Shown: positions 1 through 64,000 of the stretch, piece by piece
Numbering within the stretch: the stretch's first letter is position 1
Layout: every line of letters begins with the position of its first letter
NCBI GenBank assembly: GCA_903842345.1
Contig: CAIMLR010000017.1
Coordinates: 33,960 to 97,959 of the forward strand
DNA from: an uncultured Myxococcales bacterium
GTDB taxonomy: Bacteria; Myxococcota_A; UBA9042
DNA length: 64,000 nucleotides
Direction of reading: 5' to 3'
Program-made: the position numbers and the translations under genes
Notes under the pieces: generated by a model
The model's database searches: none
The model's input: the letters and a program-made list of their open reading frames with translations, nothing else
What the model was told of the DNA's origin: nothing

Positions 1-382
1 CGCGTTCCTGCGCGACGCCGCCCGCGCTTGGGGCTTGCAGGTTGGCACGGTCTCGCAGCCGCTTGGCACGATCACGCCGGCCAGTCGTCTGGTCGTGGCC
101 GGTGTCGGAGCGCTGCTCGCCGTCTTCGCCGCGTTTGACGGCCGCTCCGGCTTCGATTTCGCCGAACAGGTCACCGTCGTTGCCGACCGGCCGGGTGAGC
201 GGCAGCTGGCTGGCCTCGTGGGCGCCCTGCTCGGCAGCCATCAGGCCGTCAAGCTCTTGGCTCCGAATGCTGCCAAGGACGCAGTCGCGGCCTTTCGCGC
301 GGAACGCATCATCGCGTCGTCGGACGTCTCTGCCGCGGTTACCCGTGCGCTGGACTCTTGGCGGCAAGGGGGCCTCTTCTAA
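1..382 (+). CDS. Hypothetical protein, 5'-truncated at the window edge. The reading frame is open from nt 2. Its stop TAA at 380-382 overlaps the ATG of pglW (TAATG).
   Basis: ORF track 35..382. The frame is open to position 2. Ala/Val-rich with no recognisable motif. Translationally coupled to the downstream pglW. Confidence 0.3.
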   Translation, partial: AFLRDAARAWGLQVGTVSQPLGTITPASRLVVAGVGALLAVFAAFDGRSGFDFAEQVTVVADRPGERQLAGLVGALLGSHQAVKLLAPNAAKDAVAAFRAERIIASSDVSAAVTRALDSWRQGGLF

Positions 383-3300
383 TGGCCCTGTCGGCGTCCC
401 GCATTCCCGCTCAAGGCCTCACTCGCCATCCGCACGAAGCGGCGGCGTTTGAGCTGGTTCGCGCGACGCTTCCGGACTCGGACCCGTATCACGCTTGGGC
501 ATTTGTCGAGCTGCGTGCCCCGGACGGCCGCCTGTATGAAATTGACGCCTTGGTTCTGACCCGCAACTGCCTGTTCCTGATTGAAATGAAGTCGTGGCAC
601 GGCAAGGTGCGCAGCGACAATCCGGTCGACTTCATCCGCACGATGCCCGACGGCAGAAGCTGGGTCGAAGCCAACCCCTACGACTTGGCCAACCTGAAGG
701 CCAAGGTCCTGGCGTCGATGCTGGAACGGCGGATGGGCAGCCGTAAGCCGCACGTGCAGGCGCTGGTGCTCATCACGGAGTCGACCGGCATCGAGCTGCG
801 CGGGCAGGCAGGGTCGTGCATCGTCGGCCCAAAGAAACTGCCGGACGCCCTGCTCCGCAGCCAGTTTGACGGCGCCCCAGCATGGTTGTCCGCGCGCACC
901 GTCGACAAGCCGATCGCGCGCGACGTGGCGGCGGCGCTGCTTGCGATGGGCGTGGCCAAGAGCAAAGGCGCGTTCAAACTGGGTGCACTTGAACTCGGTG
1001 AAGTACTGGAAGAAGGCCCGGGCTATCAGGACCGGATCGGCCGAAACCCGACCGTCAAGGAAATGGAGCGCCGCGTCCGCCTGTACCTGGTGCCGCAGGC
1101 CGCGACCGACGCCAACCGCGAGCAATTGCGCCGCGCGGCAGAACGGGAAGCCCGACTGCTGACCGTGCTGGGCGACCACCGCTACATCCTCAAGGCGCCG
1201 GACTACAACCCCGAAGGTCCGCACGGTGGGCCGTGTGTCGTTTTTGAGCGGTTTGACGACGGCGTCACGCTCGACACGTTCATGCGCCGCCACGCGGATC
1301 TGCCGCTGGACCTGCGCATCGACATCATCACGCAGGTTGGCGAGGCGCTGCAGTACTGCCACGCCAAGAGCGTTTTCCACCGCGGCCTACACCCGGGCGC
1401 CGTGCTGGTGCGCAGGAATGCCGACGGCAAGGTCGAGACGCGTCTGTACAACTTCCAGCTGGCGGCGCGCGAAGGCATGACGTCGGGCACGGCGCACCAC
1501 ACGTTGCACACCGCGCGGGCGGCGGAAATCTACCGAGCGCCGGAGCTGCTGGAGAACCCGCAGATTCAGAACGCGGAAGCCGACATCTTCTCGCTGGGCG
1601 CTGTCGCCTGGTTTGTGCTGGTGGGCCGACCGCCGGCGAGCAACCTGGCCGAGCGTCAGCGTATCCTCGACCTGAACGATTGCCTGTCCCTGGCGCCGGC
1701 GCGCGACGATCTGGCCAACGGCTACCGTGACGTCGACGACGATGGTTTTCGCGGCCTGGACGACGCGATTCAAGCGGCGACGCAGGCCAAGCCCGTCAAC
1801 CGCAACGACTCCGTGCACCAGTGGCTGGAATGGCTGATGGACGCTGTGACCAAGCCGGCCCCACCAGAAGACACCACGGTGGAGCCGCTTTCGGCGCGCG
1901 CCAAGGACGAATTGGAAGACGGCTTCACGGTCGTGGAGGTGCTGGGCACCGGCTCGACGGCGCGGGCGCTGCTGGTCGAGCGGGATGGGCGTCAGTACGC
2001 CTTGAAAGTGGCGCTGGACCGGGACTGCGAAGACAAGCTGCAGGCAGAAGCGCTGGTGTTGGAGAAGCTGACCAAGCTCGACAACATCGTCACGCTCGCC
2101 GCCACGCCGACCATCGCAGGCCGGTATTCGCTGCTCATGACGCACGCCGGGCAATCGCTGGCGCAGTATTTGGCGAAGGCTGGCCCACCGACGCTGGACC
2201 TCGCCGCACGCTGGGGCGAGGACCTGCTGCGCGCGCTGGTGACGCTGGAAGAGCTGGGCATCCAGCACCGCGACATCAAGCCAGCCAACATCGGTACGAA
2301 CGACACGGCGGCCAAAGACGCGCGGCATCTGATCCTGTTCGACTTCTCGCTGTCGCCCGTGCCCGCGGAACGCACGACCGCAGGCACGCCAGCCTACCGC
2401 GACCCGTTCCTCATCAAGCGCGGCCGCTGGGACCAGGCGGCAGACCGGTACTCTGCGGCGCTGACGCTCTACGAGATGCTGACGGGCGTGCTGCCCCGCT
2501 ATGGCAGGGGCAACACGTCCGCGATTGCGACCGACGAGGAAGTGACGGTCGAAGCCGAGCGCTTTGACGCCGCCATCCGCGAGCAGGTTGCCGCCTTCTT
2601 TGCCAAGGCGCTGGCCCGCAATGTCCTGGAACGCCATGCAAGTGCCGAGTCGATGCTGCACGACTGGCGCCGCTGCCTGGCTGGCTTGGACGCCGCGACA
2701 GCACACGGCGACGACGACGCGCAGAGCGACGAGAACATCAGCAAGTTCAACTACGCGGGCCTGACGGCTGAATCGCCCGTGGACGTGCTGCCGTTGACCG
2801 TGCGCGCCCGCAGTGCGCTGGACCGCTCGGGCGCCCACACGGTGCGCGAACTGCTGGGTCTGTCGCGCAACCGCCTGGCGTTCATCCGCGGCGTGGGCAA
2901 AGACACCCGCAACGCGATCCTGCGGGTCATCAACCTGATCGAGGAAGCCAAGCCCGACCTGCGCGGCGCGCAAGGCGAGGCGTTCTGGCCGGACTGGCGC
3001 GGCGTCGATTCCACGGTGGCGCTGGTGCCGGGCTTGGGCCAGGACGCCGCTGCTGCGCTGGAAGACGCCGACCTGCGCCGCGTCGGCCAGCTGGTGCGTG
3101 CGCCCAAGTCCCGCGTGGAGCGGCTGCTGCAGCGCTTTCCGGGCGCGGCCGATGCGGTCACGGCCTACTTGAAGCTCGCCCTGCCGGGTACCGTCCCCGC
3201 GCTGGCAACGACGATTGAAGGCTGGGTGGATCTGCTCCTGCCGCCGTCCGCCGCCAAGCGGGGCGATGCTGCGTTGCGCAACGTGCGAGTGCTGTTTGGT

Positions 3301-4749
3301 CTGGAGGACGTCGACGGCAAGTACGCGGAGAACGCGGACACGGCCGCGACGCTGCTCGGCATGACGCGGCAAGCCGTCCACATCTCGCTCACCCACCGCA
3401 AAGAAGCGTGGCTGGGCATCCCGCACGACGACGTTCTGACCGCGGTGAAGTTGACGCTGGACGCCTTGGGCGGCGCGGCCCCTGCGGCGCGCGTGGCGGA
3501 CGCGTTGCCCGACATCCTGCCGCACGCCGCTGATATTACCGGTGATACGGCCGCGCGTTCTGCCCTGGCGCTGGTGCAGTTGGCCGCCGCGCTGGCTAGC
3601 GACTTCACCAGCACGTGGAAGGCCAGTACCCGCTGGCTCGTGCCGGACACTTCGTGCGGCGCCGTGGTCCGTGACCTCGGCAAGGTCGCTGACAGCCTTG
3701 CGGCGCGTGAGACCGTGGCGGCACCGGGTGTCGCGCAGGAAGCTTTGCTTGCCGTCGTGAAGAATACGCCGCTGGCCAGTGCGCCGCCGGAGCGTCTGGT
3801 GCGCATCGCCGCCTGGGCGAGTGACCACGCGGCCGCCAGCGCGCGTCTGGAGCTCTACCCGCGCGGCTTGCATGCCAAACGGGCGCTGCAGCTCTGCTCG
3901 GGTGCGGTGTCGGCCAAGGAGCTGAAGGTTGAGGAGCTGAACACGCTCGTGTGCGCCCGTTACCCGGAGTCCGAGCCGCTGCCGACGCGCCCCGCGCTGG
4001 ACGCCTTGGTCAAGCACGAGCTGGGCCTGCGCTGGTTTGAAGACCGTCAGGCGTACGCGCGCGACTATGCGCCGGGTGAGACGCGCAATCACACGCAGCA
4101 CTCGACGTCGCACCGGTCTGCGTCCACCGGCCGTCTGCGTTCGTCGTCCTTGGTGACCGCGCCGATCCAGACGCCGGAACAACAGGTCGCGTCCGACTTC
4201 GAGCGGGATCTGCAAATCGCTCTCGAACGATTCAGCTTCAAGGTGCTGCGGGTGGGCGCCAGCAAAGCGGAAGCGCTCGCGCGGGCCATCCGGGCACGTT
4301 TCAACGTGCAGGAAGTATCGCTGGACGAGTTGCTGCTCAAGCACGCGCGCGCCTTCGCGGCCGAGCATGAGTTCGCGCTGGAGCTGGTGTACACGGCCGA
4401 CCGCGCTGGCAAAGACAGCGACCGCTGGAACGATCTGGTGTCCGTCATGCGCGAAGCTGCCACCCGCACGCAGATTGAGCTGCTGGCCAAGCGCGGCATG
4501 CTGCTGCTGACCCGTCCGGGCTTGCTGGCGCGCTATGGCTTGAACGACCTCGTCGTCAACCTGCGCGACGCCGTCGCCACGACGGACGGCCTCGGCATCC
4601 TGTTCATCGTGCCGTCGGAGGCCGCAAACCCCGCGCTGGTCATTGACGGCCGCCCGTACAGCATGGAACTGGAAGCGCTGCCCGCCCACCGTCTGGAAGT
4701 CCCTCCCGCCTGGATCCGCCAGCACACGCCGGCCATCCTCGCCGCCTGA
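382..4749 (+). CDS. pglW: BREX type 2 PglW: serine/threonine protein kinase with an N-terminal NERD-like nuclease-related domain, a degenerate then a canonical kinase domain, and a C-terminal HhH-like region
   Basis: NERD-like motif YEIDALVLTRNCLFLIEMKSWHGKV. First kinase-like domain with a degenerate catalytic loop (HRGLHPGAVLV). Second domain has the glycine loop LGTGSTARALLVERDGRQYALKV, catalytic HRDIKPANIG and DFS. HhH-like GVGKDTRNAIL. Position is first in the pglW-X-Y-Z-brxD-brxHI order. ATG at 382; the track alternative is TTG at 358. Confidence 0.85.
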   Translation: MALSASRIPAQGLTRHPHEAAAFELVRATLPDSDPYHAWAFVELRAPDGRLYEIDALVLTRNCLFLIEMKSWHGKVRSDNPVDFIRTMPDGRSWVEANPYDLANLKAKVLASMLERRMGSRKPHVQALVLITESTGIELRGQAGSCIVGPKKLPDALLRSQFDGAPAWLSARTVDKPIARDVAAALLAMGVAKSKGAFKLGALELGEVLEEGPGYQDRIGRNPTVKEMERRVRLYLVPQAATDANREQLRRAAEREARLLTVLGDHRYILKAPDYNPEGPHGGPCVVFERFDDGVTLDTFMRRHADLPLDLRIDIITQVGEALQYCHAKSVFHRGLHPGAVLVRRNADGKVETRLYNFQLAAREGMTSGTAHHTLHTARAAEIYRAPELLENPQIQNAEADIFSLGAVAWFVLVGRPPASNLAERQRILDLNDCLSLAPARDDLANGYRDVDDDGFRGLDDAIQAATQAKPVNRNDSVHQWLEWLMDAVTKPAPPEDTTVEPLSARAKDELEDGFTVVEVLGTGSTARALLVERDGRQYALKVALDRDCEDKLQAEALVLEKLTKLDNIVTLAATPTIAGRYSLLMTHAGQSLAQYLAKAGPPTLDLAARWGEDLLRALVTLEELGIQHRDIKPANIGTNDTAAKDARHLILFDFSLSPVPAERTTAGTPAYRDPFLIKRGRWDQAADRYSAALTLYEMLTGVLPRYGRGNTSAIATDEEVTVEAERFDAAIREQVAAFFAKALARNVLERHASAESMLHDWRRCLAGLDAATAHGDDDAQSDENISKFNYAGLTAESPVDVLPLTVRARSALDRSGAHTVRELLGLSRNRLAFIRGVGKDTRNAILRVINLIEEAKPDLRGAQGEAFWPDWRGVDSTVALVPGLGQDAAAALEDADLRRVGQLVRAPKSRVERLLQRFPGAADAVTAYLKLALPGTVPALATTIEGWVDLLLPPSAAKRGDAALRNVRVLFGLEDVDGKYAENADTAATLLGMTRQAVHISLTHRKEAWLGIPHDDVLTAVKLTLDALGGAAPAARVADALPDILPHAADITGDTAARSALALVQLAAALASDFTSTWKASTRWLVPDTSCGAVVRDLGKVADSLAARETVAAPGVAQEALLAVVKNTPLASAPPERLVRIAAWASDHAAASARLELYPRGLHAKRALQLCSGAVSAKELKVEELNTLVCARYPESEPLPTRPALDALVKHELGLRWFEDRQAYARDYAPGETRNHTQHSTSHRSASTGRLRSSSLVTAPIQTPEQQVASDFERDLQIALERFSFKVLRVGASKAEALARAIRARFNVQEVSLDELLLKHARAFAAEHEFALELVYTADRAGKDSDRWNDLVSVMREAATRTQIELLAKRGMLLLTRPGLLARYGLNDLVVNLRDAVATTDGLGILFIVPSEAANPALVIDGRPYSMELEALPAHRLEVPPAWIRQHTPAILAA

Positions 4750-4770
4750 CTTTTTTCGCACCGGAGTCCC

Positions 4771-7700
4771 ATGGCCCGCACCCGCCAGCCCGAGAACCTG
4801 ACCGCAGCGCTCGCCCGTCTCCTGACCAGGACGCTGCTGCCGGACCTGCGCGAGCGCACCAAGCTGCCGGCCGTGGCCAAGGAACTGCAGCGGGAGTACG
4901 ACGACGAGCGCGCGGCCAAGAAGACCGGTGCCAGCTTTATCGACTGGCGCGAGCAGCTGCTGGATCAGGTGGCCGCGGCGTGGGCGCTGTCCTGCGTGTT
5001 CGTGCGCACGCTGGAGGATCGCGACCTGCTGGACCAGCGCCGCATCGCCGGGCCGGGCGCGGATGACAGCCTGCACCTCTTCTACACGCTGGCGCCGAGC
5101 CTGGGCCCGCGCGAGTACCTGCTTGGCGTGTTCAAGGAAGTGTCGCGCCTGCCCGGTGCCGTGGACCTGCTGGGGCCCAAGCACAACGCCGCGTGGAAGC
5201 TGGGGCCGAGCCAGGACGGCGCACGCGCGCTGCACGATTTCTTCCGGGAAGTGGATGACGCGGGCGAGCTCCGCTGGCAGTTCGGCGGCGAGGACACGCG
5301 CTTTCTGGGCGACCTGTACCAGGACCTGTCCGAAGCCGTGCGCGAGCGCTTTGCACTGTTGCAGACGCCGGAGTTCGTGGAGTCGTTCATCCTCGACCGG
5401 ACGCTGACGCCTGCCATTGCCGAGTTTGGCCTGCAGACCGTGCAGGTGCTGGACCCGACGTGCGGTTCTGGCCACTTTTTGCTGGGCGCGTTCGAGCAGC
5501 TGTTCAACCAGCGGCTGGCGGCGACGCCGGGGGCGGAGCTGGGCAAGGTCGCGCTGGCGGCGCTGCAGCAGGTGCATGGCGTGGACCTGAACCCGTACGC
5601 GGTGGCAATTGCGCGGTTCCGGCTGACGCTCCGGTTCTTGCAGGTGACCGGGATTGGCAAGTTGCGGAACGCGCCGCGGGAGTTGGACGAACTGACGGGC
5701 AACCTGGTGGTGGCTGATTCGTTGCTGATCGAGGCTGGCGGCCAGCGTCACGCGGGCGAGCTGTTCCCGTCGGACGAGGGCTGGGGCAAGGACGTGTCGA
5801 TCTTTGCGCTGGATGAACCCGAGGCGGCGCGCGAACTGCTGCGGAAACGGTTCCACATCGTCGTGGGGAATCCGCCGTACATCACCTGCAAGGACGCTGT
5901 GTTGCGGGAGGCGTACCGGGCGAAGTACACGAGCGCGGCTGGCAAGTACGCGCTGTCTGCACCGTTTGCTGAGCGATTCTTTCAGCTGGGCTCGGACGGA
6001 GCGTTTGTCGGGCAGATCACCTCCAACTCGTTCATGAAGCGCGAGTTTGGCAAGTCGCTGATTGAGCAGGTGTTTCCGCACCTAGATTTGACCGAAATCA
6101 TTGACACTTCAGGCGCGTACATCCCTGGGCACGGCACGCCGACGGTGATTCTCGTCGGGCGGAATCGCCCGCCGGTGCACTCGACTGTTTTTGCTATTCA
6201 AGGCAAGCGCGGCGAGCCATCCACGCCGTTAGATCCGGCGTCTGGTAGGGTTTGGACAAGTATCGTGTCGACAATGAGGGCACGAGACGAAGGAGTAGTA
6301 GCGCCTGACGCCGACGAGTTCATCTCCAACGCAACATTCGCCCGAAAGGCCCTCGCGATTCATCCATGGTCGCTCGGTGGTGGTGGCGCCAGCGAACTCA
6401 AGGAAGTGCTCGATCAGACAGCCCACTCCCAGCTCGGAAGCACAACATCGATCGGCATCGGCTCGATCTCAGCCGCGGACGAAGTGCATATTCGGACAGC
6501 TCAGGAATGGGCGCGCGTGCGGATGCCCCCTAAATGGCTTCGTCAGCTCGTCACAGGCGATATCGTCCGGGACTGGCTCGCACCTTCGACGGAGCAAGCG
6601 TGGCACCCATACGGCGACAGCGGCCGCCTCGCACCGCCTGACCCCGCTGAACTGTCCGCGCTGTGGCGATTCCGGACGATTTTGTGGGATCGCGCCACGT
6701 TTTCCGGGCGGAACTACCGATCTGAAGGTCGACCTTGGTACGAATGGCATCAGGTCACGGGGAGCAGGTATGCGACGCCTCTATCCCTCAACTTCGCCTG
6801 CGTCGCTACGCACAACCACTTCGTTCTCGACAAGGGGGGCAGCGTGTTCAACCGCTCCGCTCCTGTCATCAAACTTCCCGCCGACGCCAGCGTCGACGAC
6901 CACTTGGCAGTGCTCGGTGTGCTGAATTCGTCGGTTGCCTGCTTCTGGATCAAGCAGGTGTTCTATCCGAAGGCGTCGGCCTCCAAGGAAGCGTATTCCG
7001 AACCAGGAAAGCCAGAAGATAACCGGTATGACATCGCTGCAACCGGGATGGAATCGTTCCCGATGCCCGATCTTTCCAATCGGTTCCGCGACCCCATTAT
7101 TGAGTGCGCGCGGAGCATCGATCGGCTGGCCCGCACACGCGCCCGCGTGGAGCCGCTCTACATCGTCGCCGGCAACAACGGCTCAGCCCAATCACTGACG
7201 AGAGCACTCGCGGACGCAGATGCCAACTCACAGACGCTCTTGAACGAGATGGTGGCCTGGCAAGAAGAGTTGGACTGGCTGGTTTACTCGGCGTACGGAC
7301 TGACCGGCGACGTGGAACGCATTCGGACGCCTTCGCCAGTCCGCCCAGAGGACCGCCCGTTTGCTTGGGTGAATGACGATGGGCCCGCTCATTTGCCGCT
7401 GGAAAATGCACAGGTCTATCGACAGCGGCGGAAGTTGATTCTTGAGAACCGAAACCTTGCGCTCATCGAGACCCCGGTGTTCAAGCGTCTGTGGCTCGGG
7501 CAACGCGGCATCTTTGGCCACAACAATTTGGACTACAAGCAGCGCACCACTTCGGCGTGCAAAGCATGGCTGCTGGACCGCCTGGAATCCTGGAGCCAGG
7601 ACGACCTCAGCCGCCCCTTCTCCATCCGCGAAGCCACCCAAGCCCTGCAGCACGAGCCCGCCGTCCAAGCCGTTGCCGAAGTCCTCACCGGCTCGTCGGA

Positions 7701-8295
7701 CTACGACCTCGAACGCGTGCTGACCGACCTCGCACTGACCGACGCCGTGCCCGCCATTGCCGCCCAGCGCTACAGCGACATCGGCATGGAAAAGCGCGCG
7801 GCGTGGGAGAAGACCTGGGACCTGCAGCGCAAGGAAGACGCGGGCGAGACGGTCGACATCCCGGTGCCGCCCAAGTACGGCCAGCCCGACTTCCGCAGCA
7901 CGACCTACTGGCAGCTGCGCGGCAAGCTGGACGTGCCCAAGGAGCGGTTTGTCCACTTGCCCGGCGCAGAACGCGATGACGACCCGAGCCCCGTTCTGCT
8001 CTGGGCCGGTGCGGACCACCTGCAGCGCGCGCTGGCGATGGCGGCGCTCTACCAGGACCGCGAGGCGGTGGAAGGCTGGGACAAGGACCGGCTGCTGCCG
8101 CTGCTGGTGGGCGTGGCGGAGCTGGTGCCGTGGATCAAGCAGTGGCACAACGAGCCCGGCCGCGGCGGCCAGCGCATGGGCGAATATTTTGCGAAATACG
8201 TGGAAGACGAGGCGCGCAAGCTGGGCAAGTCGGTGGACGACCTGGCCAAGTGGCGGCCGATGGCGAAGGTGCGCAAGGGGCGCGGGAAGGCGTAA
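4771..8295 (+). CDS. pglX: BREX PglX/BrxX N6-adenine DNA methyltransferase
   Basis: 1174 aa. AdoMet motif I VLDPTCGSGHFLLGAF. Catalytic motif IV VVGNPPYI (NPPY). Size and position are typical of PglX. Confidence 0.9.
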   Translation: MARTRQPENLTAALARLLTRTLLPDLRERTKLPAVAKELQREYDDERAAKKTGASFIDWREQLLDQVAAAWALSCVFVRTLEDRDLLDQRRIAGPGADDSLHLFYTLAPSLGPREYLLGVFKEVSRLPGAVDLLGPKHNAAWKLGPSQDGARALHDFFREVDDAGELRWQFGGEDTRFLGDLYQDLSEAVRERFALLQTPEFVESFILDRTLTPAIAEFGLQTVQVLDPTCGSGHFLLGAFEQLFNQRLAATPGAELGKVALAALQQVHGVDLNPYAVAIARFRLTLRFLQVTGIGKLRNAPRELDELTGNLVVADSLLIEAGGQRHAGELFPSDEGWGKDVSIFALDEPEAARELLRKRFHIVVGNPPYITCKDAVLREAYRAKYTSAAGKYALSAPFAERFFQLGSDGAFVGQITSNSFMKREFGKSLIEQVFPHLDLTEIIDTSGAYIPGHGTPTVILVGRNRPPVHSTVFAIQGKRGEPSTPLDPASGRVWTSIVSTMRARDEGVVAPDADEFISNATFARKALAIHPWSLGGGGASELKEVLDQTAHSQLGSTTSIGIGSISAADEVHIRTAQEWARVRMPPKWLRQLVTGDIVRDWLAPSTEQAWHPYGDSGRLAPPDPAELSALWRFRTILWDRATFSGRNYRSEGRPWYEWHQVTGSRYATPLSLNFACVATHNHFVLDKGGSVFNRSAPVIKLPADASVDDHLAVLGVLNSSVACFWIKQVFYPKASASKEAYSEPGKPEDNRYDIAATGMESFPMPDLSNRFRDPIIECARSIDRLARTRARVEPLYIVAGNNGSAQSLTRALADADANSQTLLNEMVAWQEELDWLVYSAYGLTGDVERIRTPSPVRPEDRPFAWVNDDGPAHLPLENAQVYRQRRKLILENRNLALIETPVFKRLWLGQRGIFGHNNLDYKQRTTSACKAWLLDRLESWSQDDLSRPFSIREATQALQHEPAVQAVAEVLTGSSDYDLERVLTDLALTDAVPAIAAQRYSDIGMEKRAAWEKTWDLQRKEDAGETVDIPVPPKYGQPDFRSTTYWQLRGKLDVPKERFVHLPGAERDDDPSPVLLWAGADHLQRALAMAALYQDREAVEGWDKDRLLPLLVGVAELVPWIKQWHNEPGRGGQRMGEYFAKYVEDEARKLGKSVDDLAKWRPMAKVRKGRGKA

Positions 8296-8304
8296 CGGCC
8301 GGGT

Positions 8305-11300
8305 GTGGGAGAATCGATGACCAAGCTGCGTGAACTGCTGATCCTGCCAGAGACCGTCTCCAAGGGGCAGTTCGTCGTCCGTCTGACCGACGGCGTCGAA
8401 CACCCCGAGGAGCTGCTCAAGGACTACGCCATCACGCCGGACTTGGCCGCGGCCTTTGACAAGGCGCTGAGCCTGACCCGCGAATCGCTGCAGAACGCCC
8501 GCAGCGTCGGCAGCTACATCCACGGCTCGTTTGGCTCCGGCAAGTCGCACTTCATGGCCGCGCTGTCGCTGACGCTGGCGGGCAACCCGACGCCGTGGGG
8601 CAAGCCGGAGCTGCACGCCACGCTGGCAAAGCACGAGTGGGTCAAGAACACCAAGCTGATGCGCCTGCACTTTCACGTCGTCGGCGCGCAGACGCTCGAA
8701 GAGAAGGTCTTTGCCGGCTACCTGGACTTCGTGCAGGCCAACCACAGGGACGCCCCGCTGCCGGCGCTGTTTCAGGACGCCGCGCTCTTTGCCAACGCCG
8801 TTCAGATGCGCAGCACGCTGGGCGACACGCCGTTCTTTGAGCGATTGAACGCCGCGACGCCCAGCGGCAACGGCGGTGGCTGGGGCACTTTCCGCCCGGC
8901 CGCGCGCTGGCATGCGGACAGCTTTGACCAAGCCGTGGCCTCGACGGACGCCCAGCTCCGCGCCGACCTGTTCTCAGCGCTGGTGCGCACGCTGTTCCCA
9001 GCGTTCATTGGCCAACAGTCGCGCTACGTCGGCATCGACGACGGGCTGGCGGTGCTGTCGCAGCACGCGGCCAAGCTCGGCTATCAGGGCGTGGTGCTGT
9101 TCCTCGACGAACTCATCCTGTGGCTGGCCAGTCGCGCCGCCGACCAAACGTGGCTGAGCGCGGAAGCGACCAAGGTCGCCAAGCTGGTGGAAGCGCAGAA
9201 CACCCACCGGCCGATCCCCATCATCAACTTTGTGGCCCGGCAGCGCGACATCTCGGAACTGGTCGGCGACTCCATGGCCGGCGCCAATGCGGTGAACTTG
9301 CGCGATTCGCTCAAGTGGTGGGAAGGCCGGTTTGACACCATCACGCTGCCCGACCGCAACCTGCCCGCCATCATCGCCACCCGCGTCGTCAAGCCGCGCG
9401 ACACGCAAGCGCGCAACCAGCTGAACCAGGCGTTCAGCAAGTTCCAGGGCGGCGCGCGCGCATCGTGGGCCACGCTCTTGGGCGAGGAATGGTCGACGCA
9501 GGACTTCCAGCAGATCTACCCGTTCTCCCCGGCGCTGGTGCAGGGTCTCGTCGCGCTTTCGCACTACCTGCAGCGCGAGCGCACGGCGCTGAAAGTGCTT
9601 ATGGAAATGCTCGTCCAGCACATGGAGGATTTCAAGCTTGGCGACCTCGTCGGCGTCGGCGACCTGTTTGACGTGCTGGCCGGCGGCGAAGACCCGATGG
9701 ACGGGCGGATGCGCGACCTGTTCGACGGCGCCAAGAAGCTCTACAACAACGAGCTGCTGCCGCTCATCCAGAACCGCAACAACACCACGACTGAGGCGGT
9801 CTGCCAGCGCAAGCGCGACGACCACCCGATTGCGCTGGGCTGTTCCAACTGTCCTCAGACGGCGTGCCGCAGCGACAACCGCTTGGTCAAGACGCTGCTG
9901 CTGGCCGCGCTGGTGCCGGAAGTGCAGGTGCTCAAGCGCCTGACAGCGTCGCGGCTTGTGGCGCTCAACCATGGCACGCTGGAGGTGATGATCAAGGGGC
10001 GCGAGGCCAAGGACGCCGTCATCCGCCTGCGCGACTACGCCGCAGAAGTCGGCAAGCTGCAGATTGGCAGTGAGGATGACCCGACCCTGGCGATTGCGCT
10101 GCAGGGCGTGGACGTGAAGCCGCTGCTGGACCAGGAGCGCGTGCAGGACGGCCCAGGCGCACGGCGGCGGCGTCTGCGCGAGCTGCTGTTCCAGGCGCTG
10201 CAGTTGAACGACACGCTGGCGGAGCTCCCGTACAGCCTGGAGTGGCGCGGCACGATGCGCAAAGGCACAGTGCGCTTTGGCAACGTGCGGGAGATGACCG
10301 ACTCCGATCTGGACACGCCGACTGGCGACGACTTCCGCGTGGTCATCGACTACCCGTTTGACGAGCCGCAGCACCGTCCCAAGGAGGACGAGGAGCGCGT
10401 CGGCTTGTACCTGGAGAAAGGCAAGACGGCGCGGACTGTGGTGTGGCTGCCGAGCTTCTTCTCGGACAAGCTGCAGCGCGACCTGGGCGACCTGGTGGTG
10501 GTCGAGTACGTGCTGAAGAACGAGAGTCAGTCACTGGCGCTGTTGCGGCCCGAGGACCGTGCGCGCGCGGCGTCCGAACTGCAGAGCCTGCGCAACCAGA
10601 AGCAGGAGCGCCTGAAGCGGGCGCTGGCGGCGGCGTATGGCGTGGCGACGATGCAGGAAGGCGATCTGGACGAGGAGAACCGCGTCTCGCACAACTTCTA
10701 CCTGCTGCGCGAGGACCTGAAGGTGCAGCCGTCCTTGGCGGCGGACCTGAAAGCAGCGATGGATGGCGCGATTGGCGACATGCTGGCGCAGTGGTACCCG
10801 CGGCATCCGAAGTTCAGCGAACGCCTGTCGAACATGAAGCTGACCAAGGCCCTGGAGCGATTCCAGGCAGCGGTCGACGCCGAAGGCCAGCGGATTGCCG
10901 TGGACAGGGCCGAGCGGCCACAGTTGGACATCTGTCAGGACGCGCAACTGCTCCACGTGACCGACACCTGGGCGAGCGTGCATGCGGCGGTTCTGCAGCA
11001 GGTCGATGGCCGGCTGTCGGCGCGCGGGATGCTGCGGCCGATGGTCAAGCAGGTGGCGGACGCGTTTGACCCGGACGGCTACTTTGGCCTGCAGCGCGAC
11101 GTGCGCGACTTCTACGTGCTGGCGTACGCCGCGTGGAACGCCCGCCAGCTGCGGCTGGATGGCGAGCTGTGCAAGGACCTGAGGATCGGCCAGTTGCCGC
11201 CCGACGCGGAGCTGGAGAAGCCGCTGCTGCCGTCAGCCACGGAGTTCCAGAGCGCGCTTGAGAAAGCCGGCAAGCTGTTCGGCATCACGATTGCCGGCCG

Positions 11301-11952
11301 CGCGCTGAACCCCAAGAACGTCAACGACTTTGTCGAGAACCTGCAGAAGGCGCGCAAGGTAGCGGTGACGCAGTCGGCTGGCGCAGTAGCGCAGTACCTG
11401 CTGCAGCGCTCGGCGTTCTTCAATCTCGACCCCGAGCCCGCGCGGCTGCGTACGGCGAACTCGGCGCTACAACTGCTGGATGAACTGGACGAGCGGGACG
11501 TGGTTCTGGTGGTCCAACGCCTGGCTGCGTTTCAGCCGGAGACTTCAGCCACGGCTCTGGCCAAGCACTTCACCGACGCGCTGAAAGTGGCGAGCGTCCT
11601 GCAAGAGCGCCTGCCGTTTGACCTGTTTGCCGACGTCATGTCGCTCACGGACCGCCCGGACGCCACGGAGCTGCTGACCGCACTGCGCGCTGCGCTGGAA
11701 GCTGATCAGGTGCAGACGGAGCTGAAGACACAAGTTGACCAGTTGGCCAACCGGGCGCGACAGCTGCTGCGCAAGCCGATACCGCCGCCGCCCCCGCCAC
11801 CGCCGCCGCCCCCGAAGGGCAAAGGTGGCCAAGCGCGCGGTGATGCGGCTGCCATCCAGGCTGAAGTGGCCAAGGCGATTGCGGCGCTAGGAGAAGCCAA
11901 CGAAAACGAGGAGCTGACAGTTGAGTGGCTTCTGGTCCGGAGGGATAGTTGA
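8305..11952 (+). CDS. pglY: BREX PglY/BrxC-type P-loop ATPase
   Basis: Walker A YIHGSFGSGKSHFMAAL near the N-terminus. About 1200 aa. An 11-residue poly-Pro tract lies near the C-terminus. GTG at 8305, or ATG at 8317 preceded by GGGAGA. The stop overlaps the pglZ start (TTGA). Confidence 0.85.
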   Translation: MGESMTKLRELLILPETVSKGQFVVRLTDGVEHPEELLKDYAITPDLAAAFDKALSLTRESLQNARSVGSYIHGSFGSGKSHFMAALSLTLAGNPTPWGKPELHATLAKHEWVKNTKLMRLHFHVVGAQTLEEKVFAGYLDFVQANHRDAPLPALFQDAALFANAVQMRSTLGDTPFFERLNAATPSGNGGGWGTFRPAARWHADSFDQAVASTDAQLRADLFSALVRTLFPAFIGQQSRYVGIDDGLAVLSQHAAKLGYQGVVLFLDELILWLASRAADQTWLSAEATKVAKLVEAQNTHRPIPIINFVARQRDISELVGDSMAGANAVNLRDSLKWWEGRFDTITLPDRNLPAIIATRVVKPRDTQARNQLNQAFSKFQGGARASWATLLGEEWSTQDFQQIYPFSPALVQGLVALSHYLQRERTALKVLMEMLVQHMEDFKLGDLVGVGDLFDVLAGGEDPMDGRMRDLFDGAKKLYNNELLPLIQNRNNTTTEAVCQRKRDDHPIALGCSNCPQTACRSDNRLVKTLLLAALVPEVQVLKRLTASRLVALNHGTLEVMIKGREAKDAVIRLRDYAAEVGKLQIGSEDDPTLAIALQGVDVKPLLDQERVQDGPGARRRRLRELLFQALQLNDTLAELPYSLEWRGTMRKGTVRFGNVREMTDSDLDTPTGDDFRVVIDYPFDEPQHRPKEDEERVGLYLEKGKTARTVVWLPSFFSDKLQRDLGDLVVVEYVLKNESQSLALLRPEDRARAASELQSLRNQKQERLKRALAAAYGVATMQEGDLDEENRVSHNFYLLREDLKVQPSLAADLKAAMDGAIGDMLAQWYPRHPKFSERLSNMKLTKALERFQAAVDAEGQRIAVDRAERPQLDICQDAQLLHVTDTWASVHAAVLQQVDGRLSARGMLRPMVKQVADAFDPDGYFGLQRDVRDFYVLAYAAWNARQLRLDGELCKDLRIGQLPPDAELEKPLLPSATEFQSALEKAGKLFGITIAGRALNPKNVNDFVENLQKARKVAVTQSAGAVAQYLLQRSAFFNLDPEPARLRTANSALQLLDELDERDVVLVVQRLAAFQPETSATALAKHFTDALKVASVLQERLPFDLFADVMSLTDRPDATELLTALRAALEADQVQTELKTQVDQLANRARQLLRKPIPPPPPPPPPPPKGKGGQARGDAAAIQAEVAKAIAALGEANENEELTVEWLLVRRDS

Positions 11953-14723
11953 GCCAGGACGTCCCGCACCTGAGCACGCCCGAGATCGGCGACGAGTTGG
12001 CCCGCATCCACGGTGGCAAGCCGCACGCGATGCTCGACACGGTGATCTTTGGCAGCACGCAGCCGGCCGAAGTCATTGTGCGCTTGGGCAACCGCGACCA
12101 GATATTTCGCGTAATACCGGCGACGTGTGAGCTGGCGCTGCGCGATGCCCTAGCCAACCGCGGAGATACGCCGGTCGCGGCCGTCATCGACTTTGGCGTC
12201 GACCTGCCGCTGGACATCAGTTGCCGCGTCGCCCAGATGCGGGTCCACACGCCCGACCGCGCCCAGCGCCTCGTGAGCCGTCTGGTCGATTTGGAGCCGG
12301 GCCAACGCATCGACGCCAGCGCGCCGTTGCTGCGCAGTGCGCTTGGCAAGGCGATCCTGTCGGGGATTCCGGTCCGGCAGCGGAAGGCCACTTGGCCGCT
12401 CATCGGCGTCGGCGATGCCTGGCGCGCCGTCCTGGCTGAAACGGCCGGGCTGCCGCTCGACACGACGCTGACCTTTGACCGCGTCCTGGAGCACGTTGCG
12501 ACGACGCAGAAGCCGGCGACGCTGACCGCCATCCTCGACGCCAACAAGGATCGCCGCAGCGAGTTCGATGTCTGGTTTACCGGCGAGGTCGGTGCCCCGG
12601 CGCTGCAGGCGTGGAAAGCGTGGGAGCGCGGCGACGGCGGCAAGGTGGCGGCTGTGGCCGTGCTGCTGCGCGCCGCCCGCGACCACTACGCCAGCAACCC
12701 GTTCCTGCAAGGCTGGCTGACGCTGCCGCTGAAAAGTGCGGGCGTCAGCATCGACGGTGAGAAGGACGTCACCATTTGGGCCGATGCCGGTCAGAGCCTG
12801 CTGGTGCGCTTGGATACGAGCGGCAACACCTGGCAGGTCCAGCAGCTCATCGACGCTGCGTCCGAGATGGCCTCCGAGGAAGTCGTGCGCGAGCAGCTGG
12901 CGGACAGCAACTGGCTGCCGTTCGCGTTCGAGATCCAAAAGCGTCGGCTCGCCAAGGCGCTCACTGACGCTGGCGCGACCGAGTCGGCACAGGCACAGAA
13001 AGATGCCCGCGAGGCACTCAAGGCCCTGCGTGCCCATCGCCTCGCCAATCACCATGCCAATGCCGGCCTGCTGGCCCGAGGCGAAGCGGCCATCCGCCTA
13101 CTGGCATGTCTAACGCGCGCGGAGGTCAGTCGTCCTGTTGGCTGGGAAGCCGTCGCGAGCTACGCATCCGAATACGCGCAGGAAGGTGGCTACGTCGACC
13201 GCGCCCGGCGTGCCCTGCGAGGTGAGAACGGCACCGACGAGCTGGGCGACGCGATGCAGGACGTGTTGCGGCGAGCCGACAAGGCCCGTGACGCGCTGGA
13301 CTTGGCGTTTGCGCGAAGCCTGGCTGCGTGGGCAAACGCGGGGCGACCGGCTGCGGGCGTGCTGCCCATCGAGATGGTGCTGGAGCGGATGGCCGCGCAG
13401 TTCCTCGACCAAGGCCCGGAACGCAAGCTGCTGGTGCTCGTACTCGATGGCTTGTCGTGGACGGTCGCGTGTGAGTTGCTGGAAGGCTGGGTCTCACGCG
13501 AAATATCACCGGTGCGCTGGAACCCGGACGGCTTCGCAGCAGGCACGCTGGTGCCCGTGCTGGCCGCGCTGCCCACGGCGACTGACGTCAGCCGCGCGGC
13601 GCTCTTTGCCGGGAAGCGGATGCAGTCCGGTGTCACGCACTACACGGCGGGCGACACGGACCGCTTTGCCCATCATCCGGGCCTGTGTCGGCATGTTACG
13701 CGAGCGGGCGGACCGACGCTCCTGCTGCGCGCCAAGCTGGAAGGATCGGCGACGGCCATTTCGCCCGAAGCGCTGCGGCTGCTGCAGAGCGCGGACCGCG
13801 TCGTAGCGTGCGTGGTCAATGCAATCGACGACGACCTCAGCGGCACGACCCAAGCCAAGCTGTCCTATGGTCCGGACGACGTGCCGCTGGTGCGGGAACT
13901 GCTGTCCCAGGCGTTTGCCGCCGGCCGTCACGTACTGCTGACCTCCGACCACGGCCACGTCCCAGGCGCTCGGCTGAAGTACCGGGCGACGACAAACAAC
14001 AAGGGCGCGCGCTGGCGGCAAATCGCTCCGGGTGAACAGCCTGCGGCTGATGAGATCGCGCTGACCGGCGACTGCGTATGGCTTCCGCCCGGCGCAGAAC
14101 GTGTGGCGCTGCTTGCCAGTGAGACGGCTCGCTTTTCGACATCCGCGCTGGCCGGTGAACACGGTGGAGCGTCGCTGGCCGAGGTCGTGATCCCGGCGGT
14201 GATTCTGGGCAACAGCGAGTTGGACCGGCAGTTCCGCGACACCGACCCTGCCTTGGAGCAGATTCCGCTGCGGCAGCCGACGTGGTGGCAGCTTGAGGGC
14301 TGGGTAGAAGAAGCGCCAGTCAAGCCAGCAAAGACCGCGCCTGCTCCGACCAAGAAGAACGTCATGGCGCTGCCCGGGCTTGTCGACGTCGCCCCGCCAG
14401 TGACCGACCCCGCGAAGAAACCGTCGCACGTCCGGCAGCTGATCCTCGAGTCCAAGCTGTTCGATTCGCTGACGGCGTACCAACGCGACCAGATGCAAAC
14501 GCGCGTCCTGCCGTGGCTGGAGGCCATCGAAGGTGCAGGCGGGCAGATGTCCGCGGACCGCTTTGGCCAAGCCGCTGGGCTCCTGCCCACACGCGTCGGC
14601 GGTGCTGTGTCGCTGATGCAGGAGTCCATCAGCATGGACGGGTACGAGCCGGTGACGTTCGACGCGACCACGCGCGAGCTCAAGCTGCACATGGACCTGC
14701 TCAAACAGCTGTGGGGAGGCTAG
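11949..14723 (+). CDS. pglZ: BREX PglZ alkaline-phosphatase-superfamily protein
   Basis: PglZ-type motifs LLVLVLDGLSWTV and LLTSDHGHVPG. 924 aa from TTG 11949. Alternative in-frame ATGs at 12027 and 12237. Confidence 0.85.
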   Translation: MSQDVPHLSTPEIGDELARIHGGKPHAMLDTVIFGSTQPAEVIVRLGNRDQIFRVIPATCELALRDALANRGDTPVAAVIDFGVDLPLDISCRVAQMRVHTPDRAQRLVSRLVDLEPGQRIDASAPLLRSALGKAILSGIPVRQRKATWPLIGVGDAWRAVLAETAGLPLDTTLTFDRVLEHVATTQKPATLTAILDANKDRRSEFDVWFTGEVGAPALQAWKAWERGDGGKVAAVAVLLRAARDHYASNPFLQGWLTLPLKSAGVSIDGEKDVTIWADAGQSLLVRLDTSGNTWQVQQLIDAASEMASEEVVREQLADSNWLPFAFEIQKRRLAKALTDAGATESAQAQKDAREALKALRAHRLANHHANAGLLARGEAAIRLLACLTRAEVSRPVGWEAVASYASEYAQEGGYVDRARRALRGENGTDELGDAMQDVLRRADKARDALDLAFARSLAAWANAGRPAAGVLPIEMVLERMAAQFLDQGPERKLLVLVLDGLSWTVACELLEGWVSREISPVRWNPDGFAAGTLVPVLAALPTATDVSRAALFAGKRMQSGVTHYTAGDTDRFAHHPGLCRHVTRAGGPTLLLRAKLEGSATAISPEALRLLQSADRVVACVVNAIDDDLSGTTQAKLSYGPDDVPLVRELLSQAFAAGRHVLLTSDHGHVPGARLKYRATTNNKGARWRQIAPGEQPAADEIALTGDCVWLPPGAERVALLASETARFSTSALAGEHGGASLAEVVIPAVILGNSELDRQFRDTDPALEQIPLRQPTWWQLEGWVEEAPVKPAKTAPAPTKKNVMALPGLVDVAPPVTDPAKKPSHVRQLILESKLFDSLTAYQRDQMQTRVLPWLEAIEGAGGQMSADRFGQAAGLLPTRVGGAVSLMQESISMDGYEPVTFDATTRELKLHMDLLKQLWGG
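12101..12120. repeat. Short AT-rich motif copy (GATATTTCGCGTAATACCGG) of the GTATTT..GTGATAC family, inside the annotated 5' end of pglZ
   Basis: Matches the copy at 58996-59026 (ATATTTCGCGTGATAC) in 16 of 17 positions. Confidence 0.4.
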
Positions 14724-14726
14724 GCC

Positions 14727-16058
14727 ATGTCCAACGTCTCCCTACTTCGCCGCCAGGAGATTGTCGCCGCGCTGCGCAACGGCACCGTCCCCGAGTTCGG
14801 CTTTGACCAGCTCGCCGTTGGCATCGAGCGCTTCTCGACCGCCATCGACGAGGAACTGGAGCGCGTGGCCCGCGGCCGCGGCGGATTCAAAGCCGTGCGC
14901 GGCGACTGGGGCGCGGGCAAGACGTTCTTTAGCCGATGGTTGCAGAATCGCGCGCGTGCCCAAGGCTTCGCCACGGCCGAGGTGCAGATCTCCGAGACGG
15001 AGACGCCGCTGTACCGCTTGGAGACCGTCTACCGGCGCGCGATGGAGCACTTGCGGACGCGCGAGTGGAACGACGGCGCTTTTCGCGCGCTGGTGGAGCG
15101 CTGGTTCTTCTCGCTGGAAGAGGAGGTGCTGGCGCAGCCGGGTGCGCCGACTGACGAGAGGCTGGTCGCCAAGGCAGTGGCCGAACTGCTGGAAGGCCGC
15201 CTGAACGCGGTCAGCGCCACGCACCCGCAGTTCGCCGCTGCGCTGCGCGCCGTCTACAAGGCCCGCATGGACGGAGACCCGGCGACCGCCGACGGCCTGC
15301 TGGCGTGGCTGATGGGCGAACCGCATGTGGCCGCCAGCGTGAAGCAGCGCGCCGGCGTCAAAGGCGAGGTCGACCACTTTGCGGCGACCGGGTTCCTGCG
15401 CGGCCTGTTGTCCGTCCTGAACCAGACGGGCCGGCGCGGACTGGTGCTGGTGCTGGACGAGGTAGAGACGATCCAGCGGATGCGCTCCGACGTGCGCGAG
15501 AAGAGCCTGAACGCACTACGGCAGTTCCTGGATGACTTGGACGGCGGTCGCTACCCAGGGCTGTACCTCGTCATCACCGGCACGCCCAGCTTCTTTGACG
15601 GCCCACAAGGCGCCCGCCAATTGCCGCCGCTGGCCCAACGCCTGCACGTCGACTTCGGCGCGGACCCGCGCTTTGACGCCACGCGCGCCATCCAGATCCG
15701 CCTGCAGCCGTTCGACCAGGCGCGACTGTTGGAAGTGGGCCAGAAGGTACGCGCCCTCTACCCGACCAAGCACCCTGAACGCGTAGCAGAGCGGCTGTCC
15801 GACGACGTGCTGGTCGCGCTAGCTCGCAAGGTGGCCGGGCAACTCGGCGGCAAGGTCGGTTTGGCGCCACGGCTGTTCCTGAAGAAGCTCGTCGGCGACG
15901 TGCTGGACCGCATCGAGGAGTACGAGGACTTCGACCCGGTGCAGCACTACCAGCTCACCGTGTCTGCGTCGGAGCTGTCAGACGTGGAGCGCGCCGCGGC
16001 CGGCATCGAGCGCAGCGTCGACGACATCGAGCTTGACCTGAGCGGCGGCGACACGTGA
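14727..16058 (+). CDS. brxD: BREX BrxD ATP-binding protein
   Basis: Walker A RGDWGAGKTFFSRW. 443 aa, typical BrxD size. ATG 4 nt after the pglZ stop. Confidence 0.8.
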   Translation: MSNVSLLRRQEIVAALRNGTVPEFGFDQLAVGIERFSTAIDEELERVARGRGGFKAVRGDWGAGKTFFSRWLQNRARAQGFATAEVQISETETPLYRLETVYRRAMEHLRTREWNDGAFRALVERWFFSLEEEVLAQPGAPTDERLVAKAVAELLEGRLNAVSATHPQFAAALRAVYKARMDGDPATADGLLAWLMGEPHVAASVKQRAGVKGEVDHFAATGFLRGLLSVLNQTGRRGLVLVLDEVETIQRMRSDVREKSLNALRQFLDDLDGGRYPGLYLVITGTPSFFDGPQGARQLPPLAQRLHVDFGADPRFDATRAIQIRLQPFDQARLLEVGQKVRALYPTKHPERVAERLSDDVLVALARKVAGQLGGKVGLAPRLFLKKLVGDVLDRIEEYEDFDPVQHYQLTVSASELSDVERAAAGIERSVDDIELDLSGGDT

Positions 16059-18157
16059 CGGCGTTCGAGCGCTTGAGCCCCGCGATGCAGTACCAGATCG
16101 TCAACGCTCTGGGCTTTCAGTCGCTGCGCCCGGTGCAGGAAGTCGCGATTCCGCCGATTCTGGACGGCGCCAACTGCGTGGTGCTTGCGCCGACGGCGGG
16201 CGGCAAAACAGAAGCGGCGTTCTTCCCGCTGCTCTCGCAAATGGACACGCACGGCTGGCAGCCGGTGTCGGTGCTGTACGTGTCGCCGATCCGCGCGCTG
16301 CTGAACAACCAGGAGGAGCGCCTGCGCAGCTACGCCACCGTGCTGGGGCGTCGTGTGGCGGTATGGCACGGCGACGTCTCGCAGCGGGACAAACGCAAGT
16401 TCCTGCAGGAACCCGCGGACATCCTGTTGACCACGCCTGAGTCGCTGGAAGTGATGCTGATGAGCAGCAAGGTGCCGTCGCGCAGGCTGTTTGCCGGTTT
16501 GCAGGCGGTGGTCATCGACGAGGTGCACGCGTTTGCCGGCGACGACCGCGGCAGTCACCTGATGGCCGTGCTGGAGCGCCTGTGCCGTTTCTGTGGCCGC
16601 GACGTGCAGCGCATTGGACTGTCGGCGACGGTTGGCAACCCGGAGGAAATCCTGACGTGGCTGCAGGGCTCGTCGACGCGGCCGGGCGTGCTGGTGTCGC
16701 CGCCACGGCCACCGTCCACGCCGGAGATTGTCATCGACTACGTCGGCACGCTGGAGAACGCCGCGCGGGTTATCGCGCAGATGCATCGCGGCAAGAAGCG
16801 GCTGGTCTTTCTGGATAGCCGGGCAGGCGTCGAGTCGCTGGGGCAGCACCTGCGGGATCTGGGCGTGGACACGTACGTGCTGCACTCGTCATTGGCGCCG
16901 GATGAGCGGCGCAGGAGCGAAGCGGCGTTCGCCGAGCGGCAGAACTGCGTCATCGTGGCGACCAGTTCGCTGGAGTTGGGCATCGACATCGGCGACCTCG
17001 ACCATGTGCTGCAGATTGACGCGCCACGGACGGTCGCCAGCTTCCTGCAGCGCATGGGGCGGACCGGGCGCCGTGCCGGGGCGACGTCGAACTGCACGTT
17101 CCTGGCCACGGACGATGACGCGCTGTTGCAGGCCGCGGCCCTTTTGCGCCTGTATCGCAATGGCTTCGTCGAGTCGGTAGTGCCGGTGACGCGTGCGTTT
17201 CACATCCTCGCGCACCAGCTGCTGGCGCTGGGGCAGCAGGAGCAAGGCATCCCGCTGGCCGACTGGTGGGCGTGGGTCGGCCAAGCGGCGCCCTTCAAGG
17301 ACATCACCGCCGACGAACGCACCGCGCTCCTCGCGCACATGATGGCGGAGCAGATTCTCGTTGAGGATGGCGGCCGTCTGAGCCTCGGCCCCCAAGGCGA
17401 AAAGCTCTACGGCGGAAAGAACTTCCTGCCGCTGTACTCGGTGTTCGACACTGCGGACAGCCTGGATGTCTGCTACGGCCAGCGTATCATCGGTAATATC
17501 GAGTCCACGTACGTCGAGCAGCAAGGCGCGGGCGACCTGACGTTCACGCTCGGGGCGCGGGCCTGGCGCGGGTTGTACGTCGATTGGCAGCGGCATCGCC
17601 TCTACGTGGAACCGGCAACCCACGCCAATGCGCCATCGTGGCGAGGTTCGCCCGCGTTCCTCTCGTCCGAGCTGTGCGGCGCCATGCGGGACGTGCTGCG
17701 GGACGAAGGTCCCGCACCGGAATGGTCCAAGCGAGCAGAGAGCCAGATGGATGCGGTGCGCAAGACACGTCTGCATCAGGCGGACGCAGACGGGCAGCTG
17801 CTGCCGGAGACGGACGGGCTGTCGCTCTGGACGTTTGCGGGCGGGCGGGCCAACCATGTGGTGGCGAAGGTGCTGCAGGAGCTGATTGGCGAGAAGGTGA
17901 CTGCAGACAACCTGCGGATCAGGTTCAGGAGCGGCGCTGCGGACGTGGAGAAAATTCAGGGTGCGATGCAGGTGCTGGCAGAAGAGCACCGGCCAAACCG
18001 TGAGGATGCCCTGCGGGTGGTGGTGAAGATTGCCAAGGCGAAGTTGAGCAAGTTCCAGCCCTGTTTGCCGCCGGAGCAGGAGGCGGAGGTGCTGGTGGGA
18101 CGGTTGGTGGATTTGGGGGTGGTCGGAGATTTGGTGCGGCGATTGGCGGCGGGGTGA
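16055..18157 (+). CDS. brxHI: BREX BrxHI Lhr-like DEAD/DEAH-box helicase
   Basis: Walker A VVLAPTAGGKTEAAF. Motif II VVIDEVHAF. Helicase C motifs QRMGRTGRR. The GTG start overlaps the brxD stop (GTGA). Confidence 0.85.
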   Translation: MTAFERLSPAMQYQIVNALGFQSLRPVQEVAIPPILDGANCVVLAPTAGGKTEAAFFPLLSQMDTHGWQPVSVLYVSPIRALLNNQEERLRSYATVLGRRVAVWHGDVSQRDKRKFLQEPADILLTTPESLEVMLMSSKVPSRRLFAGLQAVVIDEVHAFAGDDRGSHLMAVLERLCRFCGRDVQRIGLSATVGNPEEILTWLQGSSTRPGVLVSPPRPPSTPEIVIDYVGTLENAARVIAQMHRGKKRLVFLDSRAGVESLGQHLRDLGVDTYVLHSSLAPDERRRSEAAFAERQNCVIVATSSLELGIDIGDLDHVLQIDAPRTVASFLQRMGRTGRRAGATSNCTFLATDDDALLQAAALLRLYRNGFVESVVPVTRAFHILAHQLLALGQQEQGIPLADWWAWVGQAAPFKDITADERTALLAHMMAEQILVEDGGRLSLGPQGEKLYGGKNFLPLYSVFDTADSLDVCYGQRIIGNIESTYVEQQGAGDLTFTLGARAWRGLYVDWQRHRLYVEPATHANAPSWRGSPAFLSSELCGAMRDVLRDEGPAPEWSKRAESQMDAVRKTRLHQADADGQLLPETDGLSLWTFAGGRANHVVAKVLQELIGEKVTADNLRIRFRSGAADVEKIQGAMQVLAEEHRPNREDALRVVVKIAKAKLSKFQPCLPPEQEAEVLVGRLVDLGVVGDLVRRLAAG

Positions 18158-18158
18158 G

Positions 18159-18180
18159 GGGTATTACTGGAAATACGGCC
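18159..18180. repeat. Short AT-rich inverted-repeat motif (GGTATTACTGGAAATACGG) 2 nt after the brxHI stop
   Basis: GTATT-N6-AATAC hairpin-capable. Near reverse-complement match to the 60491 copy. Confidence 0.45.
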
Positions 18181-18189
18181 GGGAACGAG

Positions 18190-18612
18190 TCAAGCCGGAT
18201 CCTGCGGCGGCCAGTCTCCAACCGCTGGTGGGTCAAAGTAACGATCGAGCACAGCAGCCTCGACGCTGGGCTGAGAGCGCAAATAGTCACTAAGGATTTC
18301 GCGGAACGTGCCGCGCCCCAACTCGCTGCGAATTGTTATGTCAATGAAGTTGCTCTTCTTGAGGTTGCAATCGCCGCATAGGTACTCGAGGTTGCTCCAA
18401 CTCGTCTCGCCGAAGAGTGAATATGGCCATCGGTGATCCGCCTGCATTGACGAGAGTCCCACATGATCAATGACTTTTCCACATGGACGGCAAGTCACGA
18501 CCGGGTAGGTGTATCCGACCAACTTCTTTGCGTGCTGACGAAACCACAGATCCCTCCAACTGCTCGGGAACGTCCGCTGAAGGGGGTCACATGTTGGCAC
18601 ATTGTCATCCAC
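18190..18612 (-). CDS. HNH endonuclease
   Basis: 140 aa. HNH motif CRPCGKVIDHVGLSSMQADHRWPYSLFGETSWSNLEYLCGDCNLKKSNF (Cys box plus DH..N..H). Overlaps the upstream DUF262 gene by 8 nt. Confidence 0.8.
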   Translation of the reverse strand: MDDNVPTCDPLQRTFPSSWRDLWFRQHAKKLVGYTYPVVTCRPCGKVIDHVGLSSMQADHRWPYSLFGETSWSNLEYLCGDCNLKKSNFIDITIRSELGRGTFREILSDYLRSQPSVEAAVLDRYFDPPAVGDWPPQDPA

Positions 18613-20188
18613 GGCGCTCTATTTCCTCACAGATTTGAAATGTTGCGTCCACCTGCTGCAATTGCCCGGGCCACTTCCCTTTCGCAATGGGATACTTGAT
18701 TTTGAACTTGTCCTCGATGTCCTTGGGACCGGACGTCAGGAATTCACTCGTCAGGCGCCACTGGCGTTCTGTCATGCCGTCAGGCGACTTGAACGCTTCC
18801 GCAGCCGCAGCAATGAACAGAGCCACCTTGCGCGCTGAACTGACCGTCAGGCTAGGAATCTTTGCCGTCTTGATCGTATTGAACCAGAGCTCAAAGTCAG
18901 CAAACCACCGTTGCACGACCGATAGTGTCGGTAAGAATACGGCTCGATTTTCACCTGAACTCTCGTACAATGCTTGCGCGCAGAACAAGTCGAGAACTGA
19001 GGTGGTCGTCCTGTCGTATCGAATGCGAACCGTGTCTCGTGTTTTTTGGGTCATCAGCGCATCATAGGCACGCCGCGGTCGCTCAGCGAGCATTCGAGCG
19101 ATTACGTAGTACAGGAACATTTCAGATGGCGCTTGTCCGACCGCCTGCCGGCTATCTCCCCACCAAGCGGCCCACGGCTGATGGTCCTTCCATGGAAAAA
19201 CCACACCGTGTCCCTCCGCCGCGGCAATCATGCGGGCGCCGGCCGTTCCCGCCGGTTCTCTGATACCCGCAAGACGAATCAGAGATACCCGAGCACAATC
19301 GCCGAAAGACGCCAAGCGGAGGTCGTGCGCGCTGAGAGGGACTCCCTCTTCATTGATCCGGCGAAAAATCAGCAGGCGCAGACTGAGATCAAGATTTTTC
19401 GGAAGAACGATAAGGTTGATCACGTAATCCCGGATTTGTTCTTGGATGTCCGGAGGCAACTCGCTGAAATGCTTTCCTTGAATCTGCGCGCCAACGTTCT
19501 CGGCATACTCAACGTCGTTTTCTGACGCCAACTTGAATTGATCCCTCATGAAGGAGTCTAGGGTGGTCAGCCGCTGTTGGCCATCAATAACTTGTCTGAC
19601 TTCAATTCCCGCCGAATCATCCTCAGGATACACGAGGATAGGTGGCACGGTAAGGTTGTTGATTACGGATTCAATGAAAAGCGATCGCTTCTCGTCACTC
19701 CACTCCGCCGCGTCGCGCTGATACGAGGGGATCTTGTACTTTCCTCGTCTCATCGACCCCATAATGGTGGCGACGTTCAGCGATTGTGCTGTGGTTGCGG
19801 ACGTGACGAGCGGCATGAAGGTGGGCATTTGTCCCTCGCGGTTGCCATTGGTAATTGGCGTAATTGATGGCACGACCGCGCCAACGCTAAGTGACGTTGA
19901 TCGCGCGGTCACCGCTTGAACAACAGGTGCGGTCGAGTCCGAACGTCCCGATCCTAGCGCTGCCTGCAGGTAATAGCCCCACGACCCGGCGGCGCGGATG
20001 ACCCGTCGTGCCGGATCAGCGGACACCACCGACAATCGAGACCGAATGCTGCCGTTCGAGTACCCCTGCGCCGCGAAATCCGCATCTGCGTTCAATCGTC
20101 CGATGACATCGGTCGCGCTCATGCGCTCGGCGATATCAGATGACAAAAACTTCTCAGCGCATTGTTCGATCCAGTCGTCCATGTTCAT
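18605..20188 (-). CDS. DUF262 (ParB-like nuclease/GmrS N-terminal family) protein, the partner of the HNH nuclease in a split GmrSD-like type IV restriction module
   Basis: DUF262 motifs KYKIPSYQRDAAEW and IDGQQRLTTL. The C-terminal half has no HNH motif; the nuclease is supplied by the downstream ORF. The ATG at 20188 is preceded by GGGAGA; the track start is TTG at 20203. Confidence 0.75.
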   Translation of the reverse strand: MNMDDWIEQCAEKFLSSDIAERMSATDVIGRLNADADFAAQGYSNGSIRSRLSVVSADPARRVIRAAGSWGYYLQAALGSGRSDSTAPVVQAVTARSTSLSVGAVVPSITPITNGNREGQMPTFMPLVTSATTAQSLNVATIMGSMRRGKYKIPSYQRDAAEWSDEKRSLFIESVINNLTVPPILVYPEDDSAGIEVRQVIDGQQRLTTLDSFMRDQFKLASENDVEYAENVGAQIQGKHFSELPPDIQEQIRDYVINLIVLPKNLDLSLRLLIFRRINEEGVPLSAHDLRLASFGDCARVSLIRLAGIREPAGTAGARMIAAAEGHGVVFPWKDHQPWAAWWGDSRQAVGQAPSEMFLYYVIARMLAERPRRAYDALMTQKTRDTVRIRYDRTTTSVLDLFCAQALYESSGENRAVFLPTLSVVQRWFADFELWFNTIKTAKIPSLTVSSARKVALFIAAAAEAFKSPDGMTERQWRLTSEFLTSGPKDIEDKFKIKYPIAKGKWPGQLQQVDATFQICEEIERRG

Positions 20189-20308
20189 GACAGAATCTCC
20201 CAAGAGTCAAGTCGTACACGTCCGTCCGCTGTGAACGTGTCGAGCGCATCCACGCACGAGTCTAGGCCCGGCACCCGGCTTCGGTCAACCGCGCAGAAGG
20301 ACGAAGGA

Positions 20309-20635
20309 CTACCACCTTCGGCGCCGGCCCCCCTTGTCGCCGAGCACGCCAAAACGCAGCAGCTCATCGCGATCCAGCAGATACTCCTCGCCCTCCTTCA
20401 AGTACTTGGCGATGAAGCGCATCTCCATCTCGCCCGCCTCGTGCTCGTCCTTGCGCTCGGTCAGCGACTCGATGGGATTGCCGTTCGTGTAGTTCATGCC
20501 CTCGACTTGCGCGGCCTTCAGGTTGTTGATCTGCGCGTCATACGTCGCAGCGCGTTCGTGATGAAACTCGGCGCTCGCGATGCACAACTCGCGTAGTTCT
20601 GCGGTGGGGATGCAAACTTTCAGTCCTTCAATCAC
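20309..20635 (-). CDS. Hypothetical protein (108 aa)
   Basis: ORF only. No recognisable motif. Lies in a defence island. Confidence 0.4.
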   Translation of the reverse strand: MIEGLKVCIPTAELRELCIASAEFHHERAATYDAQINNLKAAQVEGMNYTNGNPIESLTERKDEHEAGEMEMRFIAKYLKEGEEYLLDRDELLRFGVLGDKGGRRRRW

Positions 20636-20677
20636 GGTGTTCCTCGCTCGGGGTTGAAATGGATGGCGACGACCGCT

Positions 20678-21211
20678 TCAGCGGCTGCGCCCACGGCCGA
20701 CGGGCACCAAGCCCATCATGCGTTCGCCGTTGTGGTAGTAGACGATGAAGGCGCGGCAGCCGTCGGCCCAGAGCTCGTCGCGGCCGGCCGACATCCCGTT
20801 GTTGGCAGAGGCGATGTTGGTGAACACGAAGTCGCGGCCGGCGTTGAAGGCGGCGACGACCGCGGCGACGTTGCGGCAGTTGACCGGCGCGCGCAGTGTC
20901 GCGCGTGGACCGCCGTTCGGCGTGCCGGACTTGAACTCCGGACAGACATCCGGGTCCAGGTCGACCGGCGCGTCGATCGGCTGGTCGGGCTTCTGCTCGC
21001 GTTGTGTCTGCTCCTTGGGCGTCGGCTCTTCGTCGAGGCCCAGTTCCGAGAAGTCGACGTTTTGCAGCATCGCGACGATGACTCGCCCCATAACGCCACC
21101 ATCCGCTTCGCTCGACGCCCTGGGCTGGTCTACGTCGTCTTCGAACAGGCAATCGAACTCGTCTGCATCGTCGCGCGGCATGGAGCTGGGTTGATCTTCG
21201 GTCTTGGACAT
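20678..21211 (-). CDS. Hypothetical acidic protein (177 aa)
   Basis: ORF with an Asp/Glu-rich N-terminus. Same orientation as the 108-aa ORF, 43 nt apart. Confidence 0.4.
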   Translation of the reverse strand: MSKTEDQPSSMPRDDADEFDCLFEDDVDQPRASSEADGGVMGRVIVAMLQNVDFSELGLDEEPTPKEQTQREQKPDQPIDAPVDLDPDVCPEFKSGTPNGGPRATLRAPVNCRNVAAVVAAFNAGRDFVFTNIASANNGMSAGRDELWADGCRAFIVYYHNGERMMGLVPVGRGRSR

Positions 21212-21269
21212 GGGACTCCTTCAGGTCGCACCTGCCCCGCGGGAACGCAGCACGATGTTGCGGACCGGG

Positions 21270-21380
21270 ATCGAGTGGGCTTGCTTGACAAGCATACGGC
21301 AATAACATAATGATGTCAAGTAGTTGAGAAAACAAGGCGAACGATTAAGGAAAATGACGGGGAAAAAAGAGCGGCGACGG
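21270..21380. promoter_or_regulatory. AT-rich divergent intergenic region, a probable promoter/operator for the WYL regulator and the minus-strand genes
   Basis: An unusually AT-rich stretch (aataacataatgatgtcaagtagttgagaaaacaaggcgaacgattaaggaaaatgacgggg) in a ~69% GC background. Confidence 0.3.
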
Positions 21381-21799
21381 CATCGTCGTCTGCCAAAAAG
21401 CCCTCGTTCTATTTGTGCGAGCAAGAAATCGGCAAATTGTGCATTCAAGGTCTTCTTCTTGACGCACAGGCGATTTCCACTTCTTGCACGACGATTATTC
21501 TTTCGCCCCTTCGCAGCAGATTTCCTCCTCGCCTCGTGTTTCTTTCCGCGTCGCATTTCTGCTTTTTGCGGCGCGAATGCTTGCGGAGCGGTTTCAAGGC
21601 CCAATTGCCGCCGGACCTGGGCTTCCGCCGTGCCGGGCCACGCCAGCGCCCCCAAAAGTCGATGGAAGCATCCTCCCGGCCCCCAGCGACAACGACTGTC
21701 GCATTCGCGCCCGAGCCTCCACGTCCCGCTTGTGCGAAACCGGGCCATCGACAAGACTCGCCGCCAGCGCGAAGCGCGCACGCAACAGCGAGGCCGACG

Positions 21800-22801
21800 A
21801 TGTCCGATACCGTACTCCGCCACTGGACGATGCTCCGCCAGGTCCCGCGCCATCCGCGCAAGGTAGGCGCCGCACAATTGGCCCGAGTGCTCAGCAACGC
21901 TGGCTTTGACGTCTCGCGGCGATCCATCGAGCGCGACCTCAACAAGCTCTCGACCGTGTTCCCGCTGCGCTGCGATGACGAGCACAAGCCGTACGGCTGG
22001 TCATGGATGGCCGACGCGACCGCGTTCGACTTGCCCGCGATGGACGTTCACGCGGCATTAGCGTTCCGCATGGCCGCAGATCATCTGCACGCGCTGCTCC
22101 CCGAGGTGACGCGCAGCCACCTGGACCCGCACTTCCGGCGAGCGAAGGCCGTGCTCGATGGCCTGAATGACAACGTGCTCTCCGATTGGCCGGACAAAGT
22201 GCGCGTCATGCCAGCGGGCCAGCCGATGCTGCCGCCGGCGATCCCGCAGGACGTGCTGGAAAACGTGCAGGCGGGGCTGCTGGCGGAGAAACAATTGCGC
22301 GTCGTGTACCGCAAGCGCGGTGAGGCGGAGGCGCGGACGTACCTCGTGCATCCGCAGGCGCTCGTCTGGCGCGACGCGGTCGGGTACTTGCTGTGTATTT
22401 TGTGGAAATACGACGATTTGAAGCAGTTCGTGCTGCATCGCATGGAGTCAGTCGAGCTGGTGGACGAGCCGCGCCGTCCGCTGCCTGGCTTCTCGCTCGA
22501 CGCGGAGATCGCGACTGGCTCGTTTAGCTTCTTGCTGGCTGACCAGTCGATCGAGCTGGAGGTGCTGTTCCATGCATTCGCCGCAGTCCGGGTGCGCGAG
22601 ACGCCGGTGGCCGTGACCCAGGAGCTGGTCGAGCAGCCCGACGGCAAGATCCTGCTCCGCGCCACGCTGGCCGACACCGTGCAACTGCGGACGTGGCTGC
22701 TCAGCATGGGCGAGTACGCGGAAGTGCTGGGGCCGCCGGCGTTGCGCAAGTCGATCGCGACCAGCATCCGCGAGATGGCGGACAAGTACGCGGGCGACTA
22801 A
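21800..22801 (+). CDS. HTH plus WYL-domain transcriptional regulator (BrxR/CapW-like)
   Basis: ATG at 21800 (MSDTVLRHWTMLRQVPRHPRKVGAAQLARVLSNAGFDVSRRSIERDLNKL is an N-terminal wHTH like YafY/BrxR). WYL-type segment RVVYRKRGEAEARTYLVHPQALVWRDAVGYLLC. 333 aa. The track ORF extends upstream to TTG 21413 through a low-complexity leader. Confidence 0.75.
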   Translation: MSDTVLRHWTMLRQVPRHPRKVGAAQLARVLSNAGFDVSRRSIERDLNKLSTVFPLRCDDEHKPYGWSWMADATAFDLPAMDVHAALAFRMAADHLHALLPEVTRSHLDPHFRRAKAVLDGLNDNVLSDWPDKVRVMPAGQPMLPPAIPQDVLENVQAGLLAEKQLRVVYRKRGEAEARTYLVHPQALVWRDAVGYLLCILWKYDDLKQFVLHRMESVELVDEPRRPLPGFSLDAEIATGSFSFLLADQSIELEVLFHAFAAVRVRETPVAVTQELVEQPDGKILLRATLADTVQLRTWLLSMGEYAEVLGPPALRKSIATSIREMADKYAGD

Positions 22802-22870
22802 TCGGCAGCGGAAACGCATGCGACACGGATTGTCGCAGCCTTCCCGTACATTCTACGGCGGAGGTTTCCC

Positions 22871-24916
22871 ATGTTTGAATACGAACTCACAGCCGACAGC
22901 CACACTCGCCAATGCGCCATCTGGACCACCCGCCTGGTCCTCGCGGGCCTCGCGCACCATCCGCGTGGGCCTGACGCGTTGGATACCTTGGACACCGAGA
23001 CGCGGCGACTCGTTGGCCTGCAGCACACGCCGGAGCACTCGCCCCTTACGGTTGCTGCACTGCAAGACCGCCTAGCGGCGCTGGAACCTGACAAGTCGGC
23101 GCGCGGAGGGGCGCTGTTTGCCAACGTGACGATGCTCGGCGACTCGCTTGGGCTGTCGAAGTTGGAGCGCGACCTGCTGGCGCTCGCGGTCATGATGAAC
23201 ACGACGGAGGGTGTGAACGAGATCTTCTGGCAGATCGCGCCGGTGCCGTGGTCTCGCGTGGCGGCGATTCTGGCAGCGGTCCTGGAGTCGACGCCGGCGG
23301 AAATGCACGCTGCTCTCAGCCCTGGGGCGCCACTCGTCGCGACACGGCTGGTCAAGCGCGGTGGAGTGCGCAAACCTCAGCAACTGCTGGACTTGCCGGA
23401 GGGTTTTGTCGGGCTGATTCTGGAAGAACATAGCGACGCGGACGCGCTGGTCGCCAACCTGTTCCGCCCCGCGCCGCCTCCGACGCTGACAATCGCCGAT
23501 TTTCCGCACGTCGCGGCCGATCTGGAGCTGCTGGTGCCGATCCTCAAGACGGCGTACCGCGATGGGACACTCGGGTTTGACGTGCTCATCCATGGACCGC
23601 AGGGCACGGACAAGACGGAGCTGGTGCGGGTCATTGCGCATGAAGTCGGCGCGCGGCTGTGCGAAGTGAATCTCGTGGACAACGACGGCGATGCGCTGAG
23701 CGGCGGCAAGCGGCTGGCGGCGTGGGCGCTGTCGCAGGGGATACTGAGGCACAAACCCGGGTCATTGTTGCTGTTTGAGAAAGCGGAGGCCGTGTTTCCA
23801 TGCGACCCTCGGGCCAGAATATTCGGCGAGGAGCCGGAAAGTCGCGTTGGCGAGGGCTGGCTGAACCGCGCGCTGGAGACGCATCCGGTGCCCACGGTGT
23901 GGGTCAGCAACGCGATTGACCAGCTCGACCCCGCGTACCTGCGGCGCTTTGACATCGTCGTGGAGGTGGGGCCCGCGCCGGCGTCGATTCGGCGACAGAT
24001 GCTGAACCGGCATTTGAGCGCGCTACCGCTGGGCGATTCGTGGCTGGATCGCGCGGCAAACGACGTGCGGCTAGCTCCTGCGCACGTGAAGAGGGCGGCG
24101 CGGGTGGTGCGCATGCTGGAGTCGGACTGCGCTGTGACGACGGAAGCCGCGCTGGACCGCCTGCTGGAGCCGGGACTGGACGGAAGTGGCACCCGACGAA
24201 TTGGCGGGACAATGGACGTCGGGCCGTACGACCTGAGCTTGGTGAACGCCAGCCGCGACGTGCAAGCACTGGGTGCGGCTTTGGCCAAGAATCCGCGCGG
24301 GACGCTGTGCCTGTACGGGCCGCCGGGGACGGGCAAGACGGCGTTCGTGCAGCACTTGGCGACGCTGACGGGTTTGCCGCTGTTGCAGAAACGCGGCTCG
24401 GATTTGAGGGGCAAGTACGTCGGCGAGACGGAGAAGGCGATCGCAGCAATGTTCCGTCAGGCGCGTGACGAGCGGCGCATGCTGTTCCTCGACGAAGCGG
24501 ACACGTTCCTGCAGGATCGCTCGACCGCGCAGCGCCATTGGGAGGTGTCGTTCGTCAACGAACTGTTGGTGCAGATGGAGGCGTTTGACGGGCTGTTTGT
24601 CTGCGCGACCAACCTTGTGGACAGCCTGGACCGGGCGTCGCTGCGGCGATTTTCGCTGAAGATTCGCTTCGATCCGCTGAGCGCGGTGCAGCGGTGGGAG
24701 ATGTTGACGCAGCTCTGCGGGAAGACGCCAGAAGAGTCCCTGCGGGCGCGGCTGGACAAGGCGGACGGGCTGGCGGCGGGCGATTTCGCCGTGGTGGCGC
24801 GGCAGGAGGCGATGCTCGGCACGCAGGCATCGGCCGAGGCGATGGTCACGGCGCTGGAGGAGGAACTGGCGATGAAGTCCGGGACGGCGCGGCGGGTGGC
24901 GGGATTCGCCAGATGA
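22871..24916 (+). CDS. Tandem AAA+ ATPase (two AAA modules)
   Basis: First Walker A VLIHGPQGTDKTELV. Second Walker A LCLYGPPGTGKTAFV, with Walker B LFLDEADTF and a CbbX/SpoVK-like module. 681 aa. Starts 70 nt downstream of the WYL regulator. Confidence 0.8.
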   Translation: MFEYELTADSHTRQCAIWTTRLVLAGLAHHPRGPDALDTLDTETRRLVGLQHTPEHSPLTVAALQDRLAALEPDKSARGGALFANVTMLGDSLGLSKLERDLLALAVMMNTTEGVNEIFWQIAPVPWSRVAAILAAVLESTPAEMHAALSPGAPLVATRLVKRGGVRKPQQLLDLPEGFVGLILEEHSDADALVANLFRPAPPPTLTIADFPHVAADLELLVPILKTAYRDGTLGFDVLIHGPQGTDKTELVRVIAHEVGARLCEVNLVDNDGDALSGGKRLAAWALSQGILRHKPGSLLLFEKAEAVFPCDPRARIFGEEPESRVGEGWLNRALETHPVPTVWVSNAIDQLDPAYLRRFDIVVEVGPAPASIRRQMLNRHLSALPLGDSWLDRAANDVRLAPAHVKRAARVVRMLESDCAVTTEAALDRLLEPGLDGSGTRRIGGTMDVGPYDLSLVNASRDVQALGAALAKNPRGTLCLYGPPGTGKTAFVQHLATLTGLPLLQKRGSDLRGKYVGETEKAIAAMFRQARDERRMLFLDEADTFLQDRSTAQRHWEVSFVNELLVQMEAFDGLFVCATNLVDSLDRASLRRFSLKIRFDPLSAVQRWEMLTQLCGKTPEESLRARLDKADGLAAGDFAVVARQEAMLGTQASAEAMVTALEEELAMKSGTARRVAGFAR

Positions 24917-25027
24917 TGAAGCTGGCTCGGTGACGCCCTCGTGCGCGCCGCCTTCCAGTGAGGCACGCCAACCGCTAGAGTTGGTCGACTGGCCAGCCGC
25001 CGCGACCATGTTCCAAGAGGCAGACCC

Positions 25028-25753
25028 ATGAAGTTGCGCATCCTCTCCGACCTCCACTTCGAGTTCCACCCGGACGCTGGGCGTGGCTTCGTACGATCGC
25101 TCCAAGTCGAGCCAGATGAGGTCCTGGTCCTCGCTGGCGACCTCGCGACGCCCGAACTTCTGCCGCAGTCGCTGGACCTGCTTTGCCAGCGCTTTCGCCA
25201 CGTGGTGTTCGTCGCTGGCAATCACGAGTACTACGGCCGATCGCCCGACGAGGTGCACGAGATTCTGCGCGCGGCCGTGGGTCGCAACGCCAACTTGCAC
25301 TGGCTCGAATCTGCTGCCGTGATGATCGAGGAGCAGCGTTTCGTCGGCGCGACGTTGTGGTTTGGTGAAGAGGCGGGCGAACAGCCAGGACGCCATTTCC
25401 TAAATGACTTTGCCGTCATCGACGACTTCGAGCCTTGGGTCTACAGCCAGCATGAGCGCGCCGTTGCGTACTTGAGCCGCACTATCCGCGCTACGGATGT
25501 CGTCATAACCCATCACTTGCCGGCCCAGGCATGCGTCTCGCCGAAGTGGCGGAGCTCGCCGCTGAACCCGTTCTTCGTGCACGACATGGAGCCGCTCATC
25601 CGTGCGCGTCAGCCGAAGCTCTGGGTGCACGGGCACACGCATTCCGCCGTGGACGTGAAGGTCGGTCAGACGCGCGTCGTGGCGAATCCACTCGGCTACG
25701 TGGGGCATGAGGCGCAGGACGGGTTTATCGACCGACTGGTGGTGGAGGTGTAG
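25028..25753 (+). CDS. Calcineurin-like metallophosphoesterase
   Basis: Motifs LVLAGDL (GD), VAGNHEY (GNHE) and ITHHLP. 241 aa. Confidence 0.8.
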   Translation: MKLRILSDLHFEFHPDAGRGFVRSLQVEPDEVLVLAGDLATPELLPQSLDLLCQRFRHVVFVAGNHEYYGRSPDEVHEILRAAVGRNANLHWLESAAVMIEEQRFVGATLWFGEEAGEQPGRHFLNDFAVIDDFEPWVYSQHERAVAYLSRTIRATDVVITHHLPAQACVSPKWRSSPLNPFFVHDMEPLIRARQPKLWVHGHTHSAVDVKVGQTRVVANPLGYVGHEAQDGFIDRLVVEV

Positions 25754-25755
25754 TT

Positions 25756-25774
25756 AAATTTTACGTGATATCAC
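25756..25774. repeat. Short AT-rich motif copy (AAATTTTACGTGATATCAC) 2 nt after the metallophosphoesterase stop
   Basis: GTATTT..GTGATAC family. Contains the palindrome GTGATATCAC. Confidence 0.45.
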
Positions 25775-26502
25775 TCCCACAGGCCGCACCGCCATTCCGG
25801 TTACCTCTTGAAAAACCTCGTTGGCCCGTTTGTCGGGCGAATGCTACTTTGACGATCCGGCTCGTGGATGGTCGAGCCAGATGGTGGACCGTGGCCAAAA
25901 CGTCATCAACGCCTGGACAAAGTCTGCGAACGCTGTTGCGGGCAGCATTGGAAGCCGCGCGCGCAGCAGATGTGCCTTACGCGATCGGCGGTGCGCTCGC
26001 GATGCATGCGCATGGGTTCGAGCGCAGCACGAAGGACGTGGACATCTTCGTCGCGCAAGAGAACGCGTTCGCGCTGTTGCGTGCGCTACGTGTGCTCGGA
26101 TTGAAAGTCATTCCGATTTCCGAGCCGAACAATTATGCTGCTTATTTACCCAACACGACAGATCCCGAAGAACGCATCGATGTCATTGTGCCTGAAGGTG
26201 AGCCAGGGTTGAGCGCCATTGAATGGTCGGAAACTAAAGAACTTTTCGGGAGCGCGGCCCAAGTTTTCCCGCTCGACTTGCTGGTGTTCGCCAAGGGGTG
26301 CGCGTTGCGCCCCAAGGATGAATTCGACCTCGCCTCACTGATGGCGCGAGGCATGTTCGACCCGCGCCAGGTAAGCGAGTTGATTCGCTCGATAGACCCC
26401 GAAGGGGCGGATGAGTTCGATCGTGCGATTCAGCGGTTGACGCGGCCATCTCCGCCACGCCGACCGCCGCTGCTTTCTCGATTGCCACCCCGTAAGCGCT
26501 AA
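25765..26502 (+). CDS. Nucleotidyltransferase-fold protein (AbiEii/MNT-like)
   Basis: NTase signature AIGGALAMHAHGFERSTKDVDIFV (hGG...S..DhD). The GTG start is uncertain; the first ~45 codons may be non-coding. Confidence 0.6.
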   Translation: MISLPQAAPPFRLPLEKPRWPVCRANATLTIRLVDGRARWWTVAKTSSTPGQSLRTLLRAALEAARAADVPYAIGGALAMHAHGFERSTKDVDIFVAQENAFALLRALRVLGLKVIPISEPNNYAAYLPNTTDPEERIDVIVPEGEPGLSAIEWSETKELFGSAAQVFPLDLLVFAKGCALRPKDEFDLASLMARGMFDPRQVSELIRSIDPEGADEFDRAIQRLTRPSPPRRPPLLSRLPPRKR

Positions 26503-26589
26503 CAGGAAGTGAGCGACAGGTGCGCCGGAAGAAGTAGGCGACGGCGACGCACGCCGCGTTTTCATACCCCACTGCGACGGTGCTGCGGC

Positions 26590-26611
26590 GGTATTACCAG
26601 GTGATACGGCG
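26590..26611. repeat. Short AT-rich motif copy (GGTATTACCAGGTGATACGGCG) in the intergenic region upstream of the Ubl gene
   Basis: GTAT-N-GTGATAC family. Confidence 0.4.
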
Positions 26612-26725
26612 ACACGCCGTCATGCGCAAAACTCACTGATTTCCTGAGATAAGAAGCATGACGAGGCAAAGTCTGCCCGCGTCACAGTGTCTTTTTCCCA
26701 TTCGTATTTCAGGAGCTTTCCCACC

Positions 26726-26935
26726 ATGAACATCAAAATCCTCCGCCTCGGTCATTCCGCCCGCCATCACGAAGCCGCTGCCGGCGCCACCGTCGGCGAA
26801 GTCCTGGACGCGGTCGACCTGCCCGCCGCCGGTCACGCCATCTCGGTCAACGGCTTGGGCGCCAGCACGACCACCGGCCTCAGCGACGGCGACGTCGTCA
26901 CGCTGGTCCCGAAGGTCGAGGGCGGCAGCAAGTAA
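26726..26935 (+). CDS. Ubiquitin-like (beta-grasp, ThiS/MoaD/BilA-like) protein, 69 aa, ending ...VEGG-SK
   Basis: ATG at 26726, preceded by AGGAG at 26711. 69 aa with a C-terminal di-Gly followed by two residues (VEGGSK). Sits immediately upstream of E2-like, JAB and E1 genes. Confidence 0.6.
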   Translation: MNIKILRLGHSARHHEAAAGATVGEVLDAVDLPAAGHAISVNGLGASTTTGLSDGDVVTLVPKVEGGSK

Positions 26936-27009
26936 GCGATCCCGCAACACATTCGCCCGCTGGGCCGCATCCGGTGCGTCCGGAGCGGCTCGGCTGGCGG
27001 GGAGGCAAC

Positions 27010-28026
27010 ATGCATCACTGTGACCAGACCATGGCCGCGTACCTGCTGGATTGGCAGGCGAAGCTCGGCTTGAACATCCGCTACCAGCGTTGGTCGGCGC
27101 GGTACACCGACCCGGCGCCTTTCCGCCGCGAGATTGAACTGTTGGGCCCGATTGCTGGGACCGCAGACGAATGCCGGTTGCCGTACAAGGACGGCGTGCA
27201 GACGGTCAACGTCGTGCACGGCCGTCCTCACACGGGCGAGCCGGTCGAGCTGACCATCGACGGCGAGACCTTCGTGGTCGCGTCTGTTGAAGGCCGGCGC
27301 GTGCGCCTGGCGTTCGATCTCGAGCGCCTGTTTGAAGTGCCGGGCGAGATCCAACCGGGCCTCATCCTGGAAGCGGTCCTGGGCGCGGCGTTGCCACTGG
27401 CAGCGGCGTACATCAGTGCCTACGACTGGGAGCGCGAGAAGGCGGAGTTCGGGGCGTGGATGGTGTCGTCGGTCGACGGCATGGTCCGCAACTGGAAGAA
27501 CGCCATCCGCGACAATGAATACGAGGCCAACCGCCTGACGTCGCAAATCAGCGGCCTGGTACGCAAGAACGGCGAGCTGCGTGAGCAGATTGTGGCGCTT
27601 GAAGCAACGACGCGCCCGGCGCAGGAGACCAAAGCGGCGGAAGAGTTCGCGGCGCTGGTGAAGATGATGCCGTCGCCGGTCGTGAGTGTGGAAGTCGACT
27701 ACGGCAAGCTGAGCATCGTGCTGGAGCCGCTCACGTTGGAGCACGACAGCACGGACTACCGGATGGGCAGCTATACGCTGACGGTCACCGCCGACAAAGT
27801 GCACATCTGGTCGGACGGCGGTTTCAGCTATCCGCACCCGCACGTGAGCAGCGACGGCGTGCCCTGCTGGGGCAATCTGGGCCCCGGCATTGGCAAGTTG
27901 CTCGGCGAGGGCCAGTACGCGGCGTTGGTCAGCGTGATTCTGGAGTTTCTCCACAGTTACAACGAGCGCGACGCGTACCGGCACATCGAGACCTGGGACC
28001 CGGATTACAACAGCGAAGACGATTAG
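27010..28026 (+). CDS. E2-like (UBC-fold) ubiquitin-conjugating enzyme homolog with a ~230-aa N-terminal extension (BilB-like)
   Basis: C-terminal motif YPHPHVSSDGVPCWGNLGPG resembles the E2 HPN(I/V)...G.IC active site (candidate catalytic Cys in VPCW). ATG at 27010, preceded by GGAGG. The track alternative is GTG at 26974. Confidence 0.55.
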   Translation: MHHCDQTMAAYLLDWQAKLGLNIRYQRWSARYTDPAPFRREIELLGPIAGTADECRLPYKDGVQTVNVVHGRPHTGEPVELTIDGETFVVASVEGRRVRLAFDLERLFEVPGEIQPGLILEAVLGAALPLAAAYISAYDWEREKAEFGAWMVSSVDGMVRNWKNAIRDNEYEANRLTSQISGLVRKNGELREQIVALEATTRPAQETKAAEEFAALVKMMPSPVVSVEVDYGKLSIVLEPLTLEHDSTDYRMGSYTLTVTADKVHIWSDGGFSYPHPHVSSDGVPCWGNLGPGIGKLLGEGQYAALVSVILEFLHSYNERDAYRHIETWDPDYNSEDD

Positions 28027-28061
28027 CGTCAGCGCGACCGGCATCGACAACAGACGGCCTC

Positions 28062-28088
28062 GGGCAGTTTCCACGGTGGAAACTGCCC
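28062..28088 (+). terminator. Perfect 12-13 bp inverted repeat (GGGCAGTTTCCAC-G-GTGGAAACTGCCC) followed by GCGCTTTTGG. Intrinsic terminator/attenuator-like hairpin between the E2 and JAB genes.
   Basis: Read directly. Located 36 nt after the E2 stop and 28 nt before the JAB ATG. Confidence 0.4.
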
Positions 28089-28115
28089 GGGGTCGTCGCG
28101 CTTTTGGAGACGAAC

Positions 28116-28715
28116 ATGAAAGTGAAACAGAATCTGCGGGTTCGCATCGACGCGGACGCCATGGAGCGCATCTGGCACTGGACCGACCTGGCGGCAGGCG
28201 AGTTTTCCTGCCTGGGGACTGTCGCCGACGACATCCTCGTTGGCGATGTGCGCCTGTTCGATCAGATCTGCACGGCGGCCAGCACGGAGCTGGACCAGGA
28301 GGCGCTGGCGAAGTTCCTCGTGACGCATCCTCAGCCCGAGCACGTGCGGGCGTGGATCCACAGCCACGGGCGCCTGGGGGTCTTCTGGAGCCAGCAGGAC
28401 GAGGCGTGCATCGAGGGCCTGGCCAACGAGGCGTGCCTGATCAGCATCGTGGTCAACAAGAAGCGCGAGTGGAAGGCGCGGATCGACGTCTGGCAGCCGT
28501 TTCGGCTGACCTTCGACGACCTGCCGCTGGAAATCCGCCTGCCCGACCAGAACCTGCGCGGCGAGTGCGAACGCCTGTTCAATGCGCATGTGGTCGAGAT
28601 GGCGCCGGTGCTGATGCCGGATTGGCGCGGTGGTGTGCGGCAGCAGCAGCAACAGAGCCAGCCGTATCGGGGCGGGTGGCCTGATTTTGACGACGATTTG
28701 GCAGACTGGAGGTAA
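28116..28715 (+). CDS. JAB/JAMM (MPN+) metalloprotease, a deubiquitinase-like peptidase (BilC/Cap3-like)
   Basis: JAMM motif E(FSCLG)...HSHGRLGVFWSQQD, which is HxHx7Sx2D. 199 aa from ATG 28116. The track start is TTG at 28104. Confidence 0.75.
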   Translation: MKVKQNLRVRIDADAMERIWHWTDLAAGEFSCLGTVADDILVGDVRLFDQICTAASTELDQEALAKFLVTHPQPEHVRAWIHSHGRLGVFWSQQDEACIEGLANEACLISIVVNKKREWKARIDVWQPFRLTFDDLPLEIRLPDQNLRGECERLFNAHVVEMAPVLMPDWRGGVRQQQQQSQPYRGGWPDFDDDLADWR

Positions 28716-28718
28716 GCA

Positions 28719-29342
28719 ATGAATTTCCATCGACAACTGGATGTGCTGGATGTTCCGCGGCTGGCGCGGACGCCCATCACGGTCATTGGCGCGGGAGCGG
28801 TGGGCAGCTTCACCGTGCTGGCGTTGGCAAAGAGCGGCGCGGAAAACATCACCGTTTGGGATGACGACAGCATCGAGAGTCACAATTTGCCGAGCCAGTG
28901 GTACCGCCTGGCGGATTTGGGACGGCCGAAGGTGCTGGCGCTCAAGGCGCTGGTGTTGGAGATGACCGGCGTGGACATCAAGGTGGTGCAAGAGCGCTTC
29001 CAGGGCGACGGTGCGACGGAACTGACCATCTGCTGCGTGGACAGCATGGACGCGCGCATCGCGTTGTGGAGGCAACTTCATCCACGGCCTGCGCTTTATG
29101 TCGATGCGCGCATGGGCGCCGAGGTCGGCAAGGTCATGTGCGTCGGCGCGTTCGGCTCCTGGTACGAGGAAACGCTGCACCCCAGCAGCGAAGCGTACCG
29201 GGCACCGTGCACGGCGCGCGCGACCATGTACTGCGCCAGCGGCCTGGCGGCTTTCATCGCCGGGCAAGTGGCGAACTACGCCAGCGACCGGCCCACCCGG
29301 GACGAGATGACCGTCGATTTTCGCAACGGAATCATCATCTAA
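28719..29342 (+). CDS. E1-like ThiF/MoeB-family adenylyltransferase (BilD-like)
   Basis: Rossmann motif ITVIGAGAVGSFTVLALAKSGAENITVWDDD. 207 aa. Starts 3 nt after the JAB stop. Confidence 0.8.
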   Translation: MNFHRQLDVLDVPRLARTPITVIGAGAVGSFTVLALAKSGAENITVWDDDSIESHNLPSQWYRLADLGRPKVLALKALVLEMTGVDIKVVQERFQGDGATELTICCVDSMDARIALWRQLHPRPALYVDARMGAEVGKVMCVGAFGSWYEETLHPSSEAYRAPCTARATMYCASGLAAFIAGQVANYASDRPTRDEMTVDFRNGIII

Positions 29343-29354
29343 CCGGAGGTTTCT

Positions 29355-29456
29355 ATGAGCTGGATTTTCACGGCCCTGACCAACTTCGCAAGGATCCTCG
29401 ACCTCTGCATCGCCATCGCGATGTGGGTGGGCGGGACCCGGGCGGCGTGGATCTGA
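29355..29456 (+). CDS. Candidate small hydrophobic peptide (33 aa, MSWIFTALTNFARILDLCIAIAMWVGGTRAAWI)
   Basis: ATG 12 nt after the E1 stop, with GGAGG 7 nt upstream. Below the ORF-track size cutoff, so read directly from the sequence. Confidence 0.3.
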   Translation: MSWIFTALTNFARILDLCIAIAMWVGGTRAAWI

Positions 29457-29531
29457 CGCACGCTGCGGCGTGACAGCGAGAAGTCCGGGGCGGTCAAGGT
29501 GGCCGTCCCGGGCTTTTTGCGATGGAGCAAA

Positions 29532-29930
29532 ATGAAGCCATTGGCAAAGAACGCGGGCGACATCCTGGACGCGCTGACAGCGGGACTGGAGATCGGCGGC
29601 GCGCGCAAGATCGACAACGGCACCTACATGGCCGTCCACGTGGACAGGCTGAGCCAGGCGACTTTTAGCGTCGCGCACTACTTCAAGCAGAACGGCGAAC
29701 TGGTGTGCGACCCGGACGGCGTGTTCCTCAAGACCGCCGCCGGCTGGTTGCCCGTGACGCTGCAGCTCAGCACCGGCCATTACACCGTGGCGGTCGAGTT
29801 GGACGGCAACGACAAGCCGACAGGTTGGCGGCCGCGGCAGTACCGCGAGTTGCACTCGTTCGCGGCGATGTGGCTGCGAAACATTCGCGAGCAGCAAGGC
29901 GGACTGCGCAATATCACCGAAAATACATGA
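29532..29930 (+). CDS. Hypothetical protein (132 aa)
   Basis: ORF co-directional with the Ubl-E2-JAB-E1 cluster. No recognisable motif. Confidence 0.45.
   Translation: MKPLAKNAGDILDALTAGLEIGGARKIDNGTYMAVHVDRLSQATFSVAHYFKQNGELVCDPDGVFLKTAAGWLPVTLQLSTGHYTVAVELDGNDKPTGWRPRQYRELHSFAAMWLRNIREQQGGLRNITENT
29906..29927. repeat. Short AT-rich motif copy in reverse orientation (rc: TGTATTTTCGGTGATATTGCGC), overlapping the last codons of the 132-aa ORF
   Basis: GTATTTT-CGGTGATA family. Confidence 0.4.
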
Positions 29931-29993
29931 GGTCTTGGCGTAGGCCGGTGTCGGAGGTTCCGGCGCTGACCCGCGTCTCTATGGAGGTGCGAC

Positions 29994-30602
29994 ATGGACC
30001 AGGAGAAACTGCGGCTGCTGACGCGGCCATTCGCGGACATCAAGAGCCGGCCCGGCCGGAACGGTCAGGCGATCCAGTACGTGGAGGGGCACGCGATCGT
30101 GCAGCGGCTCAACGAGGCGCTCGCGGGCGACTGGTCGTTCCGCGTGCTGGAGCACGACGTGCGCGAGGGCGAGGTCATCGTGCTGGGCGAGCTGCGCGTC
30201 GGCGACACGGTCAAGCAGGCGTTTGGCGGATCGGAAGTGACGCGGACGCGCGAGGGCAAGGTCGTCAGCGTGGCGGATGACCTCAAGGCGGCGGCGACGG
30301 ACGCGCTGAAAAAGGCGGCGACGCTGCTCGGCGTGGGCATGCACGTGTACGTCGCGGAAGAGCCGCCGGCGCAGGTGCACAAGGGACCCAAGCTGGTGGA
30401 AGCGCACGACGAGCCCGACGTGCCGCCGAACAATCGGCTGACGCGCAAGCAGGCAGAGTTCATCGGCACGCTGGCGAAGTCAAACGGCATGGGAAAGCAC
30501 GAAGTGGACGAACTGGCGCAGCGGCGATTCGGCAAGTCGGCGGGATTCTTGACGGTAAAGGAGGCGAGCGAGTTCATTGCGGCGCTGACGGCGGCGGCGT
30601 AG
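29994..30602 (+). CDS. Rad52/Rad22-family single-strand annealing protein (phage-type recombinase)
   Basis: N-terminal motif GQAIQYVEGHAIVQRLNEALAGDWSFRV resembles the Rad52 ssDNA-annealing core (YIEGw.vi..aNeiFGf.GWS). ATG preceded by GGAGG. Confidence 0.55.
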   Translation: MDQEKLRLLTRPFADIKSRPGRNGQAIQYVEGHAIVQRLNEALAGDWSFRVLEHDVREGEVIVLGELRVGDTVKQAFGGSEVTRTREGKVVSVADDLKAAATDALKKAATLLGVGMHVYVAEEPPAQVHKGPKLVEAHDEPDVPPNNRLTRKQAEFIGTLAKSNGMGKHEVDELAQRRFGKSAGFLTVKEASEFIAALTAAA

Positions 30603-30946
30603 CGCGCGCTGGTATTCGCGCGGGTCACAGCGCCGGGAGTGCGAGTGCCGGGCGCGGTGCGCGGCCTGAAGGGGCAAGGTCGGCGAATGCTGATCTTGTT
30701 TCTTAGGTTCAAGCCGTAATCCGGCGCGAGAACTACAAAGCGGTTGAACGTGCCAGCCGAGCAGCAAGATTCTGGCGCTCGATGTCGGATCAATCGCGGC
30801 TGCGCCACGGGCCAACGCCCATTCGTTGTGAAACTGCAGGCCGGTGAGCTGGGTCCAAGTTTTCGTAACATGACCTGCGCAGATTTCGGTGGAGCGGCAG
30901 CTTGTCGCGGGTCGGTTGCGGTGAGGCAAGACGCGCAAGCGCCCGC

Positions 30947-30975
30947 TTGACATGCAACGGGAGATGGCTTACATT
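30947..30975 (+). promoter_or_regulatory. Sigma70-like promoter: TTGACA, 17 nt spacer, TACATT
   Basis: -35 TTGACA at 30947-30952, a 17-nt spacer, -10 TACATT at 30970-30975. Lies 36 nt upstream of the ATG at 31011, which is preceded by AGGAGA. Confidence 0.4.
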
Positions 30976-31010
30976 GGCTGTCGACGCGGCATGCGCCACA
31001 GGAGACAGTC

Positions 31011-31457
31011 ATGGCAGAGTTCATTTCTCAAGAGGTTTTTGCATCTACCACGCCGCGGACGCTGGAACGGACCGCGTTCGTGGAGTCGTTCGATGGCCAG
31101 ATTCGTGGGTCGATCCTCGCATATTTCGCGTCCGACTTGCGCGGCACACAGGTCACGCTGCGTGTCCTTGACGATCTAGGCGAATCGCAGGTCAAGGCTC
31201 TGGCGGAGGCGTCGGTCCGTACGTTTGGCGAGGCCAAGCAATGTATCGGGCTTCGGGTGCCGATCCTGCTGGTGCGAATGTTTGGCGCAGGGCACGTCGC
31301 GACCTACCGCGATCCGGTAAGCAAGAAGGCCTCGACGCGATCCTGTTCCGCCAACTGGCCGAACCTCAAGTGGGTCAGTCGTTACACGCCGCATCAACTC
31401 TCCGAGGCGGCGCGTGGCCAGGTCCAGACTCTTCTCACAAGCGTCGATCGCGTCTAG
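31011..31457 (+). CDS. Hypothetical protein (148 aa)
   Basis: ORF with an RBS and an upstream promoter-like element. Confidence 0.45.
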   Translation: MAEFISQEVFASTTPRTLERTAFVESFDGQIRGSILAYFASDLRGTQVTLRVLDDLGESQVKALAEASVRTFGEAKQCIGLRVPILLVRMFGAGHVATYRDPVSKKASTRSCSANWPNLKWVSRYTPHQLSEAARGQVQTLLTSVDRV

Positions 31458-31499
31458 CCCACCTTCATGCAATCGACCAAACCGAACAGGAGCCCCATC

Positions 31500-32492
31500 A
31501 TGACCCAGATTTCGCACCGCATCTGCCAAGAACACCAGCAAATTCAATATTTTTCCCTACCGGCCGCTACGCCGCAGCACCGACATCGCCACGTCCTGCC
31601 GCACGGGACGAACTGGACGAACCTGTTCACTTCAATCGCGGGTGCAGATGGCACGGCGGACCGCTTCTTCGAGGAGCGGCGGATCAAATGGTGGTCGTCG
31701 CCGGTCACGGGCGATCCGCGCTGGCTGCGTGGGCCGACCCACAACGCGCTGAGCTCGCAAGTCGCGTGCGTCAACGTGCTGCTGCCATTGCGGGAAGACC
31801 CGGACGCGCTCACGGCGATGCTCCAGGCGTTGGATCCGGAAGTCGAGACGGTCGTCGCGGTGAACGACGGCCACACGGAGCGCCCTGCGAGCGTGGAGTT
31901 CGAGTGGGTTGGTGCCAAAGGTCACCGGTCGCTGGAAGGCACGGCGCCGACGCGCGGGCAACGCGTCACGAGCACGGACGCGGTGCTGGTCGCGCGGCTC
32001 AAGAACGGCGCGCTCCGCGGCTACCTGATGGAGTGGAAGTACGTGGAAACAGGCGATGAAGCGGACAAGCGTGCAGGGACGGAGGGCGAGACGCGACGCG
32101 GTCGATATCGCCAGCTGTTTGAGACGGTGTTCAAGACGGACGCGACGCTCGACAACTTCCTCGTCGATCCCGCGTACCAGCTGATGCGCCTCTCCCTGCT
32201 CGCGCGCCAGGTCCTCGACAAACAGCAGCTGCCGGGCGTGACCAGCATGCGGACGGTGCTTGTGTGCCCGCGCGAGAACTTCGCGTATCGCAAACTGCGC
32301 GCGGATGGCCTCCTTCGAGCGCGTTTTCAGGTCGATACGCTCGTCGAAGTGATGCGCGCCGGGCTGCGGGAGCCGCAGACTTTCATTGACACGTCGCCCG
32401 CAGAGTTGGTGCAGGCCGTGCGACGGGCACGAACGCCTGGCACCGACCGCGTGACTTGGCTCGCATACATGGCTCATCGCTACGGCTGGTGA
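31500..32492 (+). CDS. Hypothetical protein, possible PD-(D/E)xK nuclease fold
   Basis: D...GYLMEWKYVE suggests a D/ExK motif. ATG at 31500 preceded by AGGAG. The track start is 31467. Confidence 0.4.
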   Translation: MTQISHRICQEHQQIQYFSLPAATPQHRHRHVLPHGTNWTNLFTSIAGADGTADRFFEERRIKWWSSPVTGDPRWLRGPTHNALSSQVACVNVLLPLREDPDALTAMLQALDPEVETVVAVNDGHTERPASVEFEWVGAKGHRSLEGTAPTRGQRVTSTDAVLVARLKNGALRGYLMEWKYVETGDEADKRAGTEGETRRGRYRQLFETVFKTDATLDNFLVDPAYQLMRLSLLARQVLDKQQLPGVTSMRTVLVCPRENFAYRKLRADGLLRARFQVDTLVEVMRAGLREPQTFIDTSPAELVQAVRRARTPGTDRVTWLAYMAHRYGW

Positions 32493-32580
32493 TGCGGCCG
32501 GCGGCCACCACCTGATTGCGCGCCGAGAGCCTTCCAGGACGCACTGGATGACGCTGACGCGCGACAGGATGCGCAACGTG

Positions 32581-32937
32581 CTGCGCCAGTAGCCGCTCTG
32601 AACGCCGCCGCGTAGCTGGCCAAGGCGGGGACAGACCGACCTGCCGGGAAAAACTCCAGGGTATTGAACTCACCGACGCCGTATCCATCATAATATCCAG
32701 CCAGTAGCAGACATGAACGTCAAGCTGGCGCCGTGCAGGCGCTGCGTGCAACGTGTAGACCGTAGTGCGGCCGCGTGCCGCGCCTGCGCCTGAACACCAC
32801 AAAATCAGGCGATTCTGCGCGCAGCTCGGCCTTGACGGGCTCGCTGGACCGGTCAAACTCGACTTCAGGCGGCGTGCTGGCGGGTCCTGCGTTGGCGGAG
32901 GGCAGTATGGAGGCGGCGAATAGCGAAGCGAGACCCC
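32581..32937. repeat. R1: ~360-bp composite repeat (copy 1 of 4) immediately upstream of the 1261-aa ORF
   Basis: Shares with 37029-37430 and 38361-38768 these blocks: gcgccagtagccg..., ataatatccagccagtagc(c/a)gac, gaacacc(c/a)(g/c)aaaat(g/c)a, ccttgacggg(c)(c/t)cgctggaccgg, tcgacttcaggcggcg(c/t)gctgg, ggcgaat(g/a)gcgaagcgagaccc. Confidence 0.6.
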
Positions 32938-33064
32938 ATGGGACTTACTACTCGCCCCCAGCAAATGAACGTTTCGTCTCAGCTGATGGAGATGATCGAG
33001 CGTCGCGTCGACTTCACTGGGATGGTGCTCTGTGGTGAGTTGGAGCAACTCGAAGGAATTGTCG

Positions 33065-36000
33065 ATGCCATACACGCACCTCGCCGACGCCGCCGATTTG
33101 AACTTGTGGGCGGCGCATCGTCACGCGGCCGCGGCGCTGCTACCAAAGCTGGTTCGGCGTCTAATCTTGCAGACGACCGACAGCGCCGAACGCGTTGAAT
33201 TCCGCGCGGGTGAAGGCGTCTACCTTCCTGGCTGGGACGGCGTCGTGTTGGCGGCCGCTGCGACCGCTTTCGTACCGCAAGGCGCATCCGTCTGGGAAAT
33301 GGGCGTCGGCGACCCCGGCGGCAAAGCGAACGAAGACTACAGCAAACGCACGGCAGACCCGCGTGGCGTCACCCTCGCCGACACGACTTTCGTATTCGTC
33401 ACGCCGCGTCGATGGCCAGGCAAGTCGGCGTGGCTTTCCGACCGCACTGCCGATGGGCTCTGGCGGTCGGTGCGAGCCTTCGATGCCGACGATTTGGAGA
33501 CATGGCTTGAGCACGCGCCGTCCGTCCACCTGTGGGTCTCTGCGCTCGTCGGCAAGCCTTCCGATGGCGTTCAGTCGTTGGACGACTGGTGGTCGGGGTG
33601 GTCAGCCGTGACCAATCCGCAAACGCCGGCGGCGCTACTTCTCGCGGGACGCGAAGACCAAGCCCAACGCATTCAGGCGTGGCGCGACGGCGACGGTTTC
33701 TCGCTGACCATCCGCGCGGACGCGCCCGACGAGGGCGTTGCATTCCTTGCGGCCCACGCGCAGGCGATCTCGGACGATACAAACCGCGAGCGGATCTTCG
33801 CTTCGACGTTGGTCGTCACCAGCGAGGCCGTCTGGACTCGGCTATGCAAGACGGCGACGCCGCTCGTGCTGGTGCAGCTCTTCCAATCGACCAGTGCGGT
33901 AGGGCAGGCACGCCGCGGGCACCGCGTTGTCGTTCCATCAGGCCGCGTCTCCAAGACCGCCGGAACCGCAATTGATCTGCCACGGATTTCGCGCGGGCCA
34001 GCCGAAGAGGCCCTGCGCAAAGCCGGTCTGACGGAACACCAAGCAACACCGCTCGCCGGCATCGCGCGGCGGAGCCTCACCGCTTTTCGCAGGAACCTGT
34101 CAGATGGCGCGGCGACTCCCGTCTGGGCGAGCCCCTCCGACGCGCGCACGCTGCTTCCTGCGCTTCTCCTTGGCCGTTGGCGGGACGCCGTTCCGGGTGA
34201 CGTCGCCGCCGTGGAGCGTCTCGCTCGCGTGTCATACGTGGACGCGATTGCTCCGCTCCGCCGGTGGTCGCTGGAGCCGGATCCGCCGATTCGGCAAGTC
34301 GCCGGGACTTGGTATTTGACCGCTCCCGAGGATGCGTGGTCTTGGCTCGCCCCGTCCCTTCTCGCGGCCGACCTCGACGCGTTCACAGAGCTGGCCGGCG
34401 ACGTGCTAGCCGCAGTGGACCCGAAGTTCGACCTTGCCGACCACGAACAGTGGCTGGCTCGTACTCGTGGACTGGTCGCCGTGCATTCTGAGCAACTGCG
34501 GATAGGGATCGCGCAAACGCTGGCGCTGATGGCGACCCGTGCAGATGAAGCGCACGCGGGCCTGGGTTTGCCGACCCGCGCGGCGATGGTCGTTCGGTCA
34601 GTTCTTGACCGCGCGCATGCTGACTGGCGGGTCTGGGCGACGCTTGGTCGCGCGCTTTCGGTGCTTGTCGAGGCGGCACCCGACGAGTTCCTGGGTGCCG
34701 TCGGTCGTGGCCTAGCAGGAGAACCACCGCCGCTGCGGGCAATCTTCCGCGACGCCGCTAGCTCACTGTTTGGCGAATCTCCCCATCCGAGCGTGATCTG
34801 GGCGCTGGAAACGCTCGCGTGGAGCACCGGGCACCTTTCAGCCGCTACTCTGGCGCTCGCCGGACTCGCGCGCATCGACCCGGGTGGAAAGCTGGCGAAT
34901 CGACCGGGACACAGCCTCCGGACCATCTTCCTGCTGTGGATGCCGCAGACTTCGGCCTCAATGGAACGTCGCCTCGAAGCCATCGACCTGCTCCGGCAGC
35001 GTGAGCCCACCGTTGCATGGAAGCTGATGTGCGACATCATGCCGACCGGCCACGACACCAGTTCGCATACGACGCGTCCGACGTGGCGCGACTGGGCGCC
35101 CGACGGAGAGATGGCGGTGTTGCATGCGGAAATGCTGAAGGGCTGGCGCGCGATACTGGATCGCCTGCTTCAGGATGTTGGCGTCGACGGCGTTCGATGG
35201 GCGGTGCTCGTGGACAAGCTCCAGTCGTTGCCGCAGGAATGGCGTGCCGATGTCGTGTCGCCCCTCGCGGCCCTCTCGAACGTGCCCTCGACGGTCTTGG
35301 AACCGAGGAATTTGCAGCGTGCAATCCGCCAGTTGGTCGGATTCCACAGGTCACATTCACATGCTGACTGGACACTGCCGCCGGCCCTCCTCGAATCGCT
35401 GGCCGCTGTTCACCAACGACTGGACCCAGTCGACCCGGTCGAGCGATACATGTGGCTGTTTGCGGCGGGCGCGCGCCTGCTGGACGGCTCGGAGTCGGAT
35501 GACTGGCGCAAAGAGCAGGAGGAGATCCAAGCGGCTCGTCAGGCTGCGATTCGAGAAGTCTTTTCCGCGGGTGGACATGCCGGCGTTGTGGCGCTTGCAC
35601 AGGCTGCCTCGATCCCTGAACTCGTCGGGTTCAGCTCCGGTCGTGTGGGCGTACTGACGGATGTCGAAGACAGAATTCTGAGCGAAGGGCTGGCGGCGTC
35701 CGATCCTGGGACCTCGTCGTTTGCATTCGGCTTGCTCAAAGGCCGCGCGTCCGTCGGCGGACAGCACTGGCTGGCCGGCCAGCTCGCAGGCGCTTCCGCG
35801 AACTGGACTCCCGACGCCCGGGCGTGTGTGCTCATGCTCGTGACGCCTGGCCCGACCGCCTGGGCAGCGGCAGATGCGTTTGGACGCGACACAGCACGCG
35901 CCTATTGGAAGCGCATCCCCTATTTCCACGTCGGCGAACTCACGAACGCAGCGGCCGCGGCATCGCTGTTTGTCGAGCACGGGCGTCCGTTTAGCGCGGT

Positions 36001-36850
36001 CGACCTTGTCGCGGCCGCCCTGTACCAGAACGTTTCGCTGGAACCGTCCACGGTCTTGGGAGTTTTGACCGCGGCGCTGACACCAGCGCCGGTCGAAGAG
36101 CCGCAGTCAGATGGCTTCGCCGACCATGTACTCAAGCTGATGGAGTCGGTTCAGGTGGCGCCGGAATTGGAGGATGATGCGGTCGCGCGCGTCGAGTGGC
36201 TCGGCATCCGCTTTTTCCGCCACTCGCACCGCGGGCATCGACCAGTTCGTCTCCACCGCGCGATGAGCCGCGACCCAGACGTGTTCATCTCGGCGCTCAA
36301 ACTGGTCTTCACGGGCGACGACATCCAAGCGGCCGACCACGACATCGGTCGAAACGAAGCGGCGGCCCACAACGCGTACGAACTTCTGTCCTCGTGGCGC
36401 GTGCTGCCTGGCAGCCAAGACGACGGATCGATCGACGGCGCTGCTCTGCTCGCTTGGGTGCGGAGCGCGCGTCAGTTGGCCGCGGCCTGCGGCCGGACCG
36501 GTATCGCCGATGACCAGATTGGCGCCATGTTGTCCGGCTCACCCGCGGACCCCGACGGCGCGTGGCCGCACCCGTCGGTTGCTGCGGTGATCGACGAAAT
36601 CTCCACCGAGGCCATGGACAGCGGTTTCCGTTGCGGAATCTTCAATTCCCGTGGCGTCTCGTCACGCCGCCTCTTCGAGGGCGGGGTGCAGGAACGGTCG
36701 CTCGCGGACACCTACCGCGAACGGGCCGCTGCGCTGTCGTCGCGATGGCCACGGACGGCGTCCGTTCTGCGCGCTCTCGCCGATACCTACGCTCGCCACG
36801 CAACGAGCGAGGACGAGGAAGCCGAGCGCGACCAAGACCTGGGATACTGA
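33065..36850 (+). CDS. Large hypothetical protein (1261 aa), orphan
   Basis: A long uninterrupted ORF with codon usage consistent with the host. ATG at 33065 preceded by GAAGGAA. No motif recognised by eye. Confidence 0.55.
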   Translation: MPYTHLADAADLNLWAAHRHAAAALLPKLVRRLILQTTDSAERVEFRAGEGVYLPGWDGVVLAAAATAFVPQGASVWEMGVGDPGGKANEDYSKRTADPRGVTLADTTFVFVTPRRWPGKSAWLSDRTADGLWRSVRAFDADDLETWLEHAPSVHLWVSALVGKPSDGVQSLDDWWSGWSAVTNPQTPAALLLAGREDQAQRIQAWRDGDGFSLTIRADAPDEGVAFLAAHAQAISDDTNRERIFASTLVVTSEAVWTRLCKTATPLVLVQLFQSTSAVGQARRGHRVVVPSGRVSKTAGTAIDLPRISRGPAEEALRKAGLTEHQATPLAGIARRSLTAFRRNLSDGAATPVWASPSDARTLLPALLLGRWRDAVPGDVAAVERLARVSYVDAIAPLRRWSLEPDPPIRQVAGTWYLTAPEDAWSWLAPSLLAADLDAFTELAGDVLAAVDPKFDLADHEQWLARTRGLVAVHSEQLRIGIAQTLALMATRADEAHAGLGLPTRAAMVVRSVLDRAHADWRVWATLGRALSVLVEAAPDEFLGAVGRGLAGEPPPLRAIFRDAASSLFGESPHPSVIWALETLAWSTGHLSAATLALAGLARIDPGGKLANRPGHSLRTIFLLWMPQTSASMERRLEAIDLLRQREPTVAWKLMCDIMPTGHDTSSHTTRPTWRDWAPDGEMAVLHAEMLKGWRAILDRLLQDVGVDGVRWAVLVDKLQSLPQEWRADVVSPLAALSNVPSTVLEPRNLQRAIRQLVGFHRSHSHADWTLPPALLESLAAVHQRLDPVDPVERYMWLFAAGARLLDGSESDDWRKEQEEIQAARQAAIREVFSAGGHAGVVALAQAASIPELVGFSSGRVGVLTDVEDRILSEGLAASDPGTSSFAFGLLKGRASVGGQHWLAGQLAGASANWTPDARACVLMLVTPGPTAWAAADAFGRDTARAYWKRIPYFHVGELTNAAAAASLFVEHGRPFSAVDLVAAALYQNVSLEPSTVLGVLTAALTPAPVEEPQSDGFADHVLKLMESVQVAPELEDDAVARVEWLGIRFFRHSHRGHRPVRLHRAMSRDPDVFISALKLVFTGDDIQAADHDIGRNEAAAHNAYELLSSWRVLPGSQDDGSIDGAALLAWVRSARQLAAACGRTGIADDQIGAMLSGSPADPDGAWPHPSVAAVIDEISTEAMDSGFRCGIFNSRGVSSRRLFEGGVQERSLADTYRERAAALSSRWPRTASVLRALADTYARHATSEDEEAERDQDLGY

Positions 36851-37028
36851 CACAAGCATCGCCCCGGGGACCTGTGAGGCACCCCCGCGCCGGAATCGAC
36901 TCAGCCCCTGGTCTGCCTCAGCTCGGTCAGGCGGCGGAGCGCGGCTCGCTGCGTGGCGGCATCCACGGGCGTTTGATTTACGGCGCTTGCGTACTGGGTG
37001 TGCAGCCATGCCATGACACCTTCGCCTT

Positions 37029-37430
37029 TGCGCCAGTAGCCGACCTCGACGCCTTGGACGACTCTGCGTAGCCGGCACGGCGGGGACAGACCGACCCGCC
37101 GCGAAAAAAGTTCGTGGCCGTGAAGTCGTGACGTCGTATCCGTCATAATATCCAGCCAGTAGCCGACATGAACGTCGAGCTGGCGCCGCACAGGCGCTTA
37201 CGTGCAGCGTGTGGACCGGTAGACCGGCCGCGCGTGCACAACTGCGGCTGAACACCCGAAAATGACGCCGTTCTGAGCCACTGCTAAGGCCACTGCTAAG
37301 GCCTTGACGGGCCCGCTGGACCGGGCTAACTCGACTTCAGGCGGCGCGCTGGACGGTCCGGTGTCTGAAAAGGAACTCAATGTGGGTGGCGAATGGCGAA
37401 GCGAGACCCGTTCCTATCTCCTATCAGCCG
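37029..37430. repeat. R2: ~400-bp composite repeat (copy 2 of 4) upstream of the 275-aa ORF
   Basis: Same conserved blocks as R1/R3. Ends with ggcgaatggcgaagcgagaccc...cctatcagccg. Confidence 0.6.
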
Positions 37431-37492
37431 GCCAATTTGTCTCGTCTGCCAAGGCGATGTTTCATCAACTAGATTGAACGGCGAGGCCTCCT

Positions 37493-38320
37493 TTGGTCGA
37501 ATCTGTGAACAGAAATCCCAATGAAATTGCTAATGACTGGCAGATGCGGTCGTGGCGCCCGCTCCTCGTCGTTGATGAAGCACGCGCACAGACCAACCCC
37601 ATCGGTCGTGAATGGGTTGGGTTCTTCTGCGTGGTGACCACCGTGGGTCAGGCTTGCCGTTTCCTCCAAGAATTCCAGTCGATCCGGGAATCGCTTCACG
37701 CCACGGACGTCTCGTACAAGTCTGTGAACCTGCATCGCAAATCGAATCCAAGACGCCACCAGCAGATTCTAAGTTTCCTTGAATCCGAAACGGCGGCGAT
37801 GCCATGGTACGTGGCAATGACCACGCAACATCAACTCGATCGGATGCGTGACGATTCGGTGAAGGCAAGGCTCACAATCGGGAACCCGCATCCAGATCGG
37901 CCTGCCGAAATCGGTGGTCGCGAACTCTTGCCTGCAGCGACGATGATGCGGGAAGTTGCACTGCGGCGTGGGTATGTCAACGAGCAAGTGGATGTTCTTA
38001 TTGACCGATCCAAGCAGTTTGGACTCGACCCAAAGACGCGGAATCTTCCTCCAAACGTATTCGAGGTGCTCGGTCCGGGAAGCTTCAACGCCGGACCAGG
38101 GGGCGTGGCCTTGGACCCGTACTGCCCAGCCGAGTTCCGCCTGATTGCCGCGTCCGACCAGACACCGGGGTTGCGGGATCTTCTGCTGCTTCCGGACTTT
38201 GTCGGATACCGGAACCGTCTCCGACTGCATGAGGAGTACAAGGCACATCCAGAAACCGACAATCATTACATGTGGTTCAAGACGCGCGACGACATTTCTA
38301 ACTGGCCGACAATCAAATAG
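37493..38320 (+). CDS. Hypothetical protein (275 aa), lower GC than its surroundings
   Basis: ORF directly after R2. Visibly more AT-rich codons (aatgaaattgctaatgactgg...). Confidence 0.45.
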   Translation: MVESVNRNPNEIANDWQMRSWRPLLVVDEARAQTNPIGREWVGFFCVVTTVGQACRFLQEFQSIRESLHATDVSYKSVNLHRKSNPRRHQQILSFLESETAAMPWYVAMTTQHQLDRMRDDSVKARLTIGNPHPDRPAEIGGRELLPAATMMREVALRRGYVNEQVDVLIDRSKQFGLDPKTRNLPPNVFEVLGPGSFNAGPGGVALDPYCPAEFRLIAASDQTPGLRDLLLLPDFVGYRNRLRLHEEYKAHPETDNHYMWFKTRDDISNWPTIK

Positions 38321-38360
38321 CTTTCCGTCCGCTCAGGTAAACCTTGAAATGAAAGAGCCA

Positions 38361-38768
38361 CTGCGCCAGTAGCCGACTTGGACACCTTGGACGACGCTGG
38401 GTAGCGCCGCAGCGTCTTGACGGACGCGTGCTGGCCAAGGCCGGGACCGCCAGACCTACGGGGAAAAGTCCCACGGCGGTGAAGTCGCCGACGCCGTATC
38501 CGCCATAATATCCAGCCAGTAGCCGACGTGCGTCGCCGCGCAGGCGCGGATGAGGAACGTGTGGACCGGTAGCCCGGCCGCCGGCGCACTGCTGCATCTG
38601 AACACCCGAAATGACGTCATTCTGAGCCATTGCGGCCCTTGACGGGGGCGCTGGAGCGCCCGAAACTGGCCGTCAGGCGTGGCGCTGGACGGTCCGGGGC
38701 TGCCAAGAAGCTGGATGGGTGCGGCGAATGGCGAAGCGAGACCCCATCGCACGTCCTATCAGCCGCAG
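38361..38768. repeat. R3: ~400-bp composite repeat (copy 3 of 4) upstream of the GNAT gene
   Basis: Same conserved blocks. Ends ggcgaatggcgaagcgagaccccatcgcacgtcctatcagccg, 13 nt before the GNAT ATG. Confidence 0.6.
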
Positions 38769-38780
38769 GCGATTTGAGCA

Positions 38781-39173
38781 ATGAAGATTCAGGAAATCGA
38801 GGCCGCGCAACTGCGCAATGCCGCTTTGCAAGCGCGTGCCACCATTGGCGGCGTTACGTCTTGCACTCGACTGTTCGCCGCGACGGAGAACGGCGTTGAA
38901 GTCGGTTTCCTTTCTCTCGATTTCAAACGGCCACCCGCTGACCTCGAAATCTATGAAATCTTTGTGATTGTGGGCCATCGCCAGAGATCTGTTGGAAATT
39001 CACTTTTGGCCCACGCGGAGGAATTAGCCCGCAAAAATGGATACTCACATGTGTTGTTGAAACCAAAGCCGCTTGACACGACCATTTCGGAAGACGACTT
39101 GATCGGGTGGTACACGCGGAAGGGATTTGTAACACATCCGGCCGCAGAGTGCCTCCTTCGTAAATCAATATGA
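38781..39173 (+). CDS. GNAT-family N-acetyltransferase
   Basis: 130 aa. Acetyl-CoA-binding-like segment IFVIVGHRQRSVGNSLLAHAEELARKNGYSHVLLKPKP. Confidence 0.65.
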   Translation: MKIQEIEAAQLRNAALQARATIGGVTSCTRLFAATENGVEVGFLSLDFKRPPADLEIYEIFVIVGHRQRSVGNSLLAHAEELARKNGYSHVLLKPKPLDTTISEDDLIGWYTRKGFVTHPAAECLLRKSI

Positions 39174-39215
39174 ACGACCACGTGCGGCGCGAACTCCGGC
39201 TGCCACCACTCGGAC

Positions 39216-39404
39216 GTGAAAAGCGGCAGTTCCAGCGACTCCAACGCGTTCAGGTCCGGCGACCACTGCCACTTTGGCAACTGCGTTGGCAGCAACATCA
39301 GCTGCAACGACAGCAACCCGTGCACCACCGGCGCGCGCAGTCCGGCCACCGGCTGCACCCACGCGCTCCAGGGCGGCACGAGCTGCGGCAGCGGCAATTA
39401 TTGC
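39216..39404 (+). pseudogene. Fragment of a Myxo-type Cys-rich repeat gene (CNDSNPCTTGAR...CTHALQGGTSCGSGNYCA), abutted by repeat copy R4
   Basis: Its translation resembles the CxDGNxCTxDxC repeats of the giant protein at 41188-47064, but only ~1.5 repeat units are present, with no signal peptide or C-terminal domain. The ORF continues into repeat-derived sequence. Confidence 0.3.
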
Positions 39405-39520
39405 GCCGATAGCCGACTAGGACGCCGTGGACGACGCCGGGTAGTCGGCACGCCGCAACGTGTGGACTGGTGCGGGCTGGCCAAGGCGGGGACAACAGAC
39501 CTGCAGCGAAAAAATCCACG
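39405..39520. repeat. R4: truncated copy (the first ~115 bp only) of the R repeat
   Basis: gccgatagccgactaggacgccgtggacgacgccgggtagtcggcacg...ggccaaggcggggacaacagacctgcagcgaaaaaatccacggccgtg aligns to the 5' part of R1-R3. Confidence 0.45.
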
Positions 39521-39966
39521 GCCGTGCAGATGCTTCTCGTGGTCGCCCATGTCGTCCTCTTCCCGCCGTTGTCACCGCCAACCGTGTCGATCGAGCCGTT
39601 CTTGGTCGAGCCGAACGCCCGCGTGTAGCACGCCACATCCGATCACGCCGGGACATCGCGGTCAAGGCTAGGGCCTCTCTTGGCCGCTCACCAAAAACCA
39701 TCCACCCCTTGCACCAAAAGCCAGCCGCCGCCGCCCACAAGTTCCGTTCCAATGGCGCACGACGATGGCAACTCTGCCCGCAAATGTCAGTCCCGTGCCG
39801 ACGTCCAGATGCCAACAATTATTCGTAGATAATAGATGCGCGCACACGCGCGGTCGCCCCACGTTGAAGGCCGCCGCGGTTCGGGAGACGGCCTCATGAA
39901 GTCGGGCATCGCCGCGCCAGATGCGGTATAAGCCAGCGAAGCGACTACTGCTTCCCTGGAGGATCC

Positions 39967-40899
39967 ATGCTGAACATCTACTACCGCGACGACATGGTGC
40001 CGGCCGACGTGCCCGGCAACTACAGCAAGTCGCCCACCAAGCCGCGCCGCTTCCTGGAGTTCCTGCGCGGCACGCCGGTGTGGCTGCACGTCGCTCTGCG
40101 TGACAACTTTGGCCCGGTCACCCGTGACGACCTGCTGACGGCGCACACGCCCGCGTACGTGGACGCGTTTCTGACGGGCCAGCCCAGAAGCCTCGCGGAG
40201 TCGAACGATCTGCGGTGGAGCCCGGAGTTCCGCGATTCCGTGCTGCTGACGAACGGCTGCCTGCTGGCCGCCAACACGGCGGCGGTCGACAACCCGGCGC
40301 AGGTCACAATGGCGCCGGTTTCCGGCTTTCATCACGCGCAGCCTGAACGGGGCAGCGGGTACTGCACGTTTTCCGGGCAGGTCGTCGCGGCGCTCAAGCT
40401 GTACCGGGAGCGCGGCTTGCGCGGCGCGTGGATCGACTTGGACGGCCATTTCGGCAACTCGATCGAGGATTCGCGCGCATTCGCGGCGGATCTCGATGTG
40501 GCGATTCCGCGCGGGTGCAACGTCAACGCGACTGGCTCGCATGTAGCGTATCTGGCGGACTTGGAGCACAAGCTGCACGAGATCGAACGGCGTGTGCTCG
40601 CGGGCGAGCTGGCGTACGTCTGCATGGCGCACGGCGCGGATTCGCACGAGTGGGACCAGCTTGGCCACCAGTGCACGACCGCGGAATGGTTGCAGGCGGC
40701 CGACATGGTGTACGAGATGCTGGCGCGGTGCCGGGAAGTGCGGCCCGTCGCGGTGACGCTGGCGCTGTTTGGCGGCTACCGCGACGACCATCCGGAGTCG
40801 GTGCTCGGCCTGCACGCTATGGACACGGCGCAGTGCTTGAAGTTTTTGGGCGGCGTTGAGCTGAAGTACATGGCCGAGGTCCATGCGCGGCGCAGCTGA
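39967..40899 (+). CDS. Histone-deacetylase-like / arginase-deacetylase-superfamily protein
   Basis: Motifs SGFHHAQPERGSGYC and IDLDGHFGNS resemble HDAC/AcuC-family metal-binding motifs (D.D.HHGDG-like). Confidence 0.55.
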   Translation: MLNIYYRDDMVPADVPGNYSKSPTKPRRFLEFLRGTPVWLHVALRDNFGPVTRDDLLTAHTPAYVDAFLTGQPRSLAESNDLRWSPEFRDSVLLTNGCLLAANTAAVDNPAQVTMAPVSGFHHAQPERGSGYCTFSGQVVAALKLYRERGLRGAWIDLDGHFGNSIEDSRAFAADLDVAIPRGCNVNATGSHVAYLADLEHKLHEIERRVLAGELAYVCMAHGADSHEWDQLGHQCTTAEWLQAADMVYEMLARCREVRPVAVTLALFGGYRDDHPESVLGLHAMDTAQCLKFLGGVELKYMAEVHARRS

Positions 40900-40986
40900 A
40901 TGCGCCGTCGCAGTCGGGTCAGTGCGGAGGACGCAGTCGGACGGGGCGCTGTGAAGGCAGTTTCTGGTGGTCCTGAGCGAGCGCGA

Positions 40987-41010
40987 CAAAAAATCACCTG
41001 AAAATACGCA
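40987..41010. repeat. Short AT-rich motif copy in reverse orientation (rc: GCGTATTTTCAGGTGATTTTTT)
   Basis: GTATTTT-N-GGTGAT family. Intergenic between the HDAC-like gene and the giant lipoprotein gene. Confidence 0.4.
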
Positions 41011-41187
41011 GGGCGCTAGCCCGTTTGTCGCATTTGGCGGAACCGCGGTTCAGCGCGCCTATGGCCACGAGTAAGGGCCAGTCAACGCGCCCCAGGCCGG
41101 ATTCCTCCTGCTTCGTCGTCGGGGCTTTCTCTTGGAGCATCGCGGCAAGCACCGTTGTGTCCGCGCCCACGCGCTGACCGCCCAAGC

Positions 41188-44100
41188 TCAAAGCGTGCGT
41201 GCGCATCGAAATCCGAGTCCCGGGTAACGCCAGACTGGAGTTGTGTTCAGGCGATACGTCGCCCGCATTTGGTTGGCTGCGCCCGACTCGTACCAGGAAC
41301 TACCGCGATAGACCTTGTCGCCACCGACAGCCGGACCGCCCGGATTTGTTTGCGCGGCGGCTGGATACTTGTCGTACCAGTCCGAGCACCACTCCTGGAC
41401 ATTTCCCTCCAGATCGCACGCCCCCTGGCCACTGTTTCCCGCGGTCTTTGAGCACACCGGCCATTCGCTGCCCGTGTTGCAACCGAAGCCGATCTCGTAC
41501 CAGACAGCATAGGTGCAGGACGGTGTTGCGCTGCCCCAAGGGTAGTCTTGGCTGAGTCCGCCGCTCCGGGCCGAGTACTCCCACTCTGCCTCCGTCGGCA
41601 ACCGCCCGCCCGTGTGCGCCCAAGCGCAGTATGCGTCCGCTTGGAACCAGTCCACGCAGTTGATGGGATGTTGCCCAACTCCCGTGCTGCCAAAATTGCA
41701 GCCCGTCATCGTTGGTGGGTATGCCGGGTAGTCCGAATTCGCCGGATTTCCGCACAAGAAACTGGCTTGGTTGTAGCCAGAACATTTTTGCCCGGAGCCC
41801 AGCTGGTTGTAGAACGTCGTGTATTGCGCGACGGTCACCTCGGCCTTGTCGAGCTCAAATGCGGAAAGTGTCACTTGGTGGTCTGGTTCCTGATCGAACT
41901 CTGTCGCCTTGCTCGCCGGCAACCCCATCGTGAACGTGCCCGCCGGTAGCACGACCATCCCTGGCGTGGCGCAGTCGGTGGCGCAGGTCAACGCCGTCTC
42001 GCAGCCGTCGCAAGCTGCGTTGCCACAGACAGGCACAGTGCCCTTGCAGGTGCCCGCAGCGCAGGCATCGCCCGTCGTGCAGGTGTTGCCGTCGTTGCAG
42101 TTCACGGCATTGTTCGCGTGCTGGCAGCCAATCGCGTTGCACGAGTCCGTCGTACACGTGTTGCCGTCGTCGCAGCTGGTCGTTGTTGTGTGCACGCAAG
42201 TTCCGGTGGCGTTGCAACTGTCGGCGGTGCAGACATTGCTGTCGTCGCAGTTCGTCGCAGTCCCGGCGCAACTGCCGCTGGCGCAGATGTCGCTCGTGGT
42301 GCAGGCGTTGCCGTCGTTGCAGGCGCTGCCGTCAGACTTGGTGGGATTGCTGCATGCGGCAGCGCTGCAGACGCCCGCAGCGTGGCATTGATCCAGCGCA
42401 GTGCAGACGATGGCCGTGCCGCCGCAGACGCCAGTGGTACACTTGTCGCTGGTCGTGCATGCGTTTCCGTCGCTGCAAGTTGTGCCGTTGCTGATCGCCG
42501 GGTTGCTGCACAGACCGCTCGATGTGTCGCAGGTGCCAGCAGCGTGGCACTGGTCGAGCGCGCCGCACGTCACGGAGTTGCTGCCAGTGCAGGCGCCGGC
42601 GATGCACGTGTCCACCAAGGTGCAGGCATTTCCGTCCGCGCATGTCGTTCCGTCGTTCTTGACCGGGTTGGTGCACACGCCGGTTCCAGAATTGCACGCC
42701 CCCACGCCGTGACACTGGTCGATCGCAGCGCAGACGACGGCCGACCCGCTCGAACACCCGCCGCCCTGACATGTGTCGGGCGCTGTACAGGCGTTGCCAT
42801 CGCTGCACGCCGAGCCATTCGCCTTGGCCGGGTTTGAACAGCTGCCAGAAGCCGAGTCGCACGTACCGGCCAAGTGGCACTGATCCAGCGCCGTGCAAAC
42901 GATCGGACTCGCGCCGCTGCACGCCCCCGCGACGCACGTGTCGGACTGCGTACAAGCGTTGCCGTCCGTGCAGGCGGCCCCGTCAATTTTCTTCGGGTTG
43001 CTGCAGGTGCCCGCCGTGCACGTTCCGACGTTGTGGCACTGGTCGCTGGCGGCGCAGACGACGGCAGCGCCACCACAGAGACCGCTGGTGCAAACGTCGC
43101 TCGTCGTGCACGCATTTGCGTCGTCGCACAACACACCGTCGACTTTGTTGGGATTGCTGCACTGTCCGCTGGCCAGATCGCAGCTGCCCGAGCCGTGGCA
43201 CTGGTCGCTCGCCATGCACGTGACCGGCGCGCCGCCGCATGTGCCACCCGCGCACTTGTCGCCCGACGTGCAGAGGTTCCCGTCGTCGCACCCGGCGCTG
43301 TTGTTGGTGAACGCACACGCGCCGCCGCTGCAGGCGTCCGTCGTACAAGCGTTGCCATCGGAGCAAGCCATCGCGGCGCCGGCTACGCATGTGTTGCCGG
43401 CGCATTTGTCGTTCAGCGTGCAGGGGTTGTTGTCGCTACACGGCGACACGTTGGCTGCGTGCTTGCAGCCTGCGATGGGGTCGCAGCTGTCGTCGGTGCA
43501 CGGGTTGCCATCGTCGCAGTTGAGCGGACCGCCAGCGTTGCACACGCCGCCCACGCACGCGTCGCCGGCGGTGCACACCGTGCCATCGGCATAGCACAAT
43601 TGCCCAGAGTTTTGCGCGACCAAGCTGCACGCTCCGCTCGTCGGATTGCACGTGTTCTTGCGGCAAAAGTTGTCGCTGGCCGTGCTGCATGTCACCACCG
43701 TCGCCGGGTTCACCTTGCAGCCGTATGGCACGCTCGATGTGTCGCAGAACAGCGTGCCGTTGCACGCGTTGCCATCCTCCTGACCGGCACAATCGGCTGT
43801 CGTCGTGCACGAGCAAGTGTTGGTGCCAGAGGCGCACTTGCCGCTGCTGCAGAGGTCGCCCACCGTACAAGGGTTGTCGTCGCTGCACGCGCCGGTGGCG
43901 CTCTTGTGCTGGCAGCCACCGACGGGATCGCAGGTGTCCGCCGTGCAGCCGTTGTTGTCATCGCAGTACGCGGCGGGCGTTACCGGCAAGCCACTGCACG
44001 CCGCTGCTGCGCAGACGTCATTGATCGTGCAGGCATTCCCGTCAACGCACGGGAGCGTGTTTGGCGCGAAGACACACCCCGAGGCGGTATTGCACGTGTC

Positions 44101-47064
44101 GCTCGTGCACACGTTGCCGTCGTCGCATGTCACCAAGCTGCCGACGCAACCGCCAATGGCGTTGCACACGTCGCCTTGGCTGCATGCGTTGCCGTCGCTG
44201 CATGAGGCGCCCGGCTGGGCGACATAGGCACACATGCCCGTTGCTGGGACGCAGGTATCAAGCGTGCAGGCGTTCTGGTCGTCGCATCCCGTCTTGACGC
44301 CCGGCACGCAGCCGCCGTTCGCGCAGTTGTCACCGACCGTGCATGCGTTGCCGTCGGTGCAAACATTGGCGTTGGCCGTGAACGTGCATCCGGTGGTGGC
44401 ATCGCACGCGTCGGTCGTGCACACCTTGCCGTCAACGCAGACGGCAGCGGGGCCGGGCACACAGTTCCCCCCCGAACATGCGTCGTTCAAGGTGCAGACG
44501 CTGCCGTCGGCGTCACACGCTGTGCCGCCGAGCGAACTGCCGTTGTAAGTGCACGCGCCCGTCGCAACGTCACACTTGTCAGCCGTGCAGATCTGGCCGT
44601 CGTCGCACACCTTGGTCGCGCCAGCGACGCACACTTTCGCCACGCAGTTGTCGCCGACAGTGCAGGCGTTGTCGTCGGCATTGCACGGGGCTGTATTGGC
44701 CGTATGCACGCACCCGGTGACCGCGTCGCAACTGTCGCTCGTGCAGCCGTTCTTGTCGTCGCAGTCCGACTTCGCGCCTGCCAAGCACGTGCCGGCCGAG
44801 CAGCTATCGCCGACCGTGCAGATCGAGCTGTCCGCATTGCACGTCGCCCCATCCTGAGCCGGCGCGTTGTAAACGCAGAGGCCAGACTTCACGTCACAGC
44901 TATCCGCGGTGCAGACAACGCCGTCATCGCACAGCTTCACCGGGCCGGCGACACAGACCTTGCCGAAGCACGAGTCGTCTTGCGTGCACGCATTGTCGTC
45001 TGCGTTGCATGGGGCAGTGTTGGCCACGTGTGTGCAGCCTGTCAGCGCGTCGCAACTATCGGTCGTGCAGCCGTTCTTGTCGTCGCAATCGGCCTTCGCG
45101 CCTGACTGACAAGTTCCCGCCTGGCAGGCGTCGCCAATGGTGCAGACGCTACCATCGGCATCACAGGGCCCGCCGTTCTGGGCCGTCGGGTCGTAAAGAC
45201 ACGCGCCGGTGGCCGAGTTGCAGACGTCCGCCGTGCAGAAGTTCCCATCATCGCAGACCTTGCTCGCGCCCGGCACACAAGCCTTGTTGACGCAGGCGTC
45301 GCCGACCGTGCATGGGTTTTGGTCGGCATCGCATGGCGCGGTGTTGGCTGTGTGCGAACAGCCCAGCTTCGAGTCGCAGGCATCGTCCGTGCAGGGATTT
45401 GCGTCGTCGCACGATTTGCTGGTGCCGGTGCAGGTTCCGGACGCGCATGCGTCGTCGAGCGTGCAGGCGTTGCCGTCATCGCAGGACAGCCCGTCGGCCG
45501 CCTTGCTGGTCACGCATTGTCCGCCGATCGGATCGCACGCGCTCAAGTAGCAGGCGCCAGCTGAAGTGCATTTCTTCGGGGCACCGGATCCGCACTGACC
45601 GGAATCGCAAGTGTCGCCGAGCGTACACGGGTTGTCGTCCGAGCACGGCGCACCTGTCAGCGGCGTCGGCGCGCAACCAGTCGGGGCGTCGCACGTGTCG
45701 TCGGTGCACGGATTGCCATCGTCGCAGTCGACTGGCGTGCCCTTGCAAACGCCACTGCCGCAAAGATCCTTCGAGGTGCACTTGGTACCATCGTTGCAGG
45801 GGATGCCGTCGGTGACCGACACGGAACTGCACTTGCCGGATAGCGACTCGCAGCTGTCGGTGGTGCACGCGTTTCCGTCGTCACAGGAGACCGGCTGCCC
45901 TTTTTGGCATTTGCCGCCTTCGCAAGCGTCGCCCTGCGTACATGCCGACGCGTCCGCATCACAGGGCGCGCCGTCGTCATCGGTCTGGGTACAGCCCTTC
46001 GCGGGGTCGCATGTGTCGACCGTACAGGGATTCGTGTCGTCGCAGTTCTTGAGCGGACCGGGCGCGCATGCGCCGACCTTGCAAATGTCGCCGACCGTGC
46101 AAACGCTGCCGTCCGCATCGCAGGGCGTGCCGTCCAGCGCCAGGTGGGCGCAGCCGTTCTTCGCATCGCAGGTGTCCGTCGTGCACTGCTGAGCGTCGTT
46201 GCACGTGCCTTCATCGGTCTGGCCGTCGCAGTTGTTGTCGATGCCGTCGCAGACCTCGGCCGTCGGCGGCAACGCGGTGCAGGCACCCAGCCCCTTGTCG
46301 CCGCACTGCCGGGTGCCGGCACACTTACCGACGATGGCACCTGAACCATCGGTCACCTGGGCAAAGCACGTCGTCCCGATCTTCTTGGCGGTTGCCACCG
46401 CGTCGCACGGGCACGTGCCGAACGTGTCGCCGACTTTGTCCGGCTTGCGCACGCACTGGGTCGTCATGGTTCCCTCCGCTGTCTTCGCGGGTGCGCAGGT
46501 ATAGCCGTCCGGGCAGGCCGTTGCGCTGCCACAGGCGATGCCGCAGAACAGGCCGACGGCGCCTTCAACGACGCAGGCGGTGCCGTTGAGCCCGGGCGAC
46601 TTGCAGTCGTCGCTCTTGAGGCACGGCTCGCAAAGGCGGCCAGTGGCGTTGACGCAGACCGAGATGAGGTCCGAAGACGCACTCGTCACCTGGGCACAGG
46701 TGTACCCGGCCGGACAGCTATCCACGCAGTTCCGAGCACACGTCTTGCCGCCTGGGACGGACGCATCGTCAAGGCAAAGGGCAGAGTCGCATTCGGAGTT
46801 CTGCGCGCAGGGGCATCCGCTGCTGCCGGGACATCCGACGGTGTCCACCAGCGACTGACCGTCGAGCACGTCAATTAGCGCGACAGAATCATGCATGTCC
46901 TCGGATTTGCCGTCGGTCACGACCACAACATCCTGATCGGCCAGCGCGGCGTCCACCTCGGTCGCGGGAAAGTTTTGCGGCTTGGCCGAGCAGGCGACGA
47001 GCAGCGCCAGCCCAGCCGCCAAAAACCGCAGTCTGAAAGCGTTCTGACGACGGTGTTGAGCCAT
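41188..47064 (-). CDS. Giant secreted lipoprotein (~1958 aa) with dozens of Myxococcus-type cysteine-rich repeats and a C-terminal formylglycine-generating-enzyme (FGE/SUMF1) domain
   Basis: Signal/lipobox MAQHRRQNAFRLRFLAAGLALLVAC (ATG at 47064). Long arrays of CDDGN(A/P)CT(T/D)D(S/T)C repeats. C-terminal FGE-like LPAGTFTMG...GGLSQDYPWG...RGSSWYE...GFRCARTL. Confidence 0.8.
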   Translation of the reverse strand: MAQHRRQNAFRLRFLAAGLALLVACSAKPQNFPATEVDAALADQDVVVVTDGKSEDMHDSVALIDVLDGQSLVDTVGCPGSSGCPCAQNSECDSALCLDDASVPGGKTCARNCVDSCPAGYTCAQVTSASSDLISVCVNATGRLCEPCLKSDDCKSPGLNGTACVVEGAVGLFCGIACGSATACPDGYTCAPAKTAEGTMTTQCVRKPDKVGDTFGTCPCDAVATAKKIGTTCFAQVTDGSGAIVGKCAGTRQCGDKGLGACTALPPTAEVCDGIDNNCDGQTDEGTCNDAQQCTTDTCDAKNGCAHLALDGTPCDADGSVCTVGDICKVGACAPGPLKNCDDTNPCTVDTCDPAKGCTQTDDDGAPCDADASACTQGDACEGGKCQKGQPVSCDDGNACTTDSCESLSGKCSSVSVTDGIPCNDGTKCTSKDLCGSGVCKGTPVDCDDGNPCTDDTCDAPTGCAPTPLTGAPCSDDNPCTLGDTCDSGQCGSGAPKKCTSAGACYLSACDPIGGQCVTSKAADGLSCDDGNACTLDDACASGTCTGTSKSCDDANPCTDDACDSKLGCSHTANTAPCDADQNPCTVGDACVNKACVPGASKVCDDGNFCTADVCNSATGACLYDPTAQNGGPCDADGSVCTIGDACQAGTCQSGAKADCDDKNGCTTDSCDALTGCTHVANTAPCNADDNACTQDDSCFGKVCVAGPVKLCDDGVVCTADSCDVKSGLCVYNAPAQDGATCNADSSICTVGDSCSAGTCLAGAKSDCDDKNGCTSDSCDAVTGCVHTANTAPCNADDNACTVGDNCVAKVCVAGATKVCDDGQICTADKCDVATGACTYNGSSLGGTACDADGSVCTLNDACSGGNCVPGPAAVCVDGKVCTTDACDATTGCTFTANANVCTDGNACTVGDNCANGGCVPGVKTGCDDQNACTLDTCVPATGMCAYVAQPGASCSDGNACSQGDVCNAIGGCVGSLVTCDDGNVCTSDTCNTASGCVFAPNTLPCVDGNACTINDVCAAAACSGLPVTPAAYCDDNNGCTADTCDPVGGCQHKSATGACSDDNPCTVGDLCSSGKCASGTNTCSCTTTADCAGQEDGNACNGTLFCDTSSVPYGCKVNPATVVTCSTASDNFCRKNTCNPTSGACSLVAQNSGQLCYADGTVCTAGDACVGGVCNAGGPLNCDDGNPCTDDSCDPIAGCKHAANVSPCSDNNPCTLNDKCAGNTCVAGAAMACSDGNACTTDACSGGACAFTNNSAGCDDGNLCTSGDKCAGGTCGGAPVTCMASDQCHGSGSCDLASGQCSNPNKVDGVLCDDANACTTSDVCTSGLCGGAAVVCAASDQCHNVGTCTAGTCSNPKKIDGAACTDGNACTQSDTCVAGACSGASPIVCTALDQCHLAGTCDSASGSCSNPAKANGSACSDGNACTAPDTCQGGGCSSGSAVVCAAIDQCHGVGACNSGTGVCTNPVKNDGTTCADGNACTLVDTCIAGACTGSNSVTCGALDQCHAAGTCDTSSGLCSNPAISNGTTCSDGNACTTSDKCTTGVCGGTAIVCTALDQCHAAGVCSAAACSNPTKSDGSACNDGNACTTSDICASGSCAGTATNCDDSNVCTADSCNATGTCVHTTTTSCDDGNTCTTDSCNAIGCQHANNAVNCNDGNTCTTGDACAAGTCKGTVPVCGNAACDGCETALTCATDCATPGMVVLPAGTFTMGLPASKATEFDQEPDHQVTLSAFELDKAEVTVAQYTTFYNQLGSGQKCSGYNQASFLCGNPANSDYPAYPPTMTGCNFGSTGVGQHPINCVDWFQADAYCAWAHTGGRLPTEAEWEYSARSGGLSQDYPWGSATPSCTYAVWYEIGFGCNTGSEWPVCSKTAGNSGQGACDLEGNVQEWCSDWYDKYPAAAQTNPGGPAVGGDKVYRGSSWYESGAANQMRATYRLNTTPVWRYPGLGFRCARTL

Positions 47065-47221
47065 CGCGCCGCTGAGCCGAAGCCCCGTTCGCCAGTCCAC
47101 GTTCACCCCTGGCGTCAAGCACAAGTTGTCGTGCTGATGTTGACGATACTACCGCCAATGACCAAGCAGCAAGGGTCTATAGCGGGTTCAATGTCAACGA
47201 TGCGCCGCCGACACTTCCGGC

Positions 47222-47551
47222 ATGGCGACCACCGACGACCTCAAGCACTTCGGCCAGAACCTCAAGACCTTGCGCAACGCCCGCTCGTGGACGCAGGACC
47301 ACCTGGGCGAGATCGCGGACCTGAACCCCAAGTACCTGGGCGAGATGGAACGTGGCGAGCGCAACCCGTCGCTGGACGTGCTTTGGCGGCTGGCCCGTGC
47401 GCTCGGCGTTGACGCGGCGGAGCTGGTGGGCGACGAGCTGACGCGGCTTGATCGCGAGGAGCTTTTGCGGCGTGGAGCCGAGGAGCTGGGCCGGCAATCG
47501 GGTGAGGAGTTGCGGACCTGGCTACGTCTGGCGCGGTCACGGCGGCAGTAG
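47222..47551 (+). CDS. XRE-family (Cro/C1-type) HTH transcriptional regulator
   Basis: FGQNLKTLRNARSWTQDHLGEIADLNPKYLGEMERGERNPSLDVLWRLARALGV is a classic HTH_3 segment. Divergent from the giant lipoprotein gene. Confidence 0.75.
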   Translation: MATTDDLKHFGQNLKTLRNARSWTQDHLGEIADLNPKYLGEMERGERNPSLDVLWRLARALGVDAAELVGDELTRLDREELLRRGAEELGRQSGEELRTWLRLARSRRQ

Positions 47552-47577
47552 CGGGCAGCACGCCCGCCTGCCACCCG

Positions 47578-47605
47578 CCGGTATTTTACGTGATACGCGT
47601 GCGGC
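47578..47605. repeat. Short AT-rich motif copy (GGTATTTTACGTGATACGCG) flanked by CGCCG/CGGCG arms, ~27 nt after the XRE stop
   Basis: GTATTTTACGTGATAC core. Confidence 0.45.
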
Positions 47606-47668
47606 GCCCAACTATTCTTCAGAATCGTCTGCGCGCACACGATGCCGACCGCGGACCGGTCCAGTTGG

Positions 47669-49018
47669 TCACCGGCAAACCGCGGCGCTCCGCCCGCCCT
47701 GCGCGCGCAACTCCCGCACTTCCTGCCGCAACTGTTCAATCTGCCGCTGCTGCTCCTGCAGCGTCGCGACCGACAGGCTGAGGTAGCCGTACAGGTCGAC
47801 CATGTCGCGCTGCGCGTCCACCGCAGTGCCGCCCGGCTGGTCGTCGATGATGAATCCGAGATGCCGCGGCGCCTGCGGTCCTGCTGCGGTGTATCGGTAC
47901 GTCGCCAAGCGCGTGTCCAGCAGCTCCGCCGCCAGGCTTTGCCGCTCGACCGTGTCGACATACCGCACGTCCGACTTGAACTTCGCCTTGGAAATCGGGC
48001 AGCCGACCGCCTTCGGGTCCGAAGTCGCGCACTTCAGGAACTGCCCGCAGCCCGCCTTGGCGTCGCACTCCTGGCCTTCCGTGCTGCACGCGTCGCCGGC
48101 TTTCTCGGTCGTGCAGAGCGACACGCCTGTTGTCGGCGTCCAACCGCCGGGACAATCCGGGTAGCCGCAGGTCGTATAGTAATTGTGCGCTTTGGGCGAC
48201 TGGCACGCGCCGGTGGCCAACACGCTGACGCCGGCGGCTGCTGCCTCACATGCGTTGCCGTACGTCTTACCGTCGCAACCGCAGACGGGCGCGTAGATCT
48301 TGTCACACGCCTGCGGCTTGGTCCGGCACGTGCCCTGGCTGCTGCCGCATTGGCCGTCCGCGAGCGCGCAGTACTCGGTCGTGGCGCATTGCGCGGCCGG
48401 CCCCATGCTAAGCGGGTTGCACGCCTTGGCTGTGACGGCGCACGTGCCCATGTGGTCGACCGAGACGCCAGCCTGCGCCGCCGGACAAGAGTCGCCGTAG
48501 TCCTTGCCGTCGCAGCCGCACACGCCACCTGGAGGAGGAGGCAGCGCGGGACAGGTTTGCGGGATCGCTTTGCACACGCCCGGACCGACGCACTGGCCGA
48601 CGGGAACGGCGCAGAACTCGCCGTTGTTGCACACCAGGGGGCCACTGGTTGACGGCACGCATGCGTGGCCAATGTCGGGCGCGCACTGGCACGTCTCGCA
48701 GCCGTTGGCGTCGATCAGGATGCCGTTGGGACACTGTGGCGCGCAGCCGAATGCGGGACAGCAGACGCCGGCGGCGTTGCAGAGCTGGCCCAAACCGCAC
48801 TGGCCGCCGGATTTGCAATTGGCGTCGGCCTTGCTTGCGTCGATGGCGTCCGTGACGGCGACATCCGTGGCGCCCGAGACGGCGTCGGTGGTGTCGCTGA
48901 CGACGCCGAGATCCGTATTGATGCTGTCTGCCGTGACGGCGCCGCTGTTGGTGGGACTGTCGCAGGCGGTGAGCGCAAGCGCGAGGCACAACATCAGAAT
49001 GTTCAGGTAGATGCGCAT
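47669..49018 (-). CDS. Lipoprotein with multiple Kazal-like Cys-rich domains and a C-terminal peptidase-S74-type (tail-fibre intramolecular chaperone-like) domain
   Basis: Signal/lipobox MRIYLNILMLCLALALTAC (ATG at 49018; the track extends to 49354). Kazal-like CGCDGKTYGNAC and CGCDGKDYGDSC. C-terminal SDVRYVDTVERQ...HLGFIIDDQPGG...LSVATLQEQQRQIEQLRQEV. Confidence 0.55.
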   Translation of the reverse strand: MRIYLNILMLCLALALTACDSPTNSGAVTADSINTDLGVVSDTTDAVSGATDVAVTDAIDASKADANCKSGGQCGLGQLCNAAGVCCPAFGCAPQCPNGILIDANGCETCQCAPDIGHACVPSTSGPLVCNNGEFCAVPVGQCVGPGVCKAIPQTCPALPPPPGGVCGCDGKDYGDSCPAAQAGVSVDHMGTCAVTAKACNPLSMGPAAQCATTEYCALADGQCGSSQGTCRTKPQACDKIYAPVCGCDGKTYGNACEAAAAGVSVLATGACQSPKAHNYYTTCGYPDCPGGWTPTTGVSLCTTEKAGDACSTEGQECDAKAGCGQFLKCATSDPKAVGCPISKAKFKSDVRYVDTVERQSLAAELLDTRLATYRYTAAGPQAPRHLGFIIDDQPGGTAVDAQRDMVDLYGYLSLSVATLQEQQRQIEQLRQEVRELRAQGGRSAAVCR

Positions 49019-49180
49019 GACCAGCTCCGGTGGCGGGATGAGCGCCGTGGTGCGCCGACCGACGCGACGCGTGCCGTCAGGGTAGCACAATTGGAGATTG
49101 GGCAGTCGCGGCAGACGGCCGGCGCGAGCGGCAAGAAGCCAAGCGGCGATGGGGAAATATGCCGGAGACAGCTGGACCTG

Positions 49181-49207
49181 CGGCCGAATCACGGAAAATA
49201 CGCGGTG
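49181..49207. repeat. Short AT-rich motif copy in reverse orientation (rc: GCGTATTTTCCGTGATTCGG)
   Basis: Lies just downstream of the stop of the 49224-50534 minus-strand gene. Confidence 0.4.
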
Positions 49208-49223
49208 GGCACCTGCCTCGGCG

Positions 49224-50534
49224 CTACAGTGCGCCGATAGCGTCGCGAAACTGAGCAAGGACGTCTTCTTCGGTCTCCCGCAGCAGCCGCCAACAGATTC
49301 CCCTCCGCTTTCCGTTCCATTCTGTGACGCCCAGGGCTTCCAGAATTGGCCCAAGATAAGACGCCGCTTGGGCGTGGGTCACTTTGCCTGTCGCGTCGTA
49401 GATGAACTTCCCCAGTCCGTCCTTCTCGTCGCCGGCGTGCATCTTCGTGACGTTGTTGGCCAATGGAAACCAGCCCTGACGAAAGTCGCCGAACAGTTTT
49501 CTGAGCAGTGCTTCGGTCTCGACGAGAGTGAACCGGTCCATTCGGTTCGCGTCGTTGCGGGACTCAAGCGCATCGAGCGATACCTCGAAGGAAAACGTCT
49601 TCGCGTTCGCGCCGCCTCGGGTCGTGCAACCGGCTCCCGCAAACCCAGCCGCAGGCACTGCTTCGCCAGCATCCTCCGCGCCCGCGAAACGCCCAAGGTC
49701 GTAACCAATCATGAAGAGCGCCGCCTCCAGCGACCGGAGCGGTTCCGGCTGTGTTCGGAACTGCGACGTCGGACTCAGCCGAAGAACCTCGGCCAGTAAC
49801 CAACTGGCGGCGACATTCCAGCGCGCGTGTGCGCTTGCAGGTGCCAAGGTCGCAAATCGCAACGCGCCGCGGCTTGGATCGCGGTTCTTCGGGTTCACCA
49901 TGTTCTGGGCCTCTTTGGCCGCACCCCAGGGGAACGCCAAGTTGGCCGGGACCGCCGCGACGCCATTTTCCACACAGTACTGGGCAATCAAGTGCCCAAG
50001 CGCCGCGCCGACGCGACCGTCGTAGATGACGTAGTCGTCGAGCAGGAGCGAGTGAACTTTGGTCAGCCCGGAGTTCATCCGTTTGACGGACATCTGGCCC
50101 AGCCGAGCCGTGTCGGGGGCGAGCAGCCCCATGTCGTGTCGGAGCGCTTCGACAAGACCGAGCGGATCGCCCTCGGCCCAATCGACGTTGCCGTTGGCCA
50201 CGCCGCCCCACTTGAACACCAAGCAACTCGCTTGGACGGTCCCGTCGGCGTCTCCGGTGGACACCGCACGTCTGAGATCTGTTCTGAGCTTGGCCAACAC
50301 GCGCGTGCTCGCTCCAAACGTGGACTCTGCCTTCGTGCGTCCGTCTGGAAAGGTCACGCGGAAGGGCCATGAATACTGTTCGAACGCGTCCCAAATTGAA
50401 TCGCACTGCCACAGGATGCCGTTTCGGCGATTGACGTACGCGTGCGGTAGGCTGCCGGGGCGGTCCAGCCGCTCCGCAAGCCACTGGGCGAAGCCGGCCA
50501 CGTCAGGATCGTTCAAGTAGGCTGTTCTGTTCAT
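49224..50534 (-). CDS. Hypothetical protein (436 aa), last gene of a 3-gene minus-strand operon
   Basis: ORF. 4-nt overlap with the upstream 115-aa ORF. Confidence 0.45.
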   Translation of the reverse strand: MNRTAYLNDPDVAGFAQWLAERLDRPGSLPHAYVNRRNGILWQCDSIWDAFEQYSWPFRVTFPDGRTKAESTFGASTRVLAKLRTDLRRAVSTGDADGTVQASCLVFKWGGVANGNVDWAEGDPLGLVEALRHDMGLLAPDTARLGQMSVKRMNSGLTKVHSLLLDDYVIYDGRVGAALGHLIAQYCVENGVAAVPANLAFPWGAAKEAQNMVNPKNRDPSRGALRFATLAPASAHARWNVAASWLLAEVLRLSPTSQFRTQPEPLRSLEAALFMIGYDLGRFAGAEDAGEAVPAAGFAGAGCTTRGGANAKTFSFEVSLDALESRNDANRMDRFTLVETEALLRKLFGDFRQGWFPLANNVTKMHAGDEKDGLGKFIYDATGKVTHAQAASYLGPILEALGVTEWNGKRRGICWRLLRETEEDVLAQFRDAIGAL

Positions 50535-50878
50535 TTGTCTTCCTCGCTTGATCCCGACCGAGACGTGGTTTCTAAGGGCCGGTCAGTACAATCCTGACGT
50601 AGCCGTTCGCATAGTGCCCGAGCCAAGTCGATCATCCCCTCGTGCATCTCGTCGGCGCCCTCGGCGTGGAAGCGCAGCGTCCCAAACTTCTCCTTGATCT
50701 GCACCGCGACGACCTGCGTCGCCCCGTCCGCGTCCGTGTGGAACTGCAGGCGCGTGCAGAGTAGATCCAAGAGGTCGAACCAGCCGTCGCCGCACGCAAT
50801 GCCGGCTCCGGACCCCTGCAGGCGCCCGAGGATCCGACCGTGACGCGTGAACAGCAATTCTTGAAGTTCGGGGCTCAC
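50531..50878 (-). CDS. Hypothetical protein (115 aa)
   Basis: ORF. 4-nt overlaps with both flanking genes. Confidence 0.4.
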   Translation of the reverse strand: MSPELQELLFTRHGRILGRLQGSGAGIACGDGWFDLLDLLCTRLQFHTDADGATQVVAVQIKEKFGTLRFHAEGADEMHEGMIDLARALCERLRQDCTDRPLETTSRSGSSEEDK

Positions 50879-52458
50879 GGCGCTTCCTCAAAGGGCCCCG
50901 GCAGCCGCATCGCCGGCCGCGCTTGGGGCCGAAAATCAAGCGCCATCAACCGCACCCGGCACTGCACGCACACGGACATCCAGGTCGCTTCGCTACGCCC
51001 ATCCGCAGATTCCTCGGGCGTGCGCGAGACAAAGAACCAACGAACGTGGTCCTCCGTGCGGCAGTCTGGACACCGTCGGCCGCGACCGCGAAGGAAGCTC
51101 GGCGTCTCCATGAGCGCTTCACGCTCGGGTTCGCTCAGCACGGGGGATGCAGCGGTTTCGGCATTCGAACCCGACCGCGGCTTCCTTGACGGGCTCCGCT
51201 GCGCCCACCGCCGTTCCGGCGTGTCTGCTGCGCTCCACGCTGCCAGTTGCGCCTCAGGGACCCGAAGGTCGGCGCTATCGAGCAATTCGCGCCAGACGTC
51301 CTCGGGGTCACGGTCCGCGATTTGGCGCAGCGCAACAAACACCTCGTCATTGTAACGCATCTGCCAGTCTGGCGAGTCGAGCAGCGTGCGCGCAGCCACA
51401 CGGTTCATCGTCCACGCCCGAAGCAAGGGTGCGCCACCTTCAAGGTGCGGCGCCCCTGCGAGCGCGCGGATCGTCGACGGCGCGACGGCCGAGACCAGCG
51501 TGGGCCACGCAGCCAAGATAGCGTCGTCTGCTTCGTTGGCCCAAATGAGGTGGTCGTACGCGACGACGATGCGCGGGACGAGCTCCGTCGGGACGGGGCG
51601 CTCGGCCAGCCAACCAAGGATTTCCCGAAGGTCTTCGGGCAGCGCCAACCTGTCGACCAATACCCGGGCCAGCGCTTCCATCAGCGCGTTCCTTGGTGGC
51701 TTGCCGTCTTCATCCGGCGCAACTTCTGCCTCCGTATGCGCCGGCAGCTCATAGAACCGCCGGTTGTTTTTGTGCACGCTTTCCTCGGCTTTGTCCTCGC
51801 ACACGAGGCGCCCGCGCGCGGTCCATTCACCAAGCTGGTTGTTCTCGCCGACGACAAGCAGCGTCGGCAAATAGACCCAACTTCCTGAAAACCGGCGGAT
51901 TCTGCTGCTGAAGGATCGCCAATGGTGCGTTCCGAACCCGTGGTCCTGTGCTACGATGGCGAACGGCGCCATCCATGGGTACAGCGCGATCAGCGCCGAA
52001 AGCGCCTCGACGTTGAGAATCAGTAGGCTGAACCGTTCCGGGGTTCCGCGCAGCGTCGTCTCATACACGCCCCAGAGCCCAAAGCCAGGCGTGACGTCTG
52101 CGACCGGCATCTGTTCTGCCGGCAGCAGCCAGAGGCTCGGGCCAATGAACTCCGCGGCATCGAACTCAGTGAGCCCGACAAGCCGATGGTGCGCGAACCC
52201 CTGGCCATTGCGATGATTTTCGGTCATCGCGGCCGCGAAGGCGTCTCTACTAACGTCGAGGTCGAGGAAGATGAAGGAGCGCACGATGCCGCTCAACTGC
52301 CGAACGGGCGAGCTGTCGTCACCGCTGCCTGGGTAAACAAGCGCGCTTTCAAGCAACTGGCGCCGCCACAGGCTGGGGCCGGCCTGGATGCCGTCGGGCG
52401 TGAGCGCCGCGAGCCAATCGGGATTGGGCTGGGCGAGGTGCGCAAGGGCGTCGAGCAT
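50875..52458 (-). CDS. Hypothetical protein (527 aa) with a C-terminal Cys4 cluster (CPDC...CVQC)
   Basis: ORF. Possible zinc-ribbon RRCPDCRTEDH...SVCVQCRV. Divergent from the ADP-ribosylglycohydrolase gene. Confidence 0.45.
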   Translation of the reverse strand: MLDALAHLAQPNPDWLAALTPDGIQAGPSLWRRQLLESALVYPGSGDDSSPVRQLSGIVRSFIFLDLDVSRDAFAAAMTENHRNGQGFAHHRLVGLTEFDAAEFIGPSLWLLPAEQMPVADVTPGFGLWGVYETTLRGTPERFSLLILNVEALSALIALYPWMAPFAIVAQDHGFGTHHWRSFSSRIRRFSGSWVYLPTLLVVGENNQLGEWTARGRLVCEDKAEESVHKNNRRFYELPAHTEAEVAPDEDGKPPRNALMEALARVLVDRLALPEDLREILGWLAERPVPTELVPRIVVAYDHLIWANEADDAILAAWPTLVSAVAPSTIRALAGAPHLEGGAPLLRAWTMNRVAARTLLDSPDWQMRYNDEVFVALRQIADRDPEDVWRELLDSADLRVPEAQLAAWSAADTPERRWAQRSPSRKPRSGSNAETAASPVLSEPEREALMETPSFLRGRGRRCPDCRTEDHVRWFFVSRTPEESADGRSEATWMSVCVQCRVRLMALDFRPQARPAMRLPGPFEEAP

Positions 52459-52634
52459 GGCGTCTGACCTTCAGCATTCGGGTTGGATCTGTGGCAGCGA
52501 CCGTGACGGGCGCATCTGATTGGAGCGAAACAACGTGTAGCAGGTTGTCCAGAGGCGCGCCACCTACTAAAACACCATACCCTCGAAGAATCCGCGCCAG
52601 CGGAGCTGTCCATGTGAAAGGAGCCGAATTCCCC

Positions 52635-53894
52635 ATGGCTGACGCGCAATTGACCGCCATCCAACTTGACCGGGCCATGGGCGCGCTGCTCGGCCTCGCG
52701 TGCGGCGACGCACTCGGCGCCCCGTACGAGTTTCTGCCACGCGTTCCGTACACGACGCCAATCGGCATGGTCGGCGGCAACCGAATGCGCTGGGCGCCTG
52801 GGGAATGGACGGACGACACAGCCATGGCGCATGGCATTGCGTCTGTCGCAGCGACGGGCGTCGACTTGCGCAGCGTGACGGCGCAGGACCAGATCGCGCG
52901 CAACTGGTGGGCGTGGTCCGAGGGTCCCGTCGACATCGGCCGCCAAATCAGCGCCGTCATGTTTGTCGCGGAGGAAGCGGGGACAGCCAAAGCGATGCGG
53001 ACTGCGGCCATGCGCTACCATGAGGACAATCCGCATCGCAGCGCAGGGAACGGCGCCCTGATGCGCACTGCACCCGTCGCGTTGGCCTACCTGGGCGACG
53101 GCGACGAATCAGCGCTCTGGCAGGCTGCCCAGGAAATCGCCACGCTGACGCACTTTGCGCGAGACGCCCAGGAAGCTTGCGCACTCTGGTGCTTGGCGAT
53201 TCGGCACGCGGTGCGGTTTGGCACCTTCGACGGCCTACGCCTCGCACTGGAGCGCCTTGATGCCGAACGCCGCGCGCTATGGTCCACGCGGTTGGCCGAG
53301 GCCGAGCACAAACAGTCCTGGCAGTTCCCGAACAACGGCTGGGTCGTCGCAGCCTTGCAGGCCGCTTGGTCGGCGATTGTCCACGCCGCGGAGCCGGTCG
53401 ATCGACCCGAGCTGACGCTTTGTGCCGCGCAGCACGCGTCGCACGCGATCGAGCGCGCAGTCCGATGCGGTGACGATACGGACACGGTCGGGGCCATCGC
53501 CGGCGCGCTGGCGGGAGCGCGATGGGGTGCGGGCGCGCTGCCGCGGTCGTGGCTGGCGAAGATTCACGGATGGCCAGACGCCACGGAGGACGACCTGAGA
53601 CGGCTTGCCGTGCTGACGGCCAGTGGCGGCAGAAGCGCAGCGGTCCCGCCTTCCTCCGCTTTCAGTGACGTGGACAATGCGGCGCCGCGCCTCGCGTACG
53701 GCCGCCTGAGCGCCGTCCACCAGAACGGACGATTTGATCGCCTGTATCTTTCGCACTCGGACGAAGTGCTCATGCGTCGCGGCGGCGCGTGGATTGCGGC
53801 CGACGCTGCGCCTACGGCGGCGCAACCGGTGGAGGCGGACGCGATTGCGATGTTCGATGAGGCGGAGATGGCTGGAGAGGTCCAGCCACCTTGA
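52635..53894 (+). CDS. ADP-ribosylglycohydrolase (ARH/DraG family)
   Basis: N-terminal signature LGLACGDALGAPYEF..., later GNGALMRTAPV and DTDTVGAIAGALAGA. ATG at 52635; the track ORF begins at 52491. Confidence 0.75.
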   Translation: MADAQLTAIQLDRAMGALLGLACGDALGAPYEFLPRVPYTTPIGMVGGNRMRWAPGEWTDDTAMAHGIASVAATGVDLRSVTAQDQIARNWWAWSEGPVDIGRQISAVMFVAEEAGTAKAMRTAAMRYHEDNPHRSAGNGALMRTAPVALAYLGDGDESALWQAAQEIATLTHFARDAQEACALWCLAIRHAVRFGTFDGLRLALERLDAERRALWSTRLAEAEHKQSWQFPNNGWVVAALQAAWSAIVHAAEPVDRPELTLCAAQHASHAIERAVRCGDDTDTVGAIAGALAGARWGAGALPRSWLAKIHGWPDATEDDLRRLAVLTASGGRSAAVPPSSAFSDVDNAAPRLAYGRLSAVHQNGRFDRLYLSHSDEVLMRRGGAWIAADAAPTAAQPVEADAIAMFDEAEMAGEVQPP

Positions 53895-54030
53895 ACGCGG
53901 GTGGTGCAAGGTCCGAAGGTGGCAGCAAGCGGGCGGACTAACTGCATGAAGCCGTGCAGCCAGCCCAGACTGCCGCCCGGCCGGCGGGTCCCTATTCTGC
54001 TGCCGAAAGTCGCGACCCGACGATAGGGTT

Positions 54031-54056
54031 GCGCGCTATCACCGAAAATACGCGCC
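54031..54056. repeat. Short AT-rich motif copy in reverse orientation (rc: GCGTATTTTCGGTGATAGCGCG), flanked by GCGCG/CGCGC
   Basis: Immediately downstream of the 54069 minus-strand gene stop. Confidence 0.45.
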
Positions 54057-54068
54057 AACGAGCGTCTT

Positions 54069-54557
54069 CTACACCATCAACTCCAGCATCTTCTTGCCTT
54101 CCATCCGGTCCAGCCATCGCAGCACCGCCTCGCCACGGTTGCGCGTCGTAATTGTCGCGGTGCCGTTGCGGCGGATGACGACGTCCGTCTTCATGCAGCG
54201 GCCGCGGAGGTAGTCGGTCGACACGTGCAGCTCGCCATCCTCGTAGCGGAAGTGCCGGACCAGGTCGAAAACGGTGAAGGCGTCGCCCGCCACGAAATCC
54301 GGCTCGGAGCTGCCGCGCGGGCGACCGTCGATGAACGACAACATCTGGACGCAGAAGGCGAATCCAAGTCCGCCCCATTCGTGGTCTCGGGTGCGCTCAT
54401 CGGCGTCGCCGTCCTCGGGCTCGCCCAGCAGGAGCTCCAGGCAGACGTACGTGTCGTCGCCGCCCGGTGTCGTTTGGATCTGCTGCGCGGAAATGGTGAA
54501 GTCCACCAGCGCGCCCTTTTGTAGAAGCTCGATCTCGGCTTCGCCTGGATAGTTCAT
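54069..54557 (-). CDS. Hypothetical protein (162 aa), translationally coupled to the phosphatase gene (ATGA overlap)
   Basis: The ATG at 54557 overlaps the TGA of the upstream phosphatase ORF. The track merges it into a longer ORF, 54069..55007. Confidence 0.45.
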   Translation of the reverse strand: MNYPGEAEIELLQKGALVDFTISAQQIQTTPGGDDTYVCLELLLGEPEDGDADERTRDHEWGGLGFAFCVQMLSFIDGRPRGSSEPDFVAGDAFTVFDLVRHFRYEDGELHVSTDYLRGRCMKTDVVIRRNGTATITTRNRGEAVLRWLDRMEGKKMLELMV

Positions 54558-55186
54558 GGGCTGCTCCTCACTTGGGTCGGCGGTGCCACCGCGACGCTGA
54601 AGACGTGCTGCGCCTGCAATTCGTTCTCGATGGCGCCGGTCCGCGCGCGCCGCGCCGACGCGATGGCGTCGCGGGGCGGCACGCCAAACTCGACGAGGAT
54701 TTGTGCGGCCAGCAAGCCGGTGCGCCCCATGCCGCCCTTGCAGTGGATGAGCAACCGCTCGCCGCGACACAACCGAGCGCGAATGTCCGATCCGACGCCG
54801 TCGCGCCAGTGGCGGACAAACGACCTGTCGGGCGCACCCCGGTCGGCGATCGGCAGGTGCCACCACGTCAGGCCCAGTGCGCGCACGGCCTTGCCAAGTT
54901 CCGGGACGTGCAACTCGCGCAGTTCGTCGTCGGTGACCAGCGTGATGACGCCGGACGCGCCCCAAGCTTTCAACGCCGCCAGATCGATCGTCAGGTCGCG
55001 GTCCCAAGGTCCGGTGATCGCGTCCGTCTGCTTCTTGCCAGGGCAGAACGTCAAGCCGAGCACACCGGGCTGGTCGGCGGCGGGCAAGCTGGCGATCAGC
55101 AGCGGGTGCGTGAGGCTGTTGCGGATGGGCTTATGCATGCTGGCACGATACGGCGACGCCACTTGCAGCGTCAACCGCGGCGGCAA
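54554..55186 (-). CDS. Dual-specificity/tyrosine protein phosphatase (CX5R)
   Basis: Active-site motif IHCKGGMGRTGLLAA (HCxxGxxR[ST]). Alternative ATG at 55138. Confidence 0.7.
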   Translation of the reverse strand: MPPRLTLQVASPYRASMHKPIRNSLTHPLLIASLPAADQPGVLGLTFCPGKKQTDAITGPWDRDLTIDLAALKAWGASGVITLVTDDELRELHVPELGKAVRALGLTWWHLPIADRGAPDRSFVRHWRDGVGSDIRARLCRGERLLIHCKGGMGRTGLLAAQILVEFGVPPRDAIASARRARTGAIENELQAQHVFSVAVAPPTQVRSSP

Positions 55187-55323
55187 GTTCCGCCTTTACA
55201 TCCGCCGACGTTTCCAAGAACATCGCCGCAGGATCGAGTTGGCCGCCCCACTTCAGCGCGCCAGCCGGACGTTCGGGTCCCGTCCTGCCTCAACATTGTC
55301 GCCGTTTACGCCAAGGCTCGCGC

Positions 55324-55944
55324 TTGGTCGACTCGCTGTATGAAGCCGCAAGGAGCCCGATGCCGTACACCCGAATCACGCTCGAACAGGGCACCGACGA
55401 CTGGCTGGCGTGGCGCACGCAGGGCATCGGCGCGTCGGAAGCGGCGGCCATCCTGGGCGAGAACCCGTGGAAGTCGCGCCGCGCGCTGCTGGCGGAGAAG
55501 TGCGGGCTGGCGCGTCGCGACTTCAACAGCGCCGCGATGGACTTTGGCACACGGACGGAGCCTGAGGCCCGCGCGCACTACGTCGCGGCCGTGGGCGTGC
55601 AAGTTGAGCCCGCCTGCCTGCAGAGCACGGCGCACGACTGGCTGCGCGCCAGCCTGGACGGGCTGTCAGCGGACGGCACGCGCGTCGTCGAGATCAAGTG
55701 CGGCCCAAGCGTGTACGCCAAAACCGCGCAGGACCGGCGCCCGCCGCGGTACTACGTCGGGCAGCTACAGCACATCTTGGCCGTCACGGCGCTGCCGGGC
55801 ATCGACTTCTGGTGCTACCTGCCAGGCCAGCCGCCGGTGCACGTGGCGGTGGCGCGCGACGACGCCTACATCGCGCGGATGCTGGTCGCCGAGGCGGCGT
55901 TTTGGCTGGAAGTTCAGGATTTTCGGGCACAGCGGGGGCGGTAG
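55324..55944 (+). CDS. YqaJ-like (lambda-exonuclease-type, PD-(D/E)xK) viral recombination exonuclease domain protein
   Basis: WLAWRTQGIGASEAAAILGENPWKSRRALLAEK matches the YqaJ N-terminal signature. E.K occurs in VVEIKCG. Confidence 0.6.
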   Translation: MVDSLYEAARSPMPYTRITLEQGTDDWLAWRTQGIGASEAAAILGENPWKSRRALLAEKCGLARRDFNSAAMDFGTRTEPEARAHYVAAVGVQVEPACLQSTAHDWLRASLDGLSADGTRVVEIKCGPSVYAKTAQDRRPPRYYVGQLQHILAVTALPGIDFWCYLPGQPPVHVAVARDDAYIARMLVAEAAFWLEVQDFRAQRGR

Positions 55945-56982
55945 ATGGACACGGCAGACACAGATTTTGTGTGGACCGAGCTGGACGAGCAAGTGGCGGC
56001 GATTGACGGCGCCACTTACCCGGAGCTGCAGCGAATGCTTGCAGACGGGGCGGACCCGAATGTGCGCACGCCGGACGGCGTTTCCGCGCTGGTTTCGGCC
56101 TGCATGGGCGATCAGTGGCGCTACGACATGCTGGTCGCTGCCGGCGCGCAACTGCCGGAAGACGACCTGCCGCTGGCGCTGCACTATGCCTGCGAGCGCG
56201 GGTGCAAAAGCGGGCTGGTGGACGAACTGCTCCAACGCGTGGCGCACCTGGACCCGCACGTCTGGGCTCCGATGGCGATGCACGGCGCGACGCACTCGGG
56301 CGATGTCTGGCTGCTCAAGAAGCTGTTGCGAGCGGGCGCGCCGGTGAATTGCCGCGACGAGCGCGGGCGGACGCCGCTCCACATGGCGGTTGGATTCTAC
56401 CGCGACTTGAACATGCTGGTGCTGCTGGTCGACGCGGGCGCCGACGTTGACGCAGAAGACGATGCGGGCGCAACGGCGTTGGACTACGTGGAACGTCGGG
56501 AAGGGATAGCGTGTCCGGAAGATCATCCCCGCGGGCCGGATGAACTCGCGGCGGCGGAATGGCTGCGCGCGCTGATGCGGGCTTCGCAGACACGTGCTGG
56601 CGCGCTAGCGTACCCGCGCGGCAGGCTGTCGGGCCGGCTCGATGCGACTCGGGATGTCGGTCCATACGTCCTGTATGCGAAAGTCATCAGCGAGCCGGTC
56701 TCCACATTTTTCGCTGCCCACCGCCGTGACGATGATGCCGAGCGTCTACTTGTGCGCGTTCTTCACGACCATCTGGCGGATGACCGGCGGCACGTCGAGG
56801 CATTTCTGGCGGAGGGGCGCGCGGGCATGGCGTTGGGTCCGACCGTGGATGTGCCGGTGCTCGACGTGGGCCAGGCAGACGGCGCGGCGTACTGGGTGTT
56901 GGAGTTCGAGCGCGGCGTGGAGCGGGCATGTCGGCCGCAGCCGCCGGTGAAGTGGCGCCAGATTCCGCGGTGGTTGCCGTGA
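55945..56982 (+). CDS. Ankyrin-repeat protein
   Basis: Repeated ANK units (GATHSGDVWLLKKLLRAGAPVNCRDERGRTPLHMAV..LLVDAGADVDAEDDAGATALDYV). The ATG directly follows the stop of the previous gene. Confidence 0.75.
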   Translation: MDTADTDFVWTELDEQVAAIDGATYPELQRMLADGADPNVRTPDGVSALVSACMGDQWRYDMLVAAGAQLPEDDLPLALHYACERGCKSGLVDELLQRVAHLDPHVWAPMAMHGATHSGDVWLLKKLLRAGAPVNCRDERGRTPLHMAVGFYRDLNMLVLLVDAGADVDAEDDAGATALDYVERREGIACPEDHPRGPDELAAAEWLRALMRASQTRAGALAYPRGRLSGRLDATRDVGPYVLYAKVISEPVSTFFAAHRRDDDAERLLVRVLHDHLADDRRHVEAFLAEGRAGMALGPTVDVPVLDVGQADGAAYWVLEFERGVERACRPQPPVKWRQIPRWLP

Positions 56983-57000
56983 TACGGCGGTATCGGGCAC
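56979..57000. repeat. Short inverted-repeat motif GTGATACGGCGGTATCGGG overlapping the ankyrin gene stop
   Basis: GATAC-GGCG-GTATC palindrome, related to the GTGATAC family. Confidence 0.35.
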
Positions 57001-57100
57001 TTCAACGGGTCGAACGGGCCGCGGCCACCGGCCACTTGTGTTCGGCTGAGGCACATGCGATTGTCGGCTACACCGTGAGCACTGATGCGCGACTGCGCGA

Positions 57101-58936
57101 ATGGAGACTGAAATGTCGAGCATCAAGGACGAGTTTTGGGGTCCGGAGCGCAATGTCACCGCAAGTGACTTGGATGGAATGCTTGCTCGGTTCCCGGTTC
57201 AGACACCGGCGAGCGTAGCGTTTGAGCCTGCCAACGCGCTAGAAAAGGTCCTTGAGACCTACATCGCGTTGGAGTTCGAGAACGTGACCGGGATTAAGCC
57301 GCTCGCGGTCACGACGAGTCGCGCGTTGACGAGTGAAGCCGACGTGGTCGCGATAGACGAGCTGGGGCGCGTGCATCTCGTCGAGGTGAAGAAGGACAAG
57401 ATTACTCGGGCCGATGTGCGTCAAGCGACGCAGTACATGCTGCGGTCCGTCTTTGCAGACCGGTTTGATGCATTTCCTGATAGTTTGGGCGACGATGAGG
57501 AACGGGCGCGGTCGCTGGCTGCGGCGCTCGCCGGCGCCGTGAGCGGGCTGGACGAAACCAAAGTCGGCTACGCCTTGTACCAGGAGCTGACCAAAGTCGA
57601 CCCGTCACTCGCGGCGTTCGCCAAAATCACTCTCGGCCGCGAGCCCACCGCATACAGTTGGCCGACGGACAGACAGAGCCTTGCCGGCACACGCGTCCAC
57701 ATGGCCACACTTCTGGCTTGGGCTCGCCGCGCCGAACTTTGGCACGGCGATGACTTGCCAAGTGCCATCGAGCGGCTCATCAGCGCTGGGCACGATCGGG
57801 CTGGCTCATCTGCGCTCTGGGCACGCCTCTCGCGGGTGACGCGGGACACGTTGCCGCGCCCGTCTCGTGCCCTTGTGTTGTGGCTTGTCGCTCCCCGCAT
57901 CAGCGAAGAGGCGCTCGTGGAAGTTCGTCAACTTCGATCTGTCGGTGTGGACGTTCGGGCGGTTGAGGTGGTTCTGCGTCGACATGCAACGTGGACGGCA
58001 GCAGGCACTCGCGGGTGGCGCGCCTCGATTCGACGTGAGCATGCACCGGAGAGAGATCGTGTGGAGTCCGATGCGAGCGCGGCGCTCCGAGACGGCAAGG
58101 GGCAGCATGCCCGACTGGAGTCTGAGTACTACCTGGAACGCTCACCGAGCGACCGCTCAGCAGACGCAAGCCACGGTGCACACGTTGACTTCCCTAGTCT
58201 GACCGTCCACTGGACCAACCGGACGGCCGTGCAGTTCGGCTCGCTGCACGACGATCGCTGGGAGGCGGCGTCCGCGACCCTGGGCGTCCCTGCGCTTGAG
58301 TTGAAGACGACTATTGAAGCGTGGAGCAGTCGCGCAGAGCGCGAGCATGACTGGTCCAACGTTCTTCCGGGGCCGTGGCTCGCTGACAGGCTGCGAGTTC
58401 ATTCCCGAAACGCAAACGCGGGCGAGGGGAAGATCGGTGTCGATTTTCTGAACACATGGACGCCTGGACTATTCGCCGGCTTGCTCTTCCGCGGCAGCGA
58501 CCATGGGATTGCCGCAGCCGACCGCACCAAGGGAGTGGACGTGGTCTGTATCGTCGACATCCTGCAAGGACTCCTTGGGAAAGAACCCAGCAGACGGAAG
58601 GAAAAGCTCGCGGACACGGGCGCGTTTGGCGCGTACGCGCGTTTGGCTCGGGCCCTCAACGAGGATTCCGCCCTTCGCGCAAAAGGTTGGCAGGTCCACG
58701 ACGGAACGAGGCAACTGAAACCAAATCTGTGGCATCCGCTGGCCCTGCGCCGCCCGTTGGTCGACGTGCTCAACGGCCAGTGGCTCCCAGAAGCCGGCTA
58801 CGGCGCGTGGGTCGCAGCCCTGGAAGAGGCTGTAGCGGCGATCACGTCACAGCCCGCGTTCGCCGACTTTGCGCGCGAGTTGGACAAAGCACACACGAAG
58901 TCCGACAAACAGGGTGCGGTTGCCGCAGATGGATGA
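57101..58936 (+). CDS. Hypothetical protein (611 aa) with a possible N-terminal PD-(D/E)xK nuclease-like motif
   Basis: DVVAIDELGRVHLVEVKKDK is a D...E.K-like segment. The rest is unrecognised. Confidence 0.45.
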   Translation: METEMSSIKDEFWGPERNVTASDLDGMLARFPVQTPASVAFEPANALEKVLETYIALEFENVTGIKPLAVTTSRALTSEADVVAIDELGRVHLVEVKKDKITRADVRQATQYMLRSVFADRFDAFPDSLGDDEERARSLAAALAGAVSGLDETKVGYALYQELTKVDPSLAAFAKITLGREPTAYSWPTDRQSLAGTRVHMATLLAWARRAELWHGDDLPSAIERLISAGHDRAGSSALWARLSRVTRDTLPRPSRALVLWLVAPRISEEALVEVRQLRSVGVDVRAVEVVLRRHATWTAAGTRGWRASIRREHAPERDRVESDASAALRDGKGQHARLESEYYLERSPSDRSADASHGAHVDFPSLTVHWTNRTAVQFGSLHDDRWEAASATLGVPALELKTTIEAWSSRAEREHDWSNVLPGPWLADRLRVHSRNANAGEGKIGVDFLNTWTPGLFAGLLFRGSDHGIAAADRTKGVDVVCIVDILQGLLGKEPSRRKEKLADTGAFGAYARLARALNEDSALRAKGWQVHDGTRQLKPNLWHPLALRRPLVDVLNGQWLPEAGYGAWVAALEEAVAAITSQPAFADFARELDKAHTKSDKQGAVAADG

Positions 58937-58995
58937 GAGCCGGTACCAGTGCGTCCCAGCCGACCGATGTGGTGCCTCAACGACCCGGCTGCGAC

Positions 58996-59026
58996 GGCGC
59001 CATATTTCGCGTGATACGCGCTCGCC
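58996..59026. repeat. Short AT-rich motif copy (CATATTTCGCGTGATACGCG), flanked by GCGC arms, ~60 nt after the 57101-58936 stop
   Basis: Near-identical to the copy inside pglZ at 12101. Confidence 0.45.
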
Positions 59027-59230
59027 CGGTCCCGCGCGCGCTTTGACCGACATGGCGTCTCGGGCTATTCCCTGAGGTCCTTCGCCTTTGCCGCCACACC
59101 GATCGGCGGGCGCGTAATGCTCGGCCGGCCATATATCCAGTTTTCGTCTGGCGGGCTGTTAGGCCCGGGGGCCTTGGAGACTTGAAGCAGCCGTCGTGTG
59201 TACCGATGCGAAGAAACTTTCAAATGTCGC

Positions 59231-60418
59231 CTATCGAAGAATAGCCCTGATCTGGCCAAGCTTTTGCTCAGCGGTCTGTTCCTCATCCGAAAAAAGGCGC
59301 ACACGCGGCAAGAGCGCCGCAACTTCTTCCTGCGAGGCGCGGTCGCCCATGCAATCTAGGAGACAATCGATCACGCGAGACAACGGACTTCCATCCTTGG
59401 TGTATACCCAGAGCCAGTCCGATTGACGCGGCTTCTCGTTGCCATCCGTGTCCAGCATCCACGTTGGAAAAAATCCGAGCGCTCCGTCGCTGAGTCCTGA
59501 CTCAATTTCCTCCAAGATGCGTTTCCCAAGACGTCCATAGCCGAGTGCGTCGCGAAGTTCACCCAAGTTGAACCTCGCAATGCCGCCCTGTCGCGCGCAT
59601 CGATCGCGTGCCCAAGCGGTCCATTCGGGCGGCGCCTTGCTTGGCGGTGCATCCTCAGCCTCCGGGATTTCCCGCTCGGGATGCACAGTTGGCGCGTTCA
59701 CTGCCGGCGCGGACGCCCCGCCGCTCGCCAGTGACCAAAGCGGCTCGCCGCTATCCCGCGATGTTGAGTCGCCGAGCGCCAGTGCGGGCGATTTGAGCAG
59801 ACAGAGAACGACCAGATTTCGGAGAAATTCAGCAGGACTTGGTTCGAGGCTTTCGCCGGATTCGGAAAGACGTCCAACGACCACTCTTGCGTTCCCGACC
59901 CGCTCAAAGCCGTACTGATCCAAGAGCTCATTCAACTTGGTGTCCCAAGGCTGGCGCTCCTCGTGCCCTCTGAACTGAACCGGAAGAAAGTTCGGGGCGA
60001 TTACACCCCTTCGCGTCGCACCCGGTTCGGTACTCTTGGCAGATACCCGCATCATTGCTGACGTCAGGGGCGTCGAACAAAGCGTTCGGTGCCCGTGCAT
60101 GCACTGGAGATCCAGCGTTCGCGACCCGTTCGCTTCAGCCGAATCACCGCGGCCCAGCCGGACGCTGAGAGTCAGCGAACCATCGCCCCAGTTCGCCGCC
60201 ACAGTCAGTGCCATCGGCCAAACATCAACAGCGCGCGATTCAGAAATATGAGTGAAATTCGATTCGTACTCACCGTGGTGGAGCGCAAAATGCACCATCT
60301 TACCGGCCAACGCGACACTGGACAACGACGTCAGTTCGAGCACGGGGCGCAATGCCACCAGGACTGCCTCATTCGCGTCGACTTCTGTCATACCAAGTCC
60401 TTTCTCAGTTCGCGCCAT
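59231..60418 (-). CDS. Hypothetical protein (395 aa)
   Basis: ORF only. Confidence 0.4.
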   Translation of the reverse strand: MARTEKGLGMTEVDANEAVLVALRPVLELTSLSSVALAGKMVHFALHHGEYESNFTHISESRAVDVWPMALTVAANWGDGSLTLSVRLGRGDSAEANGSRTLDLQCMHGHRTLCSTPLTSAMMRVSAKSTEPGATRRGVIAPNFLPVQFRGHEERQPWDTKLNELLDQYGFERVGNARVVVGRLSESGESLEPSPAEFLRNLVVLCLLKSPALALGDSTSRDSGEPLWSLASGGASAPAVNAPTVHPEREIPEAEDAPPSKAPPEWTAWARDRCARQGGIARFNLGELRDALGYGRLGKRILEEIESGLSDGALGFFPTWMLDTDGNEKPRQSDWLWVYTKDGSPLSRVIDCLLDCMGDRASQEEVAALLPRVRLFSDEEQTAEQKLGQIRAILR

Positions 60419-60490
60419 AGGTGCCCCACGGACGCGAGCATGCTGCCGGATAGGCGCGCGGTCAATGTGCGGACAGCCAGCAACGCCGGA

Positions 60491-60512
60491 GCGTATTTCC
60501 GGTAATATGGCC
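60491..60512. repeat. Short AT-rich motif copy (GCGTATTTCCGGTAATATGGCC)
   Basis: Intergenic. Near reverse complement of the 18159 copy. Confidence 0.45.
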
Positions 60513-60526
60513 TCGGATTCGATTGC

Positions 60527-61372
60527 TCAAAACGCCGCAGGCCAATCTTGGCCCGGCCGCAACGTCGCGTCCCGGAACGCCTTCCGCTGCAACGCCACCA
60601 GCTCTCGCTCGCAAGGCTGTGGCAGCGGCACGTCGGGGTGGCGCATCTGAAGCATGTCCCAGGAGCCCAGCGCCGCCCGCTGCCGCTCAGGGTCGTTGGA
60701 AGTGACCTCGTCAACCAGCCGCTTAAACCGCCGGTAGCCGCCCCGCCCGAACGCAGGTAGCTCGTCCGCGTCGGGGTCGTACGTGCGCAGGCGTCGTACG
60801 CCGGGGCCTACGCGCTGATCGAGGAAGCGCTCGGCATCACGCCATTCCGCATCTTCAAGGTGGCCCTCGCGGCACGCGGCAATGAGCGTGTCGGCGATCC
60901 AGCCGATGAATCCGGACCACGCGCCAAAGAAATTGGAGTCGCGGTACTTTGCCGGCATGCCGATCACGTCGCAAAGGGCGTCGCCATCCAACGGCCGACC
61001 CACGTGCGTACGGCGTCGCTCCAGCACGAACGTCCCGTGAATGCACAGCTTCTCCTGGTTGAAGCGGATGGTCGCCTCAAGATCCAGCTCACGAGCGTAC
61101 CACGCGCCGAGGGCCAGTTGGGTGCGGACCTGGGCGTGCAGCCACGGTACCAGCCCGAACTTCTCGTCCGCCCTGTATGGCGTGGTCTTGTGCCGCCCGA
61201 GCAGTTCGGCGAGCACCGTGAGCGGGACGGGAAACTCCCGGTGCTTCTTTGGTTTTTCCTGGCCTTGTTGCCGCTCTGCTTGTTTGGTGCTCACGGCAAC
61301 CGCAGCGACCACGTGCAGGGCGGGCGACTTGGTGTCGGCGGCTGAAGGCGATGTCGATTGTGGTGCGGTCAT
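60527..61372 (-). CDS. Hypothetical protein
   Basis: The track ORF is 60527..61612. The internal ATG at 61372 (MTAPQSTSPSAAD) removes the overlap with the next gene and a Cys/Arg-rich low-complexity leader. Confidence 0.4.
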   Translation of the reverse strand: MTAPQSTSPSAADTKSPALHVVAAVAVSTKQAERQQGQEKPKKHREFPVPLTVLAELLGRHKTTPYRADEKFGLVPWLHAQVRTQLALGAWYARELDLEATIRFNQEKLCIHGTFVLERRRTHVGRPLDGDALCDVIGMPAKYRDSNFFGAWSGFIGWIADTLIAACREGHLEDAEWRDAERFLDQRVGPGVRRLRTYDPDADELPAFGRGGYRRFKRLVDEVTSNDPERQRAALGSWDMLQMRHPDVPLPQPCERELVALQRKAFRDATLRPGQDWPAAF

Positions 61373-61481
61373 TGTGATCGTCCTTCTGACGCCGTTCGGC
61401 GCCGGCTGGGAGATGTGTTCAATTCGTCCAGACTTACGCGGCCGAAAAAGGCCTCCCGGGCCGCCCGAACGGTGCTGCCAA

Positions 61482-62678
61482 TCATGTCTGCCCGGCACGG
61501 TCGGCCACGACACGCAGGAACACGGTCCGCACCTCAAGAATGCCGGCGCGCATGAGCCGGTCAGACGACGCGTCGATCCGCATGACCCAAGCAGCGCACA
61601 GGCGGTCTTCAACCATCATGAACTGGTGGCCGATCGCGACATCGGCGTCGCACTGCGCCAGCTCTGGTAGTAGCTTCGCGAGCAGATCAAGCCACGCCGC
61701 CATCGCATCCGGTTTGACCGTGAAGAGCACGCGGGTGCTCGCGTGCGTCACCTGCACGGTCTGCACGTCGCACACGCCGGTCTCGTGCAGCGACCTGCAC
61801 ACCTCCGCGGCGATGCGCTCGTACGCGGCGGCCTTGGGCGCGGAAAACCTTGGAGTCGGCGCGGGGGCAAACGTTTCAAGCATCAGTCGCAGCATGGGAT
61901 CTCCCTGAAAGTCGAGCCAGGCCGCGGGTGTGCCCGGCCAGTAGCGCGGCTGGTGTAGTCCGGCGATGTTCTTGGTGGCGGGGCTGACCGCAGCGAGTTT
62001 GCCCGCGACGTCGGGCCATGCGGTTTTCTGGCAGTGGTCCGTGTCCGTCTGGCCGAGGTACCGTTCGCCATGCTTCAACACGAGCGTGAAGAACTTCGGC
62101 GCGCCGGCCTCGTCGGCGAAGGCAGCAAGCGCGTCCGCCTCCTGCTCGTAGCGTGTCGCCGCGGCCGACTCCAGCGCACACTTGAGAAAGCGCTGCTCGT
62201 CGACCTGCCGGCGTCGGGCGCGTTCGTTCTCTGCGTGAAGGCCGGTTTCTTCCCGCGCCAACAGCAGGTAGTCCGCCGTACGCGCGATTTGCGCCCGGTA
62301 AGTATCGATGTCGGCCGTGGCGAAGGGGACGGCTTCCGGTGCGTACGTCAGGCCGCATTGCCGGCACAGGCTGAACAGCGCACAGTGCGCAGCGATGATC
62401 CATCCCCGGCAGATGGGACAGGCCCAGTGGATCGCGTGCTCGGTGGCGCGCTGAAGGGATGTCGTGCCGGCGACGAGCTCCTCGGGTGCGGTTGCGCTGT
62501 GCCGTGTCACGCCCGCGGCGAAGGCGCTCGCGGCCGAGGGTGTCCGGGAGGTGGTCGGGCTTGGCATCGATGTCCACGGTGGCGCGCCTGGTCGTCGCTC
62601 ATTGCGGTCAAACCGGGACGTCGGAGCGACTGCGGGCGGCGGCGATCTGGGGCGACAACCGTGCGAATCGGTCTGCAT
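61482..62678 (-). CDS. Hypothetical protein (398 aa)
   Basis: ORF. Contains a CPICRGW...C..CG Cys cluster. Confidence 0.4.
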   Translation of the reverse strand: MQTDSHGCRPRSPPPAVAPTSRFDRNERRPGAPPWTSMPSPTTSRTPSAASAFAAGVTRHSATAPEELVAGTTSLQRATEHAIHWACPICRGWIIAAHCALFSLCRQCGLTYAPEAVPFATADIDTYRAQIARTADYLLLAREETGLHAENERARRRQVDEQRFLKCALESAAATRYEQEADALAAFADEAGAPKFFTLVLKHGERYLGQTDTDHCQKTAWPDVAGKLAAVSPATKNIAGLHQPRYWPGTPAAWLDFQGDPMLRLMLETFAPAPTPRFSAPKAAAYERIAAEVCRSLHETGVCDVQTVQVTHASTRVLFTVKPDAMAAWLDLLAKLLPELAQCDADVAIGHQFMMVEDRLCAAWVMRIDASSDRLMRAGILEVRTVFLRVVADRAGQT

Positions 62679-62882
62679 GTGTTACCTCGGGTGGTTGCTC
62701 GACTGGGTGAAAGTTTCGCGCATAGTCGTTTGAAATCGATGATAATTCTACCATCGAAGGCCAGCTCAACCAAGCCTATCTGTTCGTCAGGCGGATCCGA
62801 CGCAGTCGCTCGCACAGGTATAACGCAGTGATACCCAGCAACAGCTTGTGCTTGCTCACAAATCCAGTCCCCGGACGCGTCG

Positions 62883-63977
62883 CTACCGACCGCGCTCGGC
62901 ATCGTCGTCCTTGTCGACGTGCGAGAGTGCCGAACGGTAGCGCGGGAGGATACGAGGCAAGAGCATGTCGCGGGCGCGCCGACGGTCGCGTTCTTCAACC
63001 CCTTCTGCTAGAGCAGCGAACGCGGCAGAACGGTCGCGCTGGCCCGACCCCGCACGCTTTCCCGGCGGGTGCAAATCGTCGGGCTGCGGCAGGCACGAAC
63101 TCGACATTTCGATCGGTGGAGCGTCCGAGCTGTCGTTCCAGGCGACGTCGGGACGGTGTTCTTCCTGACGGGCCGCAGCACCAATGGCGACCATCGCTTC
63201 GGCTTTGGACTTCTTTTCCCACGCGATGTGCGGTGGGAAGTCGAACTGCGTCGTCCACTCCTCCACCATGATGGCGTGGACGTCGTCACGTCGGCTCACC
63301 GCGCACGTGATGCTGTCGTGGCAGTCGCGGTACGCGATGTTGGCGGCCTCGCAGCGGTGGCGAACACGCTCCATCCACCTGGCGTCGTCGCGCATGAGCG
63401 CTGGGCCCAACTTCTTGCACATGTGGGGCCCGAAGACCAGATCAGCCGTGAGCGTGTCGACCACTTGTTCGATCCGCGCCCGCGACCAGAACGGCTTCTG
63501 CTTCAAATCGTTCGGGTTGGTGAGTTGACCTGGAGGACACAGGCCGCCCGCGCTAGGGTCGTCGTACGAAATACGAGCCAGCGCGCTGATCGCGGATTCG
63601 CGACTGCGGGCGTTCAGGCAGACCGAGAACCCCAGCTTCCACTGCTTGCGGATGACCGCGGGCGCGAGCCAGGCGGCCAGCACGGCATCGTCAATCTCTC
63701 GGCCGGCCAACGCGGTCAGCAGGCTTTGCCGGAGCGCTTCCGGCTTGTCCAACTCCCGCTGGGCATACGATCCGTACACATCGTCGTCGTACTCGGCGAT
63801 CGAGCGGCCCGCGCGCGCCAGCAGAATTGTCGGGTGCGTGCACGCGATGTCGCCGGTGTCCGTCCCTTCGCCGTTGACAGTGTAGGCGGCGAGCAAGTCC
63901 TTGTTGATGTTCTGGCCGCCGAAGTAGAAGCGACCATGCTGTTCCAGCGTATCATCGCGGAATACGCGATGGCTCAT
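62883..63977 (-). CDS. Hypothetical protein (364 aa)
   Basis: ORF only. Confidence 0.4.
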   Translation of the reverse strand: MSHRVFRDDTLEQHGRFYFGGQNINKDLLAAYTVNGEGTDTGDIACTHPTILLARAGRSIAEYDDDVYGSYAQRELDKPEALRQSLLTALAGREIDDAVLAAWLAPAVIRKQWKLGFSVCLNARSRESAISALARISYDDPSAGGLCPPGQLTNPNDLKQKPFWSRARIEQVVDTLTADLVFGPHMCKKLGPALMRDDARWMERVRHRCEAANIAYRDCHDSITCAVSRRDDVHAIMVEEWTTQFDFPPHIAWEKKSKAEAMVAIGAAARQEEHRPDVAWNDSSDAPPIEMSSSCLPQPDDLHPPGKRAGSGQRDRSAAFAALAEGVEERDRRRARDMLLPRILPRYRSALSHVDKDDDAERGR

Positions 63978-64000
63978 CCGGCAGGTTGCCGGCTCGATCT

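Follow-up and report, generated by a model that had tools for sequence, protein, structure and literature searches.

Goldfarb et al. are said to have catalogued type 2 BREX in 2015 with the genes pglW, pglX, pglY/brxC, pglZ, brxD and brxHI. The prototype of this type is the Pgl system of Streptomyces coelicolor A3(2), in which pglWX and pglYZ form two operons that lie 6 kb apart. Catalogued type 2 loci share the six-gene set, a tight brxD-brxHI pair and a PglW with an RNAP alpha-CTD-like domain (PMC12839542), and neither the main text nor the text-form supplements of that work describe a seventh upstream component. The type 2 census of Rakesh and Krishnan in 2026 comprises 1309 taxa, 1039 of them actinomycetes, and the supplementary PglW alignments already contain Myxococcales, Stigmatella and Sorangium sequences (PMC12839542). 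Type 1 BREX, found in E. coli, Salmonella and Acinetobacter, has the core of PglX-type methyltransferase, BrxC-type ATPase and PglZ in common with type 2. There is no accepted mechanism for type 2 BREX, which includes the link from PglW signalling to PglX methylation and to restriction by PglZ/PglY.

Here we explore a locus at the start of the window, by which we mean the whole stretch of 64,000 nucleotides that was analysed. It is very likely a type 2 BREX (Pgl) system against phages, intact and from a Myxococcota-like bacterium, whose genes, seven and not six, form a single co-directional block. The system is of a known kind, and its seventh component, in a myxobacterial lineage, has probably been undescribed so far. 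The six known genes are an ordinary type 2 BREX, one more non-actinomycete example next to the myxobacterial members that the 2026 census already has.

The six known genes

The order pglW-pglX-pglY-pglZ-brxD-brxHI, co-directional throughout (Table 1), had been proposed in an initial annotation made from the letters alone, and model searches bear it out. All six proteins match the type 2 models of PADLOC end to end with 462-1288 bits, and PglX, PglZ and BrxD score above the curated cut-offs of the BREX-2 models of NCBIfam. The six frames, including those matched by the PglZ, PglX and BrxHI models, lack internal stops and have a GC3 of 0.81-0.87 against a GC2 of 0.42-0.49.

Table 1. Genes of the type 2 BREX block in window positions, with principal model matches
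Gene and product	Position	Strand	Remarks
unnamed gene, 238 aa, 3' end	2..382	+	last 126 codons and TAA stop at 380-382
pglW, 1455 aa	382..4749	+	PADLOC PglW 1089.5 bits, model positions 5-1397 of 1403
pglX, 1174 aa, gamma-class N6-adenine DNA methyltransferase	4771..8295	+	BREX_2_MTaseX 1173 bits, cut-off 400 (NCBIfam)
pglY / brxC-type P-loop ATPase, 1211 aa	8317..11952	+	PADLOC BrxC-PglY 1223.8 bits, model positions 2-1194 of 1240
pglZ, 924 aa, alkaline-phosphatase fold	11949..14723	+	BREX_PglZ_2 479.5 bits, cut-off 200 (NCBIfam)
brxD, 443 aa, ORC/Cdc6-type AAA+ ATPase	14727..16058	+	BREX_BrxD 623.6 bits, cut-off 350 (NCBIfam)
brxHI, 700 aa, Lhr/Ski2-like SF2 helicase	16055..18157	+	PADLOC BrxHI 931.6 bits, model positions 2-688 of 698

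The catalytic motifs of all six proteins were read from the sequence and are intact; those quoted in the initial annotation are all present. PglW consists of a NERD nuclease, a pseudokinase, an active Ser/Thr kinase, an RNAP alpha-CTD-like helical domain and a C-terminal half, in that order (Pfam NERD, Pkinase twice, RNA_pol_A_CTD). Residues D55, E68 and K70 of the NERD domain are intact. Its presence had been flagged as worth noting, yet the domain has been known from S. coelicolor PglW since 2015 (PMC4365076) and counts as canonical for this protein (PMC12839542). The two kinase domains reported earlier are both there. The first, with HRG at 333-335 in place of HRD and NFQ at 357-359 in place of DFG, is by its motifs a pseudokinase; the second has a G-loop at 522-527, K542, HRDIKPAN at 629-636 and DFS at 654-656.

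PglX reaches 1288 bits with the PADLOC PglX model, contains the Pfam domains Eco57I, MmeI_Mtase and, C-terminally, DUF7008, and carries motif I as DPTCGSG (228-234) and motif IV as NPPY (367-370). Walker A and Walker B of PglY read GSFGSGKS (70-77) and VLFLDE (260-265); GGGAGA stands before the ATG at 8317, and a GTG at 8305 is an alternative start. PglZ, which starts with TTG, matches the PADLOC PglZ model with 461.9 bits over positions 1-941 of 943, falls just short of the Pfam PglZ cut-off (24.4 against 25 bits) and has the key residues D500, T543/T545 and SDHGH (666-670). For BrxD the matches are Pfam BrxC_BrxD (E 7.9e-138) and PADLOC BrxD (637.6 bits), with Walker A GDWGAGKT (59-66) and Walker B VLVLDE (240-245). 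BrxHI, with a GTG start, comprises the Pfam domains DEAD, Helicase_C and WH_Lhr and shows motif I as APTAGGKT (45-52), DEVH (155-158), SAT (190) and QRMGRTGR (332). The BrxD ATPase and the BrxHI helicase are thus present as a linked pair, with genes that overlap by 4 nt. As a side observation, GC drops to 0.59-0.62 at 6001-7500, inside pglX.

With the S. coelicolor Pgl system the locus shares a PglW with NERD and a degenerate plus an active kinase domain, the NPPY of PglX, an identical Walker A string in PglY and the phosphatase fold of PglZ (PMC4365076). It differs in being one block, in having a Myxococcota-like instead of an Actinomycetota host and in the seventh gene upstream. Type 1 BREX was rejected, since every ORF of the block was assigned to a type 2 component, with PglW, BrxD and BrxHI in place of brxA, brxB and brxL, and the BREX-1 PglX model gave 63 bits where the cut-off is 500 (NCBIfam). 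MADS was likewise rejected on model scores and gene content: MAD6 scored 250 bits against a cut-off of 460 (NCBIfam), the PADLOC mad6 model gave 172 bits on the PglW ORF versus 1089 for the PglW model, and the only match to other PADLOC mad models was a weak one of mad2 to PglX (25.5 bits).

The closest species-representative genome is a Myxococcales MAG, with 81% identity for PglY and 97% for BrxD, in agreement with the Myxococcota-like source suggested initially. The six-gene order was also found in Sorangium, Wallbacteria and Acidimicrobiaceae loci, and the parts of it covered by a Brocadiaceae locus and by a contig of a Myxococcales MAG agree. The window has no tRNA gene as an island border, and tblastn against PLSDB plasmids gave no match.

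A decaying or inactive remnant could be suspected from PglW and PglY, which score below the NCBIfam equivalog cut-offs (BREX_PglW 983.9 bits, 6 short of 990; BREX-2 PglY 757.5 against 1700), and from Sorangium cellulosum So ce56, where the equivalent place holds only pglX fragments and no pglW. The two scores indicate that these proteins have diverged from actinomycete-based models. Against decay stand seven open reading frames with end-to-end model coverage, catalytic motifs that are all intact, and an identical sequence recovered from several independent samples. On these public contigs the first five proteins have equal lengths in gene calls (1455, 1174, 1211, 924 and 443 aa), a comparison that covers the first five genes only, as the sixth lies beyond those loci. 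We consider a remnant extremely improbable, and an intact system is the reading followed below.

A seventh gene upstream of pglW

The description of the locus as a complete six-gene operon does not hold: upstream of pglW there is a further conserved gene, which overlaps the pglW start codon and extends beyond the window. According to identical metagenome contigs the ORF at the window's edge belongs to a 238-aa gene, of which it is the 3' end and whose start lies 334 nt before window position 1 (L008:9285-10001 on one such contig), and the arrangement with pglW is identical on five contigs from different samples. A 504-bp intergenic region directly precedes this gene, outside the window.

The seventh protein belongs to a family of 473 clusters at 50% identity, all named sources of which are Myxococcota. 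In all ten informative loci its gene is the immediate 5' neighbour of pglW, in the same orientation and with a spacing of -4 to +9 nt. Homologues that range from overlapping pglW by 4 nt to lying 9 nt upstream occur in Sorangium So ce1014, Archangium violaceum and Stigmatella aurantiaca, and likewise on six metagenome or MAG contigs.

An unrelated neighbour that abuts a canonical six-gene system by chance has some points in its favour. Published definitions name six genes (PMC12839542), the seventh protein matches no PADLOC defence model, and two non-myxobacterial type 2 loci, from Wallbacteria and Acidimicrobiaceae, have no such gene beside pglW, so that it is not a general requirement of type 2 BREX. 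Chance adjacency is however hard to reconcile with a position kept in ten out of ten loci, among them family members only ~20% identical to the window's protein, while each locus has an entirely different set of genes further upstream. The best structural match of the protein is moreover a BREX protein. A fortuitous neighbour is therefore very unlikely, and we treat the gene as part of the system.

At its 3' end the seventh gene shares TAATG with the pglW start. Tight junctions are also found at pglY-pglZ (TTGA overlap), pglZ-brxD (3-nt gap) and brxD-brxHI (GTGA overlap). The claim that every junction is an overlap or a gap of 3-4 nt is wrong, and that of full translational coupling was overstated, because pglW-pglX and pglX-pglY have spacers of 21 nt, both of which contain a Shine-Dalgarno sequence (GGAG or GGGAGA); internal promoters may therefore exist. 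A scan of the operon and the upstream intergenic region yielded no intrinsic terminator above chance inside the block, counts being below the shuffled expectation, which speaks for a single unit. A promoter upstream of the truncated ORF had been suggested as a further point to check. The ORF resolved into the 238-aa gene and its intergenic region as described, and the scan for a sigma-70 consensus found none there and none inside the block. Transcription most likely starts in the 504-bp region. An inverted-repeat search gave no hairpin after brxHI and a single palindrome upstream of the seventh gene (L008:9133-9161), which is missing from nine related upstream regions and so is not a conserved operator.

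Fold and possible role of the seventh protein

Sequence comparison placed the protein in no described family. Searches found no match in Pfam (over 121 family members), NCBIfam or PADLOC models, none among PDB sequences and no link to any methyltransferase family; hhalign against PglX N-termini gave probabilities of 0.1% and 1.7%, hence no significant similarity. AF2 models of the family are confident (pLDDT 92.6 and 96.2) and consist of an HsdM/PglX-type helical N-domain and, after it, a class I methyltransferase fold shortened to 4-5 strands. The closest structures are Salmonella BREX PglX (PDB 8c45) and MmeI (5hr4). A Foldseek search against the PDB was not significant. Compared with these two, the seventh protein has ~240 aa and lacks NPPY, target-recognition and C-terminal domains; it ends after strand 4 or 5, which leaves no target-recognition domain. 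In its predicted structure it resembles a pared-down PglX methyltransferase.

After strand 1 there is a conserved Gly-rich loop, GxG(G), with G146 in 120 and G148 in 104 of the 121 sequences. Catalytic motif IV, (D/N)PP(Y/F/W), is absent, and its place is taken by ASSDVS in the window's protein and by [SD]PDKGG in the family consensus.

The protein could be an active small SAM-dependent enzyme whose substrate is not adenine N6 in DNA but a protein, a nucleotide or another position in DNA. A class I methyltransferase fold has seven strands, and here the models are cut short; there is no NPPY-type aromatic residue, the motifs of the window's copy are weaker (VVAGVGA and ASSDVS), and the searches tied no methyltransferase family to it at the sequence level. 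We therefore regard activity as unlikely. Our best guess is a non-catalytic methyltransferase-like partner subunit, a role that we only infer. METTL14, DNMT3L and Trm6 offer an analogy, though nothing beyond that: they are inactive methyltransferase-like subunits that keep the fold without a working catalytic motif and are encoded together with an active methyltransferase or work alongside one.

We tentatively propose, with somewhat less than even confidence, that type 2 BREX of Myxococcota has seven components, and that the seventh is a cut-down PglX/MmeI-like, obligatory partner of PglW, a regulatory pseudo-methyltransferase or SAM-sensing protein that connects the kinase sensor with the core of methylation and restriction. 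The useful result is in any case the gene itself, which represents a well-folded, conserved family outside Pfam, NCBIfam and PADLOC. Should the protein be a real subunit, detection models for type 2 BREX would be incomplete for the myxobacterial lineage, reconstitution clones with six genes only could fail, and a methyltransferase-like adaptor would give a concrete handle on how kinase sensor and methyltransferase communicate.

Proposed mechanism

Roles for the six known proteins are proposed from their homology to Pgl of S. coelicolor and to type 1 BREX (PMC4365076, PMC12839542). PglX would methylate adenine N6 in a short DNA motif and, together with PglY as BrxC-like ATPase and PglZ as phosphatase-fold, metal-dependent nuclease-like protein, would form the discriminating and restricting core; PglZ would also curb PglX toxicity. 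PglW would use its C-terminal half, which is of DNA-binding and inactive-STAND type, to sense infection and its sole active kinase domain to signal, while the NERD nuclease may serve as a back-up effector. BrxD is predicted to load the BrxHI helicase onto DNA or to activate it there. The seventh protein might be a binding partner of PglW or PglX, or a substrate of the PglW kinase, and in this way tune methylation or restriction.

How methylation is used by such a core is a separate question. In the original S. coelicolor model PglX is silent in the uninfected cell and marks the DNA of phage progeny, which is restricted at the next infection, and self DNA is not constitutively methylated, unlike in type 1 BREX. 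In S. coelicolor PglX is toxic without PglZ, and resistance needs the PglW kinase (PMC4365076); the corresponding residues are all present here. Rakesh and Krishnan point out, however, that there is no direct evidence of phage methylation in the first cycle, and favour a type 1-like mechanism from the shared architecture (PMC12839542). The G-tract of S. coelicolor pglX that leads to phase variation also lacks a counterpart, as the operon contains no homopolymer tract of at least 7 nt. The inverse logic is possible for this locus, though we rather doubt it. The sole repeat found is an in-frame run of CCG x11 in pglY.

Identity of the six Pgl proteins

ORF calling delimits six co-directional plus-strand ORFs between window positions 382 and 18157, in which GC content reaches 0.81-0.87 at third versus 0.42-0.49 at second codon positions. 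The initial annotation had called a type 2 BREX (Pgl) system, and this core call is right: the best PADLOC match runs end to end for PglW (1089.5 bits), PglX (1288.1), BrxC-PglY (1223.8), PglZ (461.9), BrxD (637.6) and BrxHI (931.6) alike. PglX (1173 bits versus a cut-off of 400), PglZ (479.5 versus 200) and BrxD (623.6 versus 350) also clear the curated NCBIfam BREX-2 models. PglW scores 6 bits under its NCBIfam cut-off (983.9 versus 990) and PglY far under (757.5 versus 1700); since both alignments are full length, we read these scores as sequence divergence from mainly actinomycete-trained models.

The Pfam domains accord with these identities: PglW contains NERD, a pair of kinase domains and an RNAP alpha-CTD-like domain; PglX contains Eco57I, MmeI_Mtase and DUF7008; BrxD contains BrxC_BrxD; and BrxHI contains DEAD, Helicase_C and WH_Lhr. 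Every family-defining motif quoted earlier was found. PglW has NERD residues D55, E68 and K70, a degenerate first kinase (HRG 333-335, NFQ 357-359) and a complete second one (G-loop 522-527, K542, HRDIKPAN 629-636, DFS 654-656). PglX carries DPTCGSG and NPPY; PglY GSFGSGKS, a string identical in S. coelicolor PglY (PMC4365076); PglZ D500, T543/T545 and SDHGH; BrxD Walker A and B; and BrxHI motifs I, II (DEVH), III and VI. Judged by sequence, the catalytic sites of all six proteins seem intact.

The NERD-containing PglW had been singled out as noteworthy; NERD, pseudokinase and kinase constitute the canonical PglW architecture (PMC4365076; PMC12839542). Type 2 BREX has been found in 1309 taxa, 1039 of them actinomycetes, and supplementary PglW alignments already include Myxococcales, Stigmatella and Sorangium sequences (PMC12839542). 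Because of this canonical architecture, the catalogued taxa and the aligned myxobacterial PglW sequences, the six-gene part adds another example to a known kind of system and is itself ordinary.

Among species-representative genomes, an uncultured Myxococcales MAG comes closest (identities: PglY 81%, PglZ 73%, BrxD 97%, BrxHI 91%, C-terminal part of PglX 65%). Sorangium sp. So ce1014, a Wallbacteria MAG and an Acidimicrobiaceae MAG show the identical six-gene order, and a Brocadiaceae MAG has pglX to brxHI in matching order with no pglW within the stretch examined. Several related loci contain insertions: DUF1016/YhcG, DarT and Macro genes (DarTG-like) between pglW and pglX (L015:14981-17880), AAA_21/AAA_15 ATPases (L013:18718-20627) or an AAA_16 ATPase (L014:18839-20717) after pglX, and about 2.1 kb separating pglY from pglZ in Sorangium (L002:13642-15734); no such insertion interrupts the window's operon. 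In the reference genome of Sorangium cellulosum So ce56 (NC_010162.1), pglY, pglZ, brxD and brxHI are intact; the 10 kb upstream of them yielded short fragments of pglX at most and no pglW. The locus has the appearance of a type 2 BREX in partial decay.

Within pglX, GC dips to 0.59-0.62 at 6001-7500, versus about 0.67 elsewhere in the operon. The end of the dip overlaps the C-terminal part of PglX (residues 750-1174, approximately 7019-8295), the least conserved operon segment relative to the closest MAG (65% versus 81-97% for PglY, BrxD and BrxHI); dip and low conservation would fit a swap of the specificity region.

Gene layout and the gene upstream of pglW

Gene calls made independently on public contigs of identical sequence give the first five proteins the same lengths (1455, 1174, 1211, 924 and 443 aa), a comparison confined to these five as brxHI lies beyond those loci. 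The tight junctions initially reported throughout were confirmed for pglY-pglZ (4-nt overlap, TTGA), pglZ-brxD (3-nt gap) and brxD-brxHI (4-nt overlap, GTGA), whereas pglW-pglX and pglX-pglY are 21-nt spacers, each with its own Shine-Dalgarno sequence. A sequence scan found no sigma-70 consensus inside the block, and terminator-like hairpins there were not above chance. The only tandem repeat found in window 1-22000 is an in-frame CCG x11 (80% matches) at 11782-11814, near the pglY 3' end.

Features of the window, with best starts for the six BREX genes
Feature	Position	Strand	Remarks
pglW	ATG 382	+	
pglX	ATG 4771	+	
pglY	ATG 8317	+	GGGAGA in front; longest-ORF alternative GTG 8305
pglZ	TTG 11949	+	
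brxD	ATG 14727	+	
brxHI	GTG 16055	+	
DUF262/GmrSD_N gene	18605-20203	-	532 aa; convergent with brxHI; Pfam E 1.3e-25; PADLOC NsnA 118.7 bits
HTH-WYL-WCX regulator, BrxR/CapW type	21800-22801	+	likely start ATG 21800; 333 aa
AAA+ ATPase	22871-24916	+	681 aa; IetA-like PADLOC matches, about 100 bits
Calcineurin-like phosphoesterase (metallophosphoesterase)	25028-25753	+	PADLOC PDC-S10 match
1272-aa ORF	33032-36850	+	GC3 0.74; no Pfam or PADLOC match
1978-aa ORF	41188-47124	- (tentative)	11 Cys-rich Dicty_CTDC repeats and C-terminal FGE-sulfatase domain
561-aa protein	47669-49354	-	Kazal and Antistasin repeats; adjoins 1978-aa ORF

What this analysis adds to an otherwise ordinary six-gene system is a seventh gene. 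The exact PglW sequence is present on at least 13 public contigs, and the public locus L008 is identical to the window across 14,749 nt and continues 9.6 kb further upstream. There the truncated ORF at window 2-382 forms the 3'-terminal part of a 238-aa gene (L008:9285-10001), whose TAA stop (window 380-382) overlaps the pglW ATG. In front of this gene come 504 bp of intergenic sequence and then a DUF4379 gene in divergent orientation. The unit described as complete with six genes therefore runs past the window's 5' edge, and the single 17.8-kb transcript, though still one block, becomes a predicted transcription unit of seven genes and about 18.5 kb, its presumed promoter outside the window. 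About 125 nt before the seventh gene's start, in the presumed promoter region (L008:9133-9161), lies a near-perfect palindrome, CCGCATGCGACA-atcgc-TGTCGCATCCGG; searches of the upstream regions of nine related operons did not recover it, so it can be no more than a candidate local operator.

In 10 of 10 loci with readable context (an eleventh contig stops too close behind the gene to be counted) the seventh gene immediately precedes pglW in the same orientation, at a spacing of -4 to +9 nt, and the genes further upstream differ in each; that it is an unrelated neighbour of pglW is very improbable. No homologue adjoins pglW in the Wallbacteria and Acidimicrobiaceae loci. A single-sequence search returned 25 relatives and a profile search 348 clusters at 90% identity. 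When 1.84 billion representatives were scanned exhaustively with an HMM, 473 clusters at 50% identity emerged, and 336 of these reached E <=1e-10. Most of the best matches listed are about 240 aa long and stand alone, and the named sources are all Myxococcota or 'Deltaproteobacteria' (Archangium violaceum, Stigmatella aurantiaca, Polyangium spumosum, Sorangium, Sandaracinaceae and Myxococcales MAGs). The searchable literature yielded no mention of the gene, which is probably an undescribed seventh gene of the myxobacterial type 2 BREX lineage.

The protein has no match in Pfam, NCBIfam, PADLOC or PDB sequences. Its predicted model shares the HsdM/PglX-type helical N-domain and the first four or five methyltransferase-fold strands. 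This modelled likeness to PglX-type methyltransferases is structural only: a Foldseek search was not significant, and comparing its profile with those of type 2 PglX N-termini gave probabilities of 0.1% and 1.7%. The Gly-rich loop after strand 1 is conserved (G146 in 120/121 sequences); NPPY is absent (ASSDVS in the window's copy, family consensus [SD]PDKGG), and so is a target-recognition domain. Our tentative proposal is that the protein partners PglW or PglX as a methyltransferase-like subunit that is not catalytic. That it is a small, active SAM-dependent enzyme is unlikely.

Proposed working of the system

Gene content, gene order, intact motifs and the conserved pairing of the seventh gene with pglW were seen directly; the roles are inferred from genetic work in S. 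coelicolor (PMC4365076) and from a comparative analysis (PMC12839542). PglX would be an N6-adenine methyltransferase whose toxicity is kept in check by PglZ, and together with PglZ and the PglY ATPase it would form the discriminating and restricting core. PglW would be the sensor kinase and possibly a back-up nuclease, and BrxD would put BrxHI onto DNA. As to which DNA is marked, classical Pgl logic, with marked phage progeny, has a real but lesser chance; we lean towards type 1-like logic, in which self DNA is marked.

Surroundings of the block

The type 2 BREX block sits amid a defence-rich neighbourhood. The DUF262/GmrSD_N gene is probably a type IV restriction-like accessory gene; it lies inside a low-GC stretch (18001-20000, GC 0.54-0.58), and this drop suggests separate acquisition. 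PMC12839542 reports that GmrSD-type nucleases often occur next to BREX. The regulator, IetA-like ATPase and phosphoesterase may form a second defence module. On the operon's other side (L008:1-8780), DUF2357 plus PDDEXK_7 and DUF6361 genes beyond the divergent DUF4379 gene suggest another nuclease-based defence system.

GC3-based gene picking favoured small plus-strand ORFs over the 1978-aa ORF. The Cys-rich Dicty_CTDC/FGE-sulfatase and Kazal/Antistasin proteins encoded in the remainder of the window are common in myxobacteria, and this content fits a myxobacterial origin.

Follow-up and report, generated by a model that had tools for sequence, protein, structure and literature searches.

An AT-rich dyad at gene ends and convergent junctions in a defence-gene region of a myxobacterium-like genome

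The window analyzed here, a whole stretch of 64,000 nucleotides, comes from an uncultured myxobacterium-like genome that looks Polyangia-like (Myxococcota). Its GC content is 64.9%, lower than the ~69% given in a preliminary description of the sequence, and 11.4% of it is intergenic. The motif described below occurs over a region of at least 75 kb that has many defence genes. Distinct horizontally acquired modules can be recognized in this region: an 18-kb BREX-2 operon, GmrSD/HNH, WYL-AAA-phosphatase, a ubiquitin-like system, and an operon of three genes that finds its best homologues (43% identity or less) in Dethiobacter, Pseudomonas, and Burkholderia. Cargo of the mobile-element type is also present (Rad52, YqaJ, DUF6908, REase-ARP, and, where the contig ends, an IS4 transposase). 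Small helix-turn-helix proteins in the vicinity number only two: an XRE protein (47222), which is closest to restriction-modification controller proteins, and a WYL regulator (21887). In public contigs of the locus the gene order is the same throughout, and the sequences are 99.98-100% identical over the stretch compared.

A 14-16-base AT-rich dyad recurs throughout this GC-rich window, and it is real and strongly non-random. Its refined consensus is (C)G-TATYWC-N2-GWRATA-C(G). We count 18 copies, 13 with an 8-nt centre and five with a 9-nt centre, at a density of about one per 3-4 kb. They are listed here with their scores against the motif matrix; positions in brackets are those given in the preliminary description.

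3533..3548, plus strand: ATATTACCGGTGATAC, inside pglW (382-4749); score 20.3; rare AT-ending codons.
8184..8199, plus strand: ATATTTTGCGAAATAC, inside pglX (4771-8295), ending 96 nt before the stop; score 20.8.
12102..12117, plus strand: ATATTTCGCGTAATAC, inside pglZ, starting 150 nt past the pglY stop; score 24.5 (12101).
13491..13506, minus strand: ATATTTCGCGTGAGAC, inside pglZ, with one core mismatch; score 19.9.
17484..17499, no strand assigned: GTATCATCGGTAATAT, inside the brxHI helicase gene; scores 16.8 and 16.4 on the two strands.
18161..18176, minus strand: GTATTTCCAGTAATAC, in the 32-nt gap where brxHI (stop 18157) and an HNH gene (stop 18190) converge; score 24.5 (18159).
22395..22411, plus strand: GTATTTTGTGGAAATAC, 9-nt-centre variant inside the WYL regulator gene.
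25756..25771, plus strand: AAATTTTACGTGATAT, starting 2 nt past the stop (25753) of a metallophosphatase gene; score 23.9.
26591..26607, plus strand: GTATTACCAGGTGATAC, 9-nt-centre variant in the same-direction gap 26503-26686 (26590).
29911..29926, minus strand: GTATTTTCGGTGATAT, over the final six codons (NITENT*) of the DUF6908 gene, which stops at 29928-29930; exact match to the preliminary consensus; score 26.4 (29906).
40991..41007, minus strand: GTATTTTCAGGTGATTT, 9-nt-centre variant in the convergent gap between a deacetylase stop (40899) and the stop of a 1944-aa Cys-rich gene (41188) (40987).
47581..47596, plus strand: GTATTTTACGTGATAC, in the gap where the XRE gene (stop 47551) and a Kazal-like gene (stop 47669) converge; exact match to the preliminary consensus; score 26.5 (47578).
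49186..49201, minus strand: GTATTTTCCGTGATTC, starting 22 nt past the stop (49224) of a 436-aa gene and 168 nt upstream of a Kazal-like gene start (49018); score 24.2 (49181).
54036..54051, minus strand: GTATTTTCGGTGATAG, in the convergent gap between an ADP-ribosylglycohydrolase stop (53894) and the stop of a 162-aa gene (54069); exact match to the preliminary consensus; score 24.5 (54031).
59002..59017, plus strand: ATATTTCGCGTGATAC, in the convergent gap between the stops of a 611-aa gene (58936) and a 386-aa gene (59231); score 24.6 (58996).
60493..60508, plus strand: GTATTTCCGGTAATAT, 18 nt beyond the stop (60527) of a 281-aa minus-strand gene; score 25.2 (60491).
62818..62834, no strand assigned: GTATAACGCAGTGATAC, 9-nt-centre variant about 50 nt past the stop (62883) of a 680-aa minus-strand gene.
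63949..63965, no strand assigned: GTATCATCGCGGAATAC, 9-nt-centre variant inside the 680-aa gene; the weakest member.

A further copy lies 1.6 kb outside the window and overlaps a stop codon. Near the copy at 26591 there is also a canonical-looking hairpin with a T-run (26542-26566).

The counts far exceed chance expectation. The consensus of the preliminary description, GTATTTTNNGTGATA, has eight matches with two or fewer mismatches against 0.11 expected, TAT-N8-ATA occurs 13 times against 0.35 expected, and TATYWYNNRWRATA with one mismatch at most has 14 matches against 0.24 expected, these being the counts for TATYWC-N2-GWRATA. The same trinucleotides at spacings of 5-7 and 9-11 gave 0-5 matches each; the enrichment belongs specifically to the 8-nt spacing. 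Eleven of the 12 positions first listed have motif-like sequence within a few bases. One listed position, 56979, is not a copy, as its half-sites are in the wrong order (GTGATAC..GTATC; score 13.5), and seven copies had been missed, four of them in BREX genes (3533, 8184, 13491, and 17484) and three with a 9-nt centre (22395, 62818, and 63949). The match between the copies at 12101 and 58996, put at 16 of 17, is 15 of 16 core bases (15 of 17).

Each site consists of two 6-7 bp half-sites, TATYWC, inverted around a centre of 2 bp (sometimes 3 bp). Both halves fit TATYWC/GWRATA, a symmetry compatible with a dimer, and the copies end in (C)GTAT/ATAC(G) on both sides, while the bases at the centre vary (CG, AC, CC, GC, and CA). 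Copies occur on both strands, as first reported, with no orientation bias relative to transcription: they are split 5 versus 4 with respect to the nearest upstream gene and 2 versus 2 in same-direction contexts. The motif is a pseudo-palindrome, and this lack of strand logic is what one expects of a symmetric DNA site.

With respect to genes, the motif is a gene-end element that lies at every convergent junction in the window and avoids promoter regions. All five convergent junctions have exactly one copy each while none of the four divergent regions has any (p = 0.008), and a copy is found at five of 25 same-direction junctions. Ten of the 18 copies fall in intergenic sequence, which makes up 11.4% of the window (p = 7e-6). 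The five same-direction copies start 2-89 nt past the upstream stop, four of them within 50 nt, and a sixth copy overlaps a stop codon. The divergent gaps are the more AT-rich (GC 0.59-0.65 versus 0.56-0.66 for the convergent gaps) and are nevertheless free of copies. The bias relative to stop codons, measured within the window, is thus present, and the motif is tied more strongly to the 3' ends of genes and to convergent junctions than initially stated. The copy at 12101, however, is inside pglZ and not past a stop. It should be noted that the 3'-end placement could merely mirror where an AT-rich 16-mer is tolerated rather than a function.

Five copies are inside BREX genes (3533, 8184, 12102, 13491, and 17484). 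By synonymous-codon shuffling, 0.55 in-gene copies were expected and five observed, and for the BREX genes 0.16 were expected and four observed. The copy at 12102..12117 reads in frame as ATA TTT CGC GTA ATA, four of which are rare codons. The weaker, rare-codon copies in the BREX-2 operon point to selection for some given density of sites in a stretch that offers no intergenic space.

A dyad of this size suits a helix-turn-helix dimer, and it had been proposed that the copies are operators, in which case a local regulator, XRE (47222) or WYL (21887), would control the genes of the island. The half-sites resemble those of XRE-family operators (HipB TATCC, lambda TATCAC), a resemblance that we treat as a lead only. 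Against this proposal, the promoter regions of both XRE and WYL are among the four divergent regions with no copy. In addition, the nearest kin of the XRE protein, the restriction-modification controllers, have C-box operators unlike this motif. The boxes of WYL/BrxR regulators differ in architecture and position, being 10-11 bp repeats with a 5-bp spacer located upstream of brxR (PMC9122601). Operators for either protein are therefore very unlikely.

It is likewise very improbable that the motif works at the level of RNA, whether as an intrinsic terminator, weak and bidirectional, or as a stabilizing 3' hairpin built from GUAU...AUAC and flanking G-C pairs. The position of the copies, 2-93 nt past stop codons and one per convergent junction, would suit such an element, and the copies at 54036, 26591, and 47581 can be drawn as imperfect hairpins. 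However, folding at the copies was no more stable than in shuffled sequences (z from -2.0 to +1.0, mostly near 0), and pairing of the flanks at k = 3-10 was at chance level (2.0 paired positions versus 2.19 in controls), which holds for the GC inverted arms first described. Only 3-5 symmetric pairs, mostly A-T, surround the 8-nt centre, and the conserved bases would fall in the loop. No U-tract follows the copies, the one at 40991 alone preceding a T6 run, and the 2 versus 2 split of same-direction copies also speaks against an RNA element. No canonical terminator was found at the copy-bearing junctions, and Rfam had no match for the motif. An intrinsic (Rho-independent) terminator, having a G+C-rich hairpin with a direct U-tract, was rejected, and the earlier suggestion of a terminator-associated element, read as a hairpin, is not borne out.

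To what extent are the copies related to each other? Mean nearest-neighbour identity among them was 15.4, compared to 15.5 with alignment columns permuted, and neither homology beyond the core nor sub-family structure was seen among the copies. The columns vary independently, and hence the copies are not a copy-paste family. In 204.5 kb of related GC-rich Myxococcota loci there were five TAT-N8-ATA and no matrix scores of 15 or more, as against 13 of each in the 64-kb window, and the relatives' convergent junctions within those 204.5 kb had no matrix match. An exact 15-mer gave only single chance matches, with no taxon amplified, among the matches listed from the parts of the public collections that were covered. 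From these sequence comparisons the motif appears to be specific to this lineage or element.

These data bear on the alternative that we consider possible though the less probable one, namely that the motif is selfish or drive-generated, REP-like or uptake-signal-like, was spread through the genome either by a transposase of its own or through biased uptake with recombination, and survives downstream of genes where it is harmless, with no boundary function. A density of about one per 3-4 kb, same-direction and convergent placement, and some in-gene copies make up the REP pattern (PMC3733652). The occurrence of copies in both orientations is consistent with this alternative, and so is the lineage specificity, which recalls REP families and uptake-sequence dialects. 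Density and placement also match the Neisseria DUS and Haemophilus USS. On the other hand, recent copying would leave sub-families or extended homology, neither of which is present; insertion is an unlikely origin for the in-gene 16-mers, since 16 bp would not keep the reading frame; no Y1 transposase (RAYT) was found in the 75 kb examined; and the listed matches to the 15-mer point to no amplified taxon. The comparison with REP repeats made in the preliminary description fits in location but not in other features: there are no copy-paste sub-families, no doublets or clusters, no stable stem-loop, and no GTAG/CGTC tag (PMC3733652).

The region's mobile-element cargo, together with 14-16 bp dyads spaced fairly evenly across 70 kb or more, both in and between genes, would be in keeping with a set of centromere-like or loading sites used by a partition or silencing protein (of the ParB/KorB type or another) that belongs to a large integrated mobile element. 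One copy matches chromosomal parS (a 16-bp palindrome related to TGTTNCACGTGAAACA) at 12 of 15 positions in a register shifted by one base, and the A-type halves resemble the Noc site ATTTCCCGGGAAAT with one bp fewer per half; both are leads only. The parS-like register fails for the other copies, which match worse, no ParB, KorB, or ParA was found among the annotated genes of the 75 kb, and strict 3'-end placement is not known of centromere sites. We regard this explanation as improbable. Slightly less credible still is a recombination site at gene-cassette or module borders of the defence island, like attC or plasmid dif modules. Copies do lie at the edges of the horizontally acquired modules, and some touch or overlap stop codons. 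Yet the centre bases differ among copies, which would block strand exchange by tyrosine or serine recombinases, orientations do not alternate, five copies are inside BREX genes, no recombinase or integrase was found in the 75 kb, and the public contigs show no module polymorphism over the stretch compared. Integron attC sites were rejected: there is no R''-L''...L'-R' arrangement with GTTRRRY cores, orientations are mixed, the centre is variable, and no integrase was found.

The explanation that we prefer, with a probability of roughly 35%, is that a dimeric DNA-binding protein with sequence specificity recognizes each copy independently as double-stranded DNA, the sites being located where transcription units have their 3' boundaries. 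The dimer would bind the putative sites and the bound complex would act as a boundary in both directions. It may halt or insulate read-through between neighbouring or converging units, as a roadblock, or it may recruit topology-managing enzymes where positive supercoils accumulate. Some observations count against recognition sites of this kind. Of the two small helix-turn-helix proteins nearby, XRE and WYL, neither has a copy of the motif in the promoter region of its gene; within the BREX-2 operon, transcription would itself be hindered by a tight roadblock at the five internal copies; and a rigid dimer would not usually accept both 8-nt and 9-nt centres. More doubtful is a reading in which a Polyangia lineage uses a sequence-specific complex of protein and DNA to mark where its transcription units end, every convergent junction included, and in which this complex stops or insulates transcription arriving from either side. 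If true, such a system would be the bacterial equivalent of roadblock termination of the mTERF or Reb1 type, replacing hairpin terminators.

In other bacteria the proposed boundary niche is filled by REP/BIME elements and bidirectional hairpin terminators, whose defining features this motif lacks. REP/REPIN families number >100 copies genome-wide and have a cognate RAYT (Y1 transposase) gene. Like REP/BIMEs, the motif is short, palindromic, lineage-specific, and dispersed, with roughly one copy every few kb, chiefly on the downstream side of genes (same-direction or convergent), rarely in divergent regions, and occasionally in genes. A REP is an imperfect palindrome that folds stably into a stem of 6-13 bp with a loop of ~2-3 nt, one of its ends having a GTAG or CGTC tag left unpaired (PMC3733652). 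The motif differs in having no 6-13 bp G+C small-loop stem, no such tag, no doublets or clusters, and nothing conserved beyond 16 bp; its conserved part is AT-rich, and no RAYT gene, by which REPs are mobilized, was seen near it in the 75 kb.

Bidirectional intrinsic terminators share with it one symmetric element per convergent junction, close to the stops, and such an element could serve both incoming transcripts; they differ in their stable hairpin and A-/U-tracts, whereas here sequence is conserved and not structure. DNA uptake sequences (the DUS of Neisseria and the USS of Pasteurellaceae) are present in thousands of copies genome-wide and bias uptake by the competence machinery; they are known from only two proteobacterial families. 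They too are dense, in both orientations, in coding DNA, over-represented near terminators, and of a lineage 'dialect', but they are non-palindromic 9-12-mers, often in inverted pairs, while here each site is a single dyad. The dyad operators of helix-turn-helix repressors (HipB TATCC-N8-GGATA, lambda TATCACCG half-sites) are similar in their 14-18 bp inverted half-sites starting TATC/TATT and in the independent columns of a binding-site family; they differ in half-site spacing, and the motif shuns promoters and sits at gene 3' ends. TRIT of Mycobacterium tuberculosis is a lineage-restricted, non-canonical terminator motif that follows stops, often between convergent genes, in a GC-rich genome. 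Although TRIT is a longer conserved hairpin, and here there is no hairpin, both are lineage-restricted conserved sequences past stops and at convergent junctions in a GC-rich genome.

With the consensus proposed in the preliminary description, GTATTTTNNGTGATA, and up to two mismatches, we found 8 matches compared to 0.11 expected from dinucleotide-preserving shuffles of the window, and the dispersed AT-rich motif that it reported is therefore present. When the copies were aligned jointly, this motif proved to be a pseudo-palindrome (here the dyad motif). The frame TAT-N8-ATA was observed 13 times in the window (0.35 expected), and other spacings of the two trinucleotides (5-7 and 9-11) occurred 0 to 5 times each. 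Similarly, the degenerate dyad TATYWYNNRWRATA occurred 14 times with at most one mismatch (0.24 expected). A position matrix trained on nine copies recovered 13 sites with an 8-nt centre in the window. Five further sites have these half-sites around a centre of 9 nt, and a sixth of this type lies 1.6 kb past the window end, where it overlaps a stop codon. As a working consensus we use (C)G-TATYWC-N2(3)-GWRATA-C(G). In most sites a TATTTY half is paired with a TATYAC half, a preference that is not significant.

The earlier list of copies, which are named here by their start positions, needed correction. Seven had been overlooked (3533, 8184, 13491, 17484, 22395, 62818, and 63949), while the one proposed at 56979 has its half-sites in the wrong order and was rejected. 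The copies described at 12101 and 58996 are indeed near-identical, but they match at 15 of 16 core bases, not 16 of 17, and the former lies inside pglZ and not after a stop codon.

To place the copies relative to genes, we used our own codon-usage gene calls, which were then corrected by public gene calls. The resulting features are as follows (strand where assigned).

Features of the window
382-18157: complete BREX type 2 / Pgl operon with PglW kinase (NERD and two kinase domains), PglX methylase, PglY, PglZ, BrxD, and BrxHI helicase
18190-19873: HNH nuclease and GmrSD, in a 56% GC segment
21887-25753: WYL regulator, AAA ATPase, and metallophosphatase
26687-32492: ThiS-/ThiF-type ubiquitin-like genes, DUF6908, Rad52, and REase-ARP
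32514-32962, 37024-37450, 38357-38770, and (partial) 39398-39550: repeat of about 430 nt, 70-88% identity, apparently non-coding
33065-40899: 1261-aa and 275-aa proteins without family match, GNAT acetyltransferase, deacetylase
41188-49018: 1944-aa Cys-rich protein with C-terminal FGE-sulfatase domain, XRE regulator, Kazal-like protein
49224-52458, minus strand: three-gene operon (527, 115, and 436 aa) without Pfam, NCBIfam, or PADLOC match
Right of 49224-52458: ADP-ribosylglycohydrolase, phosphatase, YqaJ, ankyrin protein
Right end, minus strand: long operon of unknown genes, extending past the window as far as an IS4 transposase

GC content is 64.9%, and intergenic sequence makes up 11.4% of the window, yet 10 of the 18 copies are intergenic (p=7e-6). 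Exactly one copy is found at each of the five convergent junctions (18157|18190, 40899|41188, 47551|47669, 53894|54069, and 58936|59231). In contrast, none of the four divergent junctions in the window has one (Fisher p=0.008), even though three of these four gaps, at GC about 0.59-0.60, exceed most convergent gaps in AT content. At same-direction junctions the motif starts 2, 18, 22, about 50, and 89 nt past the stop of the upstream gene, the start codon of the downstream gene is usually farther away than that stop, and one copy overlaps the stop of the DUF6908 gene. The association with stops and convergent gene ends noticed earlier is thus confirmed. Relative to the nearest gene transcribed towards the site, orientation splits 5 against 4, so the motif has no strand logic. 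Copies mark nearly every gene-cluster end in the region except within 30.6-39.9 kb; there the 430-nt repeat comes after each gene instead. A publicly called 70-aa ORF (40994-41206, minus strand) overlaps copy 40991 with its 3' end.

Five copies with the 8-nt centre are internal to the BREX-2 operon, where they are encoded by rare AT-ending codons (for example ATA TTT CGC GTA ATA in pglZ). TAT-N8-ATA occurs 5 times in all genes compared to 0.55 per set under synonymous-codon shuffling of each gene (maximum 3 in 300 shuffles), and 4 times in the BREX genes alone compared to 0.16. Insertion of 16 bp would break the reading frame, so the in-gene copies probably arose in place rather than by insertion. 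At only about 30% identity, plasmid homologues of PglZ are too distant for a codon-level comparison of these copies. Other long genes, namely the 5.8-kb Cys-rich gene and the 3.8-kb gene of the 1261-aa protein, have no copies.

One possibility is that the copies form RNA hairpins, as in the terminator reading offered previously. Their position at gene ends would suit it, but each copy folded with ±22 nt of flank no better than its own shuffles (z -2.0 to +1.0), and folding of the whole intergenic regions at copies gave nothing above chance. Complementary positions 3-10 nt outside the core averaged 2.0 at copies and 2.19 at random positions; the "GC inverted arms" reported there are therefore a chance product of the GC-rich flank. 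A U-tract is absent at the copies, and a scan for canonical terminators gave fewer candidates from the window than from shuffled sequence, with none located at these junctions. We rejected the hairpin/terminator model on these grounds and give RNA hairpins very little credence. At the gathering threshold Rfam had no match in the window, nor does the window contain tRNA genes. One of the few canonical-looking terminators of the window (26542-26566; CGGCG-ACGCA-CGCCG, then CGTTTTCATA) sits 25 nt upstream of copy 26591 in the same gap, so this organism can have ordinary terminators alongside the dyad motif.

Another possibility is that the copies are local operators or promoter elements. The XRE protein (47222-47551), which has a copy just past its gene and was named earlier, with the WYL regulator (21887-22801), for a binding test, is nearest to restriction-modification controller proteins. 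Copies lie between converging genes and are absent from all promoter regions, and we rejected this reading. A sigma-70 promoter was likewise rejected, as the sites have no -35 partner and lie between convergent genes. For BrxR-type WYL regulators the boxes lie upstream of brxR and consist of 10-11 bp repeats separated by a 5-bp spacer (PMC9122601). The dyad motif differs from this operator in architecture. An operator function for either regulator is thus not upheld, and local operators in general have only a slight chance of being correct.

It could also be speculated that the copies are cassette recombination sites. An attC-like or dif-like site was rejected because the central bases differ (CG, AC, CC, GC, CA) and the orientations do not alternate. 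No recombinase genes are present in the region examined, and no strain polymorphism was seen at the locus among its public copies. We regard such sites as highly unlikely.

The main rival holds that we are dealing with a REP-like or uptake-sequence-like motif, spread or kept by a drive process and merely tolerated at 3' ends. The density and location of the copies fit this view, of which the preliminary description had raised the REP-like form; on the other hand, the copies lack the structure that defines REPs and a signature of copying is absent. Mean nearest-neighbour identity among copies was 15.4/20 compared to 15.5 ± 0.3 after permutation of alignment columns, sub-families seen by eye were not significant, and similarity between copies ends at the core. 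A recent copy-paste family was therefore rejected, and we consider the broader drive reading possible but doubtful.

In an outside control of 204.5 kb (related Myxococcota loci, GC ≥60%) there were 5 TAT-N8-ATA matches and no matrix matches ≥15, compared to 13 of each in the 64 kb of the window. No copies were found in relatives reached via Kazal-like homologues and one metagenome scan. In the orthologous or paralogous Kazal-gene neighbourhoods of these relatives (51-69% protein identity), convergent junctions were plain GC-rich sequence without the motif. An exact 15-mer scan of viral_contigs and genome_contigs gave single chance matches with no taxon enriched, among the matches listed, and no relatives of the Rad52 and YqaJ proteins were found in viral contigs. 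The locus has been assembled repeatedly from stratified-lake metagenomes (ENA ERZ27313048, BUCK21 scaffolds, NCBI MAG GCA_903940895.1), with identical gene order in all and 99.98-100% identity over the compared stretch. Named homologues of the Kazal/antistasin-type Cys-rich protein come from Polyangiaceae, Polyangiales, Myxococcales, and "Deltaproteobacteria", which points to a Polyangia-like member of the Myxococcota as host. The motif is genuine and symmetric, sharply placed, without structure, and specific to the lineage or to the element.

The window is island-like in gene content, as is the whole of the roughly 75 kb of this organism covered (the window plus 5.2 kb upstream, free of copies, and 6.4 kb downstream, where there is a single copy). 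Partition or silencing sites specific to the element would suit such a setting, but strict placement at gene ends is not known as a property of centromere sites, and we hold them to be quite unlikely. The low-GC segment (18001-20000, about 56%) that contains the HNH and GmrSD genes is probably the most recently acquired module; its only copy, 18161, lies at the border with BREX. At 26687-29342, two proteins of no family (350 and 203 aa) lie between ThiS-like and ThiF-like genes, an arrangement that resembles a Bil-type defence module for bacterial ubiquitin-like conjugation. DUF6908, Rad52, and REase-ARP come next, a combination typical for the cargo of conjugative elements. The 49224-52458 operon is a candidate uncharacterised defence system, since the best homologues of its 436-aa protein (≤43% identity) have a scattered distribution in Dethiobacter, Pseudomonas, Burkholderia, and Planctomycetota.

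The 1944-aa protein (41188-47022, minus strand) is of secreted type, with 13 Dicty_CTDC Cys-rich repeats and a terminal FGE-sulfatase/C-type-lectin-like domain, and public gene callers split its gene or put it on the wrong strand. This fold is a frequent target of diversity-generating retroelements; neither a template repeat nor a reverse transcriptase was observed. Past the window (64001-70391) the right-end operon continues with at least nine minus-strand genes without family match. At the end of the contig is a transposase of the IS4 family (DDE_Tnp_1), which has multiple copies in these metagenomes, where contigs carrying it are ≤2.8 kb; this end may mark the island edge or merely an assembly break.

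The 430-nt repeat fills the gap after plus-strand genes (REase-ARP, the 1261-aa and 275-aa proteins, and GNAT), and each copy stops 11-100 nt short of the next gene's start. Its indels have lengths that are not multiples of three, and it had no match in Rfam even at E≤1. Possible identities are a common leader or promoter, a boundary between cassettes, or an RNA. Each copy contains GTATCCGTCATAATATCC, but a link to the dyad motif was rejected, as the resemblance is weak (10/16) and nhmmer support is absent.

The most likely explanation, which we put tentatively at about 0.35, is that a dimeric DNA-binding protein recognises the copies as double-stranded sites, which serve as boundaries at the 3' ends of transcription units. 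Binding is suggested by the fixed dyad frame, the independence of its columns, and the lack of structure and of strand logic. A boundary role is suggested by the strict placement: one per convergent junction, directly past stops, and never in promoter regions. The bound complex might act on polymerases from either side, by roadblock or insulation, or it might instead mark where positive supercoils of converging transcription need relief. Outright protein-mediated bidirectional termination we think unlikely.

Should the sites prove to be bound boundary elements, they would show that bacteria can delimit transcription units with a protein at a specified sequence, in a GC-rich phylum where terminators are still poorly understood, and would offer a compact 16-bp part for gene insulation in myxobacterial engineering. 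If they are REP-like or uptake-like instead, lineage-specific genome 'dialects' would extend to Myxococcota, and the motif would be of use in binning and in spotting DNA of the lineage in metagenomes. Under either reading the motif is a clean, testable handle of 16 bp with at least 18 copies and strict placement.

Among known systems, REP/BIME elements (repetitive extragenic palindromes) occupy the same gene-end niche (PMC3733652), as do bidirectional hairpin terminators. The dyad motif could be assigned to none of the families tested and is best filed with dispersed extragenic palindromes at gene ends.

Follow-up and report, generated by a model that had tools for sequence, protein, structure and literature searches.

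A conserved DUF262-HNH gene pair beside a BREX type 2 operon as a likely two-gene defence cassette

In the genome of an uncultured Myxococcales bacterium, a gene for a DUF262 protein and a gene for a small HNH nuclease lie end to end and point toward a BREX operon, which raises the question of whether the two proteins form one system and, if so, of what kind. The window, that is, the whole 64-kb stretch (64,000 nucleotides) of DNA that was analyzed, contains a complete BREX type 2 (Pgl) operon on the plus strand (358..18157), identified with PADLOC and Pfam. All six of its genes are matched over their full length by PADLOC models: pglW (358-4749), pglX (4771-8295), pglY (8305-11952, as BrxC-PglY), pglZ (11949-14723), brxD (14727-16058) and brxHI (16055-18157). 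The pair occupies the minus strand and converges on brxHI, the last BREX gene, with only 32 nt (18158..18189) between the two stop codons. This spacer holds no terminator-like hairpin and forms one edge of a cassette of low GC3, 0.61-0.67 against 0.81-0.87 in the flanking genes. No direct or inverted repeats resembling attachment sites surround the cassette, and no tRNA or Rfam elements were found in the whole 64-kb stretch. Seven public copies of the locus exist, all 100% identical to one another. The first-pass annotation had read the locus as a split GmrSD-like type IV restriction pair, consisting of a 527-residue DUF262 protein and, downstream with 8 nt of overlap, a separate 140-residue HNH protein, and convergent on BREX. 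The open reading frames and Pfam agree with this layout, and the strands and spacer confirm the convergence.

The larger gene lies within a minus-strand open reading frame (18605..20203) that would encode 532 residues from a TTG codon. The model adopted here (18605..20188) begins at ATG 20188, with GGGAG 8 nt upstream, and encodes 527 residues; the other candidate starts are the TTG at 20203 and an internal ATG at 19828, corresponding to M121. The 105-nt spacer on its 5' side holds a putative sigma-70-like promoter, a match to the consensus (TTGACC-18-TAGACT, 20259..20288, minus strand), and the two small proteins encoded farther upstream match no family in Pfam or PADLOC. Downstream of the DUF262 gene, the HNH gene (18190..18612, minus strand, 140 residues) is the only one before the oppositely oriented brxHI. 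Its GTG start overlaps the DUF262 stop codon within the 8 shared nucleotides (18605-18612), and a second possible start is the GTG at 18600.

The DUF262 protein carries intact motifs of the NTPase type. Its single Pfam match is to GmrSD_N/DUF262 at residues 146-300 (E = 1.3e-25), within a ParB/DUF262 domain of the NTPase type and the ParB/Srx fold (approximately residues 124-300; 19289..19819, minus strand). This domain carries the QR, DGQQR and FxxxN motifs of the N-terminal DUF262 domain of GmrSD and BrxU, the second of them within the string VIDGQQRLTT. In an alignment of 76 homologues, Q157-R158, D202-G203-Q204-Q205-R206 and F275, R277 and N279 are invariant. The rest of the chain, residues 301-527 (18608..19288, minus strand), is a Trp-rich, all-alpha domain with no nuclease fold or motif. 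Pfam returns nothing for residues 291-527 even at E <= 10, the alignment contains no conserved histidine in the C-terminal half, and this domain has no recognizable relative. The first-pass annotation had called for this half to be checked for a nuclease fold and noted that a DUF1524 domain within the DUF262 protein would make the HNH gene an unrelated neighbor. DUF1524, the His-Me nuclease domain with a DHIYP-type motif, is absent by Pfam and by structure, no nuclease fold appears among the structure-search matches, and the predicted C-terminal model is helical throughout. As a guess, the helical domain may serve as a module for binding DNA or the partner protein.

At the other end, residues 1-120 (19829..20188, minus strand) form an orphan extension peculiar to this lineage. 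The 206 homologues recovered, of about 410 residues, span only about 76% of the query and begin near M121, the usual N-terminus of the family, whose ATG at 19828 is preceded by GAGGGA. The extension has no Pfam match and, among 1.84 billion representatives, no homologue but itself; its predicted structure is of low pLDDT. The frame nevertheless stays open while the other two contain stops, and its GC3 equals that of the cassette, making its translation plausible, if unproven, from the sequence. A winged-helix identity (HARE-HTH or Mrr_N-like) was considered for the extension and dropped, as no tool supports it.

The smaller protein is a zinc-finger HNH nuclease that appears catalytically intact by its motifs. 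Pfam places HNH (PF01844) at residues 41-88 (E = 1e-8), with a further match to HNH_5, and this beta-beta-alpha-metal core (18349..18492, minus strand) comprises C41xxC44, D59-H60, N74, C79xxC82-N83 and K86, all invariant or at least 90% conserved among 77 sequences. The two CxxC zinc pairs, the D-H general base, the two asparagines expected at metal-binding and structural positions and the beta-beta-alpha fold make it a classical CxxC/DH/N/CxxCN enzyme, nearest to the ZRANB3, Cas9 and McrA type and not to DUF1524; its predicted structure is confident and resembles active HNH nucleases. Ahead of the core lies a motif specific to the family (residues 8-28; 18529..18591, minus strand) in which R13, F15, P16, W19, F24 and R25 are conserved and helix 18-27 is predicted with pLDDT above 90. 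This motif is a candidate docking element for the DUF262 partner. Public gene calls (P0121) shorten the protein to 85 residues, losing the first CxxC and omitting residues 8-28, and a call of the 140-residue form (P0247) exists as well. Since residues 8-28 are conserved in the orthologues, the longer form is the one supported. NCBIfam holds no model for either protein, and phmmer found no match to either among PDB sequences.

Whether two such genes belong together is best judged from where else they occur. A search with the single HNH sequence returned only its own truncated call, and a profile built from orthologues at the loci was needed instead. In 23/23 metagenome loci retrieved with an HNH profile, a DUF262 homologue was found directly upstream of the HNH gene, its end lying within a few nucleotides of the HNH start. 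Conversely, starting from the DUF262 protein yielded nine loci, with identities as low as about 30%, and in all nine the HNH gene follows directly downstream (P0002, P0014, P0017 with two contigs, P0063, P0099 as an uncalled reading frame, P0107 from Gemmata sp. JC673, and the Desulfohalobium retbaense plasmid pDRET01). All the loci examined, more than 30 unrelated ones from environmental, genomic and plasmid sources, keep the pairing, most of them with a start/stop overlap of 4, 8 or 25 nt, and at least 25 pairs of DUF262 and HNH clusters share a longest contig of identical size. Divergence is coupled too: across nine loci, the pairwise identities of one protein correlate with those of the other (r = 0.63, Mantel p ~0.007). 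The two genes could in principle be chance neighbors, or the HNH gene a selfish homing endonuclease that settled beside a ParB-like gene; HNH genes are often mobile, and public annotation keeps the two genes apart and shortens the second. Against this stand the strictly reciprocal co-occurrence (23/23 and 9/9), the overlapping genes, their co-varying divergence and the family-specific N-terminal motif of the HNH protein, and on the strength of the synteny data such a reading is effectively refuted.

The two proteins are consistently separate. Among the 120 HNH relatives listed (of 134 at E <= 0.001), all but one are stand-alone proteins of 83-180 residues, the sole exception being a 232-residue deletion or fusion form, and the 120 DUF262 relatives listed are all of 520 residues or fewer. 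The family is rare, with about 200 clusters on the DUF262 side and 134 on the HNH side among 5.8 billion, and its carriers are scattered across Planctomycetota, Thermodesulfobacteriota, Pseudomonadota, Melainabacteria-like MAGs and plasmids. A scan of genome contigs with the DUF262 alignment returned distant DUF262 proteins only and is uninformative on the family, because it was swamped by the generic DGQQR pattern. Phage records gave partial DUF262-domain matches only, and on viral contigs the HNH profile found two weak matches outside the family, neither set providing evidence of a phage-borne pair. The HNH gene is called at 85 residues instead of 140 at the locus described here and is uncalled at another (L087). 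Gene callers routinely shorten or miss it, and defence-system finders will therefore under-detect the pair.

How, then, does the pair relate to the BREX operon on which it converges? The first-pass annotation had suggested layered defence with BREX, and this holds in a generic defence-island sense only, where it is plausible; the BREX link is not conserved and the composition of the cassette is foreign. BREX genes are absent from all the other pair-carrying loci examined; in a near-identical BREX type 2 locus, BrxHI is followed by other cargo and not by the pair; and the pair here is convergent, neither embedded in the operon nor co-oriented with it in the manner of BrxU. Its position reflects the exchange of defence-island cargo and not a dedicated accessory role in BREX; in BREX type 2 islands, the place directly behind brxHI looks like a site of such exchange. 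Elsewhere, neighbors include a TIR protein with DUF6414, toxin-antitoxin genes, an integrase, a NERD-UvrD helicase and an IetAS-like AAA ATPase with a subtilase, and two loci have non-defence neighbors, a glucose-6-phosphate dehydrogenase gene in one and histidine biosynthesis genes in the other. Defence context is frequent for the pair, yet not universal. A further suggestion, that the pair serves to select against phages mimicking BREX methylation, is improbable from first principles, because the host chromosome bears the same PglX mark and a nuclease directed against it would hit the host.

The same observations bear on whether the pair is, literally, a GmrSD or BrxU type IV enzyme broken by gene fission, specific for modified cytosines and functionally complementary to BREX. 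A DUF262 protein with DGQQR and a nuclease of the His-Me superfamily do adjoin BREX here, and BrxU, for which PMC8565348 is cited, is a precedent for joining BREX with type IV restriction. The HMM scores, however, suggest that the HNH protein falls outside DUF1524 and the DUF262 protein outside the GmrSD/BrxU clade, and this alternative is distinctly improbable. In PADLOC, the DUF262 domain scores 118.7 bits with the Menshen protein NsnA, compared to 14.2 with BrxU/HEC-05, 25.9 with HEC-06 and 17.8 with SspE. Of the label split GmrSD-like, what survives is that DUF262 and nuclease are separate; the nuclease is of the PF01844 kind and no homologue of GmrD/DUF1524, and the DUF262 protein is nearest to NsnA. 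A dependence of the pair on DNA modification may be entertained by analogy only.

A restriction module with its methyltransferase encoded elsewhere is another candidate, in which the pair would cleave unmodified DNA as the restriction half of a type II- or III-like system. Both proteins match a single PADLOC REase_II profile of 372 positions (PDLC03418), the DUF262 protein at positions 36-158 and the HNH protein at 327-371, weakly in each case (3e-7 and 2e-5), indicating that a fused DUF262-HNH protein has been catalogued as a type II enzyme. At L087, moreover, the pair sits between an N6/N4 methyltransferase upstream and a ResIII protein. L087 is the sole exception, however. At most loci no methyltransferase lies within 5-8 kb of the pair, and the only one in the 64-kb window is PglX, which belongs to the compositionally distinct BREX operon. 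We consider such a system very unlikely.

The reading that best accommodates these results is that the two genes form a self-contained defence cassette, acquired horizontally and directed at nucleic acids, in which an NTP-binding DUF262 sensor is combined with an HNH nuclease; to this reading we assign a probability of roughly 55%. It would most likely act as an unnamed two-protein analogue of the GmrSD-like enzymes, that is, an NTP-gated DNA sensor activating an HNH nuclease in trans. The ParB/DUF262 protein, which lacks a catalytic nuclease and ends in the helical, Trp-rich domain, would be the large, NTP-binding sensor subunit, and the motif-intact zinc-finger HNH enzyme, produced through translational coupling, the small one. 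By analogy, the DUF262 protein may take as its non-self signal some property of the incoming DNA, perhaps a modified base; NTP binding or hydrolysis would then be the switch, as in GmrSD, BrxU and SspE; and the HNH protein, recruited or activated in trans through its N-terminal motif, would nick or cleave the DNA. Such a scheme implies a physical complex, control of effector by sensor and protection against phage, each of which we infer.

A toxin-antitoxin or abortive-infection arrangement would use the same parts differently: the DUF262 protein would restrain a toxic HNH nuclease that infection sets free, host and phage DNA would both be degraded, and the cell would die. The effector is indeed a small stand-alone protein whose gene is coupled in translation to that of a larger partner upstream, the pair occurs in contexts rich in toxin-antitoxin genes and in mobile ones, most loci lack an adjacent cognate methyltransferase, and the best HMM match, NsnA, belongs to Menshen, which is modelled with a toxic effector. 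Sensor-first gene order and intact NTPase motifs fit activation equally well, though, and GmrSD, BrxU and SspE are precedents for targeting foreign DNA directly. The data fit both arrangements, which differ only in target and outcome, and we regard this one as unlikely relative to the activating two-gene cassette.

Returning to that cassette, a broader interpretation is that the pair represents an unnamed, phylum-spanning family of two-component defence systems in which a new Trp-rich domain senses a feature of DNA and licenses a minimal HNH nuclease in trans. This is a tentative proposal, held at somewhat less than even confidence, and if true it might reveal a substrate specificity unseen so far for DUF262 sensors. 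DUF262 proteins recur in phage defence as sensors that are still little understood (GmrSD, BrxU, SspE, DndB, Menshen, Dazbog, PD-T4-2), and a family that is always split would offer a clean system for studying control of a nuclease by an NTPase switch, the surfaces that carry the signal and the role of the helical domain that follows DUF262. With sensor and effector on separate chains, each is open to separate mutation, titration and purification, and cultured carriers are available for experiments in Gemmata sp. JC673 and in Desulfohalobium retbaense DSM 5692 (plasmid pDRET01).

No named defence system was found to match the DUF262-HNH pair, and its place is best described by comparison with several. 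In GmrSD, BrxU and SspE, which act directly on foreign DNA, DUF262 is an NTP-dependent sensor controlling a His-Me nuclease (PMC10952713, PMC12065111, PMC12137116). Whereas these are single-chain DUF262-DUF1524 enzymes, serving in type IV restriction and as a phosphorothioate-sensing nickase, the nuclease here is a separate polypeptide of the zinc-finger PF01844 branch, and at the sequence level the helical region that follows DUF262 shows no detectable link to its counterparts in these enzymes. Likeness to solved GmrSD-family proteins goes no further than the ParB/DUF262 core: BrxU is matched at the profile level over 27 positions (E = 1.8e-4), with a Foldseek TM-score of 0.18, and profile searches against the PDB gave marginal matches to BrxU, SspE and Gme HNH, as well as spurious ones to C2H2 zinc fingers. 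BrxU is also embedded in BREX, unlike the pair, which is external to the operon and convergent with it. The two-gene, GmrSD-like systems GrwAB and TgvAB of Vibrio cholerae likewise need two co-encoded proteins for DUF262-based defence; theirs are a complete DUF262-DUF1524 enzyme and a second DUF262 protein, in contrast to a single DUF262 protein and a bare HNH protein. Enzymes of the PDLC03418 type share the two-domain logic, the present proteins matching the two ends of that profile, but are single polypeptides where this family is consistently split.

DUF262 sensors also act, by a different logic, in SspE, DndB, Menshen and Dazbog. PD-T4-2 and Dazbog resemble the pair as multi-gene defence systems that contain DUF262 and lack DUF1524. 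PD-T4-2_A matches part of the DUF262 protein (4.3e-12); neither PD-T4-2_B nor Dazbog models match the HNH protein in PADLOC at E <= 0.01, nor does PD-T4-2_B match any neighboring gene at that threshold, so that only one of the two PD-T4-2 components is represented. Menshen is modelled as a system of sensor, transducer and toxic effector. Its NsnA is the best HMM match of the DUF262 protein in PADLOC (8.7e-35), albeit over profile positions 47-210 of 385 only, so that the match is confined to the DUF262 part and both the ParBDB region and the C-terminal domain, helical in the model, lie outside it. The architecture appears to be shared, an optional N-terminal extension being followed by ParB-DUF262 and a helical C-terminal domain, as is the division of labor between a sensor without a nuclease and an effector encoded separately. 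Unlike NsnABC, the locus has no NsnB ABC-ATPase (AAA_15/DUF3696) and no inPIN-type NsnC, and its effector is a directly adjacent protein of the HNH DNase type. If the broader interpretation is true, the family would be a missing link between the sensor/effector systems of the Menshen type and the single-chain enzymes of the GmrSD type.

The pair lies on the minus strand of the window, where a DUF262 gene (ORF 18605..20203; 527 aa from the ATG at 20188, with GGGAG 8 nt upstream of it) is followed by a separate 140-aa HNH gene (18190..18612). The GTG start of the latter sits inside the last codons of the former (GTGGATGA), creating an 8-nt overlap. The spacer that precedes the pair (105 nt) contains a sigma-70-like promoter match, and a complete plus-strand BREX type 2 (Pgl) operon (PglW, PglX, PglY, PglZ, BrxD and BrxHI, with full-length PADLOC matches for 6/6 genes) ends 32 nt from the pair. 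The two genes, their overlap and their convergence on BREX had been described in a first-pass annotation, and ORFs, Pfam and PADLOC bear this out in every particular.

The domain content of the large protein is simple. Its sole Pfam match is GmrSD_N/DUF262 (residues 146-300, E = 1.3e-25), and its C-terminal 237 residues give no Pfam match even at E <= 10. An AlphaFold2 model, built on an alignment of 76 homologues, is confident from residue 124 on (pLDDT mostly above 90) and consists of a ParB/Srx-type alpha/beta domain and thereafter helices only; BrxU is the only Foldseek match at E < 1e-3, consistent with the lack of a nuclease fold. The NTPase motifs Q157-R158, D202-G-Q-Q-R206 and F275/R277/N279 are invariant in the homologue alignment, as are W333, W339, W343, G351, Q352, W435, W477 and W506 of the C-terminal half, where no conserved His/Glu/Lys constellation was found. 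The first-pass annotation had allowed for a DUF1524 or other nuclease domain within this chain; by Pfam, AlphaFold2, Foldseek and residue conservation alike, the presumed sensor is nuclease-free.

Residues 1-120 form an N-terminal extension that is missing from relatives, poorly modelled and devoid of any family or homologue detected by searching. M121 (ATG 19828, GAGGGA upstream) aligns with the usual start of the relatives. A search with the DUF262 protein found 206 of these, which measure about 410 aa and reach identities of no more than 62%; none of the 120 listed is above 520 aa. The frame of the extension is open, its GC3 is like that of the cassette, and it may be translated; all public copies of the region are identical.

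The small protein matches the Pfam families HNH (PF01844, residues 41-88, E = 1e-8) and HNH_5. It is listed in public gene calls as 85 aa (P0121, start M56), a form that has lost the first CxxC zinc ligands, and in one ENA call as 140 aa (P0247). Orthologues of other loci align from residue 8 and share a family-specific N-terminal motif (R13, F15, P16, W19, F24, R25) and, downstream of it, C41xxC44, D59-H60, N74 and C79xxC82-N83. Judged from this conservation, the 140-aa form is the right one, with its predicted zinc and active-site residues intact. Cap5, retron HNH, GVE2 and Gme HNH are the named comparators of the window protein, which belongs to the classical Zn-finger HNH branch and is not a detached GmrD.

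The association of the two genes extends well beyond the window. An HNH gene lies directly downstream of the DUF262 gene in every neighbourhood fetched via the DUF262 protein: those of P0002, P0014, P0017, P0063, P0107 (Gemmata sp. JC673), the Desulfohalobium retbaense plasmid pDRET01 (30% identity) and P0099, the homologue of locus L087, whose 90-aa HNH ORF (L087 9233-9505; 4-nt overlap with the DUF262 stop) was missed by the gene caller. Conversely, when the HNH alignment was searched against metagenome contigs, a DUF262 homologue stood immediately upstream in 23/23 loci, and most loci show an overlap of 25, 4 or 8 nt between the HNH start and the DUF262 stop. An HNH profile search gave 134 clusters (E <= 0.001); the 120 listed are all stand-alone proteins of 83-180 aa but for one 232-aa form, P0195 (L070 1016-1714; L083 4412-4939), the only fusion among them. 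It joins a partial DUF262 domain (about residues 183-262 of the window protein) in frame to the HNH and apparently arose from the pair by an in-frame deletion. For at least 25 DUF262/HNH cluster pairs, the longest contigs of both partners are identical in size, and across nine loci pairwise identity among the DUF262 proteins tracks that among their HNH partners (r = 0.63, Mantel p about 0.007). Synteny in both directions, gene overlap, stand-alone relatives and co-varying identities thus establish a stable two-gene module, the product of neither chance adjacency nor recent gene fission.

The cassette is of foreign origin, with a GC3 of 0.61-0.67 versus 0.81-0.87 in brxD, brxHI, two small upstream ORFs, the WYL gene and the AAA gene. 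The small ORFs (20309-20635, 108 aa; 20678-21211, 177 aa; minus strand), which immediately precede the DUF262 gene on its strand, lack matches in Pfam, NCBIfam and PADLOC and are missing from other loci with the pair; they lie outside the cassette, since their GC3 (0.81-0.85) is host-like. In L090, a closely related BREX type 2 locus (BrxD in the same 90% cluster), the pair is missing after brxHI, and ResIII helicase and SLFN/AlbA_2 genes occur there instead. No other locus examined with the pair has BREX genes beside it. Genes found near it in other loci include a TIR protein with DUF6414; a UvrD helicase along with toxin-antitoxin genes; an integrase together with an excisionase-like HTH protein and a TIR protein; a NERD-UvrD helicase; in L063 (3033-6406) an IetAS-like AAA ATPase and a Peptidase_S8 subtilase, directly after the pair; and occasionally housekeeping genes. 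On the 6.9-Mb contig of L087 (5284-12717), an N6_N4 methyltransferase and a ResIII protein flank the pair, which thus sits inside another restriction-like system. Given its foreign GC3, the sister locus without it, the lack of BREX elsewhere and these varied, defence-type contexts, the pair behaves as an independent mobile defence-type cassette, and its position beside BREX reflects cargo exchange within the island, not a fixed link.

Several side observations concern these loci. Downstream of the pair, L087 carries an AAA_15/DUF3696 (NsnB-like) ATPase, a C5 methylase and a GHKL ATPase, and the L063 ATPase parallels an IetA-like ATPase that the window itself carries about 2.7 kb away from the pair. 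The L090 cargo after brxHI (13546-17153) comprises a ResIII/Helicase_C protein, SLFN_AlbA_2 and HATPase_c_4, and a 132-aa ORF and a Peptidase_M78 protein (1721-3534) are embedded between pglX and pglY of its near-identical operon; as L090 carries extra or different genes at each, both positions appear to be cargo slots.

Further plus-strand genes of the window occupy 21413-29342, a WYL/WCX (BrxR-like) regulator followed by seven ORFs: a double-AAA IetA/CDC48-like ATPase (22871-24916), a calcineurin-like phosphoesterase (25028-25753), one unknown ORF, a ThiS-like ubiquitin-like protein (26687-26935), two unknown ORFs (350 and 203 aa) and a ThiF/E1-like protein (28719-29342). The region resembles a conflict operon of the ubiquitin-like (Ubl/E1) type, under WYL regulation and next to BREX, and no PADLOC model covers it apart from the ATPase. 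DUF6908 and Rad52/Rad22-family genes follow (29499-30602, plus strand), which hints that an integrative or phage-derived element carries the whole defence region. Neither tRNAs nor Rfam elements were found anywhere in the 64-kb window.

In the best-supported reading of the mechanism, the ParB/DUF262 domain would form, together with the helical, Trp-rich domain, an NTP-gated DNA sensor. This would bind a minimal HNH nuclease and license its activity, translational coupling with the DUF262 gene keeping its supply stoichiometric; the outcome would be a two-chain analogue of GmrSD-type enzymes. Formation of the complex, which partner controls which, DNA as the target, the kind of signal sensed and the phenotype are all inferred. 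The pair may instead work by abortive-infection or toxin-antitoxin logic. Dependence on DNA modification is suggested by analogy only, and the earlier proposal that the pair is aimed at BREX-type methylation is improbable, as that mark is present on the host genome too. The pair is rare, almost entirely environmental and under-annotated, and automated defence-system finders would miss it, as the public HNH call is 85 aa in the window and the 90-aa orthologue is uncalled in L087. As its two proteins are strictly separate and cultured carriers exist, the pair lends itself well to experiments.

Known DUF262-DUF1524 enzymes (GmrSD, BrxU, SspE, HEC-06) are single chains; the founding 'split' GmrS/GmrD pair was later found to be one gene, and the two-protein systems GrwAB and TgvAB each still have a full GmrSD-like chain. 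Menshen, Dazbog and PD-T4-2 are DUF262 systems without DUF1524, and the neighbourhood survey of the Menshen study noted that DUF262-centred systems are 'not limited to' those named. Fused DUF262-HNH proteins have also been described; the window DUF262 and HNH proteins weakly match opposite ends of the 'REase_II' profile PDLC03418, so such a fusion has been catalogued as a type II enzyme. A literature search found no paper that treats a DUF262 protein and a separate classical HNH as one system. In PADLOC, the window DUF262 protein scores best against Menshen NsnA (8.7e-35; DUF262 region only), then PD-T4-2_A (4.3e-12); the comparison with BrxU and GmrSD, taken up from the first-pass annotation, places BrxU/HEC-05, HEC-06 and SspE at 14-26 bits, below NsnA. 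The HNH matches none of the partner models of these systems. The feature is genuine and the anatomy given in the first-pass annotation stands, but its label 'split GmrSD' is too specific, the HNH being classical and NsnA the best match. Such an architecture rearranges known parts in a natural way, and the pair is best filed as a new two-component form within the DUF262-sensor/His-Me-nuclease theme.
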